From the sequence record NC_054909.1: a stretch of DNA of 64,000 bases; one strand, written 5' to 3'. The position numbers were made by a program, and so were the translations under genes. The notes under the pieces were generated by a model, which was not told the origin of the DNA, did not search any database, and worked only from the letters and a program-made list of their open reading frames with translations. Source of the stretch: Escherichia phage EC121. The first letter of the stretch is position 1; each line of letters starts with the position of its first letter. Shown piece after piece: positions 1-64,000 of this stretch.

Positions 1-1931
1 GCACCGTGGTTAATAACTCTACTGGTACAGCAGCTTTGGCCGGTAAATTCCAGTGGGGTCCTGCTTTTCAGATCAAACAGGTTACAAATGAAGTAGATTT
101 AGTTAATACTTTTGGTCAACCTACAGCTGAAACTGCTGATTATTTTATGTCTGCAATGAATTTCTTACAATATGGAAATGATTTGCGAGTTGTGCGTGCT
201 GTCGATAGAGATACCGCTAAAAACTCATCTCCGATTGCCGGTAATATTGAATACACTATTTCTACCCCAGGTAGTAACTACGCGGTTGGAGATAAAATCA
301 CGGTTAAGTATGTTTCAGAAGATGTTGAAACAGAATGTAAAGTTACCGAAGTAGATGCTGATGGAAAAATTAAGAAAATTAATATTCCTACCGCAAAAAT
401 TATCGCTAAAGCGAAAGAAGTAGGCGAATATCCAGCATTAGGTTCTAACTGGACCGCGGAAATTTCTTCGTCTTCCTCTGGTTTAGCTGCAGTAATAACT
501 CTTGGAAAAATTATTACTGATTCTGGTATTTTATTAGCTGAAATTGAAAATGCTGAAGCTGCTATGACAGCTGTTGACTTTCAAGCAAATCTCGAAAAAT
601 ATGGAATTCCAGGAGTAGTAGCTCTTTATCCAGGCGAGTTGGGCGATAAAATCGAAATTGAAATCGTATCTAAAGCTGACTACGCAAAAGGTGCTTCTGC
701 ATTACTTCCAATTTATCCAGGTGGCGGAACACGCGCATCTACTGCCAAAGCAGTGTTTGGATATGGACCACAAACTGATTCACAATACGCTATTATAGTT
801 CGTCGCAATGATGCTATTGTTCAAAGCGTTGTTCTTTCGACAAAGCGAGGTGAAAAAGATATTTACGATAGTAACATCTATATTGACGACTTTTTCGCAA
901 AAGGTGGTTCAGAATATATTTTCGCAACTGCACAAAACTGGCCAGAAGGCTTCTCTGGAATTTTAACTCTGTCTGGTGGATTATCATCAAATGCTGAAGT
1001 AACAGCAGGAGATTTGATGGAAGCTTGGGGCTTCTTTGCTGACCGTGAATCTGTTGATGTTCAGTTGTTTATTGCGGGTTCTTGTGCCGGTGAATCTTTA
1101 GAAACAGCATCTACTGTCCAAAAACACGTCGTTTCAATTGGGGATGCTCGCCAAGATTGCTTAGTACTGTGCTCGCCACCGCGTGAAACTGTAGTTGGAA
1201 TTCCTGTAACTCGTGCTGTTGATAACTTAGTCAATTGGAGAACTGCCGCAGGTTCATATACTGATAATAACTTTAATATTAGTTCAACCTACGCAGCAAT
1301 TGATGGTAACTACAAGTATCAGTATGACAAATATAATGATGTAAATCGTTGGGTTCCATTAGCAGCTGATATTGCCGGATTGTGCGCAAGAACTGACAAC
1401 GTATCTCAGACTTGGATGTCTCCAGCTGGTTATAATCGTGGCCAGATTCTTAACGTTATTAAACTTGCTATTGAAACTCGCCAGGCTCAGCGCGACCGTT
1501 TATACCAAGAAGCTATCAACCCGGTAACTGGTACAGGTGGTGATGGTTACGTATTATATGGTGATAAAACAGCTACTTCTGTTCCTTCTCCATTTGATCG
1601 TATTAACGTTCGTCGTCTGTTTAATATGTTGAAAACGAATATCGGACGTAGTTCAAAATATCGTTTGTTCGAATTAAACAACGCGTTTACTCGTTCATCA
1701 TTCCGCACAGAAACTGCCCAGTACTTACAGGGAATTAAAGCTCTCGGTGGAATTTATGAATATCGTGTAGTTTGCGATACAACAAATAACACTCCGTCAG
1801 TAATTGATAGAAATGAGTTTGTTGCAACATTCTACATTCAACCGGCGCGCAGTATAAATTATATTACTTTGAATTTCGTCGCAACTGCTACTGGTGCAGA
1901 TTTCGATGAGTTAACTGGTCTTGCAGGTTAA
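1..1931 (+). CDS. 18: Tail sheath protein gp18, 5' end upstream of window
   Basis: ORF open to window edge; translation matches T4 gp18 as remembered (VVNNSTGTAALAGKFQWGPAF...); followed by gene 19. Confidence 0.93.
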   Translation, partial: TVVNNSTGTAALAGKFQWGPAFQIKQVTNEVDLVNTFGQPTAETADYFMSAMNFLQYGNDLRVVRAVDRDTAKNSSPIAGNIEYTISTPGSNYAVGDKITVKYVSEDVETECKVTEVDADGKIKKINIPTAKIIAKAKEVGEYPALGSNWTAEISSSSSGLAAVITLGKIITDSGILLAEIENAEAAMTAVDFQANLEKYGIPGVVALYPGELGDKIEIEIVSKADYAKGASALLPIYPGGGTRASTAKAVFGYGPQTDSQYAIIVRRNDAIVQSVVLSTKRGEKDIYDSNIYIDDFFAKGGSEYIFATAQNWPEGFSGILTLSGGLSSNAEVTAGDLMEAWGFFADRESVDVQLFIAGSCAGESLETASTVQKHVVSIGDARQDCLVLCSPPRETVVGIPVTRAVDNLVNWRTAAGSYTDNNFNISSTYAAIDGNYKYQYDKYNDVNRWVPLAADIAGLCARTDNVSQTWMSPAGYNRGQILNVIKLAIETRQAQRDRLYQEAINPVTGTGGDGYVLYGDKTATSVPSPFDRINVRRLFNMLKTNIGRSSKYRLFELNNAFTRSSFRTETAQYLQGIKALGGIYEYRVVCDTTNNTPSVIDRNEFVATFYIQPARSINYITLNFVATATGADFDELTGLAG

Positions 1932-1947
1932 TACGGTGCATTCTAAA

Positions 1948-1965
1948 GGCCTGTTTCGGCAGGCC
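1948..1965 (+). terminator. Stable hairpin after gene 18 (RNA 3' stabiliser or weak terminator)
   Basis: GGCCTG-TTTCGG-CAGGCC inverted repeat read directly; no strong T-run follows. Confidence 0.4.
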
Positions 1966-1966
1966 A

Positions 1967-1974
1967 TATAAATA
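1967..1974 (+). promoter_or_regulatory. T4-type late promoter motif TATAAATA
   Basis: Exact TATAAATA in the 18-19 intergenic region. Confidence 0.5.
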
Positions 1975-2025
1975 CACTATATCCTTAATTCTTTAATTCT
2001 ATATGCCCTAGGTTAAACATAGGGA

Positions 2026-2033
2026 TATAAATA
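2026..2033 (+). promoter_or_regulatory. T4-type late promoter motif TATAAATA upstream of gene 19
   Basis: Exact TATAAATA 15 nt upstream of GAGG and the ATG at 2048. Confidence 0.55.
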
Positions 2034-2047
2034 CTACAGAGGCTAAT

Positions 2048-2539
2048 ATGTTTGTAGATGATGTAACACGAGCGTTTGAATCTGGTGATTTTGCTCGACC
2101 TAACTTATTCCAAGTAGAAATTTCTTATCTTGGACAAAATTTTACGTTTCAATGCAAAGCCACTGCTTTACCAGCTGGTATTGTAGAAAAAATTCCAGTC
2201 GGATTTATGAACCGTAAAATTAACGTAGCAGGCGATCGTACATTCGATGACTGGACTGTTACAGTAATGAACGATGAGGCACATGATGCTCGCCAGAAGT
2301 TTGTTGATTGGCAAAGCATTGCTGCTGGGCAAGGGAACGAAATTACTGGTGGAAAACCAGCAGAGTATAAAAAGAGCGCTGTTGTTCGCCAATACGCTCG
2401 TGATGCTAAAACAGTAACAAAAGAAATTGAAATTAAAGGTCTATGGCCTACTAACGTTGGTGAACTTCAATTAGATTGGGATTCAAACAATGAAATCCAA
2501 ACATTTGAAGTAACTCTTGCTCTCGATTATTGGGAATAA
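2048..2539 (+). CDS. 19: Tail tube protein gp19
   Basis: 163-aa ORF; sequence and position match T4 gp19. Confidence 0.93.
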   Translation: MFVDDVTRAFESGDFARPNLFQVEISYLGQNFTFQCKATALPAGIVEKIPVGFMNRKINVAGDRTFDDWTVTVMNDEAHDARQKFVDWQSIAAGQGNEITGGKPAEYKKSAVVRQYARDAKTVTKEIEIKGLWPTNVGELQLDWDSNNEIQTFEVTLALDYWE

Positions 2540-2544
2540 AATGA

Positions 2545-4196
<1,652 letters not shown>

Positions 4197-4197
<1 letters not shown>

Positions 4198-4454
4198 TGG
4201 AAGGTTTAATTGAAGCTATTAAATCAAACGACCTCGTAGCCGCTCGTAAATTCTTTGCTGAAGCCATGGCTGCAAGAACGATTGATTTAATTAAAGAAGA
4301 AAAAATCGCTATCGCTCGTAATTTCTTAATCGAAGGTGAAGAACCTGATGATGAGGATGACGAAGACGAGGATGATGACGAAGATAGCGATGATAAAGAC
4401 GACAAAAAAGGCAAAGACTCTGACGAAGATGACGAAGACGAGGATGATGAATAA
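4197..4454 (+). CDS. 67: Prohead core protein gp67 (acidic D/E-rich C-terminus)
   Basis: Small ORF after gene 20 with TAATG overlap; poly-acidic tail; T4 synteny. Confidence 0.85.
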
Positions 4455-4879
4455 TGCTTCTGATCCCTGAAACTCATGAATTAGTTCTCGAGAATGTCGA
4501 AGCACTTATTCCTGAAGCACAGGGTCGCTTTGACGAATTGTCTTCTGCTTTAAATAAAGACGATATAAATACAATTGTCGAGAATATGCTTGATGATGAA
4601 ACTGATTTAGCGATTGCATTAGCTTCTATTAATGAAGATATGCCGCTAAATGAATTCATCGTTAAACATGTTTCTGCTCGTGGTGAAATTACACGTACTA
4701 AAGACCGCAAGACGCGTGAACGTAATGCATTTCAAACCACCGGGCTGTCTAAAGCAAAACGTAGACAAATTGCTCGCAAAGCTACCAAAACGAAGATTGC
4801 CAACCCAGCAGGTCAATCTCGTGCTCAGCGTAAGCGTAAAAAAGCTCTTAAACGCCGTAAAGCATTAGGATTAAGCTAA
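4454..4879 (+). CDS. 68: Prohead core protein gp68
   Basis: 141-aa ORF between 67 and 21; T4 synteny. Confidence 0.85.
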
Positions 4880-5517
4880 TGAATGAACCCCAATTACTAA
4901 TTGAAACTTGGGGTCAACCTGGCGAAATTATTGATGGCGTGCCAATGCTTGAATCCCATGATGGAAAAGACTTAGGTTTAAAACCTGGTTTATACATCGA
5001 AGGAATATTCATGCAAGCAGAAGTCGTCAATAGAAATAAACGTCTTTATCCAAAACGTATATTAGAAAAAGCGGTAAAAGACTATATTAATGAGCAAGTT
5101 TTAACTAAACAAGCTCTCGGAGAATTAAATCATCCTCCACGCGCTAATGTTGACCCGATGCAAGCCGCTATCATTATAGAAGATATGTGGTGGAAAGGAA
5201 ATGACGTATACGGACGAGCTCGTGTTATTGAAGGTGACCATGGTCCTGGAGATAAATTAGCAGCTAATATTCGTGCCGGATGGATTCCAGGAGTTTCTTC
5301 TCGTGGATTAGGTTCATTGACTGACACAAATAAAGGTTATCGTATCGTAAACGAAGGATTCAAATTAACTGTAGGTGTTGATGCAGTATGGGGTCCAAGT
5401 GCTCCAGATGCATGGGTAACTCCTAAGGAAATTACCGAATCACAGACGGCGGAAGCCGATACAAGTGCCGATGACGCCTATATGGCTCTCGCAGAGGCCA
5501 TGAAAAAAGCGTTATAA
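4879..5517 (+). CDS. 21: Prohead core scaffold protein and protease gp21
   Basis: 212-aa ORF; matches T4 gp21 in sequence and position. Confidence 0.92.
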   Translation: MNEPQLLIETWGQPGEIIDGVPMLESHDGKDLGLKPGLYIEGIFMQAEVVNRNKRLYPKRILEKAVKDYINEQVLTKQALGELNHPPRANVDPMQAAIIIEDMWWKGNDVYGRARVIEGDHGPGDKLAANIRAGWIPGVSSRGLGSLTDTNKGYRIVNEGFKLTVGVDAVWGPSAPDAWVTPKEITESQTAEADTSADDAYMALAEAMKKAL

Positions 5518-5520
5518 ATA
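5513..5520 (+). promoter_or_regulatory. Late promoter motif TATAAATA overlapping the gene 21 stop, upstream of gene 22
   Basis: Exact TATAAATA 28 nt before the gene 22 ATG. Confidence 0.5.
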
Positions 5521-5547
5521 TTATTATCTAAACAACAGGACTACAAA

Positions 5548-6357
5548 ATGCTTAAAGAACAACTGATTGCTGAAGCGCAAAAAATTGATGCTTCCGTTGC
5601 TCTTGATAGTATTTTCGAATCAGTTAATATTTCTCCGGAAGCAAAAGAAACTTTCGGCACTGTATTCGAAGCTACCGTCAAGCAGCACGCCGTTAAATTA
5701 GCTGAATCTCATATCGCTAAAATTGCTGAAAAAGCAGAAGAAGAAGTAGAAAAAAATAAAGAAGAAGCCGAAGAAAAAGCTGAGAAGAAAATTGCTGAGC
5801 AAGCTTCTAAATTCATCGACCATCTTGCAAAAGAATGGCTCGCTGAAAATAAATTAGCAGTTGATAAAGGCATCAAAGCCGAACTGTTTGAATCCATGCT
5901 AGGTGGATTAAAAGAGCTCTTTGTTGAACACAACGTCGTTGTTCCAGAAGAATCAGTTGATGTTGTAGCTGAAATGGAAGAAGAGCTGCAAGAACATAAA
6001 GAAGAATCAGCTCGTCTGTTCGAAGAACTCAATATGCGCGACGCATATATCAATTATGTGCAGCGTGAAGTGGCATTGAGCGAAAGTACTAAAGATCTGA
6101 CTGAGTCTCAAAAAGAAAAAGTCTCTGCTCTGGTCGAAGGTATGGATTATTCAGATGCATTCTCAAGTAAATTGAGTGCCATCGTAGAAATGGTGAAGAA
6201 GTCTAATAAAGATGAAAGCACTATTACTGAGGGTATAAATACTCCTGATACTGAAGCAGCCGGACTGAATTTCGTCACTGAAGCTGTAGAAGATAAAACT
6301 GCACCTGGTGCAGAAGATATTGTAAGTGTATATGCGAAAGTCGCATCTCGTTTCTAA
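5548..6357 (+). CDS. 22: Prohead core scaffold protein gp22
   Basis: 269-aa E/K-rich ORF; T4 gp22 size and position. Confidence 0.92.
   Translation: MLKEQLIAEAQKIDASVALDSIFESVNISPEAKETFGTVFEATVKQHAVKLAESHIAKIAEKAEEEVEKNKEEAEEKAEKKIAEQASKFIDHLAKEWLAENKLAVDKGIKAELFESMLGGLKELFVEHNVVVPEESVDVVAEMEEELQEHKEESARLFEELNMRDAYINYVQREVALSESTKDLTESQKEKVSALVEGMDYSDAFSSKLSAIVEMVKKSNKDESTITEGINTPDTEAAGLNFVTEAVEDKTAPGAEDIVSVYAKVASRF
6234..6241 (+). promoter_or_regulatory. Late promoter motif TATAAATA inside the 3' end of gene 22 (candidate P23)
   Basis: GGTATAAATACTCC about 135 nt upstream of the gene 23 ATG. Confidence 0.5.
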
Positions 6358-6375
6358 TTTTAAAGGTTAACACAA

Positions 6376-7941
6376 ATGACTATCAAAACTAAAGCTGAAC
6401 TTTTGAACAAATGGAAGCCATTACTGGAAGGTGAAGGTTTACCGGAAATTGCTAATAGCAAACAAGCGATTATCGCTAAAATCTTTGAAAACCAGGAAAA
6501 AGATTTCCAGACAGCTCCAGAGTACAAAGACGAAAAAATCGCTCAGGCGTTCGGTTCTTTCTTAACAGAAGCTGAAATCGGTGGTGACCACGGTTACAAC
6601 GCTACTAACATCGCTGCTGGTCAGACTTCTGGCGCAGTAACTCAGATTGGCCCAGCTGTTATGGGTATGGTACGTCGTGCTATTCCTAACCTGATTGCTT
6701 TCGATATTTGTGGTGTTCAGCCGATGAACAGCCCGACTGGCCAGGTATTCGCACTGCGTGCAGTATATGGTAAAGACCCAATCGCTGCCGGTGCTAAAGA
6801 AGCATTCCACCCAATGTATGGTCCAGATGCAATGTTCTCTGGTCAGGGTGCTGCTAAGAAATTCCCAGCTCTGGCTGCTAGCACACAAACCACAGTAGGT
6901 GATATCTATACTCACTTCTTCCAGGACACTGGTACTGTGTATCTGCAGGCTTCTGCTCAAGTAACAATTAGTTCTACTGCAGATGATGCAGCTAAATTAG
7001 ATGCTGAAATTAAGAAACAAATGGAAGCTGGCGTACTGGTAGAAATTGCTGAAGGTATGGCTACTTCTATCGCTGAACTCCAGGAAGGTTTCAACGGTTC
7101 TACCGATAACCCATGGAATGAAATGGGCTTCCGTATCGATAAACAAGTTATCGAAGCTAAATCTCGCCAGCTGAAAGCTGCTTACTCTATCGAATTAGCA
7201 CAAGACCTCCGCGCTGTTCACGGTATGGATGCTGATGCTGAACTGTCTGGTATTCTGGCTACCGAAATCATGTTGGAAATCAACCGTGAAGTTGTTGATT
7301 GGATTAACTACTCAGCTCAGGTTGGTAAATCTGGTATGACCCTGACTCCTGGTTCTAAAGCTGGTGTATTTGACTTCCAGGATCCGATTGATATTCGTGG
7401 TGCTCGCTGGGCGGGTGAATCCTTTAAAGCTCTGTTGTTCCAGATTGACAAAGAAGCAGTTGAAATTGCTCGTCAGACCGGTCGTGGTGAAGGTAACTTC
7501 ATTATCGCTTCCCGTAACGTAGTTAACGTTCTGGCTTCAGTTGATACTGGCATTTCTTATGCTGCACAGGGTCTGGCTACCGGCTTTAACACTGATACTA
7601 CCAAGTCAGTATTTGCTGGTGTTCTGGGTGGTAAATACCGTGTATATATCGACCAGTATGCTAAACAGGATTATTTCACTGTAGGTTATAAAGGTCCGAA
7701 CGAAATGGATGCTGGTATTTACTATGCTCCATATGTAGCTCTGACTCCGCTGCGTGGTTCCGATCCGAAGAACTTCCAACCAGTAATGGGATTCAAAACT
7801 CGTTACGGTATCGGTATCAACCCATTTGCAGAATCCGCTGCTCAGGCTCCGGCTTCTCGCATCCAGAGCGGTATGCCTTCTATTCTGAATAGCCTTGGTA
7901 AAAACGCTTACTTCCGCCGTGTATATGTTAAAGGTATCTAA
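6376..7941 (+). CDS. 23: Major capsid protein gp23
   Basis: 521-aa ORF; matches T4 gp23. Confidence 0.95.
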   Translation: MTIKTKAELLNKWKPLLEGEGLPEIANSKQAIIAKIFENQEKDFQTAPEYKDEKIAQAFGSFLTEAEIGGDHGYNATNIAAGQTSGAVTQIGPAVMGMVRRAIPNLIAFDICGVQPMNSPTGQVFALRAVYGKDPIAAGAKEAFHPMYGPDAMFSGQGAAKKFPALAASTQTTVGDIYTHFFQDTGTVYLQASAQVTISSTADDAAKLDAEIKKQMEAGVLVEIAEGMATSIAELQEGFNGSTDNPWNEMGFRIDKQVIEAKSRQLKAAYSIELAQDLRAVHGMDADAELSGILATEIMLEINREVVDWINYSAQVGKSGMTLTPGSKAGVFDFQDPIDIRGARWAGESFKALLFQIDKEAVEIARQTGRGEGNFIIASRNVVNVLASVDTGISYAAQGLATGFNTDTTKSVFAGVLGGKYRVYIDQYAKQDYFTVGYKGPNEMDAGIYYAPYVALTPLRGSDPKNFQPVMGFKTRYGIGINPFAESAAQAPASRIQSGMPSILNSLGKNAYFRRVYVKGI

Positions 7942-7955
7942 TCTTTGACGATTTA

Positions 7956-7985
7956 AGGGACCTTCGGGTCCCTTTAGTTGTTTTT
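7956..7985 (+). terminator. Rho-independent terminator after gene 23
   Basis: GGGACC-TTCG-GGTCCC hairpin followed by a T-rich tract. Confidence 0.65.
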
Positions 7986-7989
7986 ATGG

Positions 7990-7997
7990 TATAAATA
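7990..7997 (+). promoter_or_regulatory. Late promoter motif TATAAATA upstream of gene 24
   Basis: Exact TATAAATA about 27 nt upstream of the gene 24 ATG, with AAGGA Shine-Dalgarno between. Confidence 0.55.
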
Positions 7998-8024
7998 AAT
8001 CATATAAACCAAAAGGAAAGCGCA

Positions 8025-9308
8025 ATGGCTAAAATCAACGAACTTCTGCGCGAATCAACCACAACGAATAGCAACTCAATCGGTCGCCCAAATCTCGTTG
8101 CTTTGACTCGCGCTACCACTAAATTAATATATTCTGACATTGTAGCAACGCAAAGAACTAATCAACCTGTTGCTGCTTTTTATGGTATCAAATACCTTAA
8201 CCCAGACAACGAATTTACATTTAAAACTGGTGCTACTTACGCTGGCGAAGCTGGATATGTAGACCGAGAACAAATCACAGAATTAACAGAAGAGTCTAAA
8301 TTAACTCTCAATAAAGGCGATTTATTCAAATATAATAATATCGTTTATAAAGTATTAGAAGATACTCCATTCGCTGATATTGAAGAAAGCGACTTAGAGT
8401 TAGCTCTTCAGATTGCAATTGTTCTTTTAAAGGTTCGTCTATTTTCTGACGCAGCGTCAACAAGCAAATTTGAAAGCTCTGATAGTGAAATTGCGGATGC
8501 TAGATTTCAGATTAATAAATGGCAAACCGCGGTTAAATCTCGTAAACTTAAAACTGGCATCACAGTTGAATTAGCGCAAGATTTAGAAGCAAATGGATTC
8601 GATGCTCCTAATTTCTTGGAAGATTTGCTTGCAACTGAAATGGCAGATGAAATCAATAAAGATATTCTGCAGTCTTTGATTACAGTGTCAAAACGCTATA
8701 AAGTTACAGGAATTACTGATAGTGGATTCATCGATTTGAGTTATGCATCTGCACCTGAAGCGGGTCGTTCATTATATCGAATGGTATGTGAAATGGTTTC
8801 GCATATCCAAAAAGAATCAACTTATACAGCAACGTTCTGTGTTGCTTCAGCTCGTGCCGCTGCGATTCTTGCTGCATCAGGTTGGTTAAAACATAAACCA
8901 GAAGATGATAAATATCTTTCACAAAATGCCTACGGGTTCTTAGCTAATGGTTTACCGCTTTATTGCGATACTAACAGCCCATTAGATTATGTAATCGTTG
9001 GTGTAGTAGAAAATATCGGTGAAAAAGAAATTGTTGGGTCAATTTTCTATGCTCCGTATACAGAAGGTCTTGACTTAGATGACCCTGAACATGTAGGTGC
9101 ATTTAAAGTTGTAGTTGATCCAGAAAGTTTGCAGCCATCTATCGGTTTATTAGTTAGATATGCTTTATCTGCAAATCCTTACACTGTAGCAAAAGATGAA
9201 AAAGAAGCAAGAGTAATTGACGGTGGAGACATGGATAAAATGGCGGGTCGTTCAGATTTGTCTGTTTTATTAGGTGTTAAGCTACCAAAAATTATCATTG
9301 ATGAATAA
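8025..9308 (+). CDS. 24: Capsid vertex protein gp24
   Basis: 427-aa ORF, gp23 paralog; T4 position. Confidence 0.93.
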   Translation: MAKINELLRESTTTNSNSIGRPNLVALTRATTKLIYSDIVATQRTNQPVAAFYGIKYLNPDNEFTFKTGATYAGEAGYVDREQITELTEESKLTLNKGDLFKYNNIVYKVLEDTPFADIEESDLELALQIAIVLLKVRLFSDAASTSKFESSDSEIADARFQINKWQTAVKSRKLKTGITVELAQDLEANGFDAPNFLEDLLATEMADEINKDILQSLITVSKRYKVTGITDSGFIDLSYASAPEAGRSLYRMVCEMVSHIQKESTYTATFCVASARAAAILAASGWLKHKPEDDKYLSQNAYGFLANGLPLYCDTNSPLDYVIVGVVENIGEKEIVGSIFYAPYTEGLDLDDPEHVGAFKVVVDPESLQPSIGLLVRYALSANPYTVAKDEKEARVIDGGDMDKMAGRSDLSVLLGVKLPKIIIDE

Positions 9309-9311
9309 AAC

Positions 9312-9337
9312 AAAGGGACCGAAAGGTCCCTTTTTAT
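9312..9337. terminator. Bidirectional terminator between convergent genes 24 and rnlB
   Basis: AAAGGGACC-GAAA-GGTCCCTTT hairpin with T-runs on both strands. Confidence 0.65.
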
Positions 9338-10345
9338 TTAACTTACCAATTCAATCCAAGCCGGACGAAGTACATCTTGTACCATTTTAACTAATTCCTT
9401 CTTAATCAAAGAAGGATTATCCGCTTGAGTTAGAGTAATACCTTCACGAGAAGTTTCTTCCAAAATATCTTGAACCGTTAGTCCCATCACCTTTCCAAAA
9501 TCCTTTGGACCAATTTCGCCAATTTTAGAAATAACGTTATTTACGCGGTTTAGTGTAACGTAACAAGCTAAAATTCCAACCAATTTGTTATCAGCTTCTG
9601 ATAGTTCAACTTTAGCTTTAATAGGCTTATCAGACTTTTTCTTTTCACTAAATTTAGAGTTCTTGCATTTAATCGCTACACGAGCACCGTTTGGCAGCCA
9701 TTTAGGGAAACAAGGCTTCAGAACATAACCTTCTGCAGTATTATCACCAATAACATTAGCATCAAATACACAATTATTTGCTTCGACAAGGTCTTCCGAT
9801 GCCGTAACGTTATAAGCGGCTAAGACGGAATCAAGGTCGTTTGGAATCATGATAAGAGCATCAAATGTTCCACGTCCAAGCATTGGTGCCATTTTAAAAC
9901 CAAACGTATTACAGAAATCTTGCATTTCGTAATCACTCATGTAATAAGTATCACCGCTTTCCGTGTTTATGATGATATCGAATACATAGAAATCTTTTTC
10001 ACCGTAGTCAACACCTTTCTGAATTCCACCACCAGCGAATTCACCAAAGACTTGATATGTCACCGGCACTGAAGTTGAAATACTGTCCATGACTTCTTGA
10101 ACGCCTTTAATAGCTTTATCATACTTTTTGAGTACTATTTCATAGCCATAAAAATCTTCTGCTGGAAGAATAGGACCAGTACGTTTAGCGCAAGTTACTT
10201 TATCACGCTCAATAATCAATGAGAAATTTGTACCATGAATCTTTTCACGAGCTACCCACTCCCCACCAGTCAATCCCAAGCTATAAAGTTTTTCAATGAA
10301 TTTAGAATTGTAATGATTTTCAAGACTGCTATACTTTTTAAACAT
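9338..10345 (-). CDS. rnlB: RNA ligase 2 (Rnl2)
   Basis: 335-aa ORF with the nucleotidyltransferase lysine motif (KIHGTN); matches T4 Rnl2. Confidence 0.92.
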
Positions 10346-10354
10346 AATTAATCC

Positions 10355-10633
10355 TCAAAATGTAATTTCTAACCAATCACCATCACGCTGATCACTATTG
10401 ACTTTAAAGCTAAATCCTTCTTTTCTCAGCCAATCACCAATTTCTTCAGTAATCAATTTATCGCGAGCAGTACAATAATAACTAAAATATGTTTTACCTT
10501 GTTCAGCTGCTTTATTAGCAAGTTCCGAAAAATCTTTAATAAAACACTCTAACTTAAACTGTTTACTTTTAAGTGCTTTTTCACGTAATTGATTAGCAAA
10601 AGATTCATTTTCATAAAGATCATACTGTTCCAT
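10355..10633 (-). CDS. Hypothetical protein (T4 24.2 position)
   Basis: 92-aa ORF named by synteny only. Confidence 0.7.
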   Translation of the reverse strand: MEQYDLYENESFANQLREKALKSKQFKLECFIKDFSELANKAAEQGKTYFSYYCTARDKLITEEIGDWLRKEGFSFKVNSDQRDGDWLEITF

Positions 10634-10835
10634 TTTTCACCTTTTTATTAATATGCCTTTTTCTATAGACAACTTTTTCTCGAGTTTCAAATTTATTCTT
10701 AGCAGTCATAGCTCGAGCCCATAATACAGCCACTTCCTTTGCCTGTAAGTTCAATTCACGAGCAATTTCAATGAATGACTTTCCAGACTCATGAAGAGTA
10801 AACACCACAACCTCAGTTCTCATAATCAATCTCAT
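10620..10835 (-). CDS. Hypothetical small protein, possible helix-turn-helix (T4 24.3 position)
   Basis: 71-aa ORF named by synteny; start codon uncertain. Confidence 0.6.
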   Translation of the reverse strand: MRLIMRTEVVVFTLHESGKSFIEIARELNLQAKEVAVLWARAMTAKNKFETREKVVYRKRHINKKVKNGTV

Positions 10836-10902
10836 GTTATCGAGTTGGTGCCATTATATACATCATTTTCTGAGTGTGTTTTGTGTGCTTTCAAAATGAA
10901 GA

Positions 10903-10920
10903 AAGGGGCCGAAGCCCCTT
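10903..10920 (-). terminator. Hairpin downstream of hoc (UUCG loop on the minus-strand RNA)
   Basis: AAGGGGC-CGAA-GCCCCTT inverted repeat just after the hoc stop. Confidence 0.5.
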
Positions 10921-10924
10921 ATGA

Positions 10925-12055
10925 TTATGGATAGGTATAGATGATACCAGTTTCTAAAGCAGTTTTATGAATGATGTATCCATTACGTGATTCTTGAACA
11001 TCAACTTCTGGATAGTCTTTCATCATCTTCTGAAGGGTGTAACGATGCAGGTAGTATTTACTATCTGGATCTTCAGTTTTCCAATCTTTACCTTCTTCGG
11101 TCATTTTTTGGATTTCATCCATAACCCACCAACCGCACCAGATATAAGCCGAAGTACGATGTGGAAGAGGATGAACATAAGGCAATTCACCTTCTGGTTC
11201 TGGAGCAACTTTATCAGTTACCTGAACTTGACCTTCTGCTGTGATAGTTTTGCTATCATAATCAGTAGCAGTAACAGTTGCAGTAACTTCAATAGTTTGA
11301 CTTCCAATAGATGATGTATCAACGGTGTATACATTAGTTGACCCTTCTACTGGAGAAGAATCTTTCTTCCATGAATATTCGATTTGCGCTTCTTCTGGAG
11401 CATCAGTGACATTAGCAGTAAATGTAGCCGAAGCATCTTGCTGAACGTTAATAGAAGGAGGAGTCAATGTAACCTGTGGATTCATTGTTTTCTTATTAAC
11501 AGTCAATGATACTTCATTAGAAGTAACTGTTTTTGCGTCATAATCTGTTGCTGTTACTTGCGCTACGCATTTAATTCTTTTTACTCCACTTGTAGTTGGA
11601 GTATAGCTAAATGTAGCAGAAGTCGCTTCACCAATTTGAGAATCATCTACATACCATTGATATGTAGCAGACGCTCCATCGGGTTGAGAAGCTAAGGCAG
11701 CAGTAAATTGAACTGGGGTTCCAATTACTCCAGCAGCGGGACTATTGGGAGTTACTGCCAATGTAGTTGTCTGAGTTTTGTTTTTGACTGTGATAGTTGT
11801 AGTAGCTTCTGCTATTTCAGCTTCAGATTCTGGAACTGTATTTGTTGCAACAACTTTAATAGTCTTTTGACCAGCAGGACCTTTTAATACATAATCAAAA
11901 GTTGCCGCTGATCCTTCTTGCGGAGCATTATCTACACTCCAAGCATAGGTAATAGTTCCACCTCCAGTTTCACCACTGGGTGCAGCAGTAAACTGCTTAG
12001 TTTCATCAATAACTCCAGTAGGTGTTTTAGGAGTTATATCAACTGTAAAAGCCAT
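10925..12055 (-). CDS. hoc: Highly immunogenic outer capsid protein Hoc
   Basis: 376-aa ORF with repeated Ig-like T/V/S-rich segments; T4 size and position. Confidence 0.9.
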   Translation of the reverse strand: MAFTVDITPKTPTGVIDETKQFTAAPSGETGGGTITYAWSVDNAPQEGSAATFDYVLKGPAGQKTIKVVATNTVPESEAEIAEATTTITVKNKTQTTTLAVTPNSPAAGVIGTPVQFTAALASQPDGASATYQWYVDDSQIGEATSATFSYTPTTSGVKRIKCVAQVTATDYDAKTVTSNEVSLTVNKKTMNPQVTLTPPSINVQQDASATFTANVTDAPEEAQIEYSWKKDSSPVEGSTNVYTVDTSSIGSQTIEVTATVTATDYDSKTITAEGQVQVTDKVAPEPEGELPYVHPLPHRTSAYIWCGWWVMDEIQKMTEEGKDWKTEDPDSKYYLHRYTLQKMMKDYPEVDVQESRNGYIIHKTALETGIIYTYP

Positions 12056-12064
12056 AAGTTATCC

Positions 12065-12745
12065 TTATTTTAATGTTACGAAAGAAGAATTGCGTGTTTC
12101 ACGAATTAGAACTGATCCGTCGCGATTAATGTAATAAATTAAGCTAAATAAAGTTTGGTGCGCCGACGCGTGTTCAAAACTAGTTGGGTGAGATTTCCAA
12201 TCCGGAGTTTCAGCAATCCACTGGTAAATCCACCAAGGAACGGTACAGAATCCTGGATTTTTTCCAATCAGTTGAAGATTCGGACTAAAGTTTTCCGGAA
12301 GAGTAAATACAGACGGCTTTTCAGATTCAATAATCTTATCTACAGCTTGTTCAAACTTTTCTTCAACAAAAGGAGTATCTTCAATCAAAACATCGGTATT
12401 TTCAGGAATTTTATCCGTTTCTACTACTTCAATTTTAATGTCAGATTTAACCGGAGAATCAATCAGAAGTGCTGCCTCTGGATTGACTTCTTCATCGTCA
12501 TATTTTAATCCGTCTGCAGCATCAGCAGCATCAATTAAGTCTTTAATAGATAACCCATCAGTCTCTGGCATAGGTTCACTAGCGAGCTTCTGGAGGGCTT
12601 CTTCAATATCATTAACGATATTATCAAAAGATTTATTCTTTTTGACTTTTATACCAAACTGTTCAGCATATTCAGCTAATTTAGCTTTAGCTTCTTTATT
12701 ATCATCAAGAGCCTTCAGCTCTGCAATATAATCTTTATCTATCAT
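12065..12745 (-). CDS. inh: Inhibitor of prohead protease Inh (formerly hoc.1)
   Basis: 226-aa ORF immediately downstream of hoc; T4 synteny. Confidence 0.8.
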   Translation of the reverse strand: MIDKDYIAELKALDDNKEAKAKLAEYAEQFGIKVKKNKSFDNIVNDIEEALQKLASEPMPETDGLSIKDLIDAADAADGLKYDDEEVNPEAALLIDSPVKSDIKIEVVETDKIPENTDVLIEDTPFVEEKFEQAVDKIIESEKPSVFTLPENFSPNLQLIGKNPGFCTVPWWIYQWIAETPDWKSHPTSFEHASAHQTLFSLIYYINRDGSVLIRETRNSSFVTLK

Positions 12746-12794
12746 AATATTTCCTCAGTATAAATATAGATATATTTATTACTCGGAAAATAGT

Positions 12795-13412
12795 ATGTAC
12801 CACTTTGTATATGAAACAACAAATCTAATAAATGGTAAAAAGTATATAGGAAAACACTCTACTGATGACTTGAATGATGGTTACCTTGGTTCCGGTAAGG
12901 CAATTCAGCAGGCTATAAAGAAATATGGTGAAAACAATTTCTCTAGAACAATACTAAAAGAGTTTAAAACTTCCGAAGAAGCGTACATGTATGAAGAAGA
13001 AATTATAACTCCTGAACTAATAAAAAGCAAAAATTATTATAATATGAAACCTGGTGGAATTGGTGGAATTGTTATGACTGCAGAGGTTATAGCAAAGATG
13101 AAAGAATCTTCCGCTAAGAGATTTGAAAACTCACCGGGCACGGTATTAGGTACAACTTGTTACACTAATGGAACTAAAAATATTTTTATTAAACCTGGAG
13201 AACTTGTTCCAGAAGGATTTGTAAAAGGGATGGTTCATCTTAATAGAAAGTCCAGAAAAGGATGTAAAGTCAAACCGACTACCACAGGAACTTTTTGGGT
13301 CAATAATGGAGCAATAAATAAATTAATACAACCAGACGGTATTATTCCCGACGGATTTATTAAAGGTCGTCTCATGAAAAGAGACTCTAAAGGCAAATTT
13401 AGTAAGGCATAA
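12795..13412 (+). CDS. segE: GIY-YIG homing endonuclease of the Seg family (T4 SegE position)
   Basis: N-terminal GIY-YIG-type motif (HFVYETTNLINGKKYIGKH); free-standing between inh and uvsW, where segE lies in T4. Confidence 0.75.
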   Translation: MYHFVYETTNLINGKKYIGKHSTDDLNDGYLGSGKAIQQAIKKYGENNFSRTILKEFKTSEEAYMYEEEIITPELIKSKNYYNMKPGGIGGIVMTAEVIAKMKESSAKRFENSPGTVLGTTCYTNGTKNIFIKPGELVPEGFVKGMVHLNRKSRKGCKVKPTTTGTFWVNNGAINKLIQPDGIIPDGFIKGRLMKRDSKGKFSKA

Positions 13413-13414
13413 TT

Positions 13415-14923
13415 ATGGATATTAAAGTACATTTTCACGACTTCAGTCATGTACGCATCGATTGTGAAGAGAGCACGTTCCACGAATTAAGAGATTTCTT
13501 TTCGTTTGAGGCCGATGGATATAGGTTTAATCCTCGCTTCAGATATGGCAACTGGGATGGACGAATCCGTCTTTTAGATTATAATCGCCTTCTTCCATTC
13601 GGTTTAGTCGGGCAAATTAAAAAGTTCTGTGATAACTTTGGCTATAAAGCCTGGATTGACCCGCAAATTAACGAAAAAGAAGAATTATCAAGAAAAGATT
13701 TTGATGAATGGCTTTCTAAATTAGAAATCTATTCAGGAAATAAAAGAATTGAACCGCATTGGTATCAAAAAGATGCAGTGTTCGAAGGATTAGTTAATCG
13801 TCGTAGAATTCTTAATCTTCCAACATCCGCAGGTAAATCTTTAATTCAAGCTTTGCTTGCTCGGTATTATTTGGAAAATTATGAAGGTAAAATTCTTATC
13901 ATTGTTCCAACAACTGCTCTGACAACTCAGATGGCTGATGACTTTGTTGACTATCGTTTATTCAGTCATGCAATGATAAAGAAAATCGGCGGTGGAGCAT
14001 CAAAAGATGATAAATATAAAAATGATGCACCAGTCGTTGTTGGTACATGGCAAACTGTAGTAAAACAACCGAAAGAATGGTTCTCACAGTTTGGAATGAT
14101 GATGAATGATGAATGTCATCTTGCTACAGGAAAAAGTATTTCATCTATCATATCAGGTTTAAATAACTGTATGTTTAAATTTGGTTTGTCTGGTTCATTA
14201 CGTGATGGCAAAGCTAATATCATGCAGTATGTTGGAATGTTTGGCGAAATATTTAAGCCAGTAACGACTTCTAAATTAATGGAAGATGGACAAGTAACTG
14301 AGTTAAAAATTAATAGTATTTTTCTTCGCTATCCCGATGAGTTCACTACTAAATTAAAGGGAAAAACTTACCAAGAAGAAATAAAAATTATTACTGGACT
14401 CAGTAAAAGAAATAAATGGATCGCTAAATTAGCTATTAAGCTTGCACAAAAAGATGAAAACGCTTTTGTCATGTTTAAACACGTATCGCACGGTAAAGCT
14501 ATTTTCGATTTAATTAAAAATGAATACGATAAAGTTTATTACGTATCAGGGGAAGTTGATACCGAAACACGCAACGTAATGAAAACCTTAGCTGAAAACG
14601 GTAAAGGAATAATTATAGTAGCTAGTTATGGTGTATTTTCTACTGGTATTTCAGTTAAAAATCTGCATCACGTTGTTTTAGCGCACGGTGTTAAATCAAA
14701 AATCATTGTATTACAAACAATCGGTCGTGTATTACGTAAGCACGGTTCTAAGACAATAGCAACGGTCTGGGACCTCATAGATGACGCGGGCGTAGTTTCT
14801 AAATCAAAAACATCTTCTAAAAAATACTCGCATTTAAACTATCTTTTAAAACATGGACTTGATCGTATTCAGCGTTATGCTGATGAGAAGTTTAATTATG
14901 TGATGAAAGAGGTTAAACTTTGA
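13415..14923 (+). CDS. uvsW: UvsW DNA/RNA helicase
   Basis: 502-aa ORF with helicase motifs (LPTSAGKS Walker A, DECH box). Confidence 0.92.
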   Translation: MDIKVHFHDFSHVRIDCEESTFHELRDFFSFEADGYRFNPRFRYGNWDGRIRLLDYNRLLPFGLVGQIKKFCDNFGYKAWIDPQINEKEELSRKDFDEWLSKLEIYSGNKRIEPHWYQKDAVFEGLVNRRRILNLPTSAGKSLIQALLARYYLENYEGKILIIVPTTALTTQMADDFVDYRLFSHAMIKKIGGGASKDDKYKNDAPVVVGTWQTVVKQPKEWFSQFGMMMNDECHLATGKSISSIISGLNNCMFKFGLSGSLRDGKANIMQYVGMFGEIFKPVTTSKLMEDGQVTELKINSIFLRYPDEFTTKLKGKTYQEEIKIITGLSKRNKWIAKLAIKLAQKDENAFVMFKHVSHGKAIFDLIKNEYDKVYYVSGEVDTETRNVMKTLAENGKGIIIVASYGVFSTGISVKNLHHVVLAHGVKSKIIVLQTIGRVLRKHGSKTIATVWDLIDDAGVVSKSKTSSKKYSHLNYLLKHGLDRIQRYADEKFNYVMKEVKL

Positions 14924-15612
14924 ATTATAAATTAATATACGATAATTTAATTAATAGAGCCCAGAATCGGGCTCGCCTTAATGGATACACTGAAACTCAT
15001 CATATAATTCCTAGATGTATGGGCGGTACAGATGATAAGTGTAATTTGGTAGAACTAACAGCTGAAGAGCATTTTATAGCTCATAAACTTTTAGCTAAAA
15101 TTCATCCAAACCATTACGGTATAATTAAAGCCGTTATATGTATGGGGATGAATTCAAAGACTCATGAAAGACACGTTAATAAATCTTACGCCTGGGAACG
15201 TCGTAAAATGGCAGAACTTCAATCAGGTGAAGGTAATCCATTTTACGGAAAACACCATACGGAAGAACATAAACAATATATGTCAAAACTCATGAAAAAT
15301 CGTCCAATTACATGGGGAAGTAAAATTAGTAAAACTAAAAGAATGAACCCAACAAAATGGACTGAAGAAGCTAAAAGATTGCATTCTATCAATCAATCAG
15401 GTAAAAATAATGGCATGTATGGAAGGAAACATTCCGCTAAATCTATTCAGAAAATTAAAGATAATATGCCAGATAATTCAGGAGCTAATAACCCAGCTGC
15501 TAAACCTATAGAAGTAAATGGTGTTAAGTATAAATGTATGAAAGATGCTTCTAAAGCTACTGGATTATCAATGTACAAACTAAGAATACTTAGAAAAACA
15601 GTTAATTTATAA
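14920..15612 (+). CDS. HNH homing endonuclease, MobE-like paralog, inserted between uvsW and uvsW.1
   Basis: 230-aa ORF; N-terminus closely resembles the mobE product in this window; HNH core ETHHIIPRCMGG...NLVELTAEEHFIAH; apparent TTG start at 14920 overlapping the uvsW TGA, with AAGAGG 7 nt upstream. Confidence 0.75.
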   Translation: MNYKLIYDNLINRAQNRARLNGYTETHHIIPRCMGGTDDKCNLVELTAEEHFIAHKLLAKIHPNHYGIIKAVICMGMNSKTHERHVNKSYAWERRKMAELQSGEGNPFYGKHHTEEHKQYMSKLMKNRPITWGSKISKTKRMNPTKWTEEAKRLHSINQSGKNNGMYGRKHSAKSIQKIKDNMPDNSGANNPAAKPIEVNGVKYKCMKDASKATGLSMYKLRILRKTVNL

Positions 15613-15626
15613 GGGCTTCGGCCCTT
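15611..15626 (+). terminator. UUCG-loop hairpin between the HNH gene and uvsW.1
   Basis: AAGGGC-TTCG-GCCCTT immediately after the HNH stop and before the uvsW.1 ribosome-binding site. Confidence 0.45.
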
Positions 15627-15637
15627 TGGAGAAAAAG

Positions 15638-15868
15638 ATGTTACTAGAATTTAAACAATTTCTTTATGAAGCTTCTATTGATGAATTTATGGGTAAAATT
15701 GCCTCTTGTCAAACATTAGAAGGTTTAGAAGAACTTGAAGCTTATTATAAGAAAAGAGTCAAAGAAACTGAATTAAAAGATACTGATGACATCTCCGTGA
15801 GAGATGCTTTGGCAGGAAAAAGAGCTGAATTAGAAGATTCAGACGATGAAGTAGAAGAAAGCTTTTAA
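15638..15868 (+). CDS. uvsW.1: UvsW.1 small acidic protein
   Basis: Start moved to ATG at 15638 (MLLEFKQFLYEA..., 76 aa as in T4); supplied ORF begins at an upstream TTG. Confidence 0.85.
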   Translation: MLLEFKQFLYEASIDEFMGKIASCQTLEGLEELEAYYKKRVKETELKDTDDISVRDALAGKRAELEDSDDEVEESF

Positions 15869-15877
15869 ATTAAAAAA

Positions 15878-15900
15878 GGCCCAACCAAAAAGGAAGGGCC
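15878..15900. terminator. Imperfect hairpin between convergent uvsW.1 and uvsY.-2
   Basis: GGCCC...GGGCC inverted repeat with an internal A-rich loop. Confidence 0.3.
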
Positions 15901-15923
15901 AAAACTATAGACTAAAGGTCACA

Positions 15924-16091
15924 CTATAGCAAAAGTTGTGTTTCATTTAATTGTTCTTCCGAACTTTCTGAAACTGGTAGTTCTTTAATGTAATTATAGC
16001 AAGGCCCAGGATGTACAGGACCTTTGTCTGTTTCAACAACCAATGCAGAATCGATTGGAGTTTTACAGACAACACAAATCTTATCTGACAT
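15924..16091 (-). CDS. Small Cys-containing protein (T4 uvsY.-2 position)
   Basis: 55-aa minus-strand ORF translated by hand (MSDKICVVCKTPIDS...PCYNY...), AGAGGAG Shine-Dalgarno upstream; below the ORF-track length cutoff. Confidence 0.55.
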   Translation of the reverse strand: MSDKICVVCKTPIDSALVVETDKGPVHPGPCYNYIKELPVSESSEEQLNETQLLL

Positions 16092-16119
16092 GATTGTCTC
16101 CTCTGAATTATATATCTAT

Positions 16120-16344
16120 TTATACAACTCTCATATGCATATCAATGCCCATATCTTTAGAATAAAAATATTCATCAAGATATCCGGCAAATTTTCCTTT
16201 AATATAAAGGACATCTTCACTGCACGGGTGGTCGGCCAGGATACGAATATCCTGACGCTTAAGATTATACTTTTTCATTAAGAATTGAATTTCCGTTTCA
16301 AATTCTTCTTCATAATTAAAAGCATCATCAATGTTATATCTCAT
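16120..16344 (-). CDS. Hypothetical protein (T4 uvsY.-1 position)
   Basis: 74-aa ORF; TAATG overlap with the uvsY stop. Confidence 0.7.
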   Translation of the reverse strand: MRYNIDDAFNYEEEFETEIQFLMKKYNLKRQDIRILADHPCSEDVLYIKGKFAGYLDEYFYSKDMGIDMHMRVV

Positions 16345-16757
16345 TATTTTCCAGCCTCAAATGCCCGCATGTCTTGAATATGCTTAATAGCAAATCCACG
16401 TGATTTAATAGCATCAAGAGCTCCGCTACAGAAATCTAATAAAATCCCCCAATACTGTAACGAGGTATCAACCTTTAAAACATCCTTATCAGCTGATAGA
16501 ACTGTTTTCATTTCTGATTTCTCATAACGATCCATACTAAATTCATCACCATCTCCTCGTCCCGAGTAGTAGTCTAATTTAGCTTTAAGAGCAACTTTTT
16601 TCTGTGCTTCAATTCTAAGCATTTCCTTTTTAATACTTGAATGCTTATTAAGCCATTTACTATATAACATCACATTATTAGCTGCTTCATACTGTAATTT
16701 AGTCGAATCTATAAACACATCTTTCTTCAATTCTTCTTGAAGATCTTCTAATCTCAT
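16344..16757 (-). CDS. uvsY: UvsY recombination mediator
   Basis: 137-aa ORF matching T4 UvsY. Confidence 0.93.
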   Translation of the reverse strand: MRLEDLQEELKKDVFIDSTKLQYEAANNVMLYSKWLNKHSSIKKEMLRIEAQKKVALKAKLDYYSGRGDGDEFSMDRYEKSEMKTVLSADKDVLKVDTSLQYWGILLDFCSGALDAIKSRGFAIKHIQDMRAFEAGK

Positions 16758-16797
16758 ATTGTTCTCTATTCAATTGTTATTGGATGGACTTAGATTC

Positions 16798-16823
16798 ATT
16801 ATACCACGTTTTAACGTGAAGCA
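16798..16823 (-). promoter_or_regulatory. T4 middle-type promoter for uvsY (MotA box plus -10)
   Basis: Minus strand reads ATGCTTCA, a 13-nt spacer, then TATAAT, about 40 nt upstream of the uvsY ATG. Confidence 0.55.
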
Positions 16824-17222
16824 TTATACTCTATTACTGGAAGCCAGTTGCAGTTTTATCTGCTCAATATCATCAGGGTTATCAATGACCGAAAAGCGTA
16901 TTTCTACTATCAGAGTATAATCATCATAAACTGGTATTACATTAACTGCTAATTTATCAATACGCGGCTCGTAGTTTCTTACTGCGCTTTCAATGTTACG
17001 CTCAACAGTATCAGCAGTAAGAGGAGTCATATTCTCAAAAAGCTGATCAGATAAATCACATCCAAATTCCGGGTCAAATGGTCTCGACCCTTTTCTGGTT
17101 GTAATAATTCCCAAAAGGCTATTTTTAATTGACCTTAATCCAAGAGATCTAGAAACATCTTTGTCCCAATCCATTTTCATTTCTGGGTCAATGTCAGAAT
17201 AAAGCTTATTAATATTTGCCAT
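16824..17222 (-). CDS. 25: Baseplate wedge protein gp25
   Basis: 132-aa ORF; T4 gp25 size and position. Confidence 0.9.
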   Translation of the reverse strand: MANINKLYSDIDPEMKMDWDKDVSRSLGLRSIKNSLLGIITTRKGSRPFDPEFGCDLSDQLFENMTPLTADTVERNIESAVRNYEPRIDKLAVNVIPVYDDYTLIVEIRFSVIDNPDDIEQIKLQLASSNRV

Positions 17223-17848
17223 TACAATAGCTCAAAGAATTCTTTGAGTCCTCTTATTACATGAGCGTGAGATTTTCCACACTCTGGACACTTAATTGGA
17301 ACAGCCAAATACACAGTAGGCTTTAAAAGCATATCTTTTATAGCTACAATATCTGACTCTGTGATGATAGAATATAAATCTTCCAACTCTTTTTCATTTA
17401 AGTCTTCAATTGGAATGCTTTCACCGTTAGCATGAATCGTTTCTATACATGATACTATCATGTGGGCTATATTTTTATCATCAAAAATTTTAGGGTAATG
17501 GAACTTAATTTTAATGTCACCCAGTGTATACCAGAGGTCTTCTGGTGCATCTATTTGTGTATGTAATAGATTTATATGGGTTGGTATTTCAGTTCCGCAG
17601 GTGCACTTCCAGGAGTTTTCGTGATTAACTTCGCCGAGAGAATGTGCCCATAAATGAATCAACAATAGTTCTGATTCTTGGCGGTTTAAATCTTTTGCAT
17701 TTGTGCAGTCTTTGATTAGCTTTTTAACAATTACTTCTACGGAACCATTATTTTTGGCAGTAATAAGTTCTAGATATTCTTTAAGCGTGAATGCGCGACA
17801 ATTGATTATTTTAGAACCAACTCTCACATCAAATTTGTATTCATACAT
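17222..17848 (-). CDS. 26: Baseplate hub protein gp26
   Basis: 208-aa ORF with AAGGAG Shine-Dalgarno; T4 synteny. Confidence 0.88.
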
Positions 17849-17870
17849 ATTTTAGCTCCTTTATTTATCA

Positions 17871-17882
17871 TATTTATAAATA
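17871..17882. promoter_or_regulatory. Divergent back-to-back late promoters in a 12-bp palindrome
   Basis: TATTTATAAATA reads TATAAATA on both strands, between gene 26 (minus) and gene 51 (plus). Confidence 0.55.
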
Positions 17883-17899
17883 GAATAAAAGGAGCATCT

Positions 17900-18649
17900 A
17901 TGGCAAACATTATTCGTTGTAAATTACCAGATGGTGTTCATCGTTTTAAACCATTTACGGTAGAAGATTATCGAGATTTTTTGTTAGTTCGAAACGATAT
18001 AGAACATCGGTCACCACAAGAACAAAAAGAAATAATTACTGATTTAATTGATGATTATTTTGGAGACTATCCGAAGACTTGGCAACCATTTATATTTTTG
18101 CAGGTATTTGTAGGGTCAATAGGTAAAACTAAAGTACCGGTCACATTTGTATGTCCAAAATGTAAAAAAGAAAAGACAGTTCCATTTGAAATATATCAAA
18201 AAGAATTAAAGGAACCTATTTTTGATGTAGCTAATGTTAAAATTAAATTAAAGTTTCCTTCTGAGTTTTATGAAAATAAAGCAAAGATGATTACTGAAAA
18301 TATTCATTCTGTTCAAGTAGATGAAATATGGTATGATTGGAAGGAAATTAACGAGTCCAGTCAAATAGAACTAGTTGACGCCATCGAGATAGAAACATTA
18401 GAAAAAATTCTCAATGCAATGAATCCTATTAATTTAACTCTACATATGTCATGCTGTAATAAGTACATTAAAAAATACACTGATATAGTAGACGTGTTTA
18501 AGCTATTAGTTAACCCAGATGAGATATTTACTTTTTATCAAATTAATCACACACTCGTAAAAAGTAATTATAGCTTAAATTCAATAATGAAAATGATTCC
18601 TGCTGAGCGCGGATTCGTATTAAAACTGATTGAGAAGGATAAACAATAA
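17900..18649 (+). CDS. 51: Baseplate hub assembly protein gp51
   Basis: 249-aa ORF; T4 synteny. Confidence 0.88.
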
Positions 18650-19824
18650 TGAGTATGCTGCAACGCCCAGGATATCCAAATCTCAGCGTTAAATTATTTG
18701 ATAGCTACGACGCTTGGAGTAATAATAGATTTGTTGAATTAGCTGCTACTATTACCACATTAACTATGCGGGATTCTCTTTATGGCCGAAATGAAGGAAT
18801 GCTGCAGTTTTATGATTCTAAAAATATCCATACAAAAATGGATGGAAATGAAATAATTCAGATTTCTGTAGCTAATGCAAACGATATTAATAATGTTAAA
18901 ACACGAATTTATGGATGTAAGCATTTTTCTGTATCTGTAGATTCAAAGGGTGATAACATCATTGCTATTGAATTGGGAACTATTCATTCCATAGAAAATC
19001 TTAAATTTGGCAGACCGTTTTTCTCTGATGCAGGTGAATCTATAAAGGAAATGCTTGGCGTCATTTATCAGGATCGCACGTTATTAACTCCAGCAATAAA
19101 TGCTATAAATGCTTATGTTCCTGATATTCCATGGACTAGCACATTTGAAAACTATTTGTCGTATGTCAGAGAAGTTGCTCTAGCTGTAGGAAGTGACAAA
19201 TTTGTATTTGTGTGGCAAGACATCATGGGAGTTAACATGATGGACTATGATATGATGATAAATCAAGAACCGTATCCAATGATTGTCGGTGAGCCATCTT
19301 TAATAGGTCAATTCATCCAAGAATTAAAATATCCATTAGCATATGATTTCGTTTGGTTGACTAAATCGAATCCTCACAAACGCGACCCAATGAAAAATGC
19401 TACTATTTATGCTCATTCATTTTTAGATTCTTCATTGCCAATGATTACTACAGGAAAGGGCGAAAACTCTATTGTAGTGTCAAGGTCAGGTGCTTATTCT
19501 GAAATGACTTATAGGAATGGCTATGAAGAAGCTATTCGTCTTCAAACTATGGCGCAATATGACGGCTATGCTAAATGTTCTACTGTCGGTAATTTTAACT
19601 TGACTCCTGGCGTTAAAATTATTTTTAATGATAGTAAAAACCAATTTAAAACAGAATTTTACGTTGATGAAGTTATCCATGAATTATCCAATAATAATTC
19701 AGTAACTCATCTATATATGTTCACTAATGCAACGAAACTGGAAACAATAGACCCAGTTAAGGTTAAAAATGAATTTAAATCTGATACTACCACTGAAGAA
19801 AGTAGTTCTTCCAATAAGCAATAA
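18649..19824 (+). CDS. 27: Baseplate hub protein gp27
   Basis: 391-aa ORF; T4 size and position. Confidence 0.9.
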
Positions 19825-20302
19825 AGAAGTTTCTATTCCTAAAATGGGTCTTAAACATTATAACATTTTGAAAGATGTTAAAGGTCCTGATGAAAATTTA
19901 AAACTTCTTATTGATTCTATTTGTCCGAATTTATCACCAGCAGAAGTTGATTTCGTTTCCATTCATTTATTGGAATTTAATGGAAAGATTAAATCTCGTA
20001 AAGAAATAGATGGTTATACTTATGACATTAATGATGTTTATGTATGCCAAAGATTAGAATTTCAATACCAAGGAAATACATTTTATTTTAGACCTCCTGG
20101 AAAATTTGAACAATTTTTAACGGTGAGCGATATGTTATCCAAATGCTTGCTTAAGGTCAATGATGAAGTTAAAGAAATTAATTTTCTTGAGATGCCAGCA
20201 TTCGTTTTAAAATGGGCAAATGATATTTTTACAACTTTAGCAATTCCTGGCCCTAATGGTCCAATAACCGGAATTGGCAATATTATTGGATTATTTGAAT
20301 GA
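19769..20302 (+). CDS. 28: Baseplate hub distal subunit gp28
   Basis: 177-aa ORF overlapping the 3' end of gene 27; T4 size. Confidence 0.85.
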
Positions 20303-22071
20303 AAAAGCCACAAGAAATGCAAACGATGCGTAGAAAAGTTATTTCAGATAATAAACCAACACAGGAAGCGGCTAAATCCGCTTCTAACACTTTATCTGGA
20401 CTTAACGATATATCTACGAAATTGGATGATGCTCAAGCTGCTTCTGAATTAATTGCTCAAACTGTTGAAGAAAAATCGAATGAAATAATTGGAGCAATTG
20501 ACAATGTAGAAAGCGCAGTGAGTGATACTACTGCTGGTTCTGAGTTAATTGCTGAAACTGTAGAAATTGGCAACAATATTAATAAAGAAATCGGTGAATC
20601 ACTCGGAAGTAAATTAGATAAATTAACAAGTTTACTAGAGCAAAAAATCCAGACAGCTGGAATTCAACAGACTGGAACTAGTTTAGCTACGGTTGAAAGC
20701 GCTATTCCTGTTAAAGTTGTTGAGGACGATACAGCTGAATCTGTGGGTCCTTTATTACCGGCTCCTGAAGCAGTTAATAATGATCCTGATGCTGATTTTT
20801 TCCCTACCCCTCAGCCAGTTGAACCTAAACAAGAATCGCCAGAAGAAAAACAGAAAAAAGACGCATTTAACTTAAAATTATCTCAAGCTTTAGATAAATT
20901 AACAAAGACTGTTGATTTCGGATTTAAGAAATCTATTTCAATTACTGATAAAATATCAAGCATGCTATTTAAGTATACCGTCAGTGCTGCTATTGAAGCT
21001 GCTAAAATGACAGCAATGATATTGGCTGTTGTTGTCGGAATAGACCTGTTGATGGTTCATTTCAAATATTGGTCAGATAAATTTTCACAGGCTTGGGATT
21101 TGTTTAGTTCAAACTTTACTAAATTCTCTAGTGAAACAGGAACATGGGGTCCTTTATTACAGAGCATCTTTAGTTCTATTGATGAAATTAAAAAATTCTG
21201 GGAAGAGGGAGATTGGGGCGGTTTGACGGTAGCTATTGTAGAAGGGCTTGGAAAGGTTCTTTATAATTTAGGAGAACTTATTCAGCTTGGAATGGCTAAA
21301 TTATCTGCTGCAATTCTTCGAGTCATTCCTGGCATGAAGGATACCGCTGATGAAGTAGAAGGAAGAGCACTAGAAAATTTCCAAAATTCTACTGGAGCAT
21401 CTCTCAATAAAGAAGACCAGGAAAAAGTTGCAAATTATCAAGATAAACGAATGAACGGAGACCTTGGTCCGATAGCAAAAGGATTAGATAAAATTGCTAA
21501 TTGGAAAACTCGTGCATCTAACTGGATTCGTGGCGTTGATAATAAAGAAGCATTGACAACCGATGAAGAACGCGCAGCAGAAGAAGAAAAATTAAAGCAG
21601 CTTTCACCAGAAGAAAGAAAAAATGCTTTAATGAAGGCTAATGAAGCTCGGGCCGCGATGATTCGTTTTGAAAAATATGCTGATTCAGCTGATATGAGTA
21701 AAGACTCAACGGTTAAATCAGTTGAAGCTGCCTATGAAGACCTTAAAAAACGGATGGATGACCCGGATTTAAATAATTCACCGGCAGTTAAAAAAGAACT
21801 TGCTGCTAGATTTTCTAAAATTGATGCTACTTATCAAGAGCTCAAGAAAAATCAGCCTAATGCCAAACCTGAAACTTCTGCTAAATCGCCAGAAGCAAAA
21901 CAAGTCCAGGTAATAGAAAAGAACAAAGCACAGCAAGCTCCTGTTCAACAAGCATCTCCTTCGATCAATAATACTAATAATGTTGTTAAGAAAAATACTG
22001 TCGTTCATAATATGACACCCGTAACGAGCACGACTGCTCCTGGTGTATTTGATGCGACCGGAGTTAATTAA
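20299..22071 (+). CDS. 29: Baseplate hub and tail length determinator gp29
   Basis: 590-aa ORF; T4 size and position. Confidence 0.9.
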   Translation: MKKPQEMQTMRRKVISDNKPTQEAAKSASNTLSGLNDISTKLDDAQAASELIAQTVEEKSNEIIGAIDNVESAVSDTTAGSELIAETVEIGNNINKEIGESLGSKLDKLTSLLEQKIQTAGIQQTGTSLATVESAIPVKVVEDDTAESVGPLLPAPEAVNNDPDADFFPTPQPVEPKQESPEEKQKKDAFNLKLSQALDKLTKTVDFGFKKSISITDKISSMLFKYTVSAAIEAAKMTAMILAVVVGIDLLMVHFKYWSDKFSQAWDLFSSNFTKFSSETGTWGPLLQSIFSSIDEIKKFWEEGDWGGLTVAIVEGLGKVLYNLGELIQLGMAKLSAAILRVIPGMKDTADEVEGRALENFQNSTGASLNKEDQEKVANYQDKRMNGDLGPIAKGLDKIANWKTRASNWIRGVDNKEALTTDEERAAEEEKLKQLSPEERKNALMKANEARAAMIRFEKYADSADMSKDSTVKSVEAAYEDLKKRMDDPDLNNSPAVKKELAARFSKIDATYQELKKNQPNAKPETSAKSPEAKQVQVIEKNKAQQAPVQQASPSINNTNNVVKKNTVVHNMTPVTSTTAPGVFDATGVN

Positions 22072-22079
22072 GGAATAAT

Positions 22080-23174
22080 ATGGCAATTGTTAAAGAAATA
22101 ACTGCTGATTTAATTAAAAAGTCCGGTGAGAAAATTTCAGCCGGACAGAGTACTAAATCAGAAGTAGCAACTAAAACATACACTGCCCAGTTTCCAACTG
22201 GGCGTGCTAGTGGTAATGACACTACAGGGGACTTCCAGGTAACAGATCTATATAAGAATGGATTATTATTTACTGCATACAATATGTCATCTAGGGATTC
22301 TGGAAGTCTTAGATCGATGAGATCTAACTACTCTTCTTCATCTTCGAGTATTTTAAGTACAGCTAGAAACACTATTAGTAGTACAGTATCAAAACTATCA
22401 AATGGATTAATATCAAATAATAATTCAGGAACAATAAGTAAAGCTCCTGTCGCAAACATTCTTTTACCGAGATCTAAATCTGACGTTGATACATCATCAC
22501 ATAGATTTAATGATGTTCAAGAAAGTCTTATTAGCAGAGGCGGAGGTACTGCTACTGGTGTGTTAAGTAATATTGCTTCAACTGCAGTATTTGGGGCACT
22601 GGAAAGTATAACACAAGGTATAATGGCTGATAATAATGAACAGATTTATACGACAGCTAGAAGTATGTATGGCGGTGCTGAGAATAGAACTAAAGTGTTT
22701 ACATGGGATTTGACGCCACGTTCAACAGAAGATTTAATGGCTATTATTAATATCTATCAATATTTTAACTATTTTTCTTATGGTGAAACGGGTAAATCTC
22801 AATATGCTGCTGAAATAAAGGGGTATTTAGATGATTGGTATCGTTCTACGTTAATTGAACCTTTATCTCCGGAAGACGCAGCTAAAAATAAAACACTATT
22901 TGAGAAAATGACATCGAGTTTAACTAACGTTCTAGTAGTTTCAAACCCGACAATTTGGATGGTGAAAAACTTTGGTGCAACATCTAAGTTTGATGGAAAA
23001 ACGGAAATATTTGGCCCATGCCAAATACAGAGCATCAGATTTGATAAAACGCCTAATGGTAACTTTAACGGATTAGCTATTGCTCCAAACCTCCCTAGTA
23101 CATTTACTCTTGAGATTACTATGAGAGAAATTATCACGTTAAACCGTGCTTCTTTATATGCGGGGACTTTTTAA
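22080..23174 (+). CDS. 48: Baseplate tail tube cap gp48
   Basis: 364-aa ORF; T4 synteny. Confidence 0.88.
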   Translation: MAIVKEITADLIKKSGEKISAGQSTKSEVATKTYTAQFPTGRASGNDTTGDFQVTDLYKNGLLFTAYNMSSRDSGSLRSMRSNYSSSSSSILSTARNTISSTVSKLSNGLISNNNSGTISKAPVANILLPRSKSDVDTSSHRFNDVQESLISRGGGTATGVLSNIASTAVFGALESITQGIMADNNEQIYTTARSMYGGAENRTKVFTWDLTPRSTEDLMAIINIYQYFNYFSYGETGKSQYAAEIKGYLDDWYRSTLIEPLSPEDAAKNKTLFEKMTSSLTNVLVVSNPTIWMVKNFGATSKFDGKTEIFGPCQIQSIRFDKTPNGNFNGLAIAPNLPSTFTLEITMREIITLNRASLYAGTF

Positions 23175-24139
23175 TGTATTCTTTAGAGGAATTTAATAAT
23201 CAAGCAATAAACGCAGATTTCCAACGTAATAATATGTTTAGCTGCGTTTTTGCGACAACTCCATCAACTAAAAGCTCTTCGTTGATAAGTTCAATTAGCA
23301 ACTTTTCTTATAATAACTTGGGTCTAAATTCAGATTGGTTAGGATTGACTCAAGGCGATATTAATCAGGGAATTACCACGCTAATTACCGCTGGCACACA
23401 AAAACTGATAAGAAAATCAGGGGTTAGTAAATATCTTATTGGTGCCATGAGTCAACGTACAGTTCAAAGTTTATTGGGCTCATTTACAGTTGGTACATAT
23501 TTAATTGACTTCTTTAACATGGCATATAACTCATCTGGATTGATGATATATTCTGTAAAAATGCCAGAGAATAGATTATCCTATGAAACTGACTGGAACT
23601 ATAATTCTCCTAATATTCGTATAACTGGGAGAGAATTAGACCCTTTGGTTATTTCATTTAGGATGGATTCAGAAGCTTGTAACTATCGTGCGATGCAAGA
23701 CTGGGTTAACGCTGTTCAAGACCCAGTAACTGGATTGCGTGCTTTGCCACAAGATGTCGAGGCAGATATTCAGGTTAATCTTCATGCTCGTAATGGATTA
23801 CCTCATACTGCGGTGATGTTCACTGGATGCATTCCAATGTCAGTGAGCGCTCCTGAGCTATCATATGATGGAGATAACCAAATAACTACATTTGATGTTA
23901 CTTTTGCGTATAGAGTCATGCAGGCTGGGTCGGTTGATAGACAAGCTGCGCTTGAGTGGCTTGAATCTGCTGCTATAAACGGTATTCAAAGCGTTCTCGG
24001 AAATAGTGGAGGTGTTACTGGATTATCTAATTCGCTTTCACGACTTAGTAGATTAGGAGGAACTGCTGGAAGCATTTCAAACATTAATACTATGACGGGA
24101 ATTGTCAACTCGCAAAGTAAAATATTAGGAGCAATATAA
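23174..24139 (+). CDS. 54: Baseplate tail tube initiator gp54
   Basis: 321-aa ORF; T4 synteny. Confidence 0.88.
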   Translation: MYSLEEFNNQAINADFQRNNMFSCVFATTPSTKSSSLISSISNFSYNNLGLNSDWLGLTQGDINQGITTLITAGTQKLIRKSGVSKYLIGAMSQRTVQSLLGSFTVGTYLIDFFNMAYNSSGLMIYSVKMPENRLSYETDWNYNSPNIRITGRELDPLVISFRMDSEACNYRAMQDWVNAVQDPVTGLRALPQDVEADIQVNLHARNGLPHTAVMFTGCIPMSVSAPELSYDGDNQITTFDVTFAYRVMQAGSVDRQAALEWLESAAINGIQSVLGNSGGVTGLSNSLSRLSRLGGTAGSISNINTMTGIVNSQSKILGAI

Positions 24140-24143
24140 CAAT

Positions 24144-24167
24144 GGGGACCGAAAGGTCCCCATATTT
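24144..24167. terminator. Bidirectional terminator between convergent genes 54 and alt.-3
   Basis: GGGGACC-GAAA-GGTCCCC hairpin followed by a T-run; same core as the hairpin at 9315. Confidence 0.65.
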
Positions 24168-24458
24168 TTATTTACGGAATGAAATGAAAGCAGCAACTGA
24201 AGCAACTAAACTGTCTTCAATATAAACTTCAATTTTTACCGGAGCTTCTGACTCAAATTTACCTGTTACTACACCTTGGAAAATGCTTTCAGTCTGTTCT
24301 GGCTTTGAAAAATTTTCAGAAGGAAAAATTCCGAACTTTTTATCTGTTCCAAAAATTTTGATAAATTCATCATAAACTGCTTCATTAAAAGCGTTATCAG
24401 CAGGAATAACGCCTTCAACTACAAGTTCTTGACCTAAAAAGCGTAAAGAAGATTTCAT
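24168..24458 (-). CDS. Hypothetical protein (T4 alt.-3 position)
   Basis: 96-aa ORF named by synteny. Confidence 0.7.
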   Translation of the reverse strand: MKSSLRFLGQELVVEGVIPADNAFNEAVYDEFIKIFGTDKKFGIFPSENFSKPEQTESIFQGVVTGKFESEAPVKIEVYIEDSLVASVAAFISFRK

Positions 24459-24518
24459 TTTGTGTTCCTCATGTTATGTCAGTAAGACTACTATAACACA
24501 ACACGAGGGACTTGTAAA

Positions 24519-26576
24519 CTACATTTTGAACTTTTTAGACATTCCGTTGATGTTAACCAAAGAAGCTAAGATTTGAGAAACTTCGTTTTCCTCTTCTTTT
24601 GATTCTTCTACAAGGAATTGATTAAATCCAGCCATTGGACGAACTTCACCAGTTTCCATTAGATGGTCGCCATCATATACTGATTCTTCTAATTGTTCAG
24701 AAGGAGGAACGATTGTGCCTTCAATTAGATACTTGTTATAAGCAGTTTCTTTCATCATGTACGTGCTTACTTTATTAATCTTCAACAAAATTCCACGCGG
24801 TAGAATAACTTCAGCTTCTGATGGAAATCCTGATAAATGACCTGGAACGATAACTTTAATTCGCTCAGCTCCTTTTATTACCATACCCACGCTAGTTTCA
24901 GCATCTTCATTAGCATATGCGGAATGACTACCCATATGCATTAAATCTTCGGCATCAACAGAACCTTCTCCTTCACCAGAAAATACTGCGCCGGAATCAT
25001 CTAGAGCCATATAGTTTTTACCATGCTCACCGAAGATATTTGGTTTAAGCGATGTTGATACGAAGTTCTTGAAATAGAACATTTTATTTTCAATATTATG
25101 GCGTAAAGTTTTAAAAGTAACTTCTTGTCCACGATAAAGCGTAGTTCCCGGAGGAAGAACTGATCCTTTGGCGAATGCAGAATCCAACGTCTCGATGTGT
25201 TTAATAGCTCGTTCCATGTATTCTTCACGGGTAGAATCTGGTTTACCCAAGAGGAACGAGTTCATTTCAACATATGAATCTGCACAATAATCTTCAATTA
25301 CATCAGACTCAGCCTGAGTCAGTCCTTTTGGAGTTACTTCGGTGCTTGCGTATTCATATGCCTGAGCAGCAGATTCATTAATCAATTTATAAATGCCATT
25401 CATGACAAATTGAATAATAGCTACCTTTTCGTCTGGTGTGGCTTTAGAACCTTTAACTAAATCATTGATAATTTTCTTAATAACATCAAAGCTATTAGAA
25501 ATATTAATGTCAGCGAGATCGCTCAAAATTTTATCGGTTTTATAATCAAAAAATTCTTTATTCTTTAAATATTCTTGAGAACCTTGATGTGTTATATCGC
25601 TCTGCAGTCTGATAGACGGATCACGTAAACGTGCATGGGCCAATGCAATATGATTTCGGAAGCTTTCTAGTTCATAATCGTTAGATTTAAAACGAGAAGC
25701 ACTTCTCATACCACCGATAGCTCCTTTGCCGAAGTTTGAACCAATCTGAATAACGCCAGAGTTCATTGGTCCTTCTGCTTTATATACAGGAACTTTAGAT
25801 TCAAACTCTTGATATTTCTTGGCAGCGAAGCTATCACCCTGAAGTGAAGCATCGACAGTAGAATATTGAGCTTGCGCTGCTAATCGACGACTAATTTTAG
25901 TTTTCTGAATAACAGCTTGATCCGTGCGCTTATCATTTTCTAAAGCAATAGAAGCAGCAACAGCAACAGCTTTAGGAACAGCATTACCTGTTTTAACATC
26001 TACATAAACATCACCAACCTTTGATTCAACTTTTGTGAATAACTCAGTTGAAATAGGAGGTACGCCTGGAATGTCTTCTAAATTGGCATTTTTACGGTAA
26101 ACCATAATATATGCATACTTTTTATCATAATCCCAGATTTCCTTTAAAAGAACATATCGACCTGCTCCTTTAGTACGTACTAAACGATCAGCAATAACTT
26201 GCATTTGACGAGCTGCGCCATTTGTTTTACTTTTTAGTACGCGGAATAGGCATGCGTCAATTTTATACTGTTTCATTGTTTGAAGAGCAGTATCAAAAAC
26301 CGCATTAATGACACCAATTGGATTTCCACCCAAGTTTTTAAGTTTAACTAATGATAGTTTCTCATTAACACCTATCATTACGATATGCATCATTTTATCG
26401 CCTGGCTTAACGTTTTTATTTGTATCACCACCAGAGGTGTATGTACAAAATCTAAATCCAGGAAGCACACTTTCTTCGCCGGCTTGAATAGCAAAAATTT
26501 GAGGTATTTTATGCTTAGGATTTAAGTTAACAACCGGCGCCGAAGCGCCGTCAAATAATTCTGTAATAAGTTCCAT
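24519..26576 (-). CDS. ADP-ribosyltransferase paralog, Alt-like (T4 alt.-2/alt.-1 position)
   Basis: 685-aa ORF; N-terminus MELITELFD shared with Alt; R / STS / E toxin-type ART motifs in the C-terminal half. Confidence 0.8.
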   Translation of the reverse strand: MELITELFDGASAPVVNLNPKHKIPQIFAIQAGEESVLPGFRFCTYTSGGDTNKNVKPGDKMMHIVMIGVNEKLSLVKLKNLGGNPIGVINAVFDTALQTMKQYKIDACLFRVLKSKTNGAARQMQVIADRLVRTKGAGRYVLLKEIWDYDKKYAYIMVYRKNANLEDIPGVPPISTELFTKVESKVGDVYVDVKTGNAVPKAVAVAASIALENDKRTDQAVIQKTKISRRLAAQAQYSTVDASLQGDSFAAKKYQEFESKVPVYKAEGPMNSGVIQIGSNFGKGAIGGMRSASRFKSNDYELESFRNHIALAHARLRDPSIRLQSDITHQGSQEYLKNKEFFDYKTDKILSDLADINISNSFDVIKKIINDLVKGSKATPDEKVAIIQFVMNGIYKLINESAAQAYEYASTEVTPKGLTQAESDVIEDYCADSYVEMNSFLLGKPDSTREEYMERAIKHIETLDSAFAKGSVLPPGTTLYRGQEVTFKTLRHNIENKMFYFKNFVSTSLKPNIFGEHGKNYMALDDSGAVFSGEGEGSVDAEDLMHMGSHSAYANEDAETSVGMVIKGAERIKVIVPGHLSGFPSEAEVILPRGILLKINKVSTYMMKETAYNKYLIEGTIVPPSEQLEESVYDGDHLMETGEVRPMAGFNQFLVEESKEEENEVSQILASLVNINGMSKKFKM

Positions 26577-26579
26577 GAT

Positions 26580-28673
26580 TTATCCTTGAACGAACTTGTA
26601 AGGCATGTTTGTAATATCTATGCAAGACGCAATAATTCCAAGAGATGATTCTACTTTTTGTTTAACATTTGATGAAACAAATGATGCAAAGTCAACTCTG
26701 TCTTCTATTTCAATATCACCTGTCATTGCAACTACTTCACCAGTTTCCATTAGACGGTCACCGTCATAAATTACTGATTCGGTGAGTTCTTCCGTAGTCA
26801 TAACTTCAGCTTGAATGAGTTTTGTATTATTAGATGTTGTTCCGTCATTATTAGAAGCATCAGTTATTTTATTAACTTTGACCATCAATCCGCGTGGTAG
26901 AATAACTTCAGCTTCTGTTGCTATTCCGAGACTTCCTGGATATACAACATTAACTTTATGAGCTCCATCAATTGCCCATCCTATTTGAACTTTAACGTAT
27001 TCAGGATTTTCTTTATACGCTCTTATTTCGTTTGGATTAATAGTTATTCCTTCTTCATTTTTATCAACTGTTAATTCATTACGAGCTTCTGGTTCTAAAA
27101 GACCAATACCAGCATGTGTAATTCCAAAACGTCCAAAAATGATAGGAGTTAAAGAAGTAGATACAAAATTTCTGAAATAGAATACTTTATTTTTAACTAG
27201 TGCTTCGTATATAGGAGCAGTCATACTTTGAGCACGATAAACTGTAATGCCTTCTGGTATACGGTCACCATTTTCAAAAGCTGAATCTAAGTTATTTATA
27301 GCAGATTCAATTTCTTTTTCACTCATTACATCATATCGTTCTGGATTGTAGCGTCCTAAAAGAAGATTATTGATGTCAGTATATCCTGAACCGCAATACT
27401 CTCTAATGCCGCGCTTTTGTGATGGAGTATATTTAGAACCATCACGGGCAATAGTAATATCAATCATTGGACCTGCACCAATTCCAGAAAAGCTATAAAT
27501 CATTCGTTTGAGGAATTTAGTTTTTGCTGCGTTCCAGGAATTTTTAGTTATTTCTTCCCAGACTTCATCTGGCTGTCCTTTACGGGTTTTATTATGTTTA
27601 TCAAGCCAATTATCTTTATATTCTTCAAAGAGTTGATTAACAGCTGCTGCGTATTTCTCCAAACATTTTATTGAAGTAGTTGGTTCATTTTTAATCGCAT
27701 TAAGAATTACATCTTTAATCTTTTCAGAAACTTCATTAACCTCACTTTTTGAAAAGAATTTATAGTCATAATGAAGTTCATCTGCAGTTCCTTCAGCAAT
27801 AATTTTTGCTGCCTTAGTTTTAGAAGCTAATGAATTAATTCCAAGCTTCATTTCTTCTGCTTCGGGAATTAAAGGAGCTGTAGCAGGTTTATTGAAATTA
27901 GCTGCGGTAGATTCATACTTCTGGAATAATTCACTTTCAAATCTAGAAGATTCTAATGATTGACTTTGTGCAATTGCTCTACGGGAAATTTTAACTTTAA
28001 CGATTACAGCTTGGTCAGAACGTTTATCGTTTTCTTGCGCAATAGATGCTGCAATTGCCTCATTTTTAGTTACTTGAGCTCCGGTATCTTTATTGATATA
28101 AACATCACCGACCTTCGATTCAACTTTAGTAAAGAGCTCGGTACTAATTTCTGGAACTCCTGGAATGTCTTCTAGTGATACATTTTTACGATGTATAAGA
28201 ATATATGCATACTTTTTATCGTAATCCCAGAGTTCCTTAAGAAGGACGTATCTGCCACCTGAACGACTACGGATAAGTCTATCAGCAATAACTTGAATTT
28301 GTCGAGCTTGGCCAGCAGTTTTAGACTTAAGAATACGAAGCATACAAGCATCAATTTTATATTGACGCATTGTTTGCATTGCAACAGTAAAAACTGAATT
28401 GATATAATTAATTGGGCTTGGACCAAGACCTTTTAATTTAGCAATTGAACCTTTAGCAGTTAATGTAAAAGGAACAATGTGCATCATTTTGTCGCCCATT
28501 TTTAAATCGCGATTAGTATCACCTCCAGATGTATATGTACATAAACGAAAGCCTGGTTGTTCAATTGCATCATCAACATGAACTGAAAAAATTTGTGGTA
28601 TTTTCTTCTTTGGATTTAAGTTTGTAATCGGAAGAGTAGTATCTTCGTCAAATAATTCTGTAATAAGTTCCAT
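26580..28673 (-). CDS. alt: ADP-ribosyltransferase Alt (virion-packaged, modifies host RNA polymerase)
   Basis: About 697 aa from the second ATG; ART motifs; adjacent to gene 30 as in T4; late promoter upstream. Confidence 0.75.
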   Translation of the reverse strand: MELITELFDEDTTLPITNLNPKKKIPQIFSVHVDDAIEQPGFRLCTYTSGGDTNRDLKMGDKMMHIVPFTLTAKGSIAKLKGLGPSPINYINSVFTVAMQTMRQYKIDACMLRILKSKTAGQARQIQVIADRLIRSRSGGRYVLLKELWDYDKKYAYILIHRKNVSLEDIPGVPEISTELFTKVESKVGDVYINKDTGAQVTKNEAIAASIAQENDKRSDQAVIVKVKISRRAIAQSQSLESSRFESELFQKYESTAANFNKPATAPLIPEAEEMKLGINSLASKTKAAKIIAEGTADELHYDYKFFSKSEVNEVSEKIKDVILNAIKNEPTTSIKCLEKYAAAVNQLFEEYKDNWLDKHNKTRKGQPDEVWEEITKNSWNAAKTKFLKRMIYSFSGIGAGPMIDITIARDGSKYTPSQKRGIREYCGSGYTDINNLLLGRYNPERYDVMSEKEIESAINNLDSAFENGDRIPEGITVYRAQSMTAPIYEALVKNKVFYFRNFVSTSLTPIIFGRFGITHAGIGLLEPEARNELTVDKNEEGITINPNEIRAYKENPEYVKVQIGWAIDGAHKVNVVYPGSLGIATEAEVILPRGLMVKVNKITDASNNDGTTSNNTKLIQAEVMTTEELTESVIYDGDRLMETGEVVAMTGDIEIEDRVDFASFVSSNVKQKVESSLGIIASCIDITNMPYKFVQG

Positions 28674-28696
28674 CATAGCCTCTCTAGTGTTTATTC

Positions 28697-28704
28697 TATT
28701 TATA
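28697..28704 (-). promoter_or_regulatory. Late promoter motif TATAAATA (minus strand) upstream of alt
   Basis: Minus strand reads TATAAATA about 25 nt upstream of the alt start; consistent with late expression of Alt. Confidence 0.5.
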
Positions 28705-28709
28705 AAATT

Positions 28710-28727
28710 AAAGGCCCGAAGGCCTTT
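28710..28727 (-). terminator. Hairpin (UUCG loop on minus RNA) after the small ORF downstream of gene 30
   Basis: AAAGGCC-CGAA-GGCCTTT perfect inverted repeat overlapping the ORF stop. Confidence 0.5.
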
Positions 28728-28914
28728 AGTAATCTAGTGGTAAGAGAGTACGATATATTTCAAACTTTGGTCCTTTTTCATAGGCATCAAATGTTTCTGT
28801 AAATTTATTGTAAGCATATGCATCTACAAATTCGAGAATGACTTGTGATACAGAAGTAGAAACATCTCCACCTTCTTTTTGAGCAATGACAATTGTTTCT
28901 AAGTAAGCTTTCAT
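28726..28914 (-). CDS. Hypothetical 62-aa protein translationally coupled to gene 30
   Basis: ATG overlaps the gene 30 TGA (ATGA); I do not recall a named T4 gene here. Confidence 0.5.
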   Translation of the reverse strand: MKAYLETIVIAQKEGGDVSTSVSQVILEFVDAYAYNKFTETFDAYEKGPKFEIYRTLLPLDY

Positions 28915-30374
28915 AAACCAGTTACCTCATGAAAATCGCCAAATACATCCTCGAATGTATTAGCTTTAGTTTTATCTTCACGTAAACGAATCGCAATCGG
29001 AAGAAATAATTTAACGTAATCAGTGCGGCCATCAGATTTTAACCAACCGTTGCATTCGCACTCTAGAATTTTTCCAATATAATAATTTTGGTTTTCCATA
29101 ATGCGAGTACGGTCAAGTTCATGCGATTTTACACCAGCTTTATCTTTTAAGCCTGAACCAGCATTTACTTTAATTTTTCCACACTCTGACTCAAGAATAA
29201 ATCCACCCGCTTTAGTAGGGTCTTTACGGTGAGGATAAATTCCTACAATTTTTAAATCAACATCAATTACTTCTTTAAATTTATAAAGATTTTTTGAACG
29301 AGCATTTTCCCATAATCCATCGATATTTTTGAGAATAATACCTTCAAGACCTTGGTCAATATACTTTTTGTAAATTACCTTAGCTTCATCTAGGTTATTT
29401 ACTACCTGGTTTTCAATTAAAATTACTTTATCATATCCCGATGTCATTTGTTCTAGTTTAGAAAAACGTACATCATATTTCAAACGAAATGCTGGAAGAC
29501 CATATATTTCTACTAATGGAACATAATCCCAGACCTGAAACTTCATGCATTGAGCTTCTTTTTCTGAAATGGTTCCCTTTAAAGATTTATTAGCGATTCC
29601 ATTAGAAGTAGTACGTGATTCAGCTACTTCGGCGAATTCTTTAGCTTTACTAATTTCAGGATAAGCATCAAAAAGAAAATCTAGGCCTTCTGGTTCCTTT
29701 TCAACTTGCTCATGGTATACCAATTCGCCATCAATTAACACACCTTCTGGATGAATCTGGCGAGCTTCTGCAGTCATTTTGATTAACTCTTCCTTGAGAA
29801 GATCTAATCCTAGATATTCATTACCAGCTCGTGATAAAAGACGAACATCATCTAATTCATCACCTCTGACTTCAGCAAAGCACCGAGCTCCATCAGCTTT
29901 TAACTGGGCAAAAGCTGGAAATTTGATATTCTTATTAATGCCTTTTTCATCATAAGAACTTGCCAGCATTTGAGGTTGTTCAGGAATTAAACCTGGCCAA
30001 ACTTTGTTTGCAATAGATACTGATGCACCACATTCAAGGTCTCGCATCATCACCCGACGCAAAACTTCAACATCATCTTTTTTACCGTCAGCAATATATC
30101 CAGTTAATTCCTCAATTGCCGCATTTCCGGTCAATTTCCGAGTAGCTAACGTGAATTCAATGAAGTCAAGCATATCGGTAAGAGTTAACATTCCAAAACT
30201 CTGGGTAGAAATACCCGGTTTAGGCCATTTCTTGATATAATACTGCAACCCACGAGAATAAGTCAGACGATATACTCGTTTAAGCAATTCATTATCTTTA
30301 TTCTTTTCAAGAATTGCTTGCTTCTGCTTAGTTGAACCAATAGATGCTATTTCGTTCAGAATTTTAAGAATCAT
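28911..30374 (-). CDS. 30: ATP-dependent DNA ligase
   Basis: 487-aa ORF matching T4 DNA ligase, with a lysine adenylation motif. Confidence 0.95.
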   Translation of the reverse strand: MILKILNEIASIGSTKQKQAILEKNKDNELLKRVYRLTYSRGLQYYIKKWPKPGISTQSFGMLTLTDMLDFIEFTLATRKLTGNAAIEELTGYIADGKKDDVEVLRRVMMRDLECGASVSIANKVWPGLIPEQPQMLASSYDEKGINKNIKFPAFAQLKADGARCFAEVRGDELDDVRLLSRAGNEYLGLDLLKEELIKMTAEARQIHPEGVLIDGELVYHEQVEKEPEGLDFLFDAYPEISKAKEFAEVAESRTTSNGIANKSLKGTISEKEAQCMKFQVWDYVPLVEIYGLPAFRLKYDVRFSKLEQMTSGYDKVILIENQVVNNLDEAKVIYKKYIDQGLEGIILKNIDGLWENARSKNLYKFKEVIDVDLKIVGIYPHRKDPTKAGGFILESECGKIKVNAGSGLKDKAGVKSHELDRTRIMENQNYYIGKILECECNGWLKSDGRTDYVKLFLPIAIRLREDKTKANTFEDVFGDFHEVTGL

Positions 30375-30640
30375 TGTTCATCCTTTAGAGTTTGGTTTAC
30401 AGCTCTATTATAAATCAATTCATCATTAAGCTCAGTCAAAGACTTGTGGTACGTGGTTCTAACTTTATTTCCTTGCATCCAGTGCTTGACGTAAATGAAA
30501 CCTTGCTCTACACATTTTTTAAAAATTCGTTCGTCTTTTTGAGCTCGGAATTCTGGATTGCATCTAAAAAATTGATTTACGTGACCGTAATCACGTGTAG
30601 TATTACCTTCATTTTCATAAATAGTGTGAACAACAAACAT
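30371..30640 (-). CDS. Hypothetical protein (T4 30.1 position)
   Basis: 89-aa ORF; ATGA overlap with gene 30. Confidence 0.7.
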   Translation of the reverse strand: MFVVHTIYENEGNTTRDYGHVNQFFRCNPEFRAQKDERIFKKCVEQGFIYVKHWMQGNKVRTTYHKSLTELNDELIYNRAVNQTLKDEQ

Positions 30641-31479
30641 TAGAATGCTCCTTGGAAAATATTATCACCACTAGTAGGTCTATTATACAAATACTCTATG
30701 CCACCAGGTTTAATATAGTTCCATGTCTGAAACGGACGTGTCTGATATGGATGATATAGATGATTATAAGGATTAAATCCAGGAGTTCTCCAGGTAGTGT
30801 TCCAAGGAAAAGAATCGTTTTTAACCATCTTCTCGATTACATCTTTTATAGCTTTTTCACAATCAAAACTTTCTTTATTTTCCTTCGGTGAAAAAAGCTT
30901 ATTCTCTACATCATTCCATGTATAAACTCGCTGCGCAGTTTTTGGAATACTGTCACGCTCCCCTCGAGCCATCCAATAAACAGGAACATTTAATATTTCA
31001 CTCGCGTGATCGCAGTGGTGAGCGAGATCGTCAATATAACAAATTACGTTATATTTCTCTTTTGCCTTTTTGAACAACTCTTCTTTTGAAGAATCATGAC
31101 CACACATCAATACTTCTGAGAAGGCACCAGGAAAAAGAGCATTCAAATTAAATTGACGATTTAGCAGAGCGTCAATAGAATCACCCAATGCTGTAACAGC
31201 TACAAAATTATAATCTTCTTTTAATTTGTTAATTACACACAGGGCATCTTTATACGGAGACAAGTAACGAATAAAATCTGAACGATTATACTTTTCGATT
31301 AATTTAACACCAAGTTCTTCATCGCAATTAAAGAGCTTACCAGGAGAAATAAATTTTTCGTCCTGAATCATTTTTAAAATATGTTCCAACGGAAGATTAT
31401 ATTTTTGGGCAAAATAAGGAAGGCCCGATTGCCAGCTTAAACACACCCCGTCAATATCAGTCAAAATAGTAGGCTTCAT
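30640..31479 (-). CDS. HAD-superfamily hydrolase-like protein (T4 30.2 position)
   Basis: 279-aa ORF with N-terminal DxDGV motif (LTDIDGVCL). Confidence 0.7.
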   Translation of the reverse strand: MKPTILTDIDGVCLSWQSGLPYFAQKYNLPLEHILKMIQDEKFISPGKLFNCDEELGVKLIEKYNRSDFIRYLSPYKDALCVINKLKEDYNFVAVTALGDSIDALLNRQFNLNALFPGAFSEVLMCGHDSSKEELFKKAKEKYNVICYIDDLAHHCDHASEILNVPVYWMARGERDSIPKTAQRVYTWNDVENKLFSPKENKESFDCEKAIKDVIEKMVKNDSFPWNTTWRTPGFNPYNHLYHPYQTRPFQTWNYIKPGGIEYLYNRPTSGDNIFQGAF

Positions 31480-31940
31480 AGAGAGTCTCTTAATAGGTTT
31501 AACACATCAATAAATTCAGCTTCGGTTAGTATTGTATCATCTTTTGTTAGACCACTAGCCATGCTATGCTTCAAAACTTTTCCTTTCGAGGCTAGTAATG
31601 CATCACGAAAGCCCTTGTTTTGAATCGCTGCTTCAAAATATGCATTTGTGTACAACTCTTTCCACGCTGGTGAGTATCTTGAAAACGGAACTCCAAGCCA
31701 GAAGAGGGTCCCACGGTCCTGAGCTCTAGCATAAGACCTTCCAGCTTGTTGGGCGGCAAGCCCGGATAACCCAAATACACGACGTTGCTGTTCAACATTT
31801 TTCACCTTACATCCTTGGAGGAATCCTTCGAGACCTCCAAATTGAATGCCATCCATAACGAAAGGCCAATAGGCGAAATTACTTAATGCACATGATGGCC
31901 ACCTAAAATTACTTCTAATCTCTAACTCAGACATTTTCAA
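31476..31940 (-). CDS. YbiA/NADAR-like domain protein (T4 30.3 position)
   Basis: 154-aa ORF; motif LSNFAYWP..DG...GLEGFLQGCK resembles the YbiA/DUF1768 signature. Confidence 0.7.
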   Translation of the reverse strand: MKMSELEIRSNFRWPSCALSNFAYWPFVMDGIQFGGLEGFLQGCKVKNVEQQRRVFGLSGLAAQQAGRSYARAQDRGTLFWLGVPFSRYSPAWKELYTNAYFEAAIQNKGFRDALLASKGKVLKHSMASGLTKDDTILTEAEFIDVLNLLRDSL

Positions 31941-32133
31941 TGCTTATAATTTCAACATCAGCCCAATGACCATAGTTTGGTAGACGAAATTCAACTGGCC
32001 AGTCACTGCCTTTTTCTAATATAATAGACTTAACTTGCGGTTCTTCATGTTCATCAGTATATGGATTTTTATCTGTTACTTTATATGTGACCTTAATGTA
32101 CTGAATTCCAAAAATCTTATTAATTATATTCAT
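31927..32133 (-). CDS. Hypothetical protein (T4 30.3' position)
   Basis: 68-aa ORF named by synteny. Confidence 0.6.
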   Translation of the reverse strand: MNIINKIFGIQYIKVTYKVTDKNPYTDEHEEPQVKSIILEKGSDWPVEFRLPNYGHWADVEIISIENV

Positions 32134-32327
32134 ACTAATTCCTTTAATCCGTAAATAGGAGATAATTCATCACCCATACGAAGGTCTTCATTTCCATCTA
32201 CCCAGGAAACAATATAAGCCTCTTTTATTTGAACACCACTCCATTTAAATGGAGGTAGAACCTTAGAAATTAATCCAGGTATACCAACTCCCTTTAATTC
32301 AACAGTTTGACCTAAAAAGAATTTCAT
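32130..32327 (-). CDS. Hypothetical protein (T4 30.4 position)
   Basis: 65-aa ORF named by synteny. Confidence 0.6.
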   Translation of the reverse strand: MKFFLGQTVELKGVGIPGLISKVLPPFKWSGVQIKEAYIVSWVDGNEDLRMGDELSPIYGLKELV

Positions 32328-32614
32328 CAGAACCTCATCTGAAAGCCGTGTGATTTAACATTACCGCCGCCAATATCAGAAATATTAATTTCACGCGCAA
32401 TTGAAGGGTCAATGTCAATTTCACGATTAAGTTTAGCGATAGCTAAAGTATCACGCCCATTTACTGTACGGAATTCTAAAGGACAAACCACATCAACATA
32501 ATTTTTAATCGATTCACTGGTAGGTTGCAAATGAGCAGGAAGGTCTTTAGGCGCCTTAGAGAAAACAACTTCACAGAAATTTTTGCGGGTATCAAAATAA
32601 GTAGTCATAAACAT
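32327..32614 (-). CDS. Hypothetical protein (T4 30.5 position)
   Basis: Supplied ORF starts at TTG; trimmed to ATG at 32614, which has GAGGA 7 nt upstream. Confidence 0.6.
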   Translation of the reverse strand: MFMTTYFDTRKNFCEVVFSKAPKDLPAHLQPTSESIKNYVDVVCPLEFRTVNGRDTLAIAKLNREIDIDPSIAREINISDIGGGNVKSHGFQMRF

Positions 32615-32654
32615 AGTATTTTCCTCAGTAAGGGGCCGAAGCCCCTGTTTTATT

Positions 32655-33020
32655 TTAAATATCAAATTCGTTAAGAACTACATCAAAGATTGCTTCAAGA
32701 TGCTCAGGTTTAGCTCTGTTACTCAAAATATGACGAATCCAAGTTTTAACCAGAAGCTTACGATTAGCGCCATTCCAGCAAGGATGGGTCCCTAAATCGC
32801 GTTGACGAAAATCATCATCCAGAGCGATTTTGAAGTTTGAACCTTCCATTGTGATTGAAACCGTGATGCCATTTTCAAATCGCATATAAACGTAGTTAGG
32901 AGTCATATACTGTTCAATTTCGCATACTGATCCATTTTGATGTTTCCAAAGGCAAATAGTATCAATAGAACCTGCAATACCATTAGAAACATATTTACGT
33001 TCAAAGTTGATGTAGTTCAT
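32655..33020 (-). CDS. Hypothetical protein (T4 30.6 position)
   Basis: 121-aa ORF named by synteny. Confidence 0.65.
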   Translation of the reverse strand: MNYINFERKYVSNGIAGSIDTICLWKHQNGSVCEIEQYMTPNYVYMRFENGITVSITMEGSNFKIALDDDFRQRDLGTHPCWNGANRKLLVKTWIRHILSNRAKPEHLEAIFDVVLNEFDI

Positions 33021-33088
33021 TTTTATTCTCCGAGATGTTTAATTGCGGTACAGGTATATAATATCATATCCTGTACCAAAGTAAACAA

Positions 33089-33421
33089 TTATTTTACTAC
33101 TTTCCAGTGCTTCATGTCAAGTTTACCAACTTTTTTCATCTTCTCAATCAAACGTTCGGCACGTTGGCGAGCTGTAACATAATACCATTCGCCTAATTCA
33201 TTTTGTTCAATTTTTCCAACGATTACTGTATTCAATTCATAAATCCAACCAGTAAAGAAATTATGAACTTGAATTGTAAAGGTGAAATCTGTTCCCATAC
33301 CTTCTGTTGTTTCTACTTCAATAATATCACCTTCAATTGCCATTAAGAACCACATAGTTTCATCATATTTACCATTGAAGCATTTAGTCTTAACTGCAGC
33401 GTTCAGATTAATCGTTTTCAT
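33089..33421 (-). CDS. Hypothetical protein (T4 30.7 position)
   Basis: 110-aa ORF named by synteny. Confidence 0.65.
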   Translation of the reverse strand: MKTINLNAAVKTKCFNGKYDETMWFLMAIEGDIIEVETTEGMGTDFTFTIQVHNFFTGWIYELNTVIVGKIEQNELGEWYYVTARQRAERLIEKMKKVGKLDMKHWKVVK

Positions 33422-33506
33422 TTTATTCTCCTTTGTTTGTGTAAGATAATACTATCACAAAGGAACCATACTGTAAACAACTTTATGCAATCTTTGGAAA
33501 ATAAAA

Positions 33507-33531
33507 AAGGACTCCCGAAGGAGTCCTTAAC
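33507..33531 (-). terminator. Rho-independent terminator (minus strand)
   Basis: 9-bp stem AAGGACTCC-CGAA-GGAGTCCTT followed on the minus strand by UUUUUUAUUUUCC. Confidence 0.65.
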
Positions 33532-33750
33532 TTATGCTTTCTGCTTACCAAAACGAGAAGCATCATCTCGAAGAACCGCACGTGCTCGGCGCATGATCTT
33601 CTCAACAGTTTGATTGATACGAGAGTTCGACCCACGCTTGTAGCCAGCGCGTTTAGAATCACCAACTTTCTTTTCAACTGCTTTCTTTGCTTTAGCTTGT
33701 TTTGCCATTATAAATTCTCTTTTAAATGAAAATGCAGGACTTATTGGCAT
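33532..33750 (-). CDS. Small basic protein (T4 30.8/30.9 position); start ambiguous between 33750 and 33708
   Basis: K/R-rich ORF; two in-frame ATGs, neither with a strong Shine-Dalgarno. Confidence 0.5.
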   Translation of the reverse strand: MPISPAFSFKREFIMAKQAKAKKAVEKKVGDSKRAGYKRGSNSRINQTVEKIMRRARAVLRDDASRFGKQKA

Positions 33751-33951
33751 TGCCTGCGCAAGCCCTCAAGGGGAACATAGGTTTTGGATATTTAACGACA
33801 GGATAACCATAAACCCGTCATCATTCACATTCAAGAGGTACACCATAAAACTGCCGGGGTCTTAAAACTATAATGATTCGCAAATCATTAATCAGACAGT
33901 TCGATGGCTCCTCGATTTTAGCTCACACTAAGGCAGTGAATCTCCAATAAA

Positions 33952-34200
33952 TTACTTCAGTGTTACCACAAAGTGACGAACTGCTTTTCGTGCAGCAGAA
34001 GCCAGAGGCTTAGCATACTTAAGTTCATCTTTTTCCTGAAGCTCAGCAGCTAATGCAGTTTGAGCAGGATTCAGATGTTTGAAATAACGCAGGATTTCAA
34101 GAGCTTCGGCTTCAACATCAATAGATGCGCCATAGTTTTCGTGACCATTATTCCATGCGTTTCGTTGCAGTTCAAGAGCGTGTTGTAATTGTTTAATCAT
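33952..34200 (-). CDS. rIII: rIII lysis-inhibition accessory protein
   Basis: 82-aa ORF immediately upstream of gene 31, as in T4. Confidence 0.75.
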   Translation of the reverse strand: MIKQLQHALELQRNAWNNGHENYGASIDVEAEALEILRYFKHLNPAQTALAAELQEKDELKYAKPLASAARKAVRHFVVTLK

Positions 34201-34347
34201 TTAAAAATTCTCGTTAGAGATTAAAACTCGGTAGTCACGTTCTTCTGAATTTCATCTTCTTTCGACAGATCTCTCAGTTGTAGACTACCACATAGAATTG
34301 TTCGGTTAACTTATTATTCCGACACCCAATTCATATTATTATTTATA

Positions 34348-34683
34348 TCACTTATAAAGACACGGAATAGCTTTATAGTGACAAGTAACGAATTTTTGTT
34401 TAATTTCTTTTGGCTGCTTAAGACCCAGAGCTACAAAAGGATGCGGAACATTTCGAATTTGACCAACTGGAAGAGAAGTCAAATCACCAACTTCGCAGAA
34501 ACCTTCAGGAACATCAGGACCAACAGAGTGAATTACACACAGTTCAGGAACTTCACCTTGAACACGTTTACCGATAATAAGTCCTGATTCTGTAACTTCT
34601 TCATCACCGGCTTGTGCAGGTTCAGAAACTAAAATAACATATTCACCGACAGCACGAATTGGTAACTGTTGTACTTCAGACAT
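34348..34683 (-). CDS. 31: Co-chaperonin gp31 (GroES analogue for capsid folding)
   Basis: 111-aa ORF matching T4 gp31. Confidence 0.92.
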
Positions 34684-34739
34684 CGTTTTTCCTTTTTGTT
34701 AATAGATGAATTAATAATAACAAATAATTCTTAAAGCAT

Positions 34740-35048
34740 TTATTTACCAATAAATTGGAGTAAATGCTCAACTTTCATACCATTAACAGAAATCAATTTG
34801 TCAATAGAAAAACCTCGCCATGCACCAAGTTCAACATCAAATACTGGAATCATGTCAGTAGATTCTTTCCGAGTCGATTCAGTCAATTTACCAGTTTGCA
34901 TGGTTGGCATAAAGTCTGCGTCACGAGTACCTTTCATAGTACGAATAGTACCATCAGACTTTTCAAAAACTACGTTTGAAACACCCATGGACAGTTTAGT
35001 TTTCAAAATTTCACGAATTGCTACTTTTTGTTCAGTCGTCAGTTTCAT
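34740..35048 (-). CDS. Hypothetical protein (T4 31.1 position)
   Basis: 102-aa ORF named by synteny. Confidence 0.7.
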   Translation of the reverse strand: MKLTTEQKVAIREILKTKLSMGVSNVVFEKSDGTIRTMKGTRDADFMPTMQTGKLTESTRKESTDMIPVFDVELGAWRGFSIDKLISVNGMKVEHLLQFIGK

Positions 35049-35285
35049 TTATTTACCTATTACAGTTTTAATATGAGTTCTTCCACGTTCTTTAAGAGTG
35101 GAAAGTAATTTTTGGCATTTTTCTAAATCAGATTTCCAACTATATGGTCTATCTATACTAGTCCAATCAGTTTTATAATACTGTTTCCATTTAGAGAAAA
35201 AATATTTCTTATACTCTACAGCAAACGAGATGTTCTCGTTAGAATAAGAACTAATTGCTGTAAGCTTTACCAAACGAAATTTCAT
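35049..35285 (-). CDS. Hypothetical protein (T4 31.2 position)
   Basis: 78-aa ORF named by synteny. Confidence 0.65.
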   Translation of the reverse strand: MKFRLVKLTAISSYSNENISFAVEYKKYFFSKWKQYYKTDWTSIDRPYSWKSDLEKCQKLLSTLKERGRTHIKTVIGK

Positions 35286-35866
35286 TATTCACCACAGAAT
35301 TCGTTGATATTTTCCCAGTTTAACTTATTCAAGTTTTTCTTAGGAACATTAAACACTTCAATACCTGCATTTCGCAGAATATCATCCCAGCCAGGTTTAT
35401 TTTTATCGTATGTTTCGCAATAAACCAGTTTTTTAATACCAGATTGAGCTATCGCTTTTGCACAATCTGGACAAGGAGAAAGTGTTACATACATAGTAGC
35501 ACCTTCAATAGAAGAACCATTTCGTGCAGCAAACAAAATTGCATTTAGTTCAGCATGAATTTCATTTTTAGACGACCATTCAGAGTGAGCGCTCCGGTGT
35601 TCTTTTGCCAAGACAAAACGATCAGTTGAACCAAATGATACACATTCGGGCTTATGACCTTGGATGATAGTATGTTTAGGCTTATTCAGCAACCAACCTT
35701 GCTCAGCAGCATAATCACAACAGTTCACACCACCAGCAGGTGAACCATTATATCCGGTAGAAATAATACGTCCATTCTTTTCAATTACTGCTCCTACCTT
35801 CCAGGAGCAACATTTTGATTCCTGCGATACTAAATATGCAATTTGAAGTACTGTACTCGCTTTCAT
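35285..35866 (-). CDS. cd: dCMP deaminase
   Basis: 193-aa ORF with zinc-dependent deaminase motifs (HAE...PCxxC); matches T4 Cd. Confidence 0.93.
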   Translation of the reverse strand: MKASTVLQIAYLVSQESKCCSWKVGAVIEKNGRIISTGYNGSPAGGVNCCDYAAEQGWLLNKPKHTIIQGHKPECVSFGSTDRFVLAKEHRSAHSEWSSKNEIHAELNAILFAARNGSSIEGATMYVTLSPCPDCAKAIAQSGIKKLVYCETYDKNKPGWDDILRNAGIEVFNVPKKNLNKLNWENINEFCGE

Positions 35867-36201
35867 TTCATAATCACCAGATAAGCAGATTTAGCAGTTT
35901 CAACACGATAAATTTCGTGACGAAGTTTAGTTATACTTTTAATAACAGAACTAATTATATTCTGCCCATCTTTAAAGCGGTTTTTCTTATCAATAAAAAT
36001 TGCGCCAACCATCTTTTTGTGAAGCTCAACTGGATACTTCGTCACAATAATAGCATCATATACGGAAGGATGAATACTATTTACTAGAGTGTCATTCATT
36101 AAAGTTATTCTAATGAACTGTGCTGTTTCAGAGTCAAGCGCTCTATGATCGCCAGTATCATTTTCAAGACAATTATCAATTATATCAGTTAAATTCATCA
36201 T
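35863..36201 (-). CDS. Hypothetical protein (T4 cd.1 position)
   Basis: 112-aa ORF named by synteny. Confidence 0.65.
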   Translation of the reverse strand: MMNLTDIIDNCLENDTGDHRALDSETAQFIRITLMNDTLVNSIHPSVYDAIIVTKYPVELHKKMVGAIFIDKKNRFKDGQNIISSVIKSITKLRHEIYRVETAKSAYLVIMK

Positions 36202-36533
36202 AGTACGCCATACACCCTTTGTGCTTCAACTAATCCATCAAAATCTAATTTAAGATGCGATATTTGATCGCCATCACCTGGATTCACAATTACTAATACT
36301 GAACGAGGAGTTTCAGTAATAACACGAACCGATGTTTCAGGAAATCGTTCAGAAACCTTATTTACCAATTCCTGTGCAAATAGCTTAACTTTTTCTTGGA
36401 ATTCTTTAACAGTAATCGGTTTTTCACTTAGCAGCATTTTGTTTTCCTCATTTGTTTGGTAGAGCCATAATATCACAACTCTACCATAAAGTAAACTATT
36501 AAATCGCTTTGAATTCCGCAGTTTGAGATTCAA
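36198..36533 (-). CDS. Hypothetical protein (T4 cd.2 position)
   Basis: 111-aa ORF named by synteny. Confidence 0.65.
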   Translation of the reverse strand: MNLKLRNSKRFNSLLYGRVVILWLYQTNEENKMLLSEKPITVKEFQEKVKLFAQELVNKVSERFPETSVRVITETPRSVLVIVNPGDGDQISHLKLDFDGLVEAQRVYGVL

Positions 36534-36774
36534 AGCGAATGTCGCCTTTGATAACTAACTCAGCATCAAGACCGAATACGACAATGATATGCGCGGAACC
36601 TGGATACAGCGTAATGGCAACAGAATCCACCTGGTCTGGAAGCAAAGTGTTCAATACATGAGTCACTTGAGCATGAATTCGAAGCTCGGCTGCGTTATCA
36701 AGCTTTTCAAACATATTATTAGCGATAATTTGACTAAACACTACTTCTACAATTTTAGAATAAGTCGGAAACAT
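36499..36774 (-). CDS. Hypothetical protein (T4 cd.3 position)
   Basis: 91-aa ORF; start codon uncertain. Confidence 0.6.
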   Translation of the reverse strand: MFPTYSKIVEVVFSQIIANNMFEKLDNAAELRIHAQVTHVLNTLLPDQVDSVAITLYPGSAHIIVVFGLDAELVIKGDIRFESQTAEFKAI

Positions 36775-36776
36775 AT

Positions 36777-36977
36777 TTACCTCACATAATTTTCTTCAAG
36801 CCAATCAATAACATCCAACGCATTATCAAAAGTTGAACCATCTACTTTGTCTTCTGTTTCATAATCAAGAACATCTAAACCTACTCTTCCATCAACAATA
36901 GGCCATAAACAAAATAGATATTTCTTTTCTTTTTCAATTTTATCACAAAGACGATAAATCTTTTCTAGGTTATTCAT
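36777..36977 (-). CDS. Hypothetical protein (T4 cd.4 position)
   Basis: 66-aa ORF named by synteny. Confidence 0.6.
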   Translation of the reverse strand: MNNLEKIYRLCDKIEKEKKYLFCLWPIVDGRVGLDVLDYETEDKVDGSTFDNALDVIDWLEENYVR

Positions 36978-37163
36978 AAGTTTTCCATGGTAAAGGCAGT
37001 TTAGTTTTCTTTACTGTTAGTTCAACATCAGGATTCTTTTCTCTTAATTTAAGGCATTCCTCCCAAGCTCTGATTTCACTAGTGAATACACAAAATTGCC
37101 CATTACTAGTACCGACTAAACCACTATTTACAATAATAGCCCAAGTTTCATGATGCCACGCCA

Positions 37164-37164
<1 letters not shown>
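36970..37164 (-). CDS. Hypothetical protein (T4 cd.5 position)
   Basis: 64-aa ORF named by synteny. Confidence 0.6.
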
Positions 37165-38364
<1,200 letters not shown>

Positions 38365-38368
<4 letters not shown>

Positions 38369-38595
38369 TTATTTTTCTCAACCAATGATTGAATATAATC
38401 ATGCAGGTCTTTAGATGCTTTACCCCACTTATTTTGATATTCATTTTTGAGATTAGCGCGTGATTGAGCTAATAAAACATCATTAGTTGGAGGTAAAGAT
38501 TCTAATCGTTGAATCTGTCGTCCATAAATCATTGCAGCCATCTCGGATTCATAAATTAATCCTTTTAGATGTTCAAATTGATACCATGAAATCAT
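38365..38595 (-). CDS. Hypothetical protein between pseT.1 and the spanin pair
   Basis: 76-aa ORF; I cannot place it against T4 from memory. Confidence 0.5.
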
Positions 38596-38891
38596 TTACA
38601 TTTATCCTCTTTTAGCTCTTGACGATAATAACATATCATAGTTTTCTGGTCATGTACATATCGTTTTACATCATTAAGCCAAATACGAAATTCCTGAGAA
38701 TCTTCAAATGGCATACCTACCCAAGCTTTACCATCAATAACTTTAACTTGCCAAGATAGTTTAGCTTCGTCATATGACTTTATTTGCACAGGCCAATTAG
38801 GATGAACTGTTTCTTTCTTTACTTCTAGAGGCTTTGTCGAACAACCAACTAGAAGACCAATAGATAATATTACTGCAGATAATTTAATCAT
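38592..38891 (-). CDS. pseT.2: Outer-membrane spanin (o-spanin) lipoprotein, Rz1 equivalent
   Basis: Signal peptide with lipobox LLVGC; immediately follows the i-spanin gene. Confidence 0.65.
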   Translation of the reverse strand: MIKLSAVILSIGLLVGCSTKPLEVKKETVHPNWPVQIKSYDEAKLSWQVKVIDGKAWVGMPFEDSQEFRIWLNDVKRYVHDQKTMICYYRQELKEDKCK

Positions 38892-39241
38892 TTAGAAAGG
38901 TCCTGGATGTCTTCTGCGAACTTGTTGAAGGAGTTGTTGATTTGTTTTTCAACCAATCCTGGCTTACGAGCCACCACATCCGCCTTCTTTGCATCTTTGC
39001 GCAGTTTTTCATTTTCACGCTCAATAGCAGCAATCGCCTCACGATTTTTATTATTCATCGCATCAATATAATTATACTGAATTCGCAAATTATTTAATGC
39101 TAAGGCGTTTTCATTGGCCGTTTTTGTAATTTCTACAACAGACGTTTCTAATCTTTCTACCTTATTTTTTAAAATAATAGATGTTCCGCCAAATGCTATT
39201 ACAAGTAATAGCAATCCAGCTGTAAAATTACTTACATGCAT
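38888..39241 (-). CDS. pseT.3: Inner-membrane spanin (i-spanin), Rz equivalent
   Basis: N-terminal transmembrane helix followed by a charged coiled-coil-like domain. Confidence 0.65.
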   Translation of the reverse strand: MHVSNFTAGLLLLVIAFGGTSIILKNKVERLETSVVEITKTANENALALNNLRIQYNYIDAMNNKNREAIAAIERENEKLRKDAKKADVVARKPGLVEKQINNSFNKFAEDIQDLSK

Positions 39242-39735
39242 AAAGTTTTAATAACCTCTATAATATCGTCTTGAGAAAGACCGTTAATTAAAATATGATG
39301 TTCAGCCGGAGATTTAGAAATTTTAAAGCACGCCGCAACATCTTCTGCCATATCCGATGCGCTACGATTTGGATTACTAATTCCAAGACGATGCTTTCCT
39401 GTCAAAGGATTAACGATGATATAGCATTTGCAGCTATTGATATGAACATTAGGTTGAGTCTGATTAATAAACACTTCACAATCATACTTAGCGAGTTGAT
39501 TTTCTAAAAAGACTTTCATCTCCTCAACCGCATCAGGAAGCATATCACGGGCTTGCTCAAGACGACGATTTCGATATTCTTTAATGGTCGTTTTCCGCTT
39601 GACTTGCTTAGCTAAATCTTTCTTAAGATCGGTGATATATCCAACTCGACGATTTCCTTTGAATACAGAAATCCCATCTGTAGTATCACCGTATGCTTCA
39701 ACGACCATTTCAGTAGTAATAATCTGCAAATCCAT
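39232..39735 (-). CDS. alc: Alc, inhibitor of host transcription on cytosine-containing DNA
   Basis: 167 aa from the second ATG; T4 size and position. Confidence 0.85.
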   Translation of the reverse strand: MDLQIITTEMVVEAYGDTTDGISVFKGNRRVGYITDLKKDLAKQVKRKTTIKEYRNRRLEQARDMLPDAVEEMKVFLENQLAKYDCEVFINQTQPNVHINSCKCYIIVNPLTGKHRLGISNPNRSASDMAEDVAACFKISKSPAEHHILINGLSQDDIIEVIKTLCM

Positions 39736-39799
39736 CATAAAGTCCTCATGTTATGTCAGTAAGATTACTATAACACAACACGAGGGACTTGTAAACAGC

Positions 39800-41387
<1,588 letters not shown>

Positions 41388-41409
41388 AATAAAATGGGCC
41401 TTGCGGCCC
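41388..41409 (-). terminator. Terminator-like hairpin between nrdB and denA
   Basis: GGGCC-GCAA-GGCCC on the minus strand followed by AUUUUAUU. Confidence 0.5.
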
Positions 41410-41414
41410 ACTCC

Positions 41415-42593
41415 TTAAAAGTATTTTTTAAAACTCATCATAACTTTATCATCAACATCATTATCAATCTGTGCAACAAGATAAGATGACAGTTCTACTT
41501 CTTGCGGCGCGGATTGAACATTATCAGAATTAAGGTATTCACGAATCCAAGGATATGGATGTTTAACCGGAGCATCGGTAATCGGGCATGGAAGACCACA
41601 CTGTTTCATACGAGATACAGTTAAGTAATCAATAAAGCTCCACATGCTATTTGTATTTAATCCAGGAACATCGCCATCTTTAAATAAATGAACTGCCCAA
41701 TCTTTTTCTTGACGGTTAACTTCCATGAAAATATCAACTGCTTCTTGTTCACACTCTTTGGCAATTTTAACCCATTCATCGCCATCAGTACCAGATTGAA
41801 GTTGACGAATAATATATTGTGTACCTTTAAGATGAAGCTGCTCATCACGTGCAATAAATTTCATAATCTTCGCATTACCTTCCATGATTTCCATGTTCTT
41901 ATGGAAGTTGAAAGTACATGCAAAGGATACATAAAAACGAATAGCTTCCAGAGCATTGATAACGTGCAGACAGAGATAAAGCGACTTCATCAGGTCTCGT
42001 TTACATTCTTCCAAATGAGTGAGACTGTTTGAATATGCTTCTAAATCATATTCATTTTCAGCAAAATAACTAAAGTTTTCTTTGGCGTTTTCCCAAATAC
42101 GTGTCTTGTCCAGAACATCATCATAATAACGACCCATAGATTCAGCACGTTTCATGATAGCTTTATCTAATACAATCTCATCAAATACCCTTGACGGATC
42201 AGTATAAAGATTTCGCATAATATGAGTGTATGAACGACTGTGAATAGTTTCACTAAAAGTCCATGTAGCAACCCATGTATCAAGGCTTGGGTCTGAAATC
42301 AATGACATAAGTACAGCAGACGGTGCACGACCCTGAATGCTATCCAGAAGTGATTGATACTTCAGATTATTAGTAAAAATATTCTGCTGATATTGAGGAA
42401 GCTTATTAAACTGTGCAGCATCCATCATTAAGTTTACTTCTTCAGGACGCCAGAAAAATGATAATTGCTTTTCGGTCAAATCTTCAAAAACTTTATGGCG
42501 TTGAATATCATAACGCGCAATACCAAGACCTGAACCAAAAAACATAGGTTCTTTTAAAACATCAACTGGATTTGTATTAAAAACTGTAGACAT
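41415..42593 (-). CDS. nrdB: Ribonucleotide reductase small subunit NrdB, uninterrupted
   Basis: Continuous 392-codon frame from ATG at 42593 (MSTVFNTNPV...); no intron or I-TevIII ORF. Confidence 0.9.
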   Translation of the reverse strand: MSTVFNTNPVDVLKEPMFFGSGLGIARYDIQRHKVFEDLTEKQLSFFWRPEEVNLMMDAAQFNKLPQYQQNIFTNNLKYQSLLDSIQGRAPSAVLMSLISDPSLDTWVATWTFSETIHSRSYTHIMRNLYTDPSRVFDEIVLDKAIMKRAESMGRYYDDVLDKTRIWENAKENFSYFAENEYDLEAYSNSLTHLEECKRDLMKSLYLCLHVINALEAIRFYVSFACTFNFHKNMEIMEGNAKIMKFIARDEQLHLKGTQYIIRQLQSGTDGDEWVKIAKECEQEAVDIFMEVNRQEKDWAVHLFKDGDVPGLNTNSMWSFIDYLTVSRMKQCGLPCPITDAPVKHPYPWIREYLNSDNVQSAPQEVELSSYLVAQIDNDVDDKVMMSFKKYF

Positions 42594-43324
42594 TAATTTT
42601 TCCTCTTTAAAATTCTGCCGCGTTTCCAACCTGGCGGTATAATATCATCTTTACCTATAAGCGTGCATTCACTTCCATTATTAATCCATTTCTTACCGCG
42701 GATTCCTTTATAATCTCTTGGTTGTATTTTGTCAAACTTTGCATCAGGTTGATATGCCCATCTAAATCCATAGGCATATTGAAATTTACCCTCAGCACAA
42801 TATTTGATATTTGACCCGTTTCCATTAACTGACCTGGACGCTGCCGCAATAGAGTGAAAGGTTTCTATGAAATCCCCATCTAATGAGAATTTATGTATTT
42901 CGATAGATGGGCATGCATACCTATTCACGTTTGATACATGTCGTTTAGTTTCGTTTTTATGATGCTTGCCTAACATTCCTCTAGGATGAGGATTATTTTT
43001 CCAGTATTTCTTAAAGAAATCAGAATTAGCTTTAGCAAATAATTTTCTGTGCAAGCTATACAATCTGTTATTAATTCTATTACCAGCTTTATCTGTTGCC
43101 ATTAACGTTAACGCAGAGGCAAGCCCAAAATGGCCTTCATTTATCTTACATAGTAATAGATGCGCTATAAAATGTTCTCTAGCTGTTAATTCAACTAAAT
43201 TTTCTTTATCATCAGAACCTCCCATGCATTTAGGGACTATATGATGTGTCTCTTTATATTCGGATAAAGGTTCCCGAGCCTGAGCTCGGGAAATTAGGTC
43301 GTTATAGATTTTTTGATAATTCAT
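42593..43324 (-). CDS. mobE: HNH homing endonuclease MobE
   Basis: 243-aa ORF with HNH core (ETHHIVPKCMGG...NLVELTAREHFIAH); between nrdA and nrdB as in T4; start and stop overlap its neighbours (TAATG at both ends). Confidence 0.8.
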   Translation of the reverse strand: MNYQKIYNDLISRAQAREPLSEYKETHHIVPKCMGGSDDKENLVELTAREHFIAHLLLCKINEGHFGLASALTLMATDKAGNRINNRLYSLHRKLFAKANSDFFKKYWKNNPHPRGMLGKHHKNETKRHVSNVNRYACPSIEIHKFSLDGDFIETFHSIAAASRSVNGNGSNIKYCAEGKFQYAYGFRWAYQPDAKFDKIQPRDYKGIRGKKWINNGSECTLIGKDDIIPPGWKRGRILKRKN

Positions 43325-45588
43325 TACAATTTACACGCTGCACAATCGTCGGCTTTTGGAGTTTCTATTTCATAATCATCAGTACCGGAACCATCACGGG
43401 TATTATGATAATAGAAATTTTTAATGCCATAATACCATCCGTATAGCATATCATCAATCATTATTGACATTGGAACCTTTCCTTTTGGAAAAATCTGCGG
43501 GTCATAATATGTATTCGCTGAAGCTGATTGACATACCCATTTAAGCATAATAGCTACCTGCGTAAGATAAGGTTTATTACCTTTCTTAGCTAATTTCCAT
43601 GTATAATCATAGAGGTCTATGTTATGTTCAATATTGGGCACGACTTGATTAAAGGAACCCTCTTTTGATTCTTTAACAGAGACTGGTCCACGTGGAGGCT
43701 CGATACCGTTTGTACTGTTAGAAACTTGGGAAGATGACTCACATGGCATAAGTGCTGATAATGTGCTATTACGGATGCCAAAGAGCTTAAGGTCTTCCCG
43801 CAGCTCCGACCAGTCACAAACGTATTTTGGAGCTGCGATTTGGTCAATCTTTTTATTGTACCAGTCGATAGGTAATTCGCCTCGAGACCAACGAGTGTCT
43901 GAATAATATTCGCAAGGTCCTTTTTCTTTGGCGAGCTTAATGGATGCTTTAATGAGCCCATACTGTAATCTCTCAAATAGTTCATGTGTTAAATCGTTAG
44001 CATCTTCATAAGAAGCAAAGTTACTTGCCAGCCAAGCTGCATAGTTAGTAACACCTACGCCAAGGTTTCGACGCTTTTTAGCTTTTTCTGCTTCAGGAAC
44101 TGGATATCCTTGGTAATCCAAAAGATTATCAAGAGCGCGAACTTGAACTTCTGCTAATTCATTAATTTTATCTTGGTCTTGCCAATCAAAGTTATCCAAC
44201 ACAAATGCAGATAACGTGCACAATCCAATTTCAGCATCAGGACTATTCACATCATTTGTTGGAATAGCAATTTCACAACACAGGTTACTCTGACGAATCG
44301 GTGCCTTTTCACGAATAAATGGAGTATAGTTATTCGTATTATCAATGAACTGTACATAAATCCTTGCTGTTCCTGAGCGTTCAGTCATGAGCAATTCAAA
44401 CAGTTCACGGGCTTTAATACGCTTTTTACGAATATTAGGGTCTTTTTCTGCAGCTTCGTATAATTCACGGAAACGGTCTTGGTCTTTAAAATAAGAATAA
44501 TAAAGCTCGCCACCCATTTCATGCGGACTGAACAAAGTAATGTAGTCGTTCTTTCCGAATCGTTCCATCATCAAATCATTCAGCTGGACACCATAATCCA
44601 TATGGCGGATACGGTTTTCTTCTACGCCTTTGTTATTTTTCAAAACGAGAAGATTTTCAACTTCCAAATGCCAAATAGGATAATAAGCAGTAGCAGCGCC
44701 GCCACGAATTCCACCCTGTGAGCATGATTTAACAGCAGTCTGAAAATGTTTCCAAAAAGGAATAACACCAGTATGGCGTACTTCACCTGTGCCAATCTTA
44801 GAACCTTCGGCACGAATCATACCAACGTTAATACCAATTCCAGCGCGTTTGGAGATATATTCAACAATTGAAGCGGAAGCCTTATTGATAGACTTCAGCG
44901 AATCACCTGCTTCAATAACAACGCATGAACTAAACTGCCGGGTTGGAGTACGACATCCAGCCATAATAGGAGTTGGCAATGAAATCTGTCGAGTAGATAC
45001 CGCTTCATAAAAACGGATAACGTGTTTTAATCTATCAACAGGTTCATCTTGATGCAATGCCATTCCAATAGTCATAAATGCAAACTGTGGAGTTTCATAA
45101 ATTTGACCAGTGGTTTTATCTTTAACTAGATATTTTTCTTTTAATTGCATCGCCCCGGAATAAGTAAATTCCATATCCCGTTCATGCTTAATTTTTGATT
45201 CTAAAAATGTAATTTCTTCTGCTGAATATTTTGACAACAATTCAGGGTCATATTTACCTTCATTTACGCAGTAAGAAATATGGTCAATAAATGAACGTGG
45301 TTCATACTGTCCATAAACATGCTTACGAAGAGCGAACATTAAACAGCGTGCAGCTACGTATTGATAATCAGGCTCTTCAACTGAAATAGAATTCGCAGCA
45401 GCCTTAATTACAATGGTTTGAATGTCATCAGTTGTCATTCCATCACGGAGATATGATTTAATATTTTCATATAATTCATAAGGATCTACTGATGTTCCTT
45501 CAGCTGCCCAAGATAAAACTTTAATAATTTTTTGTGGGTCAAAGCTCTGAGAAACACCACTACTTTTGATAACATTAATTAATTGCAT
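43324..45588 (-). CDS. nrdA: Ribonucleotide reductase large subunit NrdA
   Basis: 754-aa ORF matching T4 NrdA. Confidence 0.95.
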   Translation of the reverse strand: MQLINVIKSSGVSQSFDPQKIIKVLSWAAEGTSVDPYELYENIKSYLRDGMTTDDIQTIVIKAAANSISVEEPDYQYVAARCLMFALRKHVYGQYEPRSFIDHISYCVNEGKYDPELLSKYSAEEITFLESKIKHERDMEFTYSGAMQLKEKYLVKDKTTGQIYETPQFAFMTIGMALHQDEPVDRLKHVIRFYEAVSTRQISLPTPIMAGCRTPTRQFSSCVVIEAGDSLKSINKASASIVEYISKRAGIGINVGMIRAEGSKIGTGEVRHTGVIPFWKHFQTAVKSCSQGGIRGGAATAYYPIWHLEVENLLVLKNNKGVEENRIRHMDYGVQLNDLMMERFGKNDYITLFSPHEMGGELYYSYFKDQDRFRELYEAAEKDPNIRKKRIKARELFELLMTERSGTARIYVQFIDNTNNYTPFIREKAPIRQSNLCCEIAIPTNDVNSPDAEIGLCTLSAFVLDNFDWQDQDKINELAEVQVRALDNLLDYQGYPVPEAEKAKKRRNLGVGVTNYAAWLASNFASYEDANDLTHELFERLQYGLIKASIKLAKEKGPCEYYSDTRWSRGELPIDWYNKKIDQIAAPKYVCDWSELREDLKLFGIRNSTLSALMPCESSSQVSNSTNGIEPPRGPVSVKESKEGSFNQVVPNIEHNIDLYDYTWKLAKKGNKPYLTQVAIMLKWVCQSASANTYYDPQIFPKGKVPMSIMIDDMLYGWYYGIKNFYYHNTRDGSGTDDYEIETPKADDCAACKL

Positions 45589-45905
45589 AAGTCCTCAACT
45601 TGAAAATCGTCTTTAAACAATCGGTTAACTATATGAGCTATTATATCACCATGACACGGCTTCAGTTTACATGTGCATCCTAGCCTCATTCCACGTAAAG
45701 GCTCTAAATGTGCTTTAGTTATTTCTCCGGATTTAATTCGACGTATAAAATCTTTTTTGAATAATTCAATGGCAGCCTCCCGGCTGCCAGCATCTTTACC
45801 GACGTAATTTCCCCAAAATGTACCACGGTGAATATTAACATCAAAGTCGGATTTATATTTATTCACTACCTGACATAGACGGCCCGCGCGGTGATAATTC
45901 GTCAT
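45579..45905 (-). CDS. Hypothetical protein (T4 nrdA.1 position)
   Basis: 108-aa ORF named by synteny. Confidence 0.6.
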
Positions 45906-46134
45906 ATTGTTTTTCCGTTAAAACAGTAATATCATAATAACAATCAGAAGAAGTTTTAACTGTAGAAATTTTATTATCAAAATACTCACGAGTCATTTTA
46001 TGAGTATAATATTTTTTGCCATAAATGATAATAGGCTGATTTGGTCCTGGAACTTCTAACTCGCTTGGATTAGGAAGTGTAAAAAGAACGACACCAGAAG
46101 TATCTTTAAATCGTAAAATCATATATCCTCGCAA
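45859..46134 (-). CDS. Hypothetical protein (T4 nrdA.2 position)
   Basis: 91-aa ORF; overlaps the previous ORF by 47 nt, so its start is uncertain. Confidence 0.55.
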
Positions 46135-46142
46135 TAATAAAA

Positions 46143-46454
46143 TTACACCGCCATCTTTCCTTTAATAGGAGGATGTGATTCATAGTTGTTAAGAACAAAA
46201 TTATGAGGCTTTGCAAATTGACTCAACCAAAATACCTGCGATTCTGTGTCCCATTCATCAAATTCATCTGGAAATTTTAATTGTAATTCGCATAAATCCA
46301 TAGGTTCACGACATAAAATTTCTTTACATTGTTCTACGTGATTCATATAGATATGAGTATTACCACCAGAAAATATCAAATCTCCAGGAATAAGATTACA
46401 CATCTTAGCTACAATATGAACTAACGTAGCATATGATGCAATATTAAATGGTAG
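46143..46454 (-). CDS. td: Thymidylate synthase exon 2
   Basis: Frame begins CUACCG (LPFNIASY...) immediately after the intron-terminal AUG. Confidence 0.9.
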
Positions 46455-47470
46455 CATTATGTTCAGATAAGGTCGTTAATCTTACCCCGGAATTATATCC
46501 AGCTGCATGTCACCATGCAGATCAGACTATATCTCCAACTTGTTAAAGCAAGTTGTCTATCGTTTCGAGTCACTTGACCCTACTCCCCAAAGGGATAGTC
46601 GTTAGGCATTTATGTAGAACCAATTCCATTTATCAGATTTTACACGATAAGTAACTAATCCAGACGAAATTTTAAAATGTCTAGCTGCATCTGCTGCACA
46701 ATCAAAAATAACCCCATCACATGAAATCTTTTTAATATTACTAGGCTTTTTACCTTTCATCTTTTCTGATATTTTAGATTTAGTTATGTCTGAATGCTTA
46801 TGATTAAAGAATGAATTATTTTCACCTGAACGATTTCTGCATTTACTACAAGTATAAGCAGAAGTTTGTATGCGAACACCGCACTTACAAAACTTATGGG
46901 TTTCTGGATTCCAACGCCCGTTTTTACTTCCGGGTTTACTGTAAAGAGCTTTCCGACCATCAGGTCCAAGTTTAAGCATCTTAGCTTTAACAGTTTCAGA
47001 ACGTTTCTTAATAATTTCTTCTTTTAATGGATGCGTAGAACATGTATCACCAAACGTTGCATCAGCAATATTGTATCCATTAATTTTAGAATTAAGCTCT
47101 TTAATCCAAAAATTTTCTCGTTCAATAATCAAATCTTTCTCATATGGAATTTCTTCCAAAATAGAACATTCAAACACATTACCATGTTTGTTAAAAGACC
47201 TCTGAAGTTTTATAGAAGAATGGCATCCTTTTTCTAAATCTTTAAAATGCCTCTTCCATCTCTTTTCAAAATCTTTAGCACTTCCTACATATACTTTATT
47301 GTTTAAAGTATTTTTAATCTGATAAATTCCGCTTTTCATAAATACCTCTTTAAATATAGAAGTATTTATTAAAGGGCAGTCCTACAATTTAGCACGGGAT
47401 TGTCTACTAGAGAGGTTCCCCGTTTAGATAGATTACAAGTATAAGTCACCTTATACTCAGGCCTCAATTA
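46455..47470 (-). mobile_element. Group I self-splicing td intron (1016 nt) carrying the I-TevI gene
   Basis: 5' end reads UAAUUGAGGCCUGAGUAUAAGGUGAC... and 3' end ...UUAACGACCUUAUCUGAACAUAAUG, as I remember the T4 td intron termini. Confidence 0.88.
46602..47339 (-). CDS. GIY-YIG homing endonuclease I-TevI (intron-encoded)
   Basis: 245-aa ORF within the td intron; GIY-YIG N-terminus (GIYQIKNTLNNKVYVGSA) and C-terminal zinc-finger/DNA-binding region. Confidence 0.92.
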   Translation of the reverse strand: MKSGIYQIKNTLNNKVYVGSAKDFEKRWKRHFKDLEKGCHSSIKLQRSFNKHGNVFECSILEEIPYEKDLIIERENFWIKELNSKINGYNIADATFGDTCSTHPLKEEIIKKRSETVKAKMLKLGPDGRKALYSKPGSKNGRWNPETHKFCKCGVRIQTSAYTCSKCRNRSGENNSFFNHKHSDITKSKISEKMKGKKPSNIKKISCDGVIFDCAADAARHFKISSGLVTYRVKSDKWNWFYINA

Positions 47471-48018
47471 ACCCAAGAAAACATCTACTGATCGCTGATA
47501 CCACTGCAGATCCAAATAGCCATTACGCACATTAAATTGATAGAACATATGACAAGGTGGTAATGCCATTTGCTTGAGTTCTGCCGGATTCCATGCTGAA
47601 ACAATTTGACGTCTATCATTTGGCAGTTTTTTAATACGTTCAACAACTTCTATAATTTGATCTACGCCACCAAAATCGCGCCACTGTTTTCCATAAATTG
47701 GACCAAGTTCACCGCTATGGTATCCTAAATCTTTTGCTTGATTTTCGTAATTTTCATCCCAAACTGTTTTGCCTTGGATTAACGAATCATGTTGAATTAA
47801 TCGCAAATCATTGACATTTGTGCTTCCCGATAAAAACCATATTAGCTCAGCAATACAGGCTTTCCATGCTAATTTTTTAGTTGTTACCACAGGAAAACCT
47901 TTAGTTAAATCCCAGCGTAATTTAGTACCGAACAAAGCAATTGTTCCTGTGCCTGTTCGGTCATCGGTTTCATAGCCATTTTCCAGAATATCTTTAATTA
48001 AAAATTGGTATTGTTTCA

Positions 48019-48019
<1 letters not shown>
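47471..48019 (-). CDS. td: Thymidylate synthase exon 1
   Basis: ATG at 48019 (MKQYQ...), 183 codons, ends ...VDVFLG directly before the intron UAA. Confidence 0.9.
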
Positions 48020-49048
<1,029 letters not shown>

Positions 49049-49056
49049 ATTATCTC

Positions 49057-49392
49057 CTAATATAAAGGATCGGGAACATATCCACTGGCTTTAATCATTT
49101 TAATTAACGTTAGCAGTCCTTTATTAACTGCTTGTGAGATTTCATCAAAAACTTCATCACTAAAAAGTTCTAACACGCCCTTCTGAACTTTTAATTTACA
49201 ACCAATAATTTCGTCATCGCCTATAGTAAATTCGTTTCCGCCAATTCCACCGAAAAACTTAATTACGCCAGTTAACTGTCTTCCACGAGAATATGGGTCG
49301 TGTGATAAAGTAATATGAGTCACCCCAGGTACAGTTTTAAATTGGCAGCGAATGTTTACTTGGGAAATTCCAGTTACGTGAATGTCAGACAT
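49057..49392 (-). CDS. Hypothetical protein (T4 frd.2 position)
   Basis: 111-aa ORF named by synteny. Confidence 0.6.
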   Translation of the reverse strand: MSDIHVTGISQVNIRCQFKTVPGVTHITLSHDPYSRGRQLTGVIKFFGGIGGNEFTIGDDEIIGCKLKVQKGVLELFSDEVFDEISQAVNKGLLTLIKMIKASGYVPDPLY

Positions 49393-49402
49393 AATATTTT
49401 CC

Positions 49403-49645
49403 TCAAACAGACTTTTTCACAATTTTCCAATCAGCTTTAAACTGTTCAACGTCAGAATGATAAATCCAGAATCCTGCGCTTTCTCCATCCTCATAAAGAG
49501 GGCACCCATCGCATTCATCTTCCCATCCCATATCACGCAAAAGACGTTCAGCTTTTTCAACAAGTTCAGAATCTTTACCGATGATATTAAAATACCATTT
49601 ACCTCTAACTTCTGAATCTTTAATGCTCTGACGTTGTAATCTCAT
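49403..49645 (-). CDS. Hypothetical protein (T4 frd.3 position)
   Basis: 80-aa ORF named by synteny. Confidence 0.6.
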   Translation of the reverse strand: MRLQRQSIKDSEVRGKWYFNIIGKDSELVEKAERLLRDMGWEDECDGCPLYEDGESAGFWIYHSDVEQFKADWKIVKKSV

Positions 49646-49699
49646 TTTATTCTCCTTAGTTGATAGGGTAATAGTATCACACTACTACCCTTCTGTAAA

Positions 49700-50080
49700 C
49701 TACTTTTTGAAAGTTTTTCGCAAAAGTTCAATGATTTCATCTACATTGTTTTCGTCTACAATGCAGTGAATTTTTGTTACGCCAGAAATCTTGTCTTTGA
49801 CTTCATCTTCTTCAGAAGTCGATTCTTTATACTCACGAAAACAATGAAATTCATCTTCACAAATTTCTAAAAGTCTATCTTTGAGGTAAAAATGTTTTCC
49901 ATTTGCGCATTCAATGTGTTTTACTGCTTTATATCCATTAGCGACGGAAACTTCTTTAACTTCAAACCATCCGCCATTATCTCGAATAGCTTTAACTATT
50001 GATGAATTAGAACGTGGGCTATAATTAATAAATGTATCAATAAGTCTTGGAACAAGTTCATACTTTCTACCAGTATACAT
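49700..50080 (-). CDS. Hypothetical 126-aa protein
   Basis: ORF between the frd.x genes and gene 32; no motif recognised. Confidence 0.55.
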   Translation of the reverse strand: MYTGRKYELVPRLIDTFINYSPRSNSSIVKAIRDNGGWFEVKEVSVANGYKAVKHIECANGKHFYLKDRLLEICEDEFHCFREYKESTSEEDEVKDKISGVTKIHCIVDENNVDEIIELLRKTFKK

Positions 50081-50123
50081 TGTGTTTCCTCATTTTAATA
50101 GGGGCTTGATAGCCCCTTAATAA

Positions 50124-50351
50124 TTATTGTTCGATCAGTCCCATGTAAAATTCTGCGTCTTCAGAATCCATGCCGTCACAATACTCATTGGCCATAAAGC
50201 GGGTGAGGTCTTCAAGAGGACCTTCAATAACGATTTGAATACTCCAAAACTTAGAATCTTGTACGCTTGTGATACTAAGTTCAGGATAACGATTACGAAT
50301 AATTTCTTCAATATATTCGAAATCAACAATGTCAATATCAACTTTAGCCAT
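50124..50351 (-). CDS. Hypothetical 75-aa acidic protein
   Basis: ORF upstream of the gene 32 terminator; no motif recognised. Confidence 0.55.
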
Positions 50352-50458
50352 ATTATTTTCCTCTTTAATCGTCAGCAGTATTGCCGATAGTTGTATAGTA
50401 CCATAGAAGAACAGAGATGTAAACAGTTTTGTGAAAAAAATTTTTTTGAAATAAAAAA

Positions 50459-50499
50459 GGGGACCTCTAGGGTCCCCAATTAATTAGTAATATAATCTA
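50459..50499 (-). terminator. Rho-independent terminator of gene 32
   Basis: GGGGACC-CUAGA-GGUCCCC hairpin followed on the minus strand by UUUUUUAUUUC and further U-runs. Confidence 0.7.
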
Positions 50500-51408
50500 T
50501 TAAAGGTCATTCAAAAGGTCATCCAGGTCCGTGTCATCAGCACTAGATGAACTGCCAGAGCTTGAGCTCATAAAATCATCTTCAGTTTTTGTTTTGAAGT
50601 CATCAACATTGAATGCATCCAAATCATCAGCAACTTTATCAGCTTTCTTAGCAGCAGTTGCTGCGGCACCGCCCATAGCAGCAGTTCCCATAACTTGACT
50701 GAACTTAGTGCTCAATTCTTCAAACGATTTGAATTTATCTTTAGAAGTCATTTCAGAAAGGTCAACCATTTGTTCGAACAGTTCTTTCTGGAAAGATTCA
50801 TCATCAATGTTTGGAATCGCAGATTGATTCAGGAATTTAGATTCGTCGTAGTTACTAAAACCAGAAACTTGTTTAACTTTCAGTACAAAGTTAGCACCTT
50901 CCCACGGACAAGTTACATCAACCGGAGTTTCACCCATTTCAACATCAACTGCAATCATTGCGTTGATTTTATCCCAGATTTTCTTACCGAAGCGGTATTT
51001 AAATACTTTACCTTCATTTTCTGGAGCAGCTGGGTCTTTTACTACAAGAATGTTAGCCCAGTAAGAAGTTTTACGTTTAACAAGACCGTACTCTTTATTG
51101 TCAGTGTTGTACAAATCATTTTTACTGATGTACTGACATACTGGGCAAGAATCGTAATCACCGTGGGTAGATGAACAGTTTTCAATATACCATTTACCAT
51201 TTTTCTTGAAACCGTGATTTACAAGAATTGCGAATGGTGCTTGTTCATCATTTTTAGACGGAAGAAAACGAATTACTGCTTGACCGTTACCCGCATTATC
51301 GAGTTTCAGTTTCCACTCGCCTTTATCTTCAGAAGAAAAACCACCTTTATTTCCAGCCAGTTTAGCCATTTGTGCAGCGAGTTCAGCAGTAGATTTACGT
51401 TTAAACAT
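50500..51408 (-). CDS. 32: Single-stranded DNA-binding protein gp32
   Basis: 302-aa ORF matching T4 gp32, including the acidic Ser/Asp-rich C-terminus. Confidence 0.95.
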
Positions 51409-51480
51409 TTTTATTTCCTTTTTAATTTAATTAACAGTTGGTGCTATGACGATGTATGACCTCATAGCTGGTCAGTGAGA
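51409..51480 (-). promoter_or_regulatory. Gene 32 autoregulatory translational operator (pseudoknot plus unstructured A/U-rich leader)
   Basis: Minus-strand leader reads ...CUGACCAGCUAUGAGGUCAUACAUCGUCAUAGCACCAACUGUUAAUUAAAUUAAAAAGGAAAUAAAAAUG, consistent with the T4 gene 32 operator as I remember it. Confidence 0.7.
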
Positions 51481-51491
51481 TAATTATAATC

Positions 51492-51499
51492 TATTTATA
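51492..51499 (-). promoter_or_regulatory. Late promoter motif TATAAATA (minus strand) upstream of gene 32
   Basis: Minus strand reads TTATAAATAG about 85 nt upstream of the gene 32 ATG. Confidence 0.45.
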
Positions 51500-51507
51500 A
51501 TAAGCAA

Positions 51508-52161
51508 TTAATACTTGCAAGATTTCACAGTTTCAATGAAAACACTTTTGGCTTTCTGTGAATCAATATTTAAAATTTTTCTATAAGCTTTTAACTTTAT
51601 AGAATAATTATTCCAGACTAAATTATCAGTCTGTTCATCATGTTTATCAATTATATTTAAAAACGAATCAAGCAAGATAAACGTCTCAAACGAAATTATA
51701 TTCGATTGAAGTAGTTTAAAAATATAACTTGATTGAACTTTTGGATTATATTCAAAAATTTCTTTAAAAGCAGAAACTTCAACTTTTTTACTAAAATAGT
51801 AAATATTGCGAATATCTTCTTCAAACTTAAATTTAATTTGCTTTAAGCGTCCGATATATTCACGATAAAACACAAGTGCATCAGCGTCAGAGATGTCACC
51901 AATCCAAGCATCCTGGTTAGCAACCAGATTGCTTATAAAGATTAAAGCAAGTTCCTTTAATTTATATTTTTCTGATAACTTCTGGAAAAAATACTTATCC
52001 CTTCGCTTTTGATAAGCGGCATCAGACACCCGCATGCACCAATTATACTTAATTACATCATACTTTCCATTCATATGTTGTTTTATCATTAAGTATAATT
52101 TATAAACTGATTTACCATCAATATATCTTTCACCACCAGCAGGCATGCGGAGTTTAATCAT
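51508..52161 (-). CDS. 59: Helicase loader gp59
   Basis: 217-aa ORF matching T4 gp59; directly upstream of gene 32, with no segG between them. Confidence 0.9.
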   Translation of the reverse strand: MIKLRMPAGGERYIDGKSVYKLYLMIKQHMNGKYDVIKYNWCMRVSDAAYQKRRDKYFFQKLSEKYKLKELALIFISNLVANQDAWIGDISDADALVFYREYIGRLKQIKFKFEEDIRNIYYFSKKVEVSAFKEIFEYNPKVQSSYIFKLLQSNIISFETFILLDSFLNIIDKHDEQTDNLVWNNYSIKLKAYRKILNIDSQKAKSVFIETVKSCKY

Positions 52162-52496
52162 AGCAGAAAATCTAATGTATTAGTTTTTTCACAACGAACA
52201 ACAGAAGGACGTAAAAGATTTTCGTCAATAGCTTCTGACTGAATTTTTTCGATTATACCCGAAGGAATAAATTTAGCAAATTGAGTTTCAGGAATAGAAT
52301 TTTCTTCTAAGAATGCTGTTGTAGCTTCAAGATAACTCATTCCAAACTCTTCTACCATTTTTTCAATAATAAATCCATTTTCTTGACGATCAAGAAGCTT
52401 TGTTATTTCATCCTTTTCTTTCTTGATTGAAAGTTCTTTTTCTGAAAGACCGGTCTCATCGACCGGACGAATATCATTTAGAGAAAACTGTGTCAT
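52158..52496 (-). CDS. 33: Late transcription co-activator gp33
   Basis: Start trimmed to ATG at 52496 (MTQFSLNDIRP..., 112 aa); supplied ORF begins at TTG. Confidence 0.85.
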   Translation of the reverse strand: MTQFSLNDIRPVDETGLSEKELSIKKEKDEITKLLDRQENGFIIEKMVEEFGMSYLEATTAFLEENSIPETQFAKFIPSGIIEKIQSEAIDENLLRPSVVRCEKTNTLDFLL

Positions 52497-52743
52497 AAAG
52501 TTCAACTACCTCTTCAGTTTCAGCTTCAAACACATCACGGTTATCTTTATGATACAAAGCTAATAGACGATTAAACATCTTACCATCAACGCCAAGTTCA
52601 TCTTTGGCACGAATTCGAATATCTTTAATCAGTTCATTATAACCGGAAATTTTCAGTTTATGATCAGATGCTTCTTTAATAAATTTAGCCAAGTCTTCGC
52701 CATGGATAGCTTCATCAAATTCAACCATTTCTTTTTTAGCCAT
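52474..52743 (-). CDS. dsbA: Double-stranded DNA-binding protein DsbA
   Basis: 89-aa ORF; T4 size and position. Confidence 0.85.
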   Translation of the reverse strand: MAKKEMVEFDEAIHGEDLAKFIKEASDHKLKISGYNELIKDIRIRAKDELGVDGKMFNRLLALYHKDNRDVFEAETEEVVELYDTVFSK

Positions 52744-52751
52744 TATTCACC

Positions 52752-53669
52752 TCAAAATTCATTAATGCTATTAGTTAATTTAGAAAGACCCGCTTTTACA
52801 AAATATGAATAAATTTTGCCACGCGGTGGTAATTTATATGAATTATAGTAATTCACAATGTTTGAAGCAATATTATCAGGAATATAATCAAAATCAATTA
52901 GAACTAAATTTTCTTTATAACGATTATATTCAGATTCTGTGAGAAGCACCTTAGCTTGCTCACGGTCATTAGCAATGGCTTCAACGATTGAAGTTTTCAT
53001 TGAAGGAGTTCGTTCACCTTCAACTTTGGTAAACCAAAAGTCAGATCGCACTTTAACTGAAGCAACGTTATCCTTTTTGTCGCCTTTAAGGATTTTAGTC
53101 ATACAGTCAATTTCAGCAGAACCGCTTTTAATTTTAACCCATTTCTTGTGCATCGGTGACCATTGCTTAACATTTGGGTATTTGTGAAGTTGAGTAAAGT
53201 CACCATCCGATGAAATGATTAAAATCTTATGCCCTTCTAAAGAGAACTTTTTAACAAGAACAGCAATATGGTCATCTGCTTCATACTTATCAATATCCAT
53301 AACGATGTATGGCATATAAGCTTTCAATTCATCTATAACTTTATGACTGGATTCAAAATAACCTTCCCAGTCCCAAGTAGATTCTTCTCGTGCTTTTCCA
53401 CGGTTTTTCTTATAATAATAGGCGAAATCACGACGCCAATATCCAGATTTCGCGTTATCAATACACAGTACAATTTTAGTGTATCCAAGCGTTTTTGCTT
53501 TTTTGACATTAAACTTAATTGAGTTCAATATCAAATGACGAACCATTGATAAATTAATTTTTTCTTTATCTGGAAAGTTTACTAGAGCAGTCGAAAGTGC
53601 AATTTGACTAAAGTCAATTAAGCAAATTCCTTCTTTGTAATCTTCATCCAGCATCATTTCTAAATCCAT
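52752..53669 (-). CDS. rnh: RNase H (5'-3' exonuclease, FEN-1 family)
   Basis: Start trimmed to ATG at 53669 (MDLEMMLDEDYKEG..., 305 aa) with GAGG upstream; supplied ORF begins at TTG. Confidence 0.9.
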   Translation of the reverse strand: MDLEMMLDEDYKEGICLIDFSQIALSTALVNFPDKEKINLSMVRHLILNSIKFNVKKAKTLGYTKIVLCIDNAKSGYWRRDFAYYYKKNRGKAREESTWDWEGYFESSHKVIDELKAYMPYIVMDIDKYEADDHIAVLVKKFSLEGHKILIISSDGDFTQLHKYPNVKQWSPMHKKWVKIKSGSAEIDCMTKILKGDKKDNVASVKVRSDFWFTKVEGERTPSMKTSIVEAIANDREQAKVLLTESEYNRYKENLVLIDFDYIPDNIASNIVNYYNSYKLPPRGKIYSYFVKAGLSKLTNSINEF

Positions 53670-53731
53670 ATGAACCTCGTTCAATTAGTGAGATTTCTAT
53701 TATATACTATCCAAATCTTAAAGTAAACAAG

Positions 53732-53739
53732 TATAAATA
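53732..53739 (+). promoter_or_regulatory. Late promoter motif TATAAATA upstream of gene 34
   Basis: GTATAAATAC 35 nt upstream of the gene 34 ATG. Confidence 0.55.
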
Positions 53740-53773
53740 CTTATTATTGAAAACACAATAGGAGCCCGGGAGA

Positions 53774-56700
53774 ATGGCCGAGATTAAAAGAAAGTTCAGA
53801 GCAGAAGATGGTCTGGACGCAGGTGGCGATAAAATAATCAACGTAGCTTTAGCTGATCGTGCCGTAGGAACTGACGGTGTTAACGTTGATTACCTAATTC
53901 AAGAAAACACAGTTCAACAATATGATCCAACTCGTGGATATTTAAAAGATTTTGTAATCATTTATGATAACCGCTTTTGGGCTGCTATAAATGATATTCC
54001 AAAACCAGCAGGAGCTTTTAATAGTGTACAATGGAGAGCATTACGTACTGATGCTAATTGGACAACTGTTTCATCAGGACCTTATCAATTAAAGTCAGGC
54101 GAATCAATTTCAGTTGATACTGCAGCTGGTAATGACATTACATTTACTTTGCCATCTTCTCCAATTGATGGAGATACTATCGTTCTTCAAGATATTGGTG
54201 GAAAACCTGGTGTTAACCAAGTTTTAATTGTAGCTCCAGTGCAAAGTATTGTAAACTTCAGAGGCGAACAAGTACGTTCAGTACTAATGACTCATCCAAA
54301 ATCGCAGATAGTTTTAATTTTTAGTAATCGTCTGTGGCAAATGTATGTTGCTGATTATAGCAGAGAAGCTGTAGTCGTAACACCGGCAAGTCTTTATCAG
54401 GCGCAATCTAACGATTTTATCGTGCGCAGATTTACTTCAGCCGCGGCGATTAATATTAAACTTCCGAGATTTGCTAATCATGGCGATATTATTAATTTCG
54501 TCGATTTAGACAAATTAAATCCACTTTATCATACAATTGTTACTACATACGATGAAACAACTTCAGTGCAAGAAGTTGGAACTCATTCCATTGAAGGCCG
54601 TACATCGATTGATGGTTTCTTGATGTATGATGATAATGAGAAATTGTGGAGATTGTTTGACGGGGATAGTAAAGCACGTTTACGCATTATAACAACTAAT
54701 TCTAATATTCGTCCAAATGAAGAAGTCATGGTATTTGGCGCGAATAATGGAACAACCCAAACAATTGAACTTCAGCTTCCAACCGATATTTCCATTGGTG
54801 ATACTGTTAAAATTTCCATGAATTACATGAGAAAAGGCCAAACAGTTAAAATCAAAGCTGCCGGTGAAGATAAAATTGCTTCTTCAGTTCAGTTGTTGCA
54901 ATTCCCAAAACGTTCAGAATATCCGCCTGAAGCTGAATGGGTGACTGTTCAAGAATTAGTTTTTAACGGTGAAACTAATTATGTTCCAGTTTTACAACTT
55001 GCTTATATAGAAGATTCTGACGGAAAATACTGGGTTGTACAACAAAACGTTCCAACAGTTGAAAGAGTTGATTCTTTAAATGATTCTACTAGAGCAAGAT
55101 TAGGCGTAATAGCTTTAGCTACACAAGCTCAAGCTAACGTCGATTTAGAAAATTCTCCGCAAAAAGAATTAGCAATTACACCAGAAACATTAGCTAATCG
55201 TACTGCTACAGAAACTCGTAGAGGTATCGCAAGAATAGCAACTACTGCCCAAGTGAACCAGGATACTACATTCTCTTTTGCTGATGATATTATCGTCACT
55301 CCTAAAAAGCTGAATGAAAGAACTGCTACAGAAACTCGTAGAGGTGTTGCTGAAATTGCTACGCAACAAGAAACTAATGCAGGTACTGATGATACTACAA
55401 TCATCACTCCTAAAAAGCTTCAAGCTCGTCAAGGTTCTGAATCATTATCTGGTATTGTAACCTTTGTATCTACTGCAGGTGCTACTCCAGCTTCTAGCCG
55501 TGAATTAAATGGTACGAATGTTTATAATAAAAACACTAATAATTTAGTTGTTTCGCCTAAAGCTTTGGATCAGTATAAAGCTACTCCAACGCAACAAGGT
55601 GCAGTAATTCTAGCAGTCGAAAGTGAAGTAATTGCTGGACAAAGCCAAGAAGGATGGGCAAATGCGGTTGTAACGCCAGAAACGTTACATAAAAAGACAT
55701 CAACTGATGGAAGAATTGGTTTAATTGAAATTGCTACGCAAAGTGAAGTTAATACAGGAACTGATTATACACGTGCAGTCACTCCTAAAACTTTAAATGA
55801 CCGTAGAGCAACTGAAAGTTTAAGTGGTATAGCTGAAATTGCTACACAAGTTGAATTCGACGCAGGCGTCGACGATACTCGTATCTCTACACCATTAAAA
55901 ATTAAAACTAGATTTAATAGTACTGATCGTACTTCTGTTGTTGCTCTATCTGGATTAGTTGAATCAGGAACTCTCTGGGACCATTATACCCTTAATATTC
56001 TTGAAGCAAATGAGACACAGCGTGGTACACTTCGTGTAGCTACACAAGTTGAAGCTGCTGCAGGAACATTGGATAATGTTCTAATAACTCCTAAAAAGCT
56101 TTTAGGTACTAAATCTACTGAAGCACAGGAAGGCGTTATTAAAGTTGCAACTCAGTCTGAAACTGTAGCTGGAACGTCAGCAAATACTGCTGTATCTCCA
56201 AAAAATTTAAAATGGATTGTGCAGAGTGAACCTACTTGGGCAGCTACTACCCTGGTAAGAGGTTTTGTTAAAACTTCATCTGGTTCAATTACATTCGTTG
56301 GTAATGATACAGTTGGTTCAACACAGTCATTAGAATTATACGAGAAAAATAGCTATGCAGTATCGCCATATGAATTAAACCGTGTATTAGCAAATTATTT
56401 GCCGTTAAAAGCAAAAGCCGTAGATAGTAATTTACTGGATGGTCTAGATTCATCTCAGTTCATTCGTAGGGATATTGCACAAACGGTTAATGGTTCACTA
56501 ACCTTAACCCAACAAACGAATCTGAGTGCCCCTCTTGTATCATCTAGTACTGCTACGTTTGGTGGATCAGTTTCAGCAAATAGTACACTAACCATTTCTA
56601 ATACTGATGGAACAGCAACTCGTCTGATTTTTGAGAAAGGACCTCAAACTGGAACGAACCCGGCTCAAACGATGACAGTCAGCGTGTGGGGGAATCAATT

Positions 56701-57646
56701 TAGTGGGGAATCAAACACAACACGTTCTACCGTATTTGAAGTTAGTGATGAAACATCTTATCACTTTTATTCTCAACGCGATAAAGATGGTAATATAGCA
56801 TTTAGCATTAATGGTACTGTAATGCCAATAAATGTGAATGCTTTAGGTTCTTTGAACGCGAACGGCGTTGCAACATTCGGTAGTTCAGTTACTGCTAATG
56901 GCGAATTTATCAGTAAATCGTCGAATGCTTTTAGAGCAATAAACGGTGATTATGGATTCTTTATTCGTAATGATGCTGCTAACACCTATTTTATGCTTAC
57001 TGCATCTGGTGATCAGACTGGTGGATTTAATGGATTACGTCCATTATCAATTAATAATCAATCTGGTCAGGTTACAATTGGTGAAAGCTTAATCATTGCC
57101 AAAGGTGCTACTATAACTTCAGGTGGTTTAACTGTCAACTCGAGAATTCGTTCTCAGGGTACTAAAACCTCTGATTTATATACTCGTGCGCCAACATCTG
57201 ATACTGTAGGATTCTGGTCAATCGATATTAATGATTCAGCCACTTATAACCAGTTCCCGGGTTATTTTAAAATGGTTGAAAAAACTAATGAAGTGACTGG
57301 GCTTCCATACTTAGAACGCGGTGAAGAGGTTAAATCTCCTGGTACGCTGACTCAATTTGGTAACACACTCGATTCGCTTTACCAAGATTGGATTACTTAT
57401 CCAACGACCCCAGAAGCGCGCACCAGTCGCTGGACGCGTACATGGCAGAAAACCAAAAACTCTTGGTCAAGTTTTGTTCAGGTATTTGATGGGGGTAACC
57501 CTCCTCAGCCATCTGATATCGGTGCTTTACCATCTGATAATGCTATAATGGGGAATCTTACTATTCGTGATTTCTTACGAATTGGTAATGTTCGCATTAT
57601 TCCTGACCCAGTGAATAAAACGGTTAAATTTGAATGGGTTGAATAA
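53774..57646 (+). CDS. 34: Long tail fibre proximal subunit gp34
   Basis: 1290-aa ORF; N-terminus MAEIKRKFRAEDGLDAGGDKIINVALADR matches T4 gp34; internal repeated ...TRRG.A.IAT... segments. Confidence 0.93.
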   Translation: MAEIKRKFRAEDGLDAGGDKIINVALADRAVGTDGVNVDYLIQENTVQQYDPTRGYLKDFVIIYDNRFWAAINDIPKPAGAFNSVQWRALRTDANWTTVSSGPYQLKSGESISVDTAAGNDITFTLPSSPIDGDTIVLQDIGGKPGVNQVLIVAPVQSIVNFRGEQVRSVLMTHPKSQIVLIFSNRLWQMYVADYSREAVVVTPASLYQAQSNDFIVRRFTSAAAINIKLPRFANHGDIINFVDLDKLNPLYHTIVTTYDETTSVQEVGTHSIEGRTSIDGFLMYDDNEKLWRLFDGDSKARLRIITTNSNIRPNEEVMVFGANNGTTQTIELQLPTDISIGDTVKISMNYMRKGQTVKIKAAGEDKIASSVQLLQFPKRSEYPPEAEWVTVQELVFNGETNYVPVLQLAYIEDSDGKYWVVQQNVPTVERVDSLNDSTRARLGVIALATQAQANVDLENSPQKELAITPETLANRTATETRRGIARIATTAQVNQDTTFSFADDIIVTPKKLNERTATETRRGVAEIATQQETNAGTDDTTIITPKKLQARQGSESLSGIVTFVSTAGATPASSRELNGTNVYNKNTNNLVVSPKALDQYKATPTQQGAVILAVESEVIAGQSQEGWANAVVTPETLHKKTSTDGRIGLIEIATQSEVNTGTDYTRAVTPKTLNDRRATESLSGIAEIATQVEFDAGVDDTRISTPLKIKTRFNSTDRTSVVALSGLVESGTLWDHYTLNILEANETQRGTLRVATQVEAAAGTLDNVLITPKKLLGTKSTEAQEGVIKVATQSETVAGTSANTAVSPKNLKWIVQSEPTWAATTLVRGFVKTSSGSITFVGNDTVGSTQSLELYEKNSYAVSPYELNRVLANYLPLKAKAVDSNLLDGLDSSQFIRRDIAQTVNGSLTLTQQTNLSAPLVSSSTATFGGSVSANSTLTISNTDGTATRLIFEKGPQTGTNPAQTMTVSVWGNQFSGESNTTRSTVFEVSDETSYHFYSQRDKDGNIAFSINGTVMPINVNALGSLNANGVATFGSSVTANGEFISKSSNAFRAINGDYGFFIRNDAANTYFMLTASGDQTGGFNGLRPLSINNQSGQVTIGESLIIAKGATITSGGLTVNSRIRSQGTKTSDLYTRAPTSDTVGFWSIDINDSATYNQFPGYFKMVEKTNEVTGLPYLERGEEVKSPGTLTQFGNTLDSLYQDWITYPTTPEARTSRWTRTWQKTKNSWSSFVQVFDGGNPPQPSDIGALPSDNAIMGNLTIRDFLRIGNVRIIPDPVNKTVKFEWVE

Positions 57647-57654
57647 GAGGTATT

Positions 57655-58770
57655 ATGGAAAAATTTATGGCAGAGTTTGGACAAGGATATGTCCAAACGC
57701 CATTTTTATCGGAAAGCAATTCAGTAAGATATAAAATAAGCATAGCGGGTTCTTGCCCGCTTTCTACAGCAGGACCATATGTCAAATTTCAGGATAATCC
57801 TATCGGAAGTCAAACATTTAACGCAGGTCTTCATTTAAGAGTTTTTGACCCTTCTACGGGAGCATTAGTTGATAGTAAGTCATATGCTTTTTCGGCTTCA
57901 AATGATACTACATCAGCTGCTTTTGTTAGTTTCATGAACTCTTTGACGAATAATAGACTTGTTGCTATATTAACTAGCGGAAAGGTTAATTTTCCTCCTG
58001 AGGTAGTATCTTGGCTAAGAGCCACAGGAACGTCTGCTTTTCCATCTGATTCTATATTGTCAAGATTTGACGTATCATATGCTGCTTTTTACACTTCTTC
58101 TAAAAGAGCTATTGCATTAGAACATGTTAAACTAAGTAATAGAAAAAGCACAGATGACTATCAAACTATTTTAGATGTTGTATTTGACAGTTTAGAAGAC
58201 GTTGGAGCTACGGGATTTCCTAAAAGAACATATGAAAGCGTTGAGCAATTTATGTCAGCGGTTGGTGGAACTAATAACGAAATTGCACGTTTGCCAACTT
58301 CATCCGCGATAAGTAAACTCTCTGATTATAATTTAATTCCTGGCGATGTTCTTTATCTTAAAGCACAGTTATATGCTGATGCCGATTTACTTGCGCTTGG
58401 AACTACAAATATATCTATCCGTTTTTATGATGAATCGAATGGATATATTTCTTCAACACATGCCGAGTTTACCGGACAAGCTGGGTCATGGGAATTAAAG
58501 GAAGATTATGTAGTTATTCCAGAAAACGCAGTAGGATTTACGATATATGCACAAAGAACTGCTCAAGCTGGTCAAGGCGGCATGAGAAATTTAAGCTTTT
58601 CTGAAGTATCAAGAAATGGTGGAATTTCAAAACCTGCTGAATTTGGCGTCAATGGTATTCGAGTTAATTATGTCTGTGAATCTGCTTCACCTCCGGATAT
58701 AATGGTACTTCCTACGCAAGCATCGTCTAAAACTGGTAAAGTGTTTGGACAAGAATTTAGAGAAGTTTAA
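57655..58770 (+). CDS. 35: Long tail fibre hinge connector gp35
   Basis: 371-aa ORF; T4 position. Confidence 0.88.
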   Translation: MEKFMAEFGQGYVQTPFLSESNSVRYKISIAGSCPLSTAGPYVKFQDNPIGSQTFNAGLHLRVFDPSTGALVDSKSYAFSASNDTTSAAFVSFMNSLTNNRLVAILTSGKVNFPPEVVSWLRATGTSAFPSDSILSRFDVSYAAFYTSSKRAIALEHVKLSNRKSTDDYQTILDVVFDSLEDVGATGFPKRTYESVEQFMSAVGGTNNEIARLPTSSAISKLSDYNLIPGDVLYLKAQLYADADLLALGTTNISIRFYDESNGYISSTHAEFTGQAGSWELKEDYVVIPENAVGFTIYAQRTAQAGQGGMRNLSFSEVSRNGGISKPAEFGVNGIRVNYVCESASPPDIMVLPTQASSKTGKVFGQEFREV

Positions 58771-58775
58771 ATTGA

Positions 58776-58800
58776 GGGAGCCTTCGGGTTCCCTTTTTCT
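58776..58800 (+). terminator. Rho-independent terminator after gene 35
   Basis: GGGAGCC-TTCG-GGTTCCC hairpin followed by TTTTTCTTT. Confidence 0.6.
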
Positions 58801-58801
58801 T

Positions 58802-58809
58802 TATAAATA
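58802..58809 (+). promoter_or_regulatory. Late promoter motif TATAAATA upstream of gene 36
   Basis: TTATAAATAC 24 nt upstream of the gene 36 ATG. Confidence 0.55.
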
Positions 58810-58832
58810 CTATTAAAATAAAGGGGCATACA

Positions 58833-59489
58833 ATGGCTGATTTAAAAGTAGGTTCAACAACTGGAGGCTCTGTCATTTGGCATCAAGGAAATTTTCCATT
58901 GAATCCAGCCGGTGACGATGTACTCTATAAATCATTTAAAATATATTCAGAATACAATAAACCACAAGCTGCTGATAACGATTTCGTTTCTAAAGCTAAT
59001 GGTGGTACATATTTAAATAAAGTAATTTTTAATAAAGGAATGACTGTTCCTGGTGCAGGGTCAGGTGACAATGGTATTTTTGCTGGTCCTGGTGATAGTG
59101 CCACGTATGATACTACAAATATGGATATTGTTTCGTGGTATGGTGTTGGTTTTAAATCATCACAAGGAACAGCAGGTAGAACTGTAGTAATTAACACACG
59201 AAATGGAGATATTAGCTCAAAGGGCGTAATTGAAGCATCACAAATCCGTGTAACTTCGTTATCACCAGTAAATAATTATGACCTTACGCGGAAAGATTAT
59301 GTTGATGGAGCAATAAATATTGTTACAGCAAACGCAAACTCTAGGGTATTACGCTCTGGAGACACTATGATAGGAAATTTAACTGCGCCAAACCTTTTTT
59401 CACAGAATCCTGCATCTCAACCCTCGCATGTTCCACGATTTGACCAAATTGTTATTAAGGATTCTGTTCAAGATTTCGGCTATTATTAA
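58833..59489 (+). CDS. 36: Long tail fibre distal connector gp36
   Basis: 218-aa ORF; T4 position. Confidence 0.88.
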   Translation: MADLKVGSTTGGSVIWHQGNFPLNPAGDDVLYKSFKIYSEYNKPQAADNDFVSKANGGTYLNKVIFNKGMTVPGAGSGDNGIFAGPGDSATYDTTNMDIVSWYGVGFKSSQGTAGRTVVINTRNGDISSKGVIEASQIRVTSLSPVNNYDLTRKDYVDGAINIVTANANSRVLRSGDTMIGNLTAPNLFSQNPASQPSHVPRFDQIVIKDSVQDFGYY

Positions 59490-59497
59490 GAGGACTT

Positions 59498-63620
<4,123 letters not shown>

Positions 63621-63650
63621 TTTGAATAAATATCCTTAAAAGGAGGGTCT

Positions 63651-64000
63651 ATGGCAGCACCTAGAATATCATTTTCGCCCTCTGATATTCTGTTGGGTGT
63701 TCTAGATCGCTTGTTCAAAGATAACGCTACCGGGAAGGTTCTTGCTTCCCGAGTAGCTGTCGTAATTCTTTTATTTATGATGGCGATTGTTTGGTATAGG
63801 GGAGATAGTTTCTTTGAGTACTATAAGCAATCAAAGTATGAAACATACAGTGAAATTATTGAAAAGGAAAGAAATGCACGCTTTGAATCTGTCGCCCTGG
63901 AACAACTCCAGATAGTTCATATATCATCTGAGGCAGACTTTAGTGCGGTGTATTCTTTCCGCCCTAAAAACTTAAACTATTTTGTTGATATTATAGCATA
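63651..64000 (+). CDS. t: Holin T, 3' end beyond window
   Basis: ATG at 63651 after AAGGAGG; MAAPRISFSPSDIL...VAVVILLFMMAIVWYRGD matches the T4 holin N-terminus and transmembrane segment; frame open to window end. Confidence 0.88.
   Translation, partial: MAAPRISFSPSDILLGVLDRLFKDNATGKVLASRVAVVILLFMMAIVWYRGDSFFEYYKQSKYETYSEIIEKERNARFESVALEQLQIVHISSEADFSAVYSFRPKNLNYFVDIIA

Follow-up and report, generated by a model that had tools for sequence, protein, structure and literature searches.

What homing endonuclease genes does this T-even segment carry, and which sites has it left empty? The window, by which we mean the whole 64,000-nt stretch of Escherichia phage EC121 (NC_054909.1) that was analysed, is a Tequatrovirus segment running from gene 18 to gene t and is collinear with T4 98,585-160,570 in BLASTN. 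The blocks missing from it relative to T4 are exactly segD and segG, the nrdB intron block (T4 138457-139058) is also missing, and ~680 bp are inserted at the end of uvsW. Four homing endonuclease genes are present (Table 1), and, as the first-pass annotation had claimed, all of them are full-length ORFs at the coordinates given there, each matching its closest counterpart in length (T4 SegE, 205 aa; T6ORF179, 230 aa; RB3 MobE, 243 aa; T4 I-TevI, 245 aa). The accompanying description of the complement as a mosaic relative to T4 also holds, with four genes present and segD, segG, and I-TevIII absent. It is very probable that this T-even segment combines four intact, previously catalogued homing endonuclease genes with unoccupied segD, I-TevIII, and segG sites. 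The comparison establishes the presence or absence of each gene, its intactness, its identity to known copies, the anatomy of its junctions, and the mosaicism of the backbone at fine scale. The annotation had allowed for identity to an already characterised genome, but no record among those searched is identical to the window, the closest 25-kb matches being 96-97% identical. The exact sequences of the window MobE and SegE proteins are likewise absent from the records searched. The genes themselves are carried by 165 (SegE), 185 (I-TevI), 47 (uvsW-end HNH), and 53 (RB3-type MobE) records.

Table 1. Homing endonuclease genes, empty sites, and flanking features in the window.
Feature	Coordinates	Strand	Description
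Empty segD site	7942-8024	.	83-bp gap 23/24; terminator-like hairpin GGGACCTTCGGGTCCC and TATAAATA late-promoter motif
segE	12795-13412	+	Free-standing GIY-YIG gene, 205 aa; TATAAATA upstream; PF19835, PF01541, phrog_314
uvsW helicase gene	13415-14923	+	502 aa; homing endonuclease gene on each side
Divergent uvsW 3' tract	14757-14923	+	KEVKL* replacement end, GAGG ribosome-binding site, TTG start; inherited with HNH gene
Mob-like HNH gene (T6ORF179 equivalent)	14920-15612	+	230 aa; TTG start overlaps uvsW TGA
Displaced resident uvsW terminus	15595-15612	+	AAAACAGTTAATTTATAA = KTVNL*; now end of HNH ORF
uvsW.1	15638-15868	+	76 aa, true ATG 15638; preceded by GGGCTTCGGCCC hairpin, 15613-15624
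nrdB without intron	41415-42593	-	Empty I-TevIII intron site ~41917-41920
mobE, RB3 type	42593-43324	-	243 aa; HNH and NUMOD1; overlaps nrdA stop (TAATGA) and nrdB start (TAATG)
nrdA	43324-45588	-	Upstream of mobE, co-oriented
td exon 2	46143-46454	-	T6-like allele
td group I intron	46455-47470	-	1016 nt
I-TevI	46602-47339	-	Intron-encoded GIY-YIG endonuclease, 245 aa; 100% aa identical to T4
td exon 1	47471-48019	-	
Empty segG site	51409-51507	.	99-bp gap 32/59; T4 147918-148542 missing

The count of three families made in the first-pass annotation is correct in the nomenclature of T4 (seg, mob, I-Tev), but by sequence there are two, GIY-YIG and Mob-type HNH: SegE and I-TevI both belong to phrog_314, and the two HNH genes both belong to phrog_655. 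SegE and I-TevI each possess the N-terminal GIY-YIG catalytic domain. In I-TevI it matches PF01541 (E 2e-18), and the zinc finger and DNA-binding domains are also present; SegE matches PF19835 (E 6.6e-9) and scores 21.5 bits against PF01541, slightly below the cut-off of 22.6. Both align along their full length with an experimentally active enzyme (SegE, 205/205 aa; I-TevI, 245/245 aa), site-specific cleavage and biased inheritance having been established for T4 SegE and I-TevI (PMC2988022). In both Mob-like proteins, the H..N..H residues can be seen in the sequence; however, the proteins score 16.8 and 19.3 bits against PF01844 (HNH), where the gathering threshold is 21.4, and their assignment thus rests on BLASTP similarity to T4 MobB, MobC, MobD, and MobE (E 1e-19 to 3e-41) and on matches to phrog_655 (E 1e-58 to 1e-62). 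In each, a separate C-terminal DNA-binding region is fused to the nuclease, consisting of NUMOD3 repeats and an I-TevI-like segment in the uvsW-end protein and of NUMOD1 in the mobE protein. Both genes are free-standing and co-oriented with their neighbours, with starts that overlap the upstream stops, and from this lack of intergenic space, rather than from a promoter scan, we judge them to have no promoters of their own. The same free-standing, co-oriented, promoterless arrangement with overlapping stop and start codons has been described for T4 (Edgell 2010, PMC2988022).

The two GIY-YIG genes closely resemble their T4 counterparts. T4 SegE is a free-standing GIY-YIG homing endonuclease encoded between inh and uvsW (Kadyrov et al. 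1997, as cited in PMC2988022); the window copy shares its locus, orientation, and length, and is 98.0% identical to it over the full protein, differing by the substitutions T96A, D97E, K120T, and P149L. The late-promoter motif 5' of segE also lies in the context described for T4 (Edgell 2010, PMC2988022). The td intron was identified by its near-identity to the T4 intron, since Rfam at the gathering threshold returned no match in the window, the td intron included, for which the long inserted ORF is a possible reason. It has the same splice junctions as the T4 intron and 99.6-99.8% nucleotide identity to it, one tile being 100% identical to T6, RB3, and pSe_SNUABM_01. With 46455-47470 spliced out, td encodes an intact thymidylate synthase of 286 aa, which can be aligned with the td of T2, a gene without interruption. 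Against T4, T6, and RB3, the intron reaches 99.6-100% identity and the td exons only 86-96%; the exons flanking the intron form a T6-like allele with 86-93% identity to T4. Such a contrast between an intron and its exons is what recent spread of an intron classically leaves behind.

The gene between nrdA and nrdB, which had been annotated as mobE, does occupy the mobE locus of T4 and is full-length, but it is the RB3 allele, and its likeness to T4 MobE is restricted to the N-terminal domain. The window protein is 98.8% identical to RB3 MobE (AY262130 / KM606994), with which it shares the length of 243 aa and the one-nucleotide overlaps with nrdA and nrdB, and from which it differs by Q128R, S190A, and L193P. 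Unlike the window nrdB, which has neither, RB3 nrdB contains an intron and I-TevIII; the absence of I-TevIII, which has no match anywhere in the window, had been overlooked in the first-pass annotation. T4 and T6 MobE have in common with the window protein the locus, the UAAUGA coupling to nrdA, in the context described for T4 (Edgell 2010, PMC2988022), and the N-terminal HNH domain (63-68% over ~105 aa). Similarity to T4 MobE is confined to residues 1-105; the C-terminal half is unrelated, being of NUMOD1 type in the window and NUMOD3/zinc-finger-like in T4 and T6, and window positions 42594-43155 have no BLASTN match in T4. We accordingly reject the gene as a full-length orthologue of T4 mobE, as homology stops at residue 105 and the DNA-binding half is not shared. 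For T4 MobE, nicking or cleavage of T2 nrdB and homing have been shown in vivo (Wilson and Edgell 2009, PMC2790892); we found nothing in the literature on the specificity of the RB3 type, whose target, given the unrelated C-terminal half, may differ.

The HNH gene at the uvsW end is the least studied of the four elements, and our search of the literature found no activity data or experimental characterisation of it in any phage. The split between uvsW and uvsW.1 is conserved in all six T4-like genomes that were compared, T4 among them (Nolan 2006); here, the gene is inserted within the last codons of uvsW, with cTTTGAat at the junction. Its product matches NUMOD3 in Pfam, with the HNH domain under the Pfam threshold, and its C-terminus is similar to the DNA-binding domain of I-TevI (PDB 1i3j). 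It is 97.8% identical to T6ORF179 at the amino acid level, 100% identical to the KFS-EC3 copy at the nucleotide level, and present in 47 records at ≥80% coverage. T6ORF179 and its counterparts in Yersinia phage PST (where it is annotated ‘mobD’), KFS-EC3, HY03, and others have the locus and junctions seen in the window, without any difference of substance. The N-terminal domains of T4 MobB/C/D/E, T6 MobE, and RB3 MobE are 39-57% identical to it; as only ~75-130 N-terminal residues align, orthology to T4 mobD or mobE is ruled out.

Upstream of the gene, ~165 nt of uvsW are 96-98% identical among genomes that carry the HNH gene and 80-83% identical to genomes that lack it. This divergent tract occurs at ≥95% identity in 47 records, the same number that carry the gene, the standard allele standing at 73-77%. 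In phage OES_C-2, which lacks the HNH gene, the uvsW tract is chimeric. Phage Bp7, a Dhakavirus, has a related HNH gene between uvsW and uvsW.1, and its GAGG...CTTTGAATTAT junction is that of the window: the GAGG is inside the uvsW end, and TTG overlaps TGA. However, uvsW of Bp7 ends in KEVQL* rather than KEVKL*, the N-terminal nuclease domains are 49% identical over 68 aa, and the Bp7 protein is 260 aa long with an unrelated C-terminal region. In addition, the Bp7 gene overlaps the start of uvsW.1 at its 3' end, whereas the window gene reuses the uvsW terminus.

This anatomy suggests a self-contained cassette of three parts. The first would be a divergent 3' end of uvsW, acquired from outside, which gives the helicase a C-terminus again (KEVKL*) and brings the GAGG and TTG; the overlap of the TTG start with the uvsW TGA would permit translational coupling of the HNH gene. 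The second would be the HNH/NUMOD3 ORF, and the third the displaced resident uvsW terminus, which would now provide the endonuclease with its final five codons and its stop. The most likely location of its target would be the resident uvsW 3' end. TTG being a weak start codon, the protein may be very scarce or not made. We tentatively propose, giving it somewhat less than an even chance, that the gene encodes an active homing endonuclease that travels as this three-part cassette, targets the resident uvsW 3' end, and has settled at this junction in both Tequatrovirus and Dhakavirus, if not in further genera, with its DNA-binding domain swapped.

Could some or all of the four genes instead be inactive passengers or domesticated, the mosaic having arisen from general homologous recombination of co-infecting T-even phages alone? 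Defective copies are found in T4 itself (I-TevIII and mobA), I-TevI is truncated in G28, a TTG start points to low expression of the HNH gene, and MobE activity has been difficult to demonstrate in vitro (Wilson and Edgell 2009, PMC2790892). Yet the four ORFs are full-length with intact motifs, I-TevI is identical to the active T4 enzyme, and the substitutions are few and all outside the HNH motif. Furthermore, a td intron much more conserved than its exons and a one-sided divergent uvsW tract tightly linked to the HNH gene are both expected of endonuclease-driven conversion. We consider inactivity of this kind quite improbable.

The gap between genes 23 and 24 (gene 23 end, 7941; gene 24 start, 8025) and that between genes 32 and 59 (gene 32 start, 51408; gene 59 stop, 51508) measure the 83 and 99 bp first reported. 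The positions of segD and segG in T4, as given in the first-pass annotation, proved right: RefSeq places segD at 106561-107232 between genes 23 and 24 and segG at 147909-148541 between genes 32 and 59, and the table of Edgell et al. 2010 (PMC2988022) agrees. The block missing at the segD site is T4 106521-107311 in BLASTN. Both empty sites fall outside the coordinates quoted in the first-pass annotation (12795-47339). When all T4 homing endonuclease proteins were compared with the window by tblastn, no remnant of segD, segG, or the others that are absent was detected; SegD had no match at the 23/24 gap and weak matches solely to the GIY-YIG domains of segE and I-TevI, and SegG had no match. 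Were the segD, segG, and nrdB-intron sites emptied by precise loss from an ancestor, rather than never invaded? During mixed infection, an endonuclease gene can be replaced cleanly by an empty allele through recombination, and the chimeric tract of OES_C-2 is compatible with exchange-driven loss of that sort. Against loss, which we regard as unlikely, the sites hold no remnants, and the gaps match the corresponding empty sites in T2 and in other genomes without the element at 97.6-99.8% identity (tile 7501, 98.6-99.8% to the segD-less T2, RB3, KMB39, and KFS-EC3; tile 51001, 97.6-98.8% to the segG-less G28, T2, T6, and KFS-EC3). The empty state is also the commonest: segD occurs in ~53 and segG in ~142 of roughly 450 related records, so that unoccupied sites are the majority state among relatives. 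Never-invaded and lost histories leave the same sequence at an empty site.

Does the profile of endonuclease genes place the phage? The first-pass annotation took it as the most informative signature for doing so, a reading in which the profile would be a stable, vertically inherited signature assigning the phage to one particular T-even lineage. Each element is a discrete presence/absence character, and T6 and the window have in common segE, the HNH gene, I-TevI, an empty segG site, and an intron-less nrdB. However, T6 and the window part ways at segD and in the type of mobE; in KFS-EC3, the HNH gene is identical, yet mobE and I-TevI are missing; and RB3 has a 99% identical mobE, yet lacks the HNH gene and carries segG and I-TevIII. 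Tabulating presence and absence in ten genomes gave ten different combinations, and the best-matching genome along the window changes every 0.5-2 kb, the nearest relatives being SH-1, KFS-EC3, and T6 for the first 25-kb half and the RB3 group for the second. A stable lineage signature is thus very improbable; because the ten combinations differ and the best match shifts, the profile is a fingerprint of recombination and homing, and no reliable placement marker.

Finally, homing endonuclease genes behave selfishly. When two phages infect one cell, the enzyme cuts or nicks an allele without the element, near its own gene, and in the course of recombinational repair the gene is copied from the donor genome together with some flanking sequence. 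That the window copies are active, and that homing is the source of the pattern, we infer by analogy with published work on T4 SegE, MobE, SegG, and I-TevI. The segment shows the ordinary patchwork found among T4 relatives and is known biology, not a new kind of element. Since the elements spread independently of the rest of the genome and T-even phages recombine freely, every isolate has a combination of its own.

How does the homing endonuclease complement of this phage differ from that of T4? By BLASTN against a phage collection the window is a Tequatrovirus (T-even) genome segment, collinear with T4 (NC_000866) between gene 18 and gene t (positions 98,585-160,570), and by this alignment it departs from T4 in a small set of discrete indels. 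The best matches are SH-1, KFS-EC3 and T6 across the first 25 kb (96-97%) and the RB3 group across the following 25 kb (96%); the 4.5 kb around segE and uvsW are 97-98% identical to KFS-EC3, T6, HY03, PST and many others. In a search of phage records neither 25-kb chunk was covered by any record at more than about 97% identity, and exact-sequence look-ups of the MobE and SegE proteins returned no match. The first-pass annotation had allowed that the window might duplicate an already characterised genome; no identical record was found among those searched.

The four endonuclease ORFs that the same annotation had reported are all present and intact, with the extents it gave them. SegE is 98% identical to T4 SegE across all 205 residues and contains a GIY-YIG domain, and I-TevI is 100% identical to T4 I-TevI, with GIY-YIG, zinc finger and DNA-binding domains. 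The uvsW-end HNH protein is 97.8% identical to T6ORF179 (its gene is 100% identical in nucleotides to that of KFS-EC3) and contains NUMOD3; MobE is 98.8% identical to RB3 MobE and contains NUMOD1; in both, HNH falls below the Pfam threshold. The few substitutions relative to the reference proteins all lie outside the catalytic motifs. The description of these genes as three families is true only in T4 nomenclature, because PHROGs gives two: phrog_314 for SegE and I-TevI, and phrog_655 for both HNH proteins.

Features of the window discussed in the text
Feature	Coordinates	Strand	Note
gene 23/gene 24 gap	gene 23 end 7941, gene 24 start 8025		83 bp
rnlB (RNA ligase 2)	9341-10345	-	divergent allele
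segE	12795-13412	+	205 aa
SegE C-terminal stretch	13287-13382		last ~32 aa
uvsW	13415-14923		
divergent uvsW 3' tract	14757-14923		proposed part of HNH cassette
uvsW-end HNH gene	14920-15612	+	230 aa, between uvsW and uvsW.1
displaced uvsW terminus	15595-15612		part of HNH cassette
uvsW.1	ATG at 15638, end at 15868		
second alt-like gene	24528-26576		full-length
alt-like gene	26583-28673		full-length
pseT/pseT.1 ORF	38066-38368		100 aa, RB32ORF217c-like
nrdB	41415-42593		intron site at about 41917-41920 empty
mobE	42593-43324	-	243 aa
MobE region lacking T4 counterpart	42594-43155		
MobE C-terminal stretch	42602-42697		
td exon 2, 3' part	46143-46300		
td intron	46455-47470		1016 nt
I-TevI	46602-47339	-	245 aa
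td/frd ORF	48019-48225	-	68 aa, no Pfam match
frd/frd.1 ORFs	48803-49392	-	81 aa and 111 aa
gene 32/gene 59 gap	gene 32 start 51408, gene 59 stop 51508		99 bp
distal tail-fibre region	59498-63626		unlike T4

Outside their nuclease domains, the two HNH proteins have little in common with the Mob proteins of T4. T4 MobB, MobC, MobD and MobE resemble the uvsW-end protein in the N-terminal nuclease domain only (43-57% identity), as do T6 and RB3 MobE (39-47%). Likewise, T4 and T6 MobE are alike to the window's MobE only across residues 1-105 (63-68%), and the remaining region has no T4 counterpart. The last residues of SegE, a GIY-YIG protein, are 50% identical to the end of the RB3-type MobE, an HNH protein, a C-terminal module common to two nuclease families, and the uvsW-end HNH protein ends in a region like the DNA-binding domain of I-TevI (PDB 1i3j, E 0.006). 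Both likenesses fit the known modular shuffling of such proteins. In the T4 RefSeq record (9716-10416 of our piece L002), mobE is annotated as 141 aa plus a separate nrdB.1, and the 213-aa T6 MobE aligns across both frames, an indication of a frameshift either in the T4 record or in the strain itself.

In both the T4 annotation and the table of Edgell, Gibb and Belfort 2010 (PMC2988022), segD occupies the interval from gene 23 to gene 24 and segG that from gene 32 to gene 59, as the first-pass annotation had supposed. In the BLASTN map the window is without both blocks (T4 106521-107311 and 147918-148542, respectively) and carries an insertion of about 680 bp at the end of uvsW. Also absent, and unlisted in the first pass, is the T4 nrdB intron with its defective I-TevIII (T4 138457-139058); the window's nrdB is therefore uninterrupted, and this intron is a third missing T4 mobile element. 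Hidden endonuclease remnants were considered and rejected: a tblastn search with all the Seg, Mob and I-Tev proteins of T4, and with RB3 I-TevIII, matched only the four known loci, with nothing at the empty sites. A terminator-like hairpin lies in the gap between genes 23 and 24, together with a TATAAATA motif. Compared in 500-bp tiles, the empty sites match T2 and other genomes without the elements at 97.6-99.8% identity.

The nrd region shows further variation. For the 5' part of nrdB beside mobE (tile 42001-42500), identity is 92% with KMB39 but falls to about 78% with RB3, G28, SYGD1, pSe_SNUABM_01 and T2, and to 69-73% with T4, T6 and KFS-EC3. The 5' part of nrdB thus comes in three or more alleles, even within one mobE type, a variety that may be linked to MobE target-site variation. 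In a related Logan contig (SRR14630084; 11625-14793 of L015) a 236-aa ORF with a faint I-HmuI NUMOD-like match splits nrdA into two ORFs, which looks like another endonuclease insertion at the nrd hotspot.

The td intron has the T4 splice junctions, and its removal yields an intact 286-aa thymidylate synthase; an Rfam scan of the window for it or other RNAs gave nothing at the gathering threshold. In 500-bp tiles, identity to T4, T6 and RB3 reaches 99.6-100% for the intron with I-TevI but only 86-96% for the td exons. Such an excess of intron over exon conservation is long-reported evidence for recent intron spread (references in PMC2988022). The C-terminal ~30 thymidylate synthase residues, encoded by the 3' part of exon 2, are very unlike T2; in this tile identity is 96% with T6 and 70-86% with the other genomes, so a T6-like td allele stands beside a T4-identical intron.

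How would these genes behave? T4 endonucleases cleave or nick the allele without them, double-strand-break repair copies the endonuclease gene with co-conversion of its flanks, and expression is by read-through and translational coupling (PMC2988022, PMC2790892). The TAATGA nrdA/mobE junction, the TAATG mobE/nrdB junction and the late-promoter motif upstream of segE give the same expression contexts as those described for T4. Which genes are present or absent, their intactness and identities, the junctions and the mosaicism can all be read from the sequence itself; by analogy, the four copies in the window are probably active. If this phage and T4 infected the same cell, the HNH cassette and the RB3-type mobE allele would then pass to T4, and segG, the nrdB intron and perhaps segD would move the other way.

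The proposed uvsW-end HNH cassette (divergent uvsW 3' tract, HNH ORF and displaced uvsW terminus) is the only part of the window that adds detail to existing annotation; a literature search found no experimental characterisation of its gene. Did the HNH gene split a once-continuous uvsW into uvsW and uvsW.1, as mobE has split nrdA in phage Aeh1? We reject this reading, because Nolan et al. 2006 report uvsW and uvsW.1 as distinct ORFs in T4 and in each of the five other T4-like genomes that they examined; the split is conserved, and the HNH gene did not create it. The 587-aa fusion of uvsW with uvsW.1 annotated in the T4 RefSeq record (14678-16441 of our piece L001) is a retained, known sequencing error.

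Empty sites (T2, RB3) read ...ATGAAA ACAGTTAATTTATAA GGGCTTCGGCCC TTTGGAGAAAAAGATG, in which the uvsW end KTVNL* is followed by a hairpin and then by the start of uvsW.1. In each of the seven genomes with the HNH gene the occupied site reads ...ATGAAA GAGGTTAAACTTTGA, with a new uvsW end, KEVKL*; the HNH TTG start overlaps the uvsW TGA stop, with GAGG six nucleotides upstream, and the HNH ORF ends in ...AGAAAAACAGTTAATTTATAA, which is the resident uvsW terminus, displaced but kept in its original frame. Over the final ~165 nt of uvsW these genomes share 96-98% identity with one another and only 80-83% with genomes without the gene; on the uvsW.1 side all genomes compared are 98.6-100% identical. 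At only 73-77% identity to the divergent tract, the standard allele of Tequatrovirus is about as distant as the alleles of other genera, and the tract occurs at 95% identity or more in 47 records of the collection, the same number as the HNH gene. Since the translation start of the endonuclease is supplied there, we propose that the divergent uvsW end belongs to the mobile unit, whose target would most likely lie in the resident uvsW 3' end.

Escherichia phage OES_C-2 has a chimeric uvsW 3' end (2440-2665 of our piece L019), its first ~75 nt the HNH-linked variant and the rest resident; because the HNH gene is absent beside it, we read it as a recombinant or partial conversion tract. Dhakavirus Bp7 (2656-3438 of L020) carries a different, Mob-like HNH endonuclease of 260 aa at the same uvsW/uvsW.1 junction, with the same embedded GAGG...CTTTGAATTAT and a TTG start overlapping TGA. 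Its uvsW ends in KEVQL* where the window has KEVKL*, and the C-terminal domain of its HNH protein is unrelated to the window's.

The window also differs from T4 outside the endonuclease loci. The alt-like ADP-ribosyltransferase encoded at 26583-28673 is 70% identical in amino acids to T4 Alt and that at 24528-26576 41.5%; at the latter position T4 has only alt.-1/alt.-2 remnants, and the two-gene arrangement is common to T6, T2 and RB3. The ORFs between pseT and pseT.1 and between frd and frd.1 are absent from T4. In the td/frd gap T4 has no ORF, and the one in T6, T2 and RB3 is different and 348 bp long; the exact 68-aa protein occurs in 660 blocks of the assembly collection, and six contigs carrying it are only 94-95% identical to the window, with other endonuclease combinations. 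These three non-T4 segments hold small accessory ORFs found also in other T-evens, with no recognisable nuclease domain. RnlB is 82% identical to its T4 counterpart, and no backbone segment apart from the tail-fibre genes is less conserved than rnlB, which has only 77-87% nucleotide identity to all nine genomes compared. In the distal tail-fibre region gp37 is only 34% identical to the T4 protein and T4 gp38 has no match; the fibre tip may be of a non-T4 (T2/T6) kind.

What, then, does the profile reveal about relationships? Variable homing endonuclease content has been documented in T-even phages since the late 1980s and underlies T2-T4 marker exclusion, and T4, with 15 such genes, is the known outlier (PMC2988022). 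Roughly 450 records, GenBank/RefSeq duplicates included, span 80% or more of the first 25 kb; segD is found in 53 records, segG in 142, segE in 165, I-TevI in 185, the uvsW-end HNH gene in 47 and RB3-type mobE in 53. Empty segD and segG sites are therefore usual, and the rarer features of the window are its HNH gene and RB3-type mobE.

Endonuclease genes in the window, T4 and eight further genomes, the latter scored by tblastn on the homologous 50 kb
Genome	segD	segE	HNH	I-TevIII	mobE	I-TevI	segG
window	-	+	+	-	RB3 type	+	-
T4	+	+	-	defective	T4 type	+	+
T6	+	+	+	-	T4 type	+	-
T2	-	-	-	-	-	-	-
RB3	-	+	-	+	RB3 type	+	+
KMB39	-	+	+	-	RB3 type	+	+
KFS-EC3	-	+	+	-	-	-	-
G28	- (JS98-like small ORF instead)	+	+	-	RB3 type	truncated	-
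SYGD1	-	-	+	-	RB3 type	none (td annotated in two parts)	+
pSe_SNUABM_01	-	+	+	+	RB3 type	+	+

The tabulation bears out a complement that is mosaic relative to T4. The further proposal that this profile is an informative signature for placing the phage fared less well: all ten combinations differ, and in 500-bp tiles the best-matching genome switches every 0.5-2 kb. On these comparisons the profile appears to be a fingerprint of recombination and homing, and no dependable marker of relationship; because the characters are highly homoplastic, endonuclease presence or absence is unsafe for placing a phage.

The initial observation is confirmed, and its interpretation is partly supported. This is textbook biology: every element has catalogued copies at 97-100% identity. 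What is new is the particular combination alone, as is expected of any new T-even isolate, and one further combination of known elements has little significance beyond bookkeeping. Of modest value is a clear anatomical description of the unstudied uvsW-end HNH cassette, which would offer an easy experimental system for the insertion of a free-standing endonuclease in a coding end with the host gene undamaged.

Follow-up and report, generated by a model that had tools for sequence, protein, structure and literature searches.

Among the free-standing homing endonucleases of phage T4, MobE is the closest characterized relative of the gene analyzed here. MobE is mobile and nicks the gene downstream of its own, at nucleotides 122-126 of nrdB (PMC2790892), and deletion of its residues 33-62 abolishes nicking (Wilson & Edgell 2009, PMC2790892). 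The mobE gene is inserted between nrdA and nrdB in the orientation of its host genes, has no promoter, and begins on the stop codon of the upstream essential gene in a UAAUGA overlap (PMC2988022), while a hairpin internal to it is a weak terminator (PMC2790892). Promoterless mob cassettes which rely on upstream transcription have been described (PMC2988022, PMC2790892). Endonuclease genes placed in or at essential DNA-metabolism genes also include mobE in nrdA of Aeh1 and mobA with gene 60/39 of T4, and in these split or seamless insertions compensating sequence keeps host function (PMC2988022). Two further T4 enzymes bear on the comparison. I-TevI, the GIY-YIG intron endonuclease of td (PDB 1I3J/1T2T), combines a nuclease with an extended DNA-binding region in a modular design. 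SegE, according to its entry in Table 1 of PMC2988022 (Kadyrov 1997), is a GIY-YIG enzyme encoded between inh and uvsW with its target in uvsW.

The window analyzed was a stretch of 64,000 nucleotides from Escherichia phage EC121 (NC_054909.1). An open reading frame between uvsW and uvsW.1 had been proposed from the sequence, and the ORF listing confirmed it at 14920-15612 (+), encoding 230 aa from a TTG codon (14920-14922) which overlaps the uvsW TGA (14921-14923) as TTGA. The mobE gene was likewise found where it had been reported, at 42593-43324 (-), directly after nrdA (43324-45588) and before nrdB. The host gene uvsW (13415-14923, +, 502 codons) encodes a helicase with Pfam UvsW_N (8e-44), ResIII, DEAD and Helicase_C domains, and uvsW.1 (15638-15868, +, 76 codons) encodes a product matching Pfam UvsW-1 at 1.5e-30. 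Upstream of uvsW lies segE (12795-13412), such that uvsW in this window is flanked on both sides by homing-endonuclease genes. SegE and the HNH gene share a host gene, but they belong to unrelated nuclease families and occupy opposite ends of uvsW, and the presence of one is independent of the other (5 of 10 carrier loci are without segE).

Alignment of the junction with T4, RB3, RB32 and other relatives by BLAST and MAFFT placed the inserted DNA, 689 bp, at 14909-15597 (+). A 3-nt AAA microhomology leaves its exact ends ambiguous, and 14906-15594 is equally valid. Rather than sitting exactly between the two genes, as had been supposed, the insert starts after the ...ATGAAA of uvsW and both replaces and duplicates its last four codons. 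In empty-site phages uvsW ends ACA GTT AAT TTA TAA (T V N L stop), while in EC121 the last four sense codons and the stop are supplied by the insert and read GAG GTT AAA CTT TGA (E V K L stop; 14909-14923, +). The length of 502 codons is preserved, and the same exchange generates both the AAGAGG Shine-Dalgarno sequence (14907-14912, +, 7 nt before the TTG) and the TTG start of the HNH gene. At the other end, AAA ACA GTT AAT TTA TAA (15595-15612, +) matches exactly how uvsW terminates in the empty-site phages examined and, read in frame, provides the endonuclease ORF with its stop and the five sense codons before it. The uvsW tail is present as a diverged duplicate, with KEVKL* to the left of the insert and KTVNL* to the right. 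A C(UUCG)G hairpin, GGGCTTCGGCCC (15613-15624, +), and the uvsW.1 Shine-Dalgarno GGAG (15628-15631, +) follow the stop as the original prediction stated, but neither is fresh: both lie outside the insert, are identical in the 10 aligned empty-site phages, and are native. Because the ORF reads into the original uvsW tail and stop, this hairpin and the translation-initiation context of uvsW.1 are left unchanged. In contrast to the split-gene mob insertions, the uvsW ORF is not split, and only its last four codons are replaced.

The protein was compared with MobE, I-TevI and its own relatives. Its N-terminal HNH region has the H-H...N...H...H motif of MobE, and BLASTP against the MobE of the window gave 63/134 identical residues (47%, E = 6e-35), far more than chance would give and in agreement with the proposal that the window encodes a second MobE-family HNH endonuclease. 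The product also matched PHROG 655 ‘homing endonuclease’ at 1.6e-61. The HNH core (residues 23-58; 14986-15093, +) is conserved in 32 homologs. The candidate catalytic residues are H27/H28 (14998-15003), N42 (15043-15045), H51 (15070-15072) and H55 (15082-15084), all on the + strand; H28, N42, H51 and H55 are invariant in the alignment and H27 is at least 90% conserved. The MobE segment required for nicking, residues 33-62, aligns with residues 33-62 of this product with 23 of 30 positions identical. A family profile matched the HNH domain of McrA (E = 3.8e-4) with the HNH motifs aligned, and also aligned with the HNH motif of a group II intron maturase (E = 0.0078). In the AF2 model, strands at 25-28 and 43-46 and a helix at 48-61 were predicted with pLDDT >92. 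As a single protein the product scored below the gathering score of Pfam HNH PF01844 (16.8 vs 21.4 bits, E = 0.0079), while 23 of the 32 family members matched this model at E <= 0.01 (best 3.5e-5). The sub-threshold score is attributed to a model which fits a Cys-less subfamily poorly and is not read as evidence against homology.

Similarity to MobE stops at residue ~134, and the C-terminal half resembles I-TevI instead. A NUMOD3 repeat at residues 94-122 (15199-15285, +) was found by Pfam above the gathering score (E = 7.7e-14); Pfam counts two NUMOD3 stretches and lists this one, and the model suggests the second near residues 157-185. Residues ~154-226 (15379-15597, +) form a predicted DNA-binding region of a NUMOD3 helix and a helix-turn-helix, corresponding to the minor-groove helix and helix-turn-helix of I-TevI. 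The region matched 1I3J by phmmer (E = 0.006) and, as a family profile, at E = 2.1e-6; 1i3j was also the top Foldseek match of the product (prob 1.0, E = 0.04), and structure alignments with the I-TevI DNA-binding domain gave 27-29% identity. The design is modular, as in I-TevI, although the catalytic domain is HNH and not GIY-YIG and the gene is free-standing and not intron-encoded. The Pfam model of the I-TevI zinc finger did not match this product and matched one of 32 relatives. By homology, the ORF is assigned to the MobE family of HNH endonucleases, with NUMOD3 repeats and an I-TevI-like DNA-binding domain C-terminal to the HNH domain.

The insert was found in 47 of ~499 Tequatrovirus-level records (about 9%), at this site only and at 96.4-100% identity. 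Carriers include T6, HY03 and PST, while the site is empty in T4, T2, RB3, RB32, Shfl2 and most relatives. The predicted absence of the gene from the T4 junction was confirmed; a lineage-specific insertion it is not, as the same gene is in 47 records including T6 and related HNH genes stand at the same junction in four further genera (Dhakavirus, Jiaodavirus-like, Lazarusvirus and Angelvirus phages). The claim of a new site is correct with respect to T4, but GenBank/RefSeq already annotate the gene under the labels ‘homing endonuclease’, ‘MobE’ and ‘mobD’. A literature search found no paper characterizing this gene or measuring the activity, target or inheritance of any ortholog. The annotation as a group I intron endonuclease in G8, G28 and G2540-3 was rejected: Rfam gave no match over 14300-16100 at E <= 1, empty-site phages likewise have uvsW and uvsW.1 as separate ORFs, and part of the insert codes for the uvsW tail.

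With respect to the other genera, carriers of a junction gene are a minority of the genomes in each, and the genes of UP19, Roth04, Lazarus and AsFcp_2 are annotated by similarity only. The ortholog of Dhakavirus UP19 (59% aa identity) shares the position after uvsW, the NTGA overlap, the MNY N-terminus, a replacement tail KEV.., an AAAGAGG Shine-Dalgarno and the TTG start. That of Klebsiella phage Roth04 (69%) has the same position, overlap and MNY with an ATG start, as do the more distant MobE-like genes of Acinetobacter phage Lazarus and Aeromonas phage AsFcp_2. Unlike the EC121 ORF, those of UP19 and Roth04 have stops which overlap the uvsW.1 ATG, and Lazarus has no annotated uvsW.1 behind the gene. 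We considered whether the KEV tail could be native to Dhakavirus; the empty-site phage JS98 ends KQVDL*, so KEV.. is linked to the insert there too.

The flanking uvsW sequence was then compared between 11 carriers and 10 empty-site phages. All 29 fixed differences fell within 14788-14902, no more than 135 bp from the insertion point, while the remainder of 13415-16100 contained 194 other polymorphic columns and not one fixed carrier/empty difference. The insertion itself also disrupts the empty site. The diverged tract at the 3′ end of uvsW (14788-14908, +) is a candidate co-conversion and self-immunity tract. The accessions that have it at >=98.5% identity are precisely the 47 with the insert, and the position of the fixed differences suggests that the endonuclease target lies in the uvsW 3′ end of empty-site phages. 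While MobE nicks the downstream gene, the linked polymorphisms here are in the upstream gene. Comparisons of UP19 with JS98 and of Roth04 with PKO111 likewise showed differences concentrated locally in the final ~150-200 nt of uvsW. The left half of the tract occurs without the gene in four empty-site phages (OES_C-1/2/3 and LH2) and is hence separable from it; it may be a pre-existing uvsW allele and not an immunity feature. A distant blastn search with 14780-14925 found no donor lineage and nothing at 91%-98% identity, the best matches outside the carriers, these four partial recombinants aside, being 74-85% identical. Locating the target through positions altered in each of the three genus pairs was abandoned, as the pairs are too few and background divergence in the tract is high.

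Taken with the MobE homology, the free-standing gene in the orientation of its host, the sporadic occurrence at a fixed site (as with mobE among T-even phages) and a predicted 5′ hairpin give the ORF the traits of a Mob-type gene. At a probability of roughly three in four, we infer that a free-standing MobE-family homing-endonuclease cassette recombined into the extreme 3′ end of uvsW and spreads by homing. If it behaves like MobE and the other free-standing endonucleases of T4, the enzyme would, in a mixed infection, nick or cut the insert-free allele within or beside the ~130 bp at the end of uvsW; repair by recombination with the carrier genome would copy the cassette together with the diverged tract, and that tract would protect the carrier from its own enzyme.

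The rival which survives best, though we regard it as unlikely, is that the gene arrived by homing but homes no more. A scarcity of susceptible targets could explain this, or a new role in the service of the phage, such as excluding co-infecting relatives or processing recombination intermediates with UvsW; the gene would then be kept by selection or by its linkage to uvsW. None of the 11 copies examined is disrupted, and with 35 synonymous versus 8 nonsynonymous changes (pN/pS ~0.06) they are under strong purifying selection, an indication of retained function; this shows that the protein matters and does not say for what. A frequency of ~9% is below that expected of an efficient drive, and partly diverged, possibly resistant empty alleles exist. 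Against a stranded or domesticated enzyme, presence and absence of the gene divide one ICTV species (PYPS2T with the insert, PYps5T without), with a sharp exchange boundary at the end of the gene, where identity between the two is 99.5% immediately right of the junction versus 92.6% across uvsW. The same minority distribution recurs in three genera, and linkage to the diverged flank is complete. These patterns are standard signatures of active homing, and MobE is mobile (PMC2790892).

It is improbable that the gene is ancestral and was lost by deletion from most Tequatroviruses, including T4. The related HNH genes at this junction in five genera do indicate an old association, and a deletion between the imperfect copies of the uvsW tail is conceivable. 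The exact homology of these copies is only ATGAAA/AAA, however, which is too short for recurrent precise deletion. The 10 aligned phages have identical empty junctions, and alignments of ~450 other records across the junction have essentially the length found in T4. Carriers are the minority in every genus, and the ORF C-terminus equals the native uvsW tail of the genus concerned (KTVNL in Tequatrovirus, MKQVDL in Dhakavirus), as independent insertions would give. A more far-reaching proposal, which we hold to be a long shot, is that the uvsW/uvsW.1 junction is an ancient cross-genus homing site: the universal split between UvsW and the 76-aa UvsW.1 would be the scar of an early endonuclease-gene invasion, the present HNH genes would be descendants still cycling there, and they and segE would constitute a two-endonuclease ‘island’ by which whole uvsW alleles move between phages. 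Comparable events are known from Aeh1, where mobE splits nrdA, and from T4, in the case of mobA with gene 60/39 (PMC2988022). A search of limited sensitivity for fused UvsW-UvsW.1 proteins returned none, and all 75 of the 75 UvsW.1 homologs found stand alone (52-96 aa), so this reading gains no support.

Returning to the homing cassette, its predicted start at the TTG overlapping the uvsW TGA was upheld. The codon is preceded by the AAGAGG sequence and kept in 11/11 Tequatrovirus copies examined, and the junction genes of four other genera, orthologs or paralogs, also open with MNY at an NTGA sequence shared with the uvsW stop, with ATG in three and TTG in one, a pattern across five lineages which supports a start at 14920. 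Initiation instead at the next in-frame ATG (codon 33, 15016), as annotated in one GenBank record (W143), would give a 197-aa DNA-binding protein without H27/H28 and without nuclease activity, and is very improbable: TTG is a weak start, but residues 1-32 are conserved in 32 homologs (Y3, Y23, E25, H28 and P31 invariant), most of which begin at the same MNY, three of five compared junction genes have ATG where the TTG stands, no Shine-Dalgarno sequence was seen before codon 33, and codons 1-32 contain only one of the 8 nonsynonymous polymorphisms.

Two hairpins were predicted around the start. The first, of 11 bp (14887-14921, +; arms 14887-14897 and 14911-14921), pairs the GG of the Shine-Dalgarno sequence and the UU of the UUG codon, with a dG of -9.4 kcal/mol (z = -3.2, 0/200 shuffles as good). 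It is absent from the orthologs of UP19 and Roth04, and may possibly act as a lineage-specific translational brake opened by ribosomes finishing uvsW. The second, GC-rich GAGCCC-AGAAUC-GGGCUC at codons 13-19 (14957-14974, +; z = -2.5), lies ~30 nt into the coding region, as in T4 mobE, and hairpins of different sequence occupy the same codons in UP19, Roth04, AsFcp_2 and the mobE of the window (z -3.3 to -5.3). On position it is taken as the homolog of the T4 mobE internal hairpin, with a putative role as terminator; unlike that of mobE, it is not followed by a U-tract in the sequence. The two genes also differ in their start codons, ATG in mobE and TTG here.

The promoter scan was confined to late-promoter boxes and sigma-70-like sites. 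The T4 late-promoter consensus TATAAATA at 12759-12766 (+), upstream of segE, was the sole perfect + strand match from there to the HNH gene, with none between 12766 and the ORF and none within uvsW or the insert, and is the probable source of a segE-uvsW-HNH-uvsW.1 transcript. A promoter belonging to the gene itself was rejected: TATAAATT at 14926-14933 lies just past the start codon and its transcript would be start-less, and sigma-70-like matches were fewer than in shuffles. The cassette would thus have no promoter of its own and be transcribed with segE and uvsW from 12759. Translation would be low-level, by ribosomes terminating on uvsW and reinitiating, and the weak start codon, the start-occluding hairpin and the 5′ coding hairpin may restrain expression.

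These data correct inconsistent annotations of the gene, among them ‘mobD’, ‘MobE’, ‘group I intron endonuclease’ and the truncated ORF in W143. They describe a tidy but ordinary example which does not overturn current understanding, in which the anatomy is clean: a cassette swaps the last codons of its host gene, uses the original stop of that gene and spares the downstream initiation region. Crosses of T6 with T4 or T2 offer a ready system for how HNH nickases drive homing, and equally for whether UUG termination-reinitiation limits endonuclease dose and what role the conserved 5′ coding hairpin of mob genes plays. The catalog of T-even homing endonucleases gains an apparently uncharacterized element of the MobE family, one that the classical phage T6 carries, and the uvsW alleles of T4-like phages would be shuffled between two endonuclease genes.

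Every feature that the original prediction had described at the uvsW/uvsW.1 junction of EC121 was found in the sequence. The uvsW gene (13415-14923, +) encodes 502 aa with Pfam matches to UvsW_N (8e-44), ResIII, DEAD and Helicase_C, and the 76-aa product of uvsW.1 (15638-15868, +) matches UvsW-1 (1.5e-30). Between them lies an HNH ORF of 693 bp and 230 aa (14920-15612, +), listed with a TTG start (14920-14922, +) which overlaps the uvsW TGA (14921-14923) and stands 7 nt 3' of AAGAGG (14907-14912, +), the SD of the ORF. The HNH stop TAA (15610-15612, +) is followed directly by a UUCG hairpin, GGGCTTCGGCCC (15613-15624, +), and then by GGAG (15628-15631, +) and the uvsW.1 ATG at 15638. A segE-like GIY-YIG homing-endonuclease gene (12795-13412, +; Pfam SegE_GIY-YIG, 6.6e-9) is located directly 5' of uvsW, which is thus flanked by two unrelated endonuclease genes. 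The mobE gene of the window (42593-43324, -) lies between nrdA and nrdB. The adjoining nrdB (41415-42629, -) appears as a single unbroken ORF, with neither the T4 nrdB intron nor I-TevIII in evidence, and a TTG-extended nrdB ORF from the mechanical listing overlaps the mobE 3' end.

The HNH product and the window MobE share 63 of 134 residues as measured by BLASTP (E = 6e-35), with the match confined to the N-terminal half. The protein was assigned to phrog_655 'homing endonuclease' (PHROGs, 1.6e-61) and carries a NUMOD3 match (Pfam, 7.7e-14), while its Pfam HNH score was 16.8 bits, under the 21.4-bit threshold. In an alignment of 32 diverse homologs drawn from a search of 5.8 billion proteins, 23 of which matched Pfam HNH individually, residues Y3, Y23, E25, H28, P31, C33, G36, N42, L46, E50, H51, A54 and H55 were invariant and H27 was at least 90% conserved. 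As judged from this alignment, the HH...N...H...H conservation is the pattern of an HNH nuclease and, together with the MobE identity and the PHROGs assignment, it upholds the proposal of a MobE-like HNH endonuclease. The profile of the 32 homologs matched the HNH domain of McrA (E = 3.8e-4) and that of a group II intron maturase (E = 0.0078), and its positions 154-226 matched the DNA-binding domain of I-TevI (E = 2.1e-6). The AlphaFold2 model (mean pLDDT 84.4; >92 for residues 1-70) predicted strands at 25-28 and 43-46 and a helix at 48-61, as would be expected of a beta-beta-alpha core. Deletion of residues 33-62 abolishes nicking by MobE (PMC2790892), and 23 of these 30 residues are identical in the HNH product as counted from the BLASTP alignment.

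Insertion endpoints were obtained by aligning 11 Tequatroviruses with the insert (carriers) to empty-site phages, which lack it at the same junction, using BLAST and MAFFT. In re-sequenced T4 and nine other Tequatroviruses, the empty-site uvsW ends ...ATG AAA ACA GTT AAT TTA TAA and is followed next by GGGCTTCGGCCCTTTGGAGAAAAAGATG of uvsW.1. A known sequence error precisely at this junction (PMC1524935) leaves the T4 RefSeq with an outdated annotation, a fused uvsW of 587 codons. This error, at 4185-4195 of compared locus L001 (NC_000866) and also in AF158101, reads AATTTAATAAGCTTCGG where every other phage reads AATTTATAAGGGCTTCGG (compare L012, OZ035787). The insert spans window 14909-15597 (689 bp), with an ambiguity of 3 nt (AAA). 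Its first 15 nt, GAG GTT AAA CTT TGA, are a diverged stand-in for the uvsW tail; uvsW stays at 502 codons and ends EVKL* in carriers versus TVNL* at empty sites. Both AAGAGG (AAA GAG G versus native AAA ACA G) and TTG (CTT TGA versus native TTA TAA) arise from this substitute tail. At its 3' end the HNH ORF leaves the insert, reads the native tail AAA ACA GTT AAT TTA TAA and ends on the original uvsW stop. Both the UUCG hairpin and the ribosome-binding site of uvsW.1 thus belong to the native sequence and are unchanged; contrary to the prediction, the insert does not supply them.

An insert-only query (window 14930-15590) hit the uvsW/uvsW.1 locus, and no other, in 47 phage records (96.4-100% identity), among them T6, HY03, PST, ACG-C40, UFV-AREG1, KFS-EC3, G8, G28 and the PYPS2T group. 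The T4 junction was matched by ~499 records at ≥90% identity, nearly all at about T4 length and so empty, and carriage of the insert is ~9% of records with GenBank/RefSeq duplicates counted. Carriage is independent of segE, with the HNH gene present and segE absent in G8, W143, SsoM113, RPN226 and UFV-AREG1. Within one ICTV species the insert is present in PYPS2T and absent from PYps5T. Identity between these two phages is 99.5% over the 2.9 kb that begin exactly at the 3' junction of the HNH gene, against 92.6% across uvsW, and the right end of the element is therefore a sharp genetic-exchange boundary, of a kind at which HEGs have been described in other phages (PMC10448857). The whole segE-uvsW-HNH block differs between the two and the flanks on both sides are similar; the block thus resembles a two-endonuclease 'island' with uvsW as cargo.

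The BF15 copy (MW822007.1) aligns 4 nt shorter (657 versus 661 nt) and its tblastn match is in two pieces, a pattern that points to a frameshift, perhaps in a decaying copy, or to an error in sequencing. A small indel polymorphism was also observed just past the uvsW.1 terminator, where the uvsY.-2/uvsY.-1 interval is ~95 bp longer in HY03 (L002, 3290-3641) and e11/2 (L021, 3495-3817) than in T6 (L004, 3319-3543); in e11/2 this interval is annotated with an additional ORF of 30 codons.

A scan of 13415-16100 for fixed differences between carriers and empty sites identified 29, all within 14788-14902, the last ~45 codons of uvsW. No other fixed difference was observed across 13415-16100 despite 194 other polymorphic columns, and there were zero downstream of the insert. 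The diverged tract was present at ≥98.5% identity in exactly the 47 insert-carrying accessions. Its left patch can exist without the HNH gene, as carrier-type 14788-14830 was found in four empty-site phages, OES_C-1, OES_C-2, OES_C-3 and LH2. In OES_C-3 (L022, 2500-2644) the carrier-type patch gives way to T4-type sequence from ~14836 to the end with no HNH gene, and the other three give the same match to the tract query as OES_C-3 does (91.3% over 1-126). The patch alters 7 amino acids (VVSKSKTSSKKYS in the carrier type versus VKPKSANTKKKYV). These four alleles may be recombinants, the result of conversion short of the gene, or resistant alleles.

We propose that the enzyme would nick or cut the empty allele in or adjoining the last ~130 bp of uvsW, and that repair would copy the cassette along with whatever markers separate the break from the gene. 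With a break upstream of the insertion point these markers would always be co-converted, and such a break would explain why the linked variants are all upstream and none downstream. Carriers would be immune through the changed positions and the interrupted site. A target in 14788-14835 would make the OES_C-type alleles resistant empty sites, and a target in 14836-14923 or at the junction would leave them susceptible. The competing view, under which the HNH gene would be domesticated or non-mobile, is considered unlikely.

The arrangement recurs in other genera. In Dhakavirus UP19 the corresponding site is occupied by an ortholog of 59% identity; the uvsW of this phage ends ...MKEVQI*, AAAGAGG and a TTGA overlap are present, and the HNH ORF ends ...MKQVDL*, the native uvsW tail of the empty-site Dhakavirus JS98. 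The ortholog in Klebsiella phage Roth04 is 69% identical, with an ATGA overlap, a synonymously recoded uvsW tail and a stop which overlaps the uvsW.1 ATG. In both cross-genus comparisons, UP19 against JS98 and Roth04 against PKO111, differences become denser over the last 150-200 nt of uvsW. More distant MobE-like genes with ATGA overlaps were found directly 3' of uvsW in Acinetobacter phage Lazarus and Aeromonas phage AsFcp_2; in Lazarus (L025, 2001-3079) minus-strand genes come directly after the HNH gene and a downstream uvsW.1 is not annotated. Carriers are a minority, with 13 among ~143 records of Klebsiella phages and no more than 7 among ~54 at the Dhakavirus level. That the HNH gene is ancestral and was lost by most lineages is quite improbable, since empty sites are uniform, exact repeats are very short and the ORF C-termini match the uvsW tail of each own genus. 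Equally improbable is that the universal uvsW/uvsW.1 split is the scar of an ancient invasion at this junction, a reading without support from the search for fused UvsW-UvsW.1, where 75 of 75 UvsW.1 homologs found were stand-alone.

The predicted TTG start was present in all 11 Tequatrovirus copies examined, each an intact 693-bp ORF. Changes among them were 35 synonymous and 8 nonsynonymous (crude pN/pS ~0.06), and the HNH protein, residues 1-32 included, is under purifying selection. The ORF of each of five lineages begins MNY, its start codon sharing an NTGA with the uvsW stop, and the start position is therefore fixed whatever codon is used; the strongest SD belongs to the two TTG-using lineages. 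Translation from an internal ATG is highly improbable given the conserved N-terminus.

The sole perfect T4 late-promoter box upstream on the + strand is at 12759-12766, before segE, and none was found inside uvsW or the insert. A box with one mismatch, TATAAATT (14926-14933, +), was observed 4 nt past the TTG; a transcript from it would be without the start codon, and it is probably no more than the codons AAT TAT AAA TT. The mobE gene is promoterless, with an AUG overlapping the nrdA stop (PMC2988022; PMC2790892). By analogy, the HNH gene would be co-transcribed with uvsW and translated by termination-reinitiation. T4 expresses uvsW late, so the HNH gene would follow the late timing that is typical of T4 endonucleases.

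Part of the SD and start lies within a predicted hairpin (14887-14897/14911-14921; dG -9.4 kcal/mol, z = -3.2); neither the UP19 nor the Roth04 ortholog conserves this hairpin, and its role is therefore only a suggestion. A second predicted hairpin at 14957-14974 (codons 13-19) has different-stem counterparts at the same position in UP19, Roth04, AsFcp_2 and the window mobE, with z from -2.5 to -5.3 across the family. The hairpin of T4 mobE at this position terminates 30-50% of transcripts (PMC2790892), whereas that at 14957-14974 is without a U-tract. The internal hairpin of the window mobE is UCCCGAGC-UCAG-GCUCGGGA (43291-43268, -; codons 12-18). The amino acids that these codons encode track the stem throughout the family (RAQAR, RAQNRAR, RSRKAS), which suggests that nucleic-acid structure constrains protein sequence there.

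A group I intron reading of the HNH gene was rejected, as Rfam finds no intron model in 14300-16100 at E ≤ 1. Annotations by similarity include 'homing endonuclease', 'MobE', 'mobD', 'NUMOD3 motif protein' and 'group I intron endonuclease', the last in G8 (L006), G28 and G2540-3. The PST record (L005) names the gene mobD with the note 'MobE', W143 (L007, 2220-2813) places its start at an internal ATG, and Roth phage records (Roth04, L024) label uvsW 'U3 small nucleolar RNA-associated SSU processome protein 25'. No paper describing or naming the HNH gene was found in the literature search; the T4 mobile-element review covers the T4 set only (PMC2988022) and the UFV-AREG1 genome paper makes no mention of the gene. 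The HNH gene will be no surprise to a specialist; it is useful as a clean model, and its annotations are correctable.

Follow-up and report, generated by a model that had tools for sequence, protein, structure and literature searches.

Two adjacent Alt-family ADP-ribosyltransferase genes in the alt region of the T4-like Escherichia phage EC121

Does a T4-like phage with two alt genes in tandem encode the same ADP-ribosyltransferase (ART) twice, or two enzymes with different targets? The question is raised by the window analysed here, 64,000 nucleotides of Escherichia phage EC121 (NC_054909.1), whose alt region contains two adjacent minus-strand ORFs for Alt-family ADP-ribosyltransferases, AltA and AltB. 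Alt serves as the textbook case of an enzyme that a phage injects along with its DNA in order to reprogram the host, and almost all knowledge of it comes from T4. T4 Alt is a head-packaged NAD+:arginine ADP-ribosyltransferase, present at about 40 copies per T4 virion and ejected into the host. Its targets, according to the literature, are host proteins such as the RNA polymerase alpha subunit. We read the locus as the Tequatrovirus alt region in its common, undeleted form, and give a probability of roughly 0.75 to this explanation as a whole, with packaging, injection and different substrates included. As such, the gene pair is unremarkable and has been annotated before; the remaining interest lies in the target and the packaging of the second paralogue.

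The window's phage is a T4-like Tequatrovirus. AltA (26580..28676, minus strand) is the T4 alt orthologue by position, with alt.1 and gene 30 on one side and alt.-3 and gene 54 on the other; the alt genes share the strand of gene 30, and the gene order is that of the T4 RefSeq annotation. The AltA product has 698 aa from the ATG at 28676 and 697 aa from the ATG at 28673, the latter being better spaced from the ribosome-binding site GAGAGG (28679..28684, minus strand; spaced 2 nt from the first ATG and 5 nt from the second) and in agreement with the T4 annotation. AltB (24519..26576, minus strand; "Alt2" in the annotation of phage Bas37) codes for 685 aa. The initial annotation had described two full-length Alt-type paralogues in tandem, both starting MELITELFD, and this description holds: neither ORF has an internal stop, and both translations start M(M)ELITELFD. 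BLASTP aligned AltA and AltB over their full length with 41% identity (E 5e-162). The Pfam family ADPrib_exo_Tox (PF03496, gathering cut-off 23.4 bits) was matched above the cut-off by both AltA (E 2e-37, 129.2 bits) and AltB (E 3e-20, 72.7 bits). In the same way, PHROG 802 ("Alt-like RNA polymerase ADP-ribosyltransferase", 674 positions) aligned with AltA residues 1-697 at profile positions 1-674 (E 9e-273), N-terminal domain included, and with AltB residues 1-685 at positions 2-674 (E 8e-256). None of the four proteins has a model in NCBIfam.

The R / S-T-S / E motifs that had been noticed in the C-terminal halves of both products (TLYRGQ, TVYRAQ, FVSTSL) were found at the expected places. 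AltA carries TVYRAQ, FVSTSL and TEAEVILPRG, corresponding to R480 (27234-27236, minus strand), S505-T-S507 (27153-27161) and E587-A-E589 (26907-26915), and AltB carries TLYRGQ, FVSTSL and SEAEVILPRG, corresponding to R482 (25131-25133, minus strand), S507-T-S509 (25050-25058) and E587-A-E589 (24810-24818). These catalytic columns are invariant in an alignment of 17 family sequences. A search with the AltB sequence against solved structures gave no match, so that a solved Alt structure is not available for comparison, and the toxin ARTs were reached only with the family profile, in which the R and ExE columns align with the YRG and QxE/ExE (QYE / EYE) of solved C3-type and BECa toxins. The ExE form is that of the arginine-specific ART members. 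The AlphaFold model of AltB (mean pLDDT 74.8) matched Vis, C3, CDTa and VIP2 over the ART domain in Foldseek (E about 3e-6 to 1e-4, probability 1.0), with TM-scores on the target of 0.56-0.67 for single-domain toxins; on this model, AltB has the ART fold. Alt proteins have the catalytic fold and the R-S-E set in common with the C3/VIP2/iota-type toxins (PF03496; Vis 4XZJ, C3bot 1GZF, CDTa 2WN7, VIP2 1QS1), but with 14-21% sequence identity. They differ in that Alt has cleavable termini, a phage-specific N-domain (~240 residues) and a helical region (~170 residues), and by delivery, through ejection from the phage head rather than secretion or a binary-toxin pore. Judged by their motifs, AltA and AltB are catalytically intact, and both are predicted to be active enzymes.

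AltA and AltB have the same layout. A six-residue propeptide, MELITE, whose last residues form the motif I-T-E of the prohead protease gp21, is followed by a basic alpha/beta N-terminal domain of ~235 residues, which is the best-conserved part between the paralogues (52-82% identity in windows across residues 1-240). Next come a helical middle without sequence relation between the two proteins, the C3/VIP2-type ART domain with its Arg, Ser-Thr-Ser and Glu-x-Glu, and an acidic C-terminal tail preceded by an L-x-E motif that aligns with the mapped C-terminal cleavage site of T4 Alt. The central regions had been said to differ, and pairwise alignment put their identity at only 8-20% over residues ~240-430; the loops between STS and ExE differ also. 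Mass spectrometry has mapped the gp21 cuts in T4 Alt to ITE-6 and LTE-619 (PMC5694885). The aligned motifs are ITE-6 (28656-28664, minus strand) and LTE-632 (26778-26786) in AltA, and ITE-6 (26559-26567, minus strand) and LEE-631 (24684-24692) in AltB, so that AltB retains both motifs and is predicted to be processed. The conserved tail sequence YDGDxLMETGE was considered as the C-terminal gp21 site and rejected, the published T4 site LTE-619 being ten residues upstream (PMC5694885).

The comparison with T4 Alt (gpAlt, NP_049811) gave two different pictures along AltA. Residues 1-240 are 100% identical and the C-terminal tail about 90%, and the upstream terminator, the TATAAATA motif, the R / STS / ExE residues and the ITE and LTE gp21 motifs are shared; the suggestion that the copy next to gene 30 is a virion-packaged Alt is consistent with this orthology. 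In contrast, residues ~250-600, comprising the helical region and the ART domain, are 12-68% identical, and by this stretch of sequence AltA is a different allele from T4 Alt. AltB has the same four-part architecture as T4 Alt with about 42% overall identity, falling to 8-20% in the middle and reaching 40-50% in the ART core. Windowed identity comparison showed that alt alleles are mosaic, which suggests cassette exchange.

We examined the signals around the two genes. An intrinsic-terminator-like hairpin, AAAGGCC-TTCG-GGCCTTT with a T-run (28709..28728, minus strand), also found in T4, ends the upstream gene 30/alt.1 unit and is directly followed by the T4-type late promoter motif TATAAATA (28697..28704, minus strand), 20 nt upstream of the first ATG of AltA. 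In T4, Bas37, RB27, TP7 and PYPS2T the motif has a conserved position, -31 to -36 from the ATG, and the transcriptome and proteome profiles of T4 alt are those of a late gene (PMC9697503). The initial annotation had correctly placed this motif before the copy next to gene 30 but had also credited the downstream paralogue with its own late promoter, and this has to be corrected: the gene that follows the promoter is the upstream one, orthologous to T4 alt. The AltB ATG (26574-26576) lies 3 nt past the AltA stop TAA (26580-26582), the AltB Shine-Dalgarno AAGGA (26583..26587, minus strand) is within the last codons of AltA, and no late-promoter motif for AltB was found within 700 nt upstream. Because AltB starts 3 nt past the AltA stop and has only a ribosome-binding site of its own, with neither promoter nor terminator motif between the genes, the two are probably co-transcribed as a late operon. 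Late transcription would run from 28697-28704 (minus strand) through both genes, and the first terminator-like site downstream on that strand is at 24163-24142, a bidirectional hairpin (24142..24163, both strands) between alt.-3 and gene 54. A further, internal TATAAATA lies at 27293-27300 (minus strand), at a distance of 724 nt upstream of AltB, and all six AltA-type phages examined have it. As a candidate late promoter of AltB, it is conserved only among near-identical alleles and is missing in T4-type alleles; it could give rise to a separate late AltB transcript.

We infer that AltB, like AltA, would be packaged and enzymatically active, and would have distinct targets. Both proteins would be late products that enter the prohead core by way of their shared N-terminal part. 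Trimmed by gp21 at both ends, the two would leave the head together with the DNA and, in the next host, would ADP-ribosylate host proteins as infection begins. The divergent middle and ART loops would then give AltA and AltB different substrate sets. In the library searched, the literature on an Alt2 ADP-ribosyltransferase and on T4-like virion proteomics yielded no functional or proteomic report on the second paralogue. It is accordingly conceivable, if unlikely, that AltB is an active ADP-ribosyltransferase made late that is left out of the virion and acts in the producing cell, on host or phage proteins, without injection. The T4 ARTs ModA and ModB act without packaging (PMC5512222), and classical T4 work was blind to AltB, since T4 does not have the gene. 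What argues for packaging is that AltB has kept the whole N-domain, the MELITE propeptide and the L-x-E at the T4 Alt cleavage position, and the strong constraint on these parts is hard to account for unless they have a role. Moreover, an exhaustive sequence search with the N-domain retrieved 69 representative clusters, almost all with lengths between 600 and 712 aa, and PF03496 was present in eight of the ten scanned; at the sequence level, the domain thus appears confined almost wholly to Alt-architecture proteins, not a widely reused module.

We then considered how general the gene pair is. The same pair occurs in about 400 GenBank phages, and about four in five related phages having the alt region carry a second Alt paralogue; it is the usual, already annotated state in the close relatives of T4, with T4 the exception. 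In Bas37 (Escherichia phage KarlGJung, MZ501089), the same two genes stand in the same order as bas37_0033 ("Alt") and bas37_0032 ("Alt2"). The region is 98.0% identical in DNA, AltA differs by 3 residues and AltB by 2, and the window's phage is another isolate of the same kind, with essentially no difference at the locus. Across 400 phage records, residues 240-685, the part specific to AltB, show at least 95% identity. AltB is intact and exactly 2,058 nt long in all seven phages compared, with dN/dS of 0.016-0.047 at dS of 0.06-0.28, equal to or below that of AltA; AltB is under strong purifying selection.

In T4, alt.-1 and alt.-2 (NP_049810, NP_049809) correspond to the 5' end of the AltB gene, with about 97% DNA identity to AltB codons 1-116. 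The T4 copy carries two lesions, a 1-nt deletion causing a frameshift in an A-run near codon 55, and a 1,699-bp deletion between 9-bp direct repeats ACTTTTTAG. In the window, one copy of the repeat, an endpoint of the T4 deletion, is at 26229..26237 (plus strand) and the other at 24530..24538 (plus strand), and T4 is without the 1,699 bp between them. The RefSeq note describes alt.-1/alt.-2 as "an old duplication of the first part of gene alt"; contrary to it, the alignment indicates a recent truncation of a full-length AltB paralogue. AltB has been lost from T4 and from about 90 other records, and since these phages are viable, the gene is dispensable in at least some settings.

The published transposon data from Bas37 show that Alt2 insertions carry a fitness cost: they were recovered at 116 of 164 TA sites with a mean count of 44.5, classed "Intermediate", while Alt, which is classed non-essential, had insertions at 164 of 179 TA sites and a mean count of 203.6 (10.1101/2025.11.20.689424, supplementary data). 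The low Alt2 counts could also come from something besides lost Alt2 function, for instance harmful truncated products. The HIDEN-SEQ table has six conditional sheets, and in the three that were examined Bas37 Alt2 shows no change (10.1101/2025.11.20.689424). Alt2 is absent from the main-text discussion of this preprint.

These data bear on a further explanation, to which we give slightly less credit than to an unpackaged AltB, namely that AltB is redundant with Alt, shares its targets, and is maintained as a spare solely for dosage or to supply sequence for the exchange of alt alleles by recombination. It would fit the architecture and catalytic motifs shared with AltA, the mosaic alleles and the loss of the gene in T4 without obvious harm. 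It does not predict, however, the unrelated middle and the different STS-ExE loops, nor a dN/dS of 0.02-0.05 over the whole length in many lineages, which is unexpected for a spare copy; in Bas37, moreover, Alt2 insertions fall below the Alt ones in the baseline count even though Alt is intact in those mutants. The non-interchangeability of alleles also speaks against it. On cells with Mokosh type I, plaques of a T4 alt mutant were partly restored by ectopic T4 Alt and not by Bas37 Alt (10.1101/2025.11.20.689424), and the two alleles differ essentially only in residues ~250-600. This indicates that Alt specificity resides in the variable part and that alt alleles differ in the host defence they overcome. 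A pseudogene or assembly artefact, for which only the frameshifted and deleted T4 remnant offers a precedent, is refuted for the window, at a residual probability we regard as negligible, by two full-length, uninterrupted ORFs, by the catalytic Arg and Glu present in both (their loss, or a frameshift, had been named as what would overturn the initial annotation), by the conservation in 400 records and by the seven-phage dN/dS comparison.

A distinct target for AltB is plausible, in line with the divergent central and ART-loop sequences and with the T4/Bas37 Alt result. The most specific form of our reading is put forward tentatively, at slightly under even odds: AltB, like Alt, would be packaged in the head and injected as an ADP-ribosyltransferase, but would have a host target of its own, possibly a factor of host defence or takeover on which Alt does not act. 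If it is true, a T-even phage can carry a pair of different injected effectors, the variable middle and ART cassette, set between a constant packaging domain and the tail, is an exchangeable specificity module, and AltB was overlooked because the model phage T4 lost the gene by a recent 1.7-kb deletion.

We compared also the N-domain with predicted viral structures, where it matched Alt homologues. Weaker matches (TM on query 0.4-0.5) were obtained with large phage proteins having zeta toxin, deaminase or ParB/Srx C-terminal domains; these matches, not strong enough to build on, hint at a shared delivery module.

The genes coding for the two Alt-type proteins were located on the minus strand of a T4-type genome segment, with genes 29, 48 and 54 on the plus strand of the window. 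AltA, the T4 alt orthologue (698-aa ORF, 26580-28676, minus strand), adjoins the DNA ligase gene 30 (28911-30374, minus strand), and AltB, its paralog (685-aa ORF, 24519-26576, minus strand), shares 41% identity with AltA over the full length (E 5e-162). With a cut-off of 23.4 bits, the ADP-ribosyltransferase (ART) exoenzyme family PF03496 of Pfam was matched by AltB with 72.7 bits and by AltA with 129.2 bits, and both proteins matched the whole PHROG family "Alt-like RNA polymerase ADP-ribosyltransferase". The R, STS and E motifs quoted for the two ORFs in the initial annotation were all found in both, at R482, S507-T-S509 and E587-A-E589 in AltB and R480, S505-T-S507 and E587-A-E589 in AltA (AltA residues counted from the second ATG). 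Across 17 aligned family members, T4 Alt among them, these columns do not vary, and the profile of this alignment places them opposite the YRG and QxE/ExE motifs of the solved C3-type and BECa toxins. Signs of a pseudogene, namely loss of the Arg or Glu or a shifted frame, were also looked for, and both AltA and AltB keep the Arg and the Glu in uninterrupted reading frames. The family matches, together with the motifs at aligned and invariant columns, confirm the pair of intact ORFs.

The late promoter had been assigned to the downstream copy. The motif TATAAATA is indeed present at 28697-28704 (minus strand), 20 nt 5' of the first AltA ATG, but the gene bearing it, AltA, is the upstream one on the minus strand. 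A terminator-like hairpin (28728-28709, minus strand) precedes the motif, and the same hairpin and motif are found upstream of alt in T4, a late gene according to time-resolved transcriptome and proteome data (PMC9697503). AltA starts with ATGATG, and the GAGAGG ribosome-binding site is separated from these two ATG codons by 2 nt and 5 nt, respectively; because of this spacing, the 697-aa form, which agrees with the T4 annotation, is predicted to be the more likely product than the 698-aa one. Further upstream, alt.1 (28726-28914, minus strand) encodes 62 aa that belong by their match (E 2e-29) to the Pfam family "Phage blade protein" (PF24647), and its ATG overlaps the gene 30 stop codon by 4 nt (28911-28914).

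The AltB start lies 3 nt past the AltA stop, with an AAGGA ribosome-binding site inside the last AltA codons, and a scan of the minus strand found no terminator-like site at the junction of AltA and AltB, nor before 24163-24142. The sole other nearby minus-strand TATAAATA is at 27293-27300, within AltA and 724 nt 5' of where AltB starts; 6 of 6 phages with near-identical AltA alleles share it and the T4-type alleles lack it, and it could be a late promoter for AltB or a chance occurrence. By the 3-nt gap and the uninterrupted junction, the likeliest arrangement is that AltA and AltB would be transcribed together, starting from the late promoter upstream of AltA.

A 4.85-kb query spanning the AltA/AltB locus matched 541 phage records, mostly of Escherichia, Shigella and Yersinia Tequatroviruses, with at least 80% of the query covered in 343 of them, mostly at 95-99% identity; in many of them, two Alt-like genes are annotated. 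Alt homologues as a whole occur in roughly 1,200 phage records. At 95% protein identity or more, the part specific to AltB (residues 240-685) was found in 400 records, including that of the classical phage RB27, and the AltA-specific middle part at 95% or more in 315. Escherichia phage KarlGJung (Bas37 in the BASEL collection) encodes an "ADP-ribosyltransferase Alt" (bas37_0033) and an "ADP-ribosyltransferase Alt2" (bas37_0032), which differ from AltA and AltB by 3 and 2 residues, respectively. Duplications of alt had been described by Nolan et al. 2006, among them a full-length one in phage 44RR and, in T4, the partial ORFs alt.-1 and alt.-2 (PMC1524935). From the record matches, the Bas37 annotation and this earlier report, the tandem pair is an ordinary Tequatrovirus feature that was already known and annotated.

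In T4, alt (682 aa) is followed by the two small ORFs alt.-1 and alt.-2, described in RefSeq as an old partial duplication covering the start of alt; alignment to the window identified them as the 5' end of AltB, with about 97% DNA identity. Two lesions separate T4 from the intact gene: the loss of 1 nt from an A-run near AltB codon 55, and a deletion of 1,699 bp bounded by the 9-bp direct repeat ACTTTTTAG, present at 24530-24538 and 26229-26237 of the window. The near-identity of the remnant to AltB indicates that T4 lost a full-length AltB gene recently. An 81-nt query across the T4 deletion junction was at least 80% covered in 90 of 469 matching records, only one half of the query being matched in the remaining ones. 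These counts, with the 400 records carrying the AltB-specific part, indicate that intact AltB is the majority state and T4 the exception. Work on Alt has T4 as its reference phage, and the recent loss of AltB from T4 is the probable reason for the lack of studies on Alt2.

AltB was modelled with AlphaFold from 17 homologues (mean pLDDT 74.8), and the model comprises four parts: an alpha/beta domain (about residues 10-240), a helical region (about 250-415), an ART domain (about 420-625) matching Vis, C3, CDTa and VIP2, and a low-confidence tail (about 630-685). In sliding 40-residue windows, the identity between AltA and AltB was 52-82% over residues 1-240, 8-20% over about 240-430 and 40-50% in the ART core, falling again in the loop region between STS and ExE. 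Compared with T4 Alt, AltA shows 100% identity over residues 1-240 and has a tail that is about 90% identical, whereas the identity is only 12-38% in residues 260-400 and 55-68% in 400-520; the whole of AltA residues about 250-600 (26850-27930, minus strand), covering the helical region and ART, ranges from 12 to 68%. Judged by this high identity at both ends and low identity between, alt alleles are mosaics, with a constant N-terminal domain and tail around a variable cassette of helical region and ART domain, and the pattern resembles the swapping of a specificity cassette within flanks that stay constant. Phage PYPS2T, for example, pairs AltB with an Alt of 684 aa, similar in length to the 682-aa T4 Alt; on such sequence comparisons, Alt alleles combine freely, different ones lying beside the same AltB.

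The shared N-terminal domain (AltB residues 1-245, 25842-26576, minus strand) is strongly basic, with a net charge of +10 to +13. Solved structures gave no clear relative of it; predicted viral structures gave weak matches to the N-terminal ends of large proteins of myoviruses, whose C-terminal domains are zeta toxin, deaminase or ParB/Srx. The models hint that it may be a more general head-delivery module.

Among seven phages, pairwise dN/dS of AltB was 0.016-0.047 at dS 0.06-0.28, equal to or lower than that of AltA (0.02-0.08); by this measure, strong purifying selection acts on AltB along its entire length. The gp21 prohead protease has been shown by mass spectrometry to cut T4 Alt at ITE-6 and LTE-619 (PMC5694885; also PMC9026906), the latter cut removing 63 C-terminal residues (PMC5694885). 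The aligned positions read ITE and LTE in AltA and ITE and LEE in AltB, both obeying the (L/I)-x-E rule, and the predicted mature masses are about 70.1 kDa and 69.1 kDa, respectively. Mainly because both processing motifs and the N-terminal domain are conserved, we infer that AltB would be packaged like Alt. The motif YDGDxLMETGE, invariant across the Alt family (AltB residues 634-644, 24642-24674, minus strand; AltA 636-646), belongs to the C-terminal propeptide, the part that gp21 cuts off from T4 Alt, and to a region of low predicted order; targeting, tethering or holding the enzyme inactive before cleavage are candidate roles.

The alt alleles of T4 and Bas37 were not interchangeable against the Mokosh type I defence: plaque formation by a T4 alt mutant was partly rescued by ectopic Alt from T4 and not by that from Bas37 (preprint 10.1101/2025.11.20.689424). 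Since the two proteins differ almost only within the cassette, Alt specificity appears to reside there. Alt2 is not mentioned in the main text of this preprint and is present in its Bas37 supplementary table of transposon insertions, where it carries insertions at 116 of 164 TA sites ("Intermediate", mean count 44.5); Alt has 164 of 179 sites hit ("Non-essential", mean count 203.6), and dispensable neighbours have mean counts of about 170-200. In three of the six conditional sheets of the supplement, Alt2 counts were unchanged. These data suggest that disrupting Alt2 has a general fitness cost in E. coli K-12, and the insertion deficit could also arise in another way, for instance if truncated products are harmful. 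The proposal that the second paralog may have a different target from AltA is reasonable, with indirect support from the divergent cassette, the strong purifying selection, the non-interchangeable alt alleles and the fitness cost of insertions.

Beside AltB lies alt.-3 (24168-24458, minus strand), which encodes 96 aa of the Pfam family DUF5498. Just past the AltB stop this gene has a T4-early-like promoter of its own, with GTTTACA at 24519-24513, a 17-nt spacer and TATAGT at 24495-24490, and then a GAGGA ribosome-binding site; gene and promoter together span 24168-24519 (minus strand). C-terminal extensions of T4 Alt.-3 allow escape from the CmdTAC defence system (PMC11618068), and for the Bas37 orthologue the HIDEN-SEQ supplement gives a drop in insertions on E. 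coli CFT073 (log2 -2.70, q 0.02).
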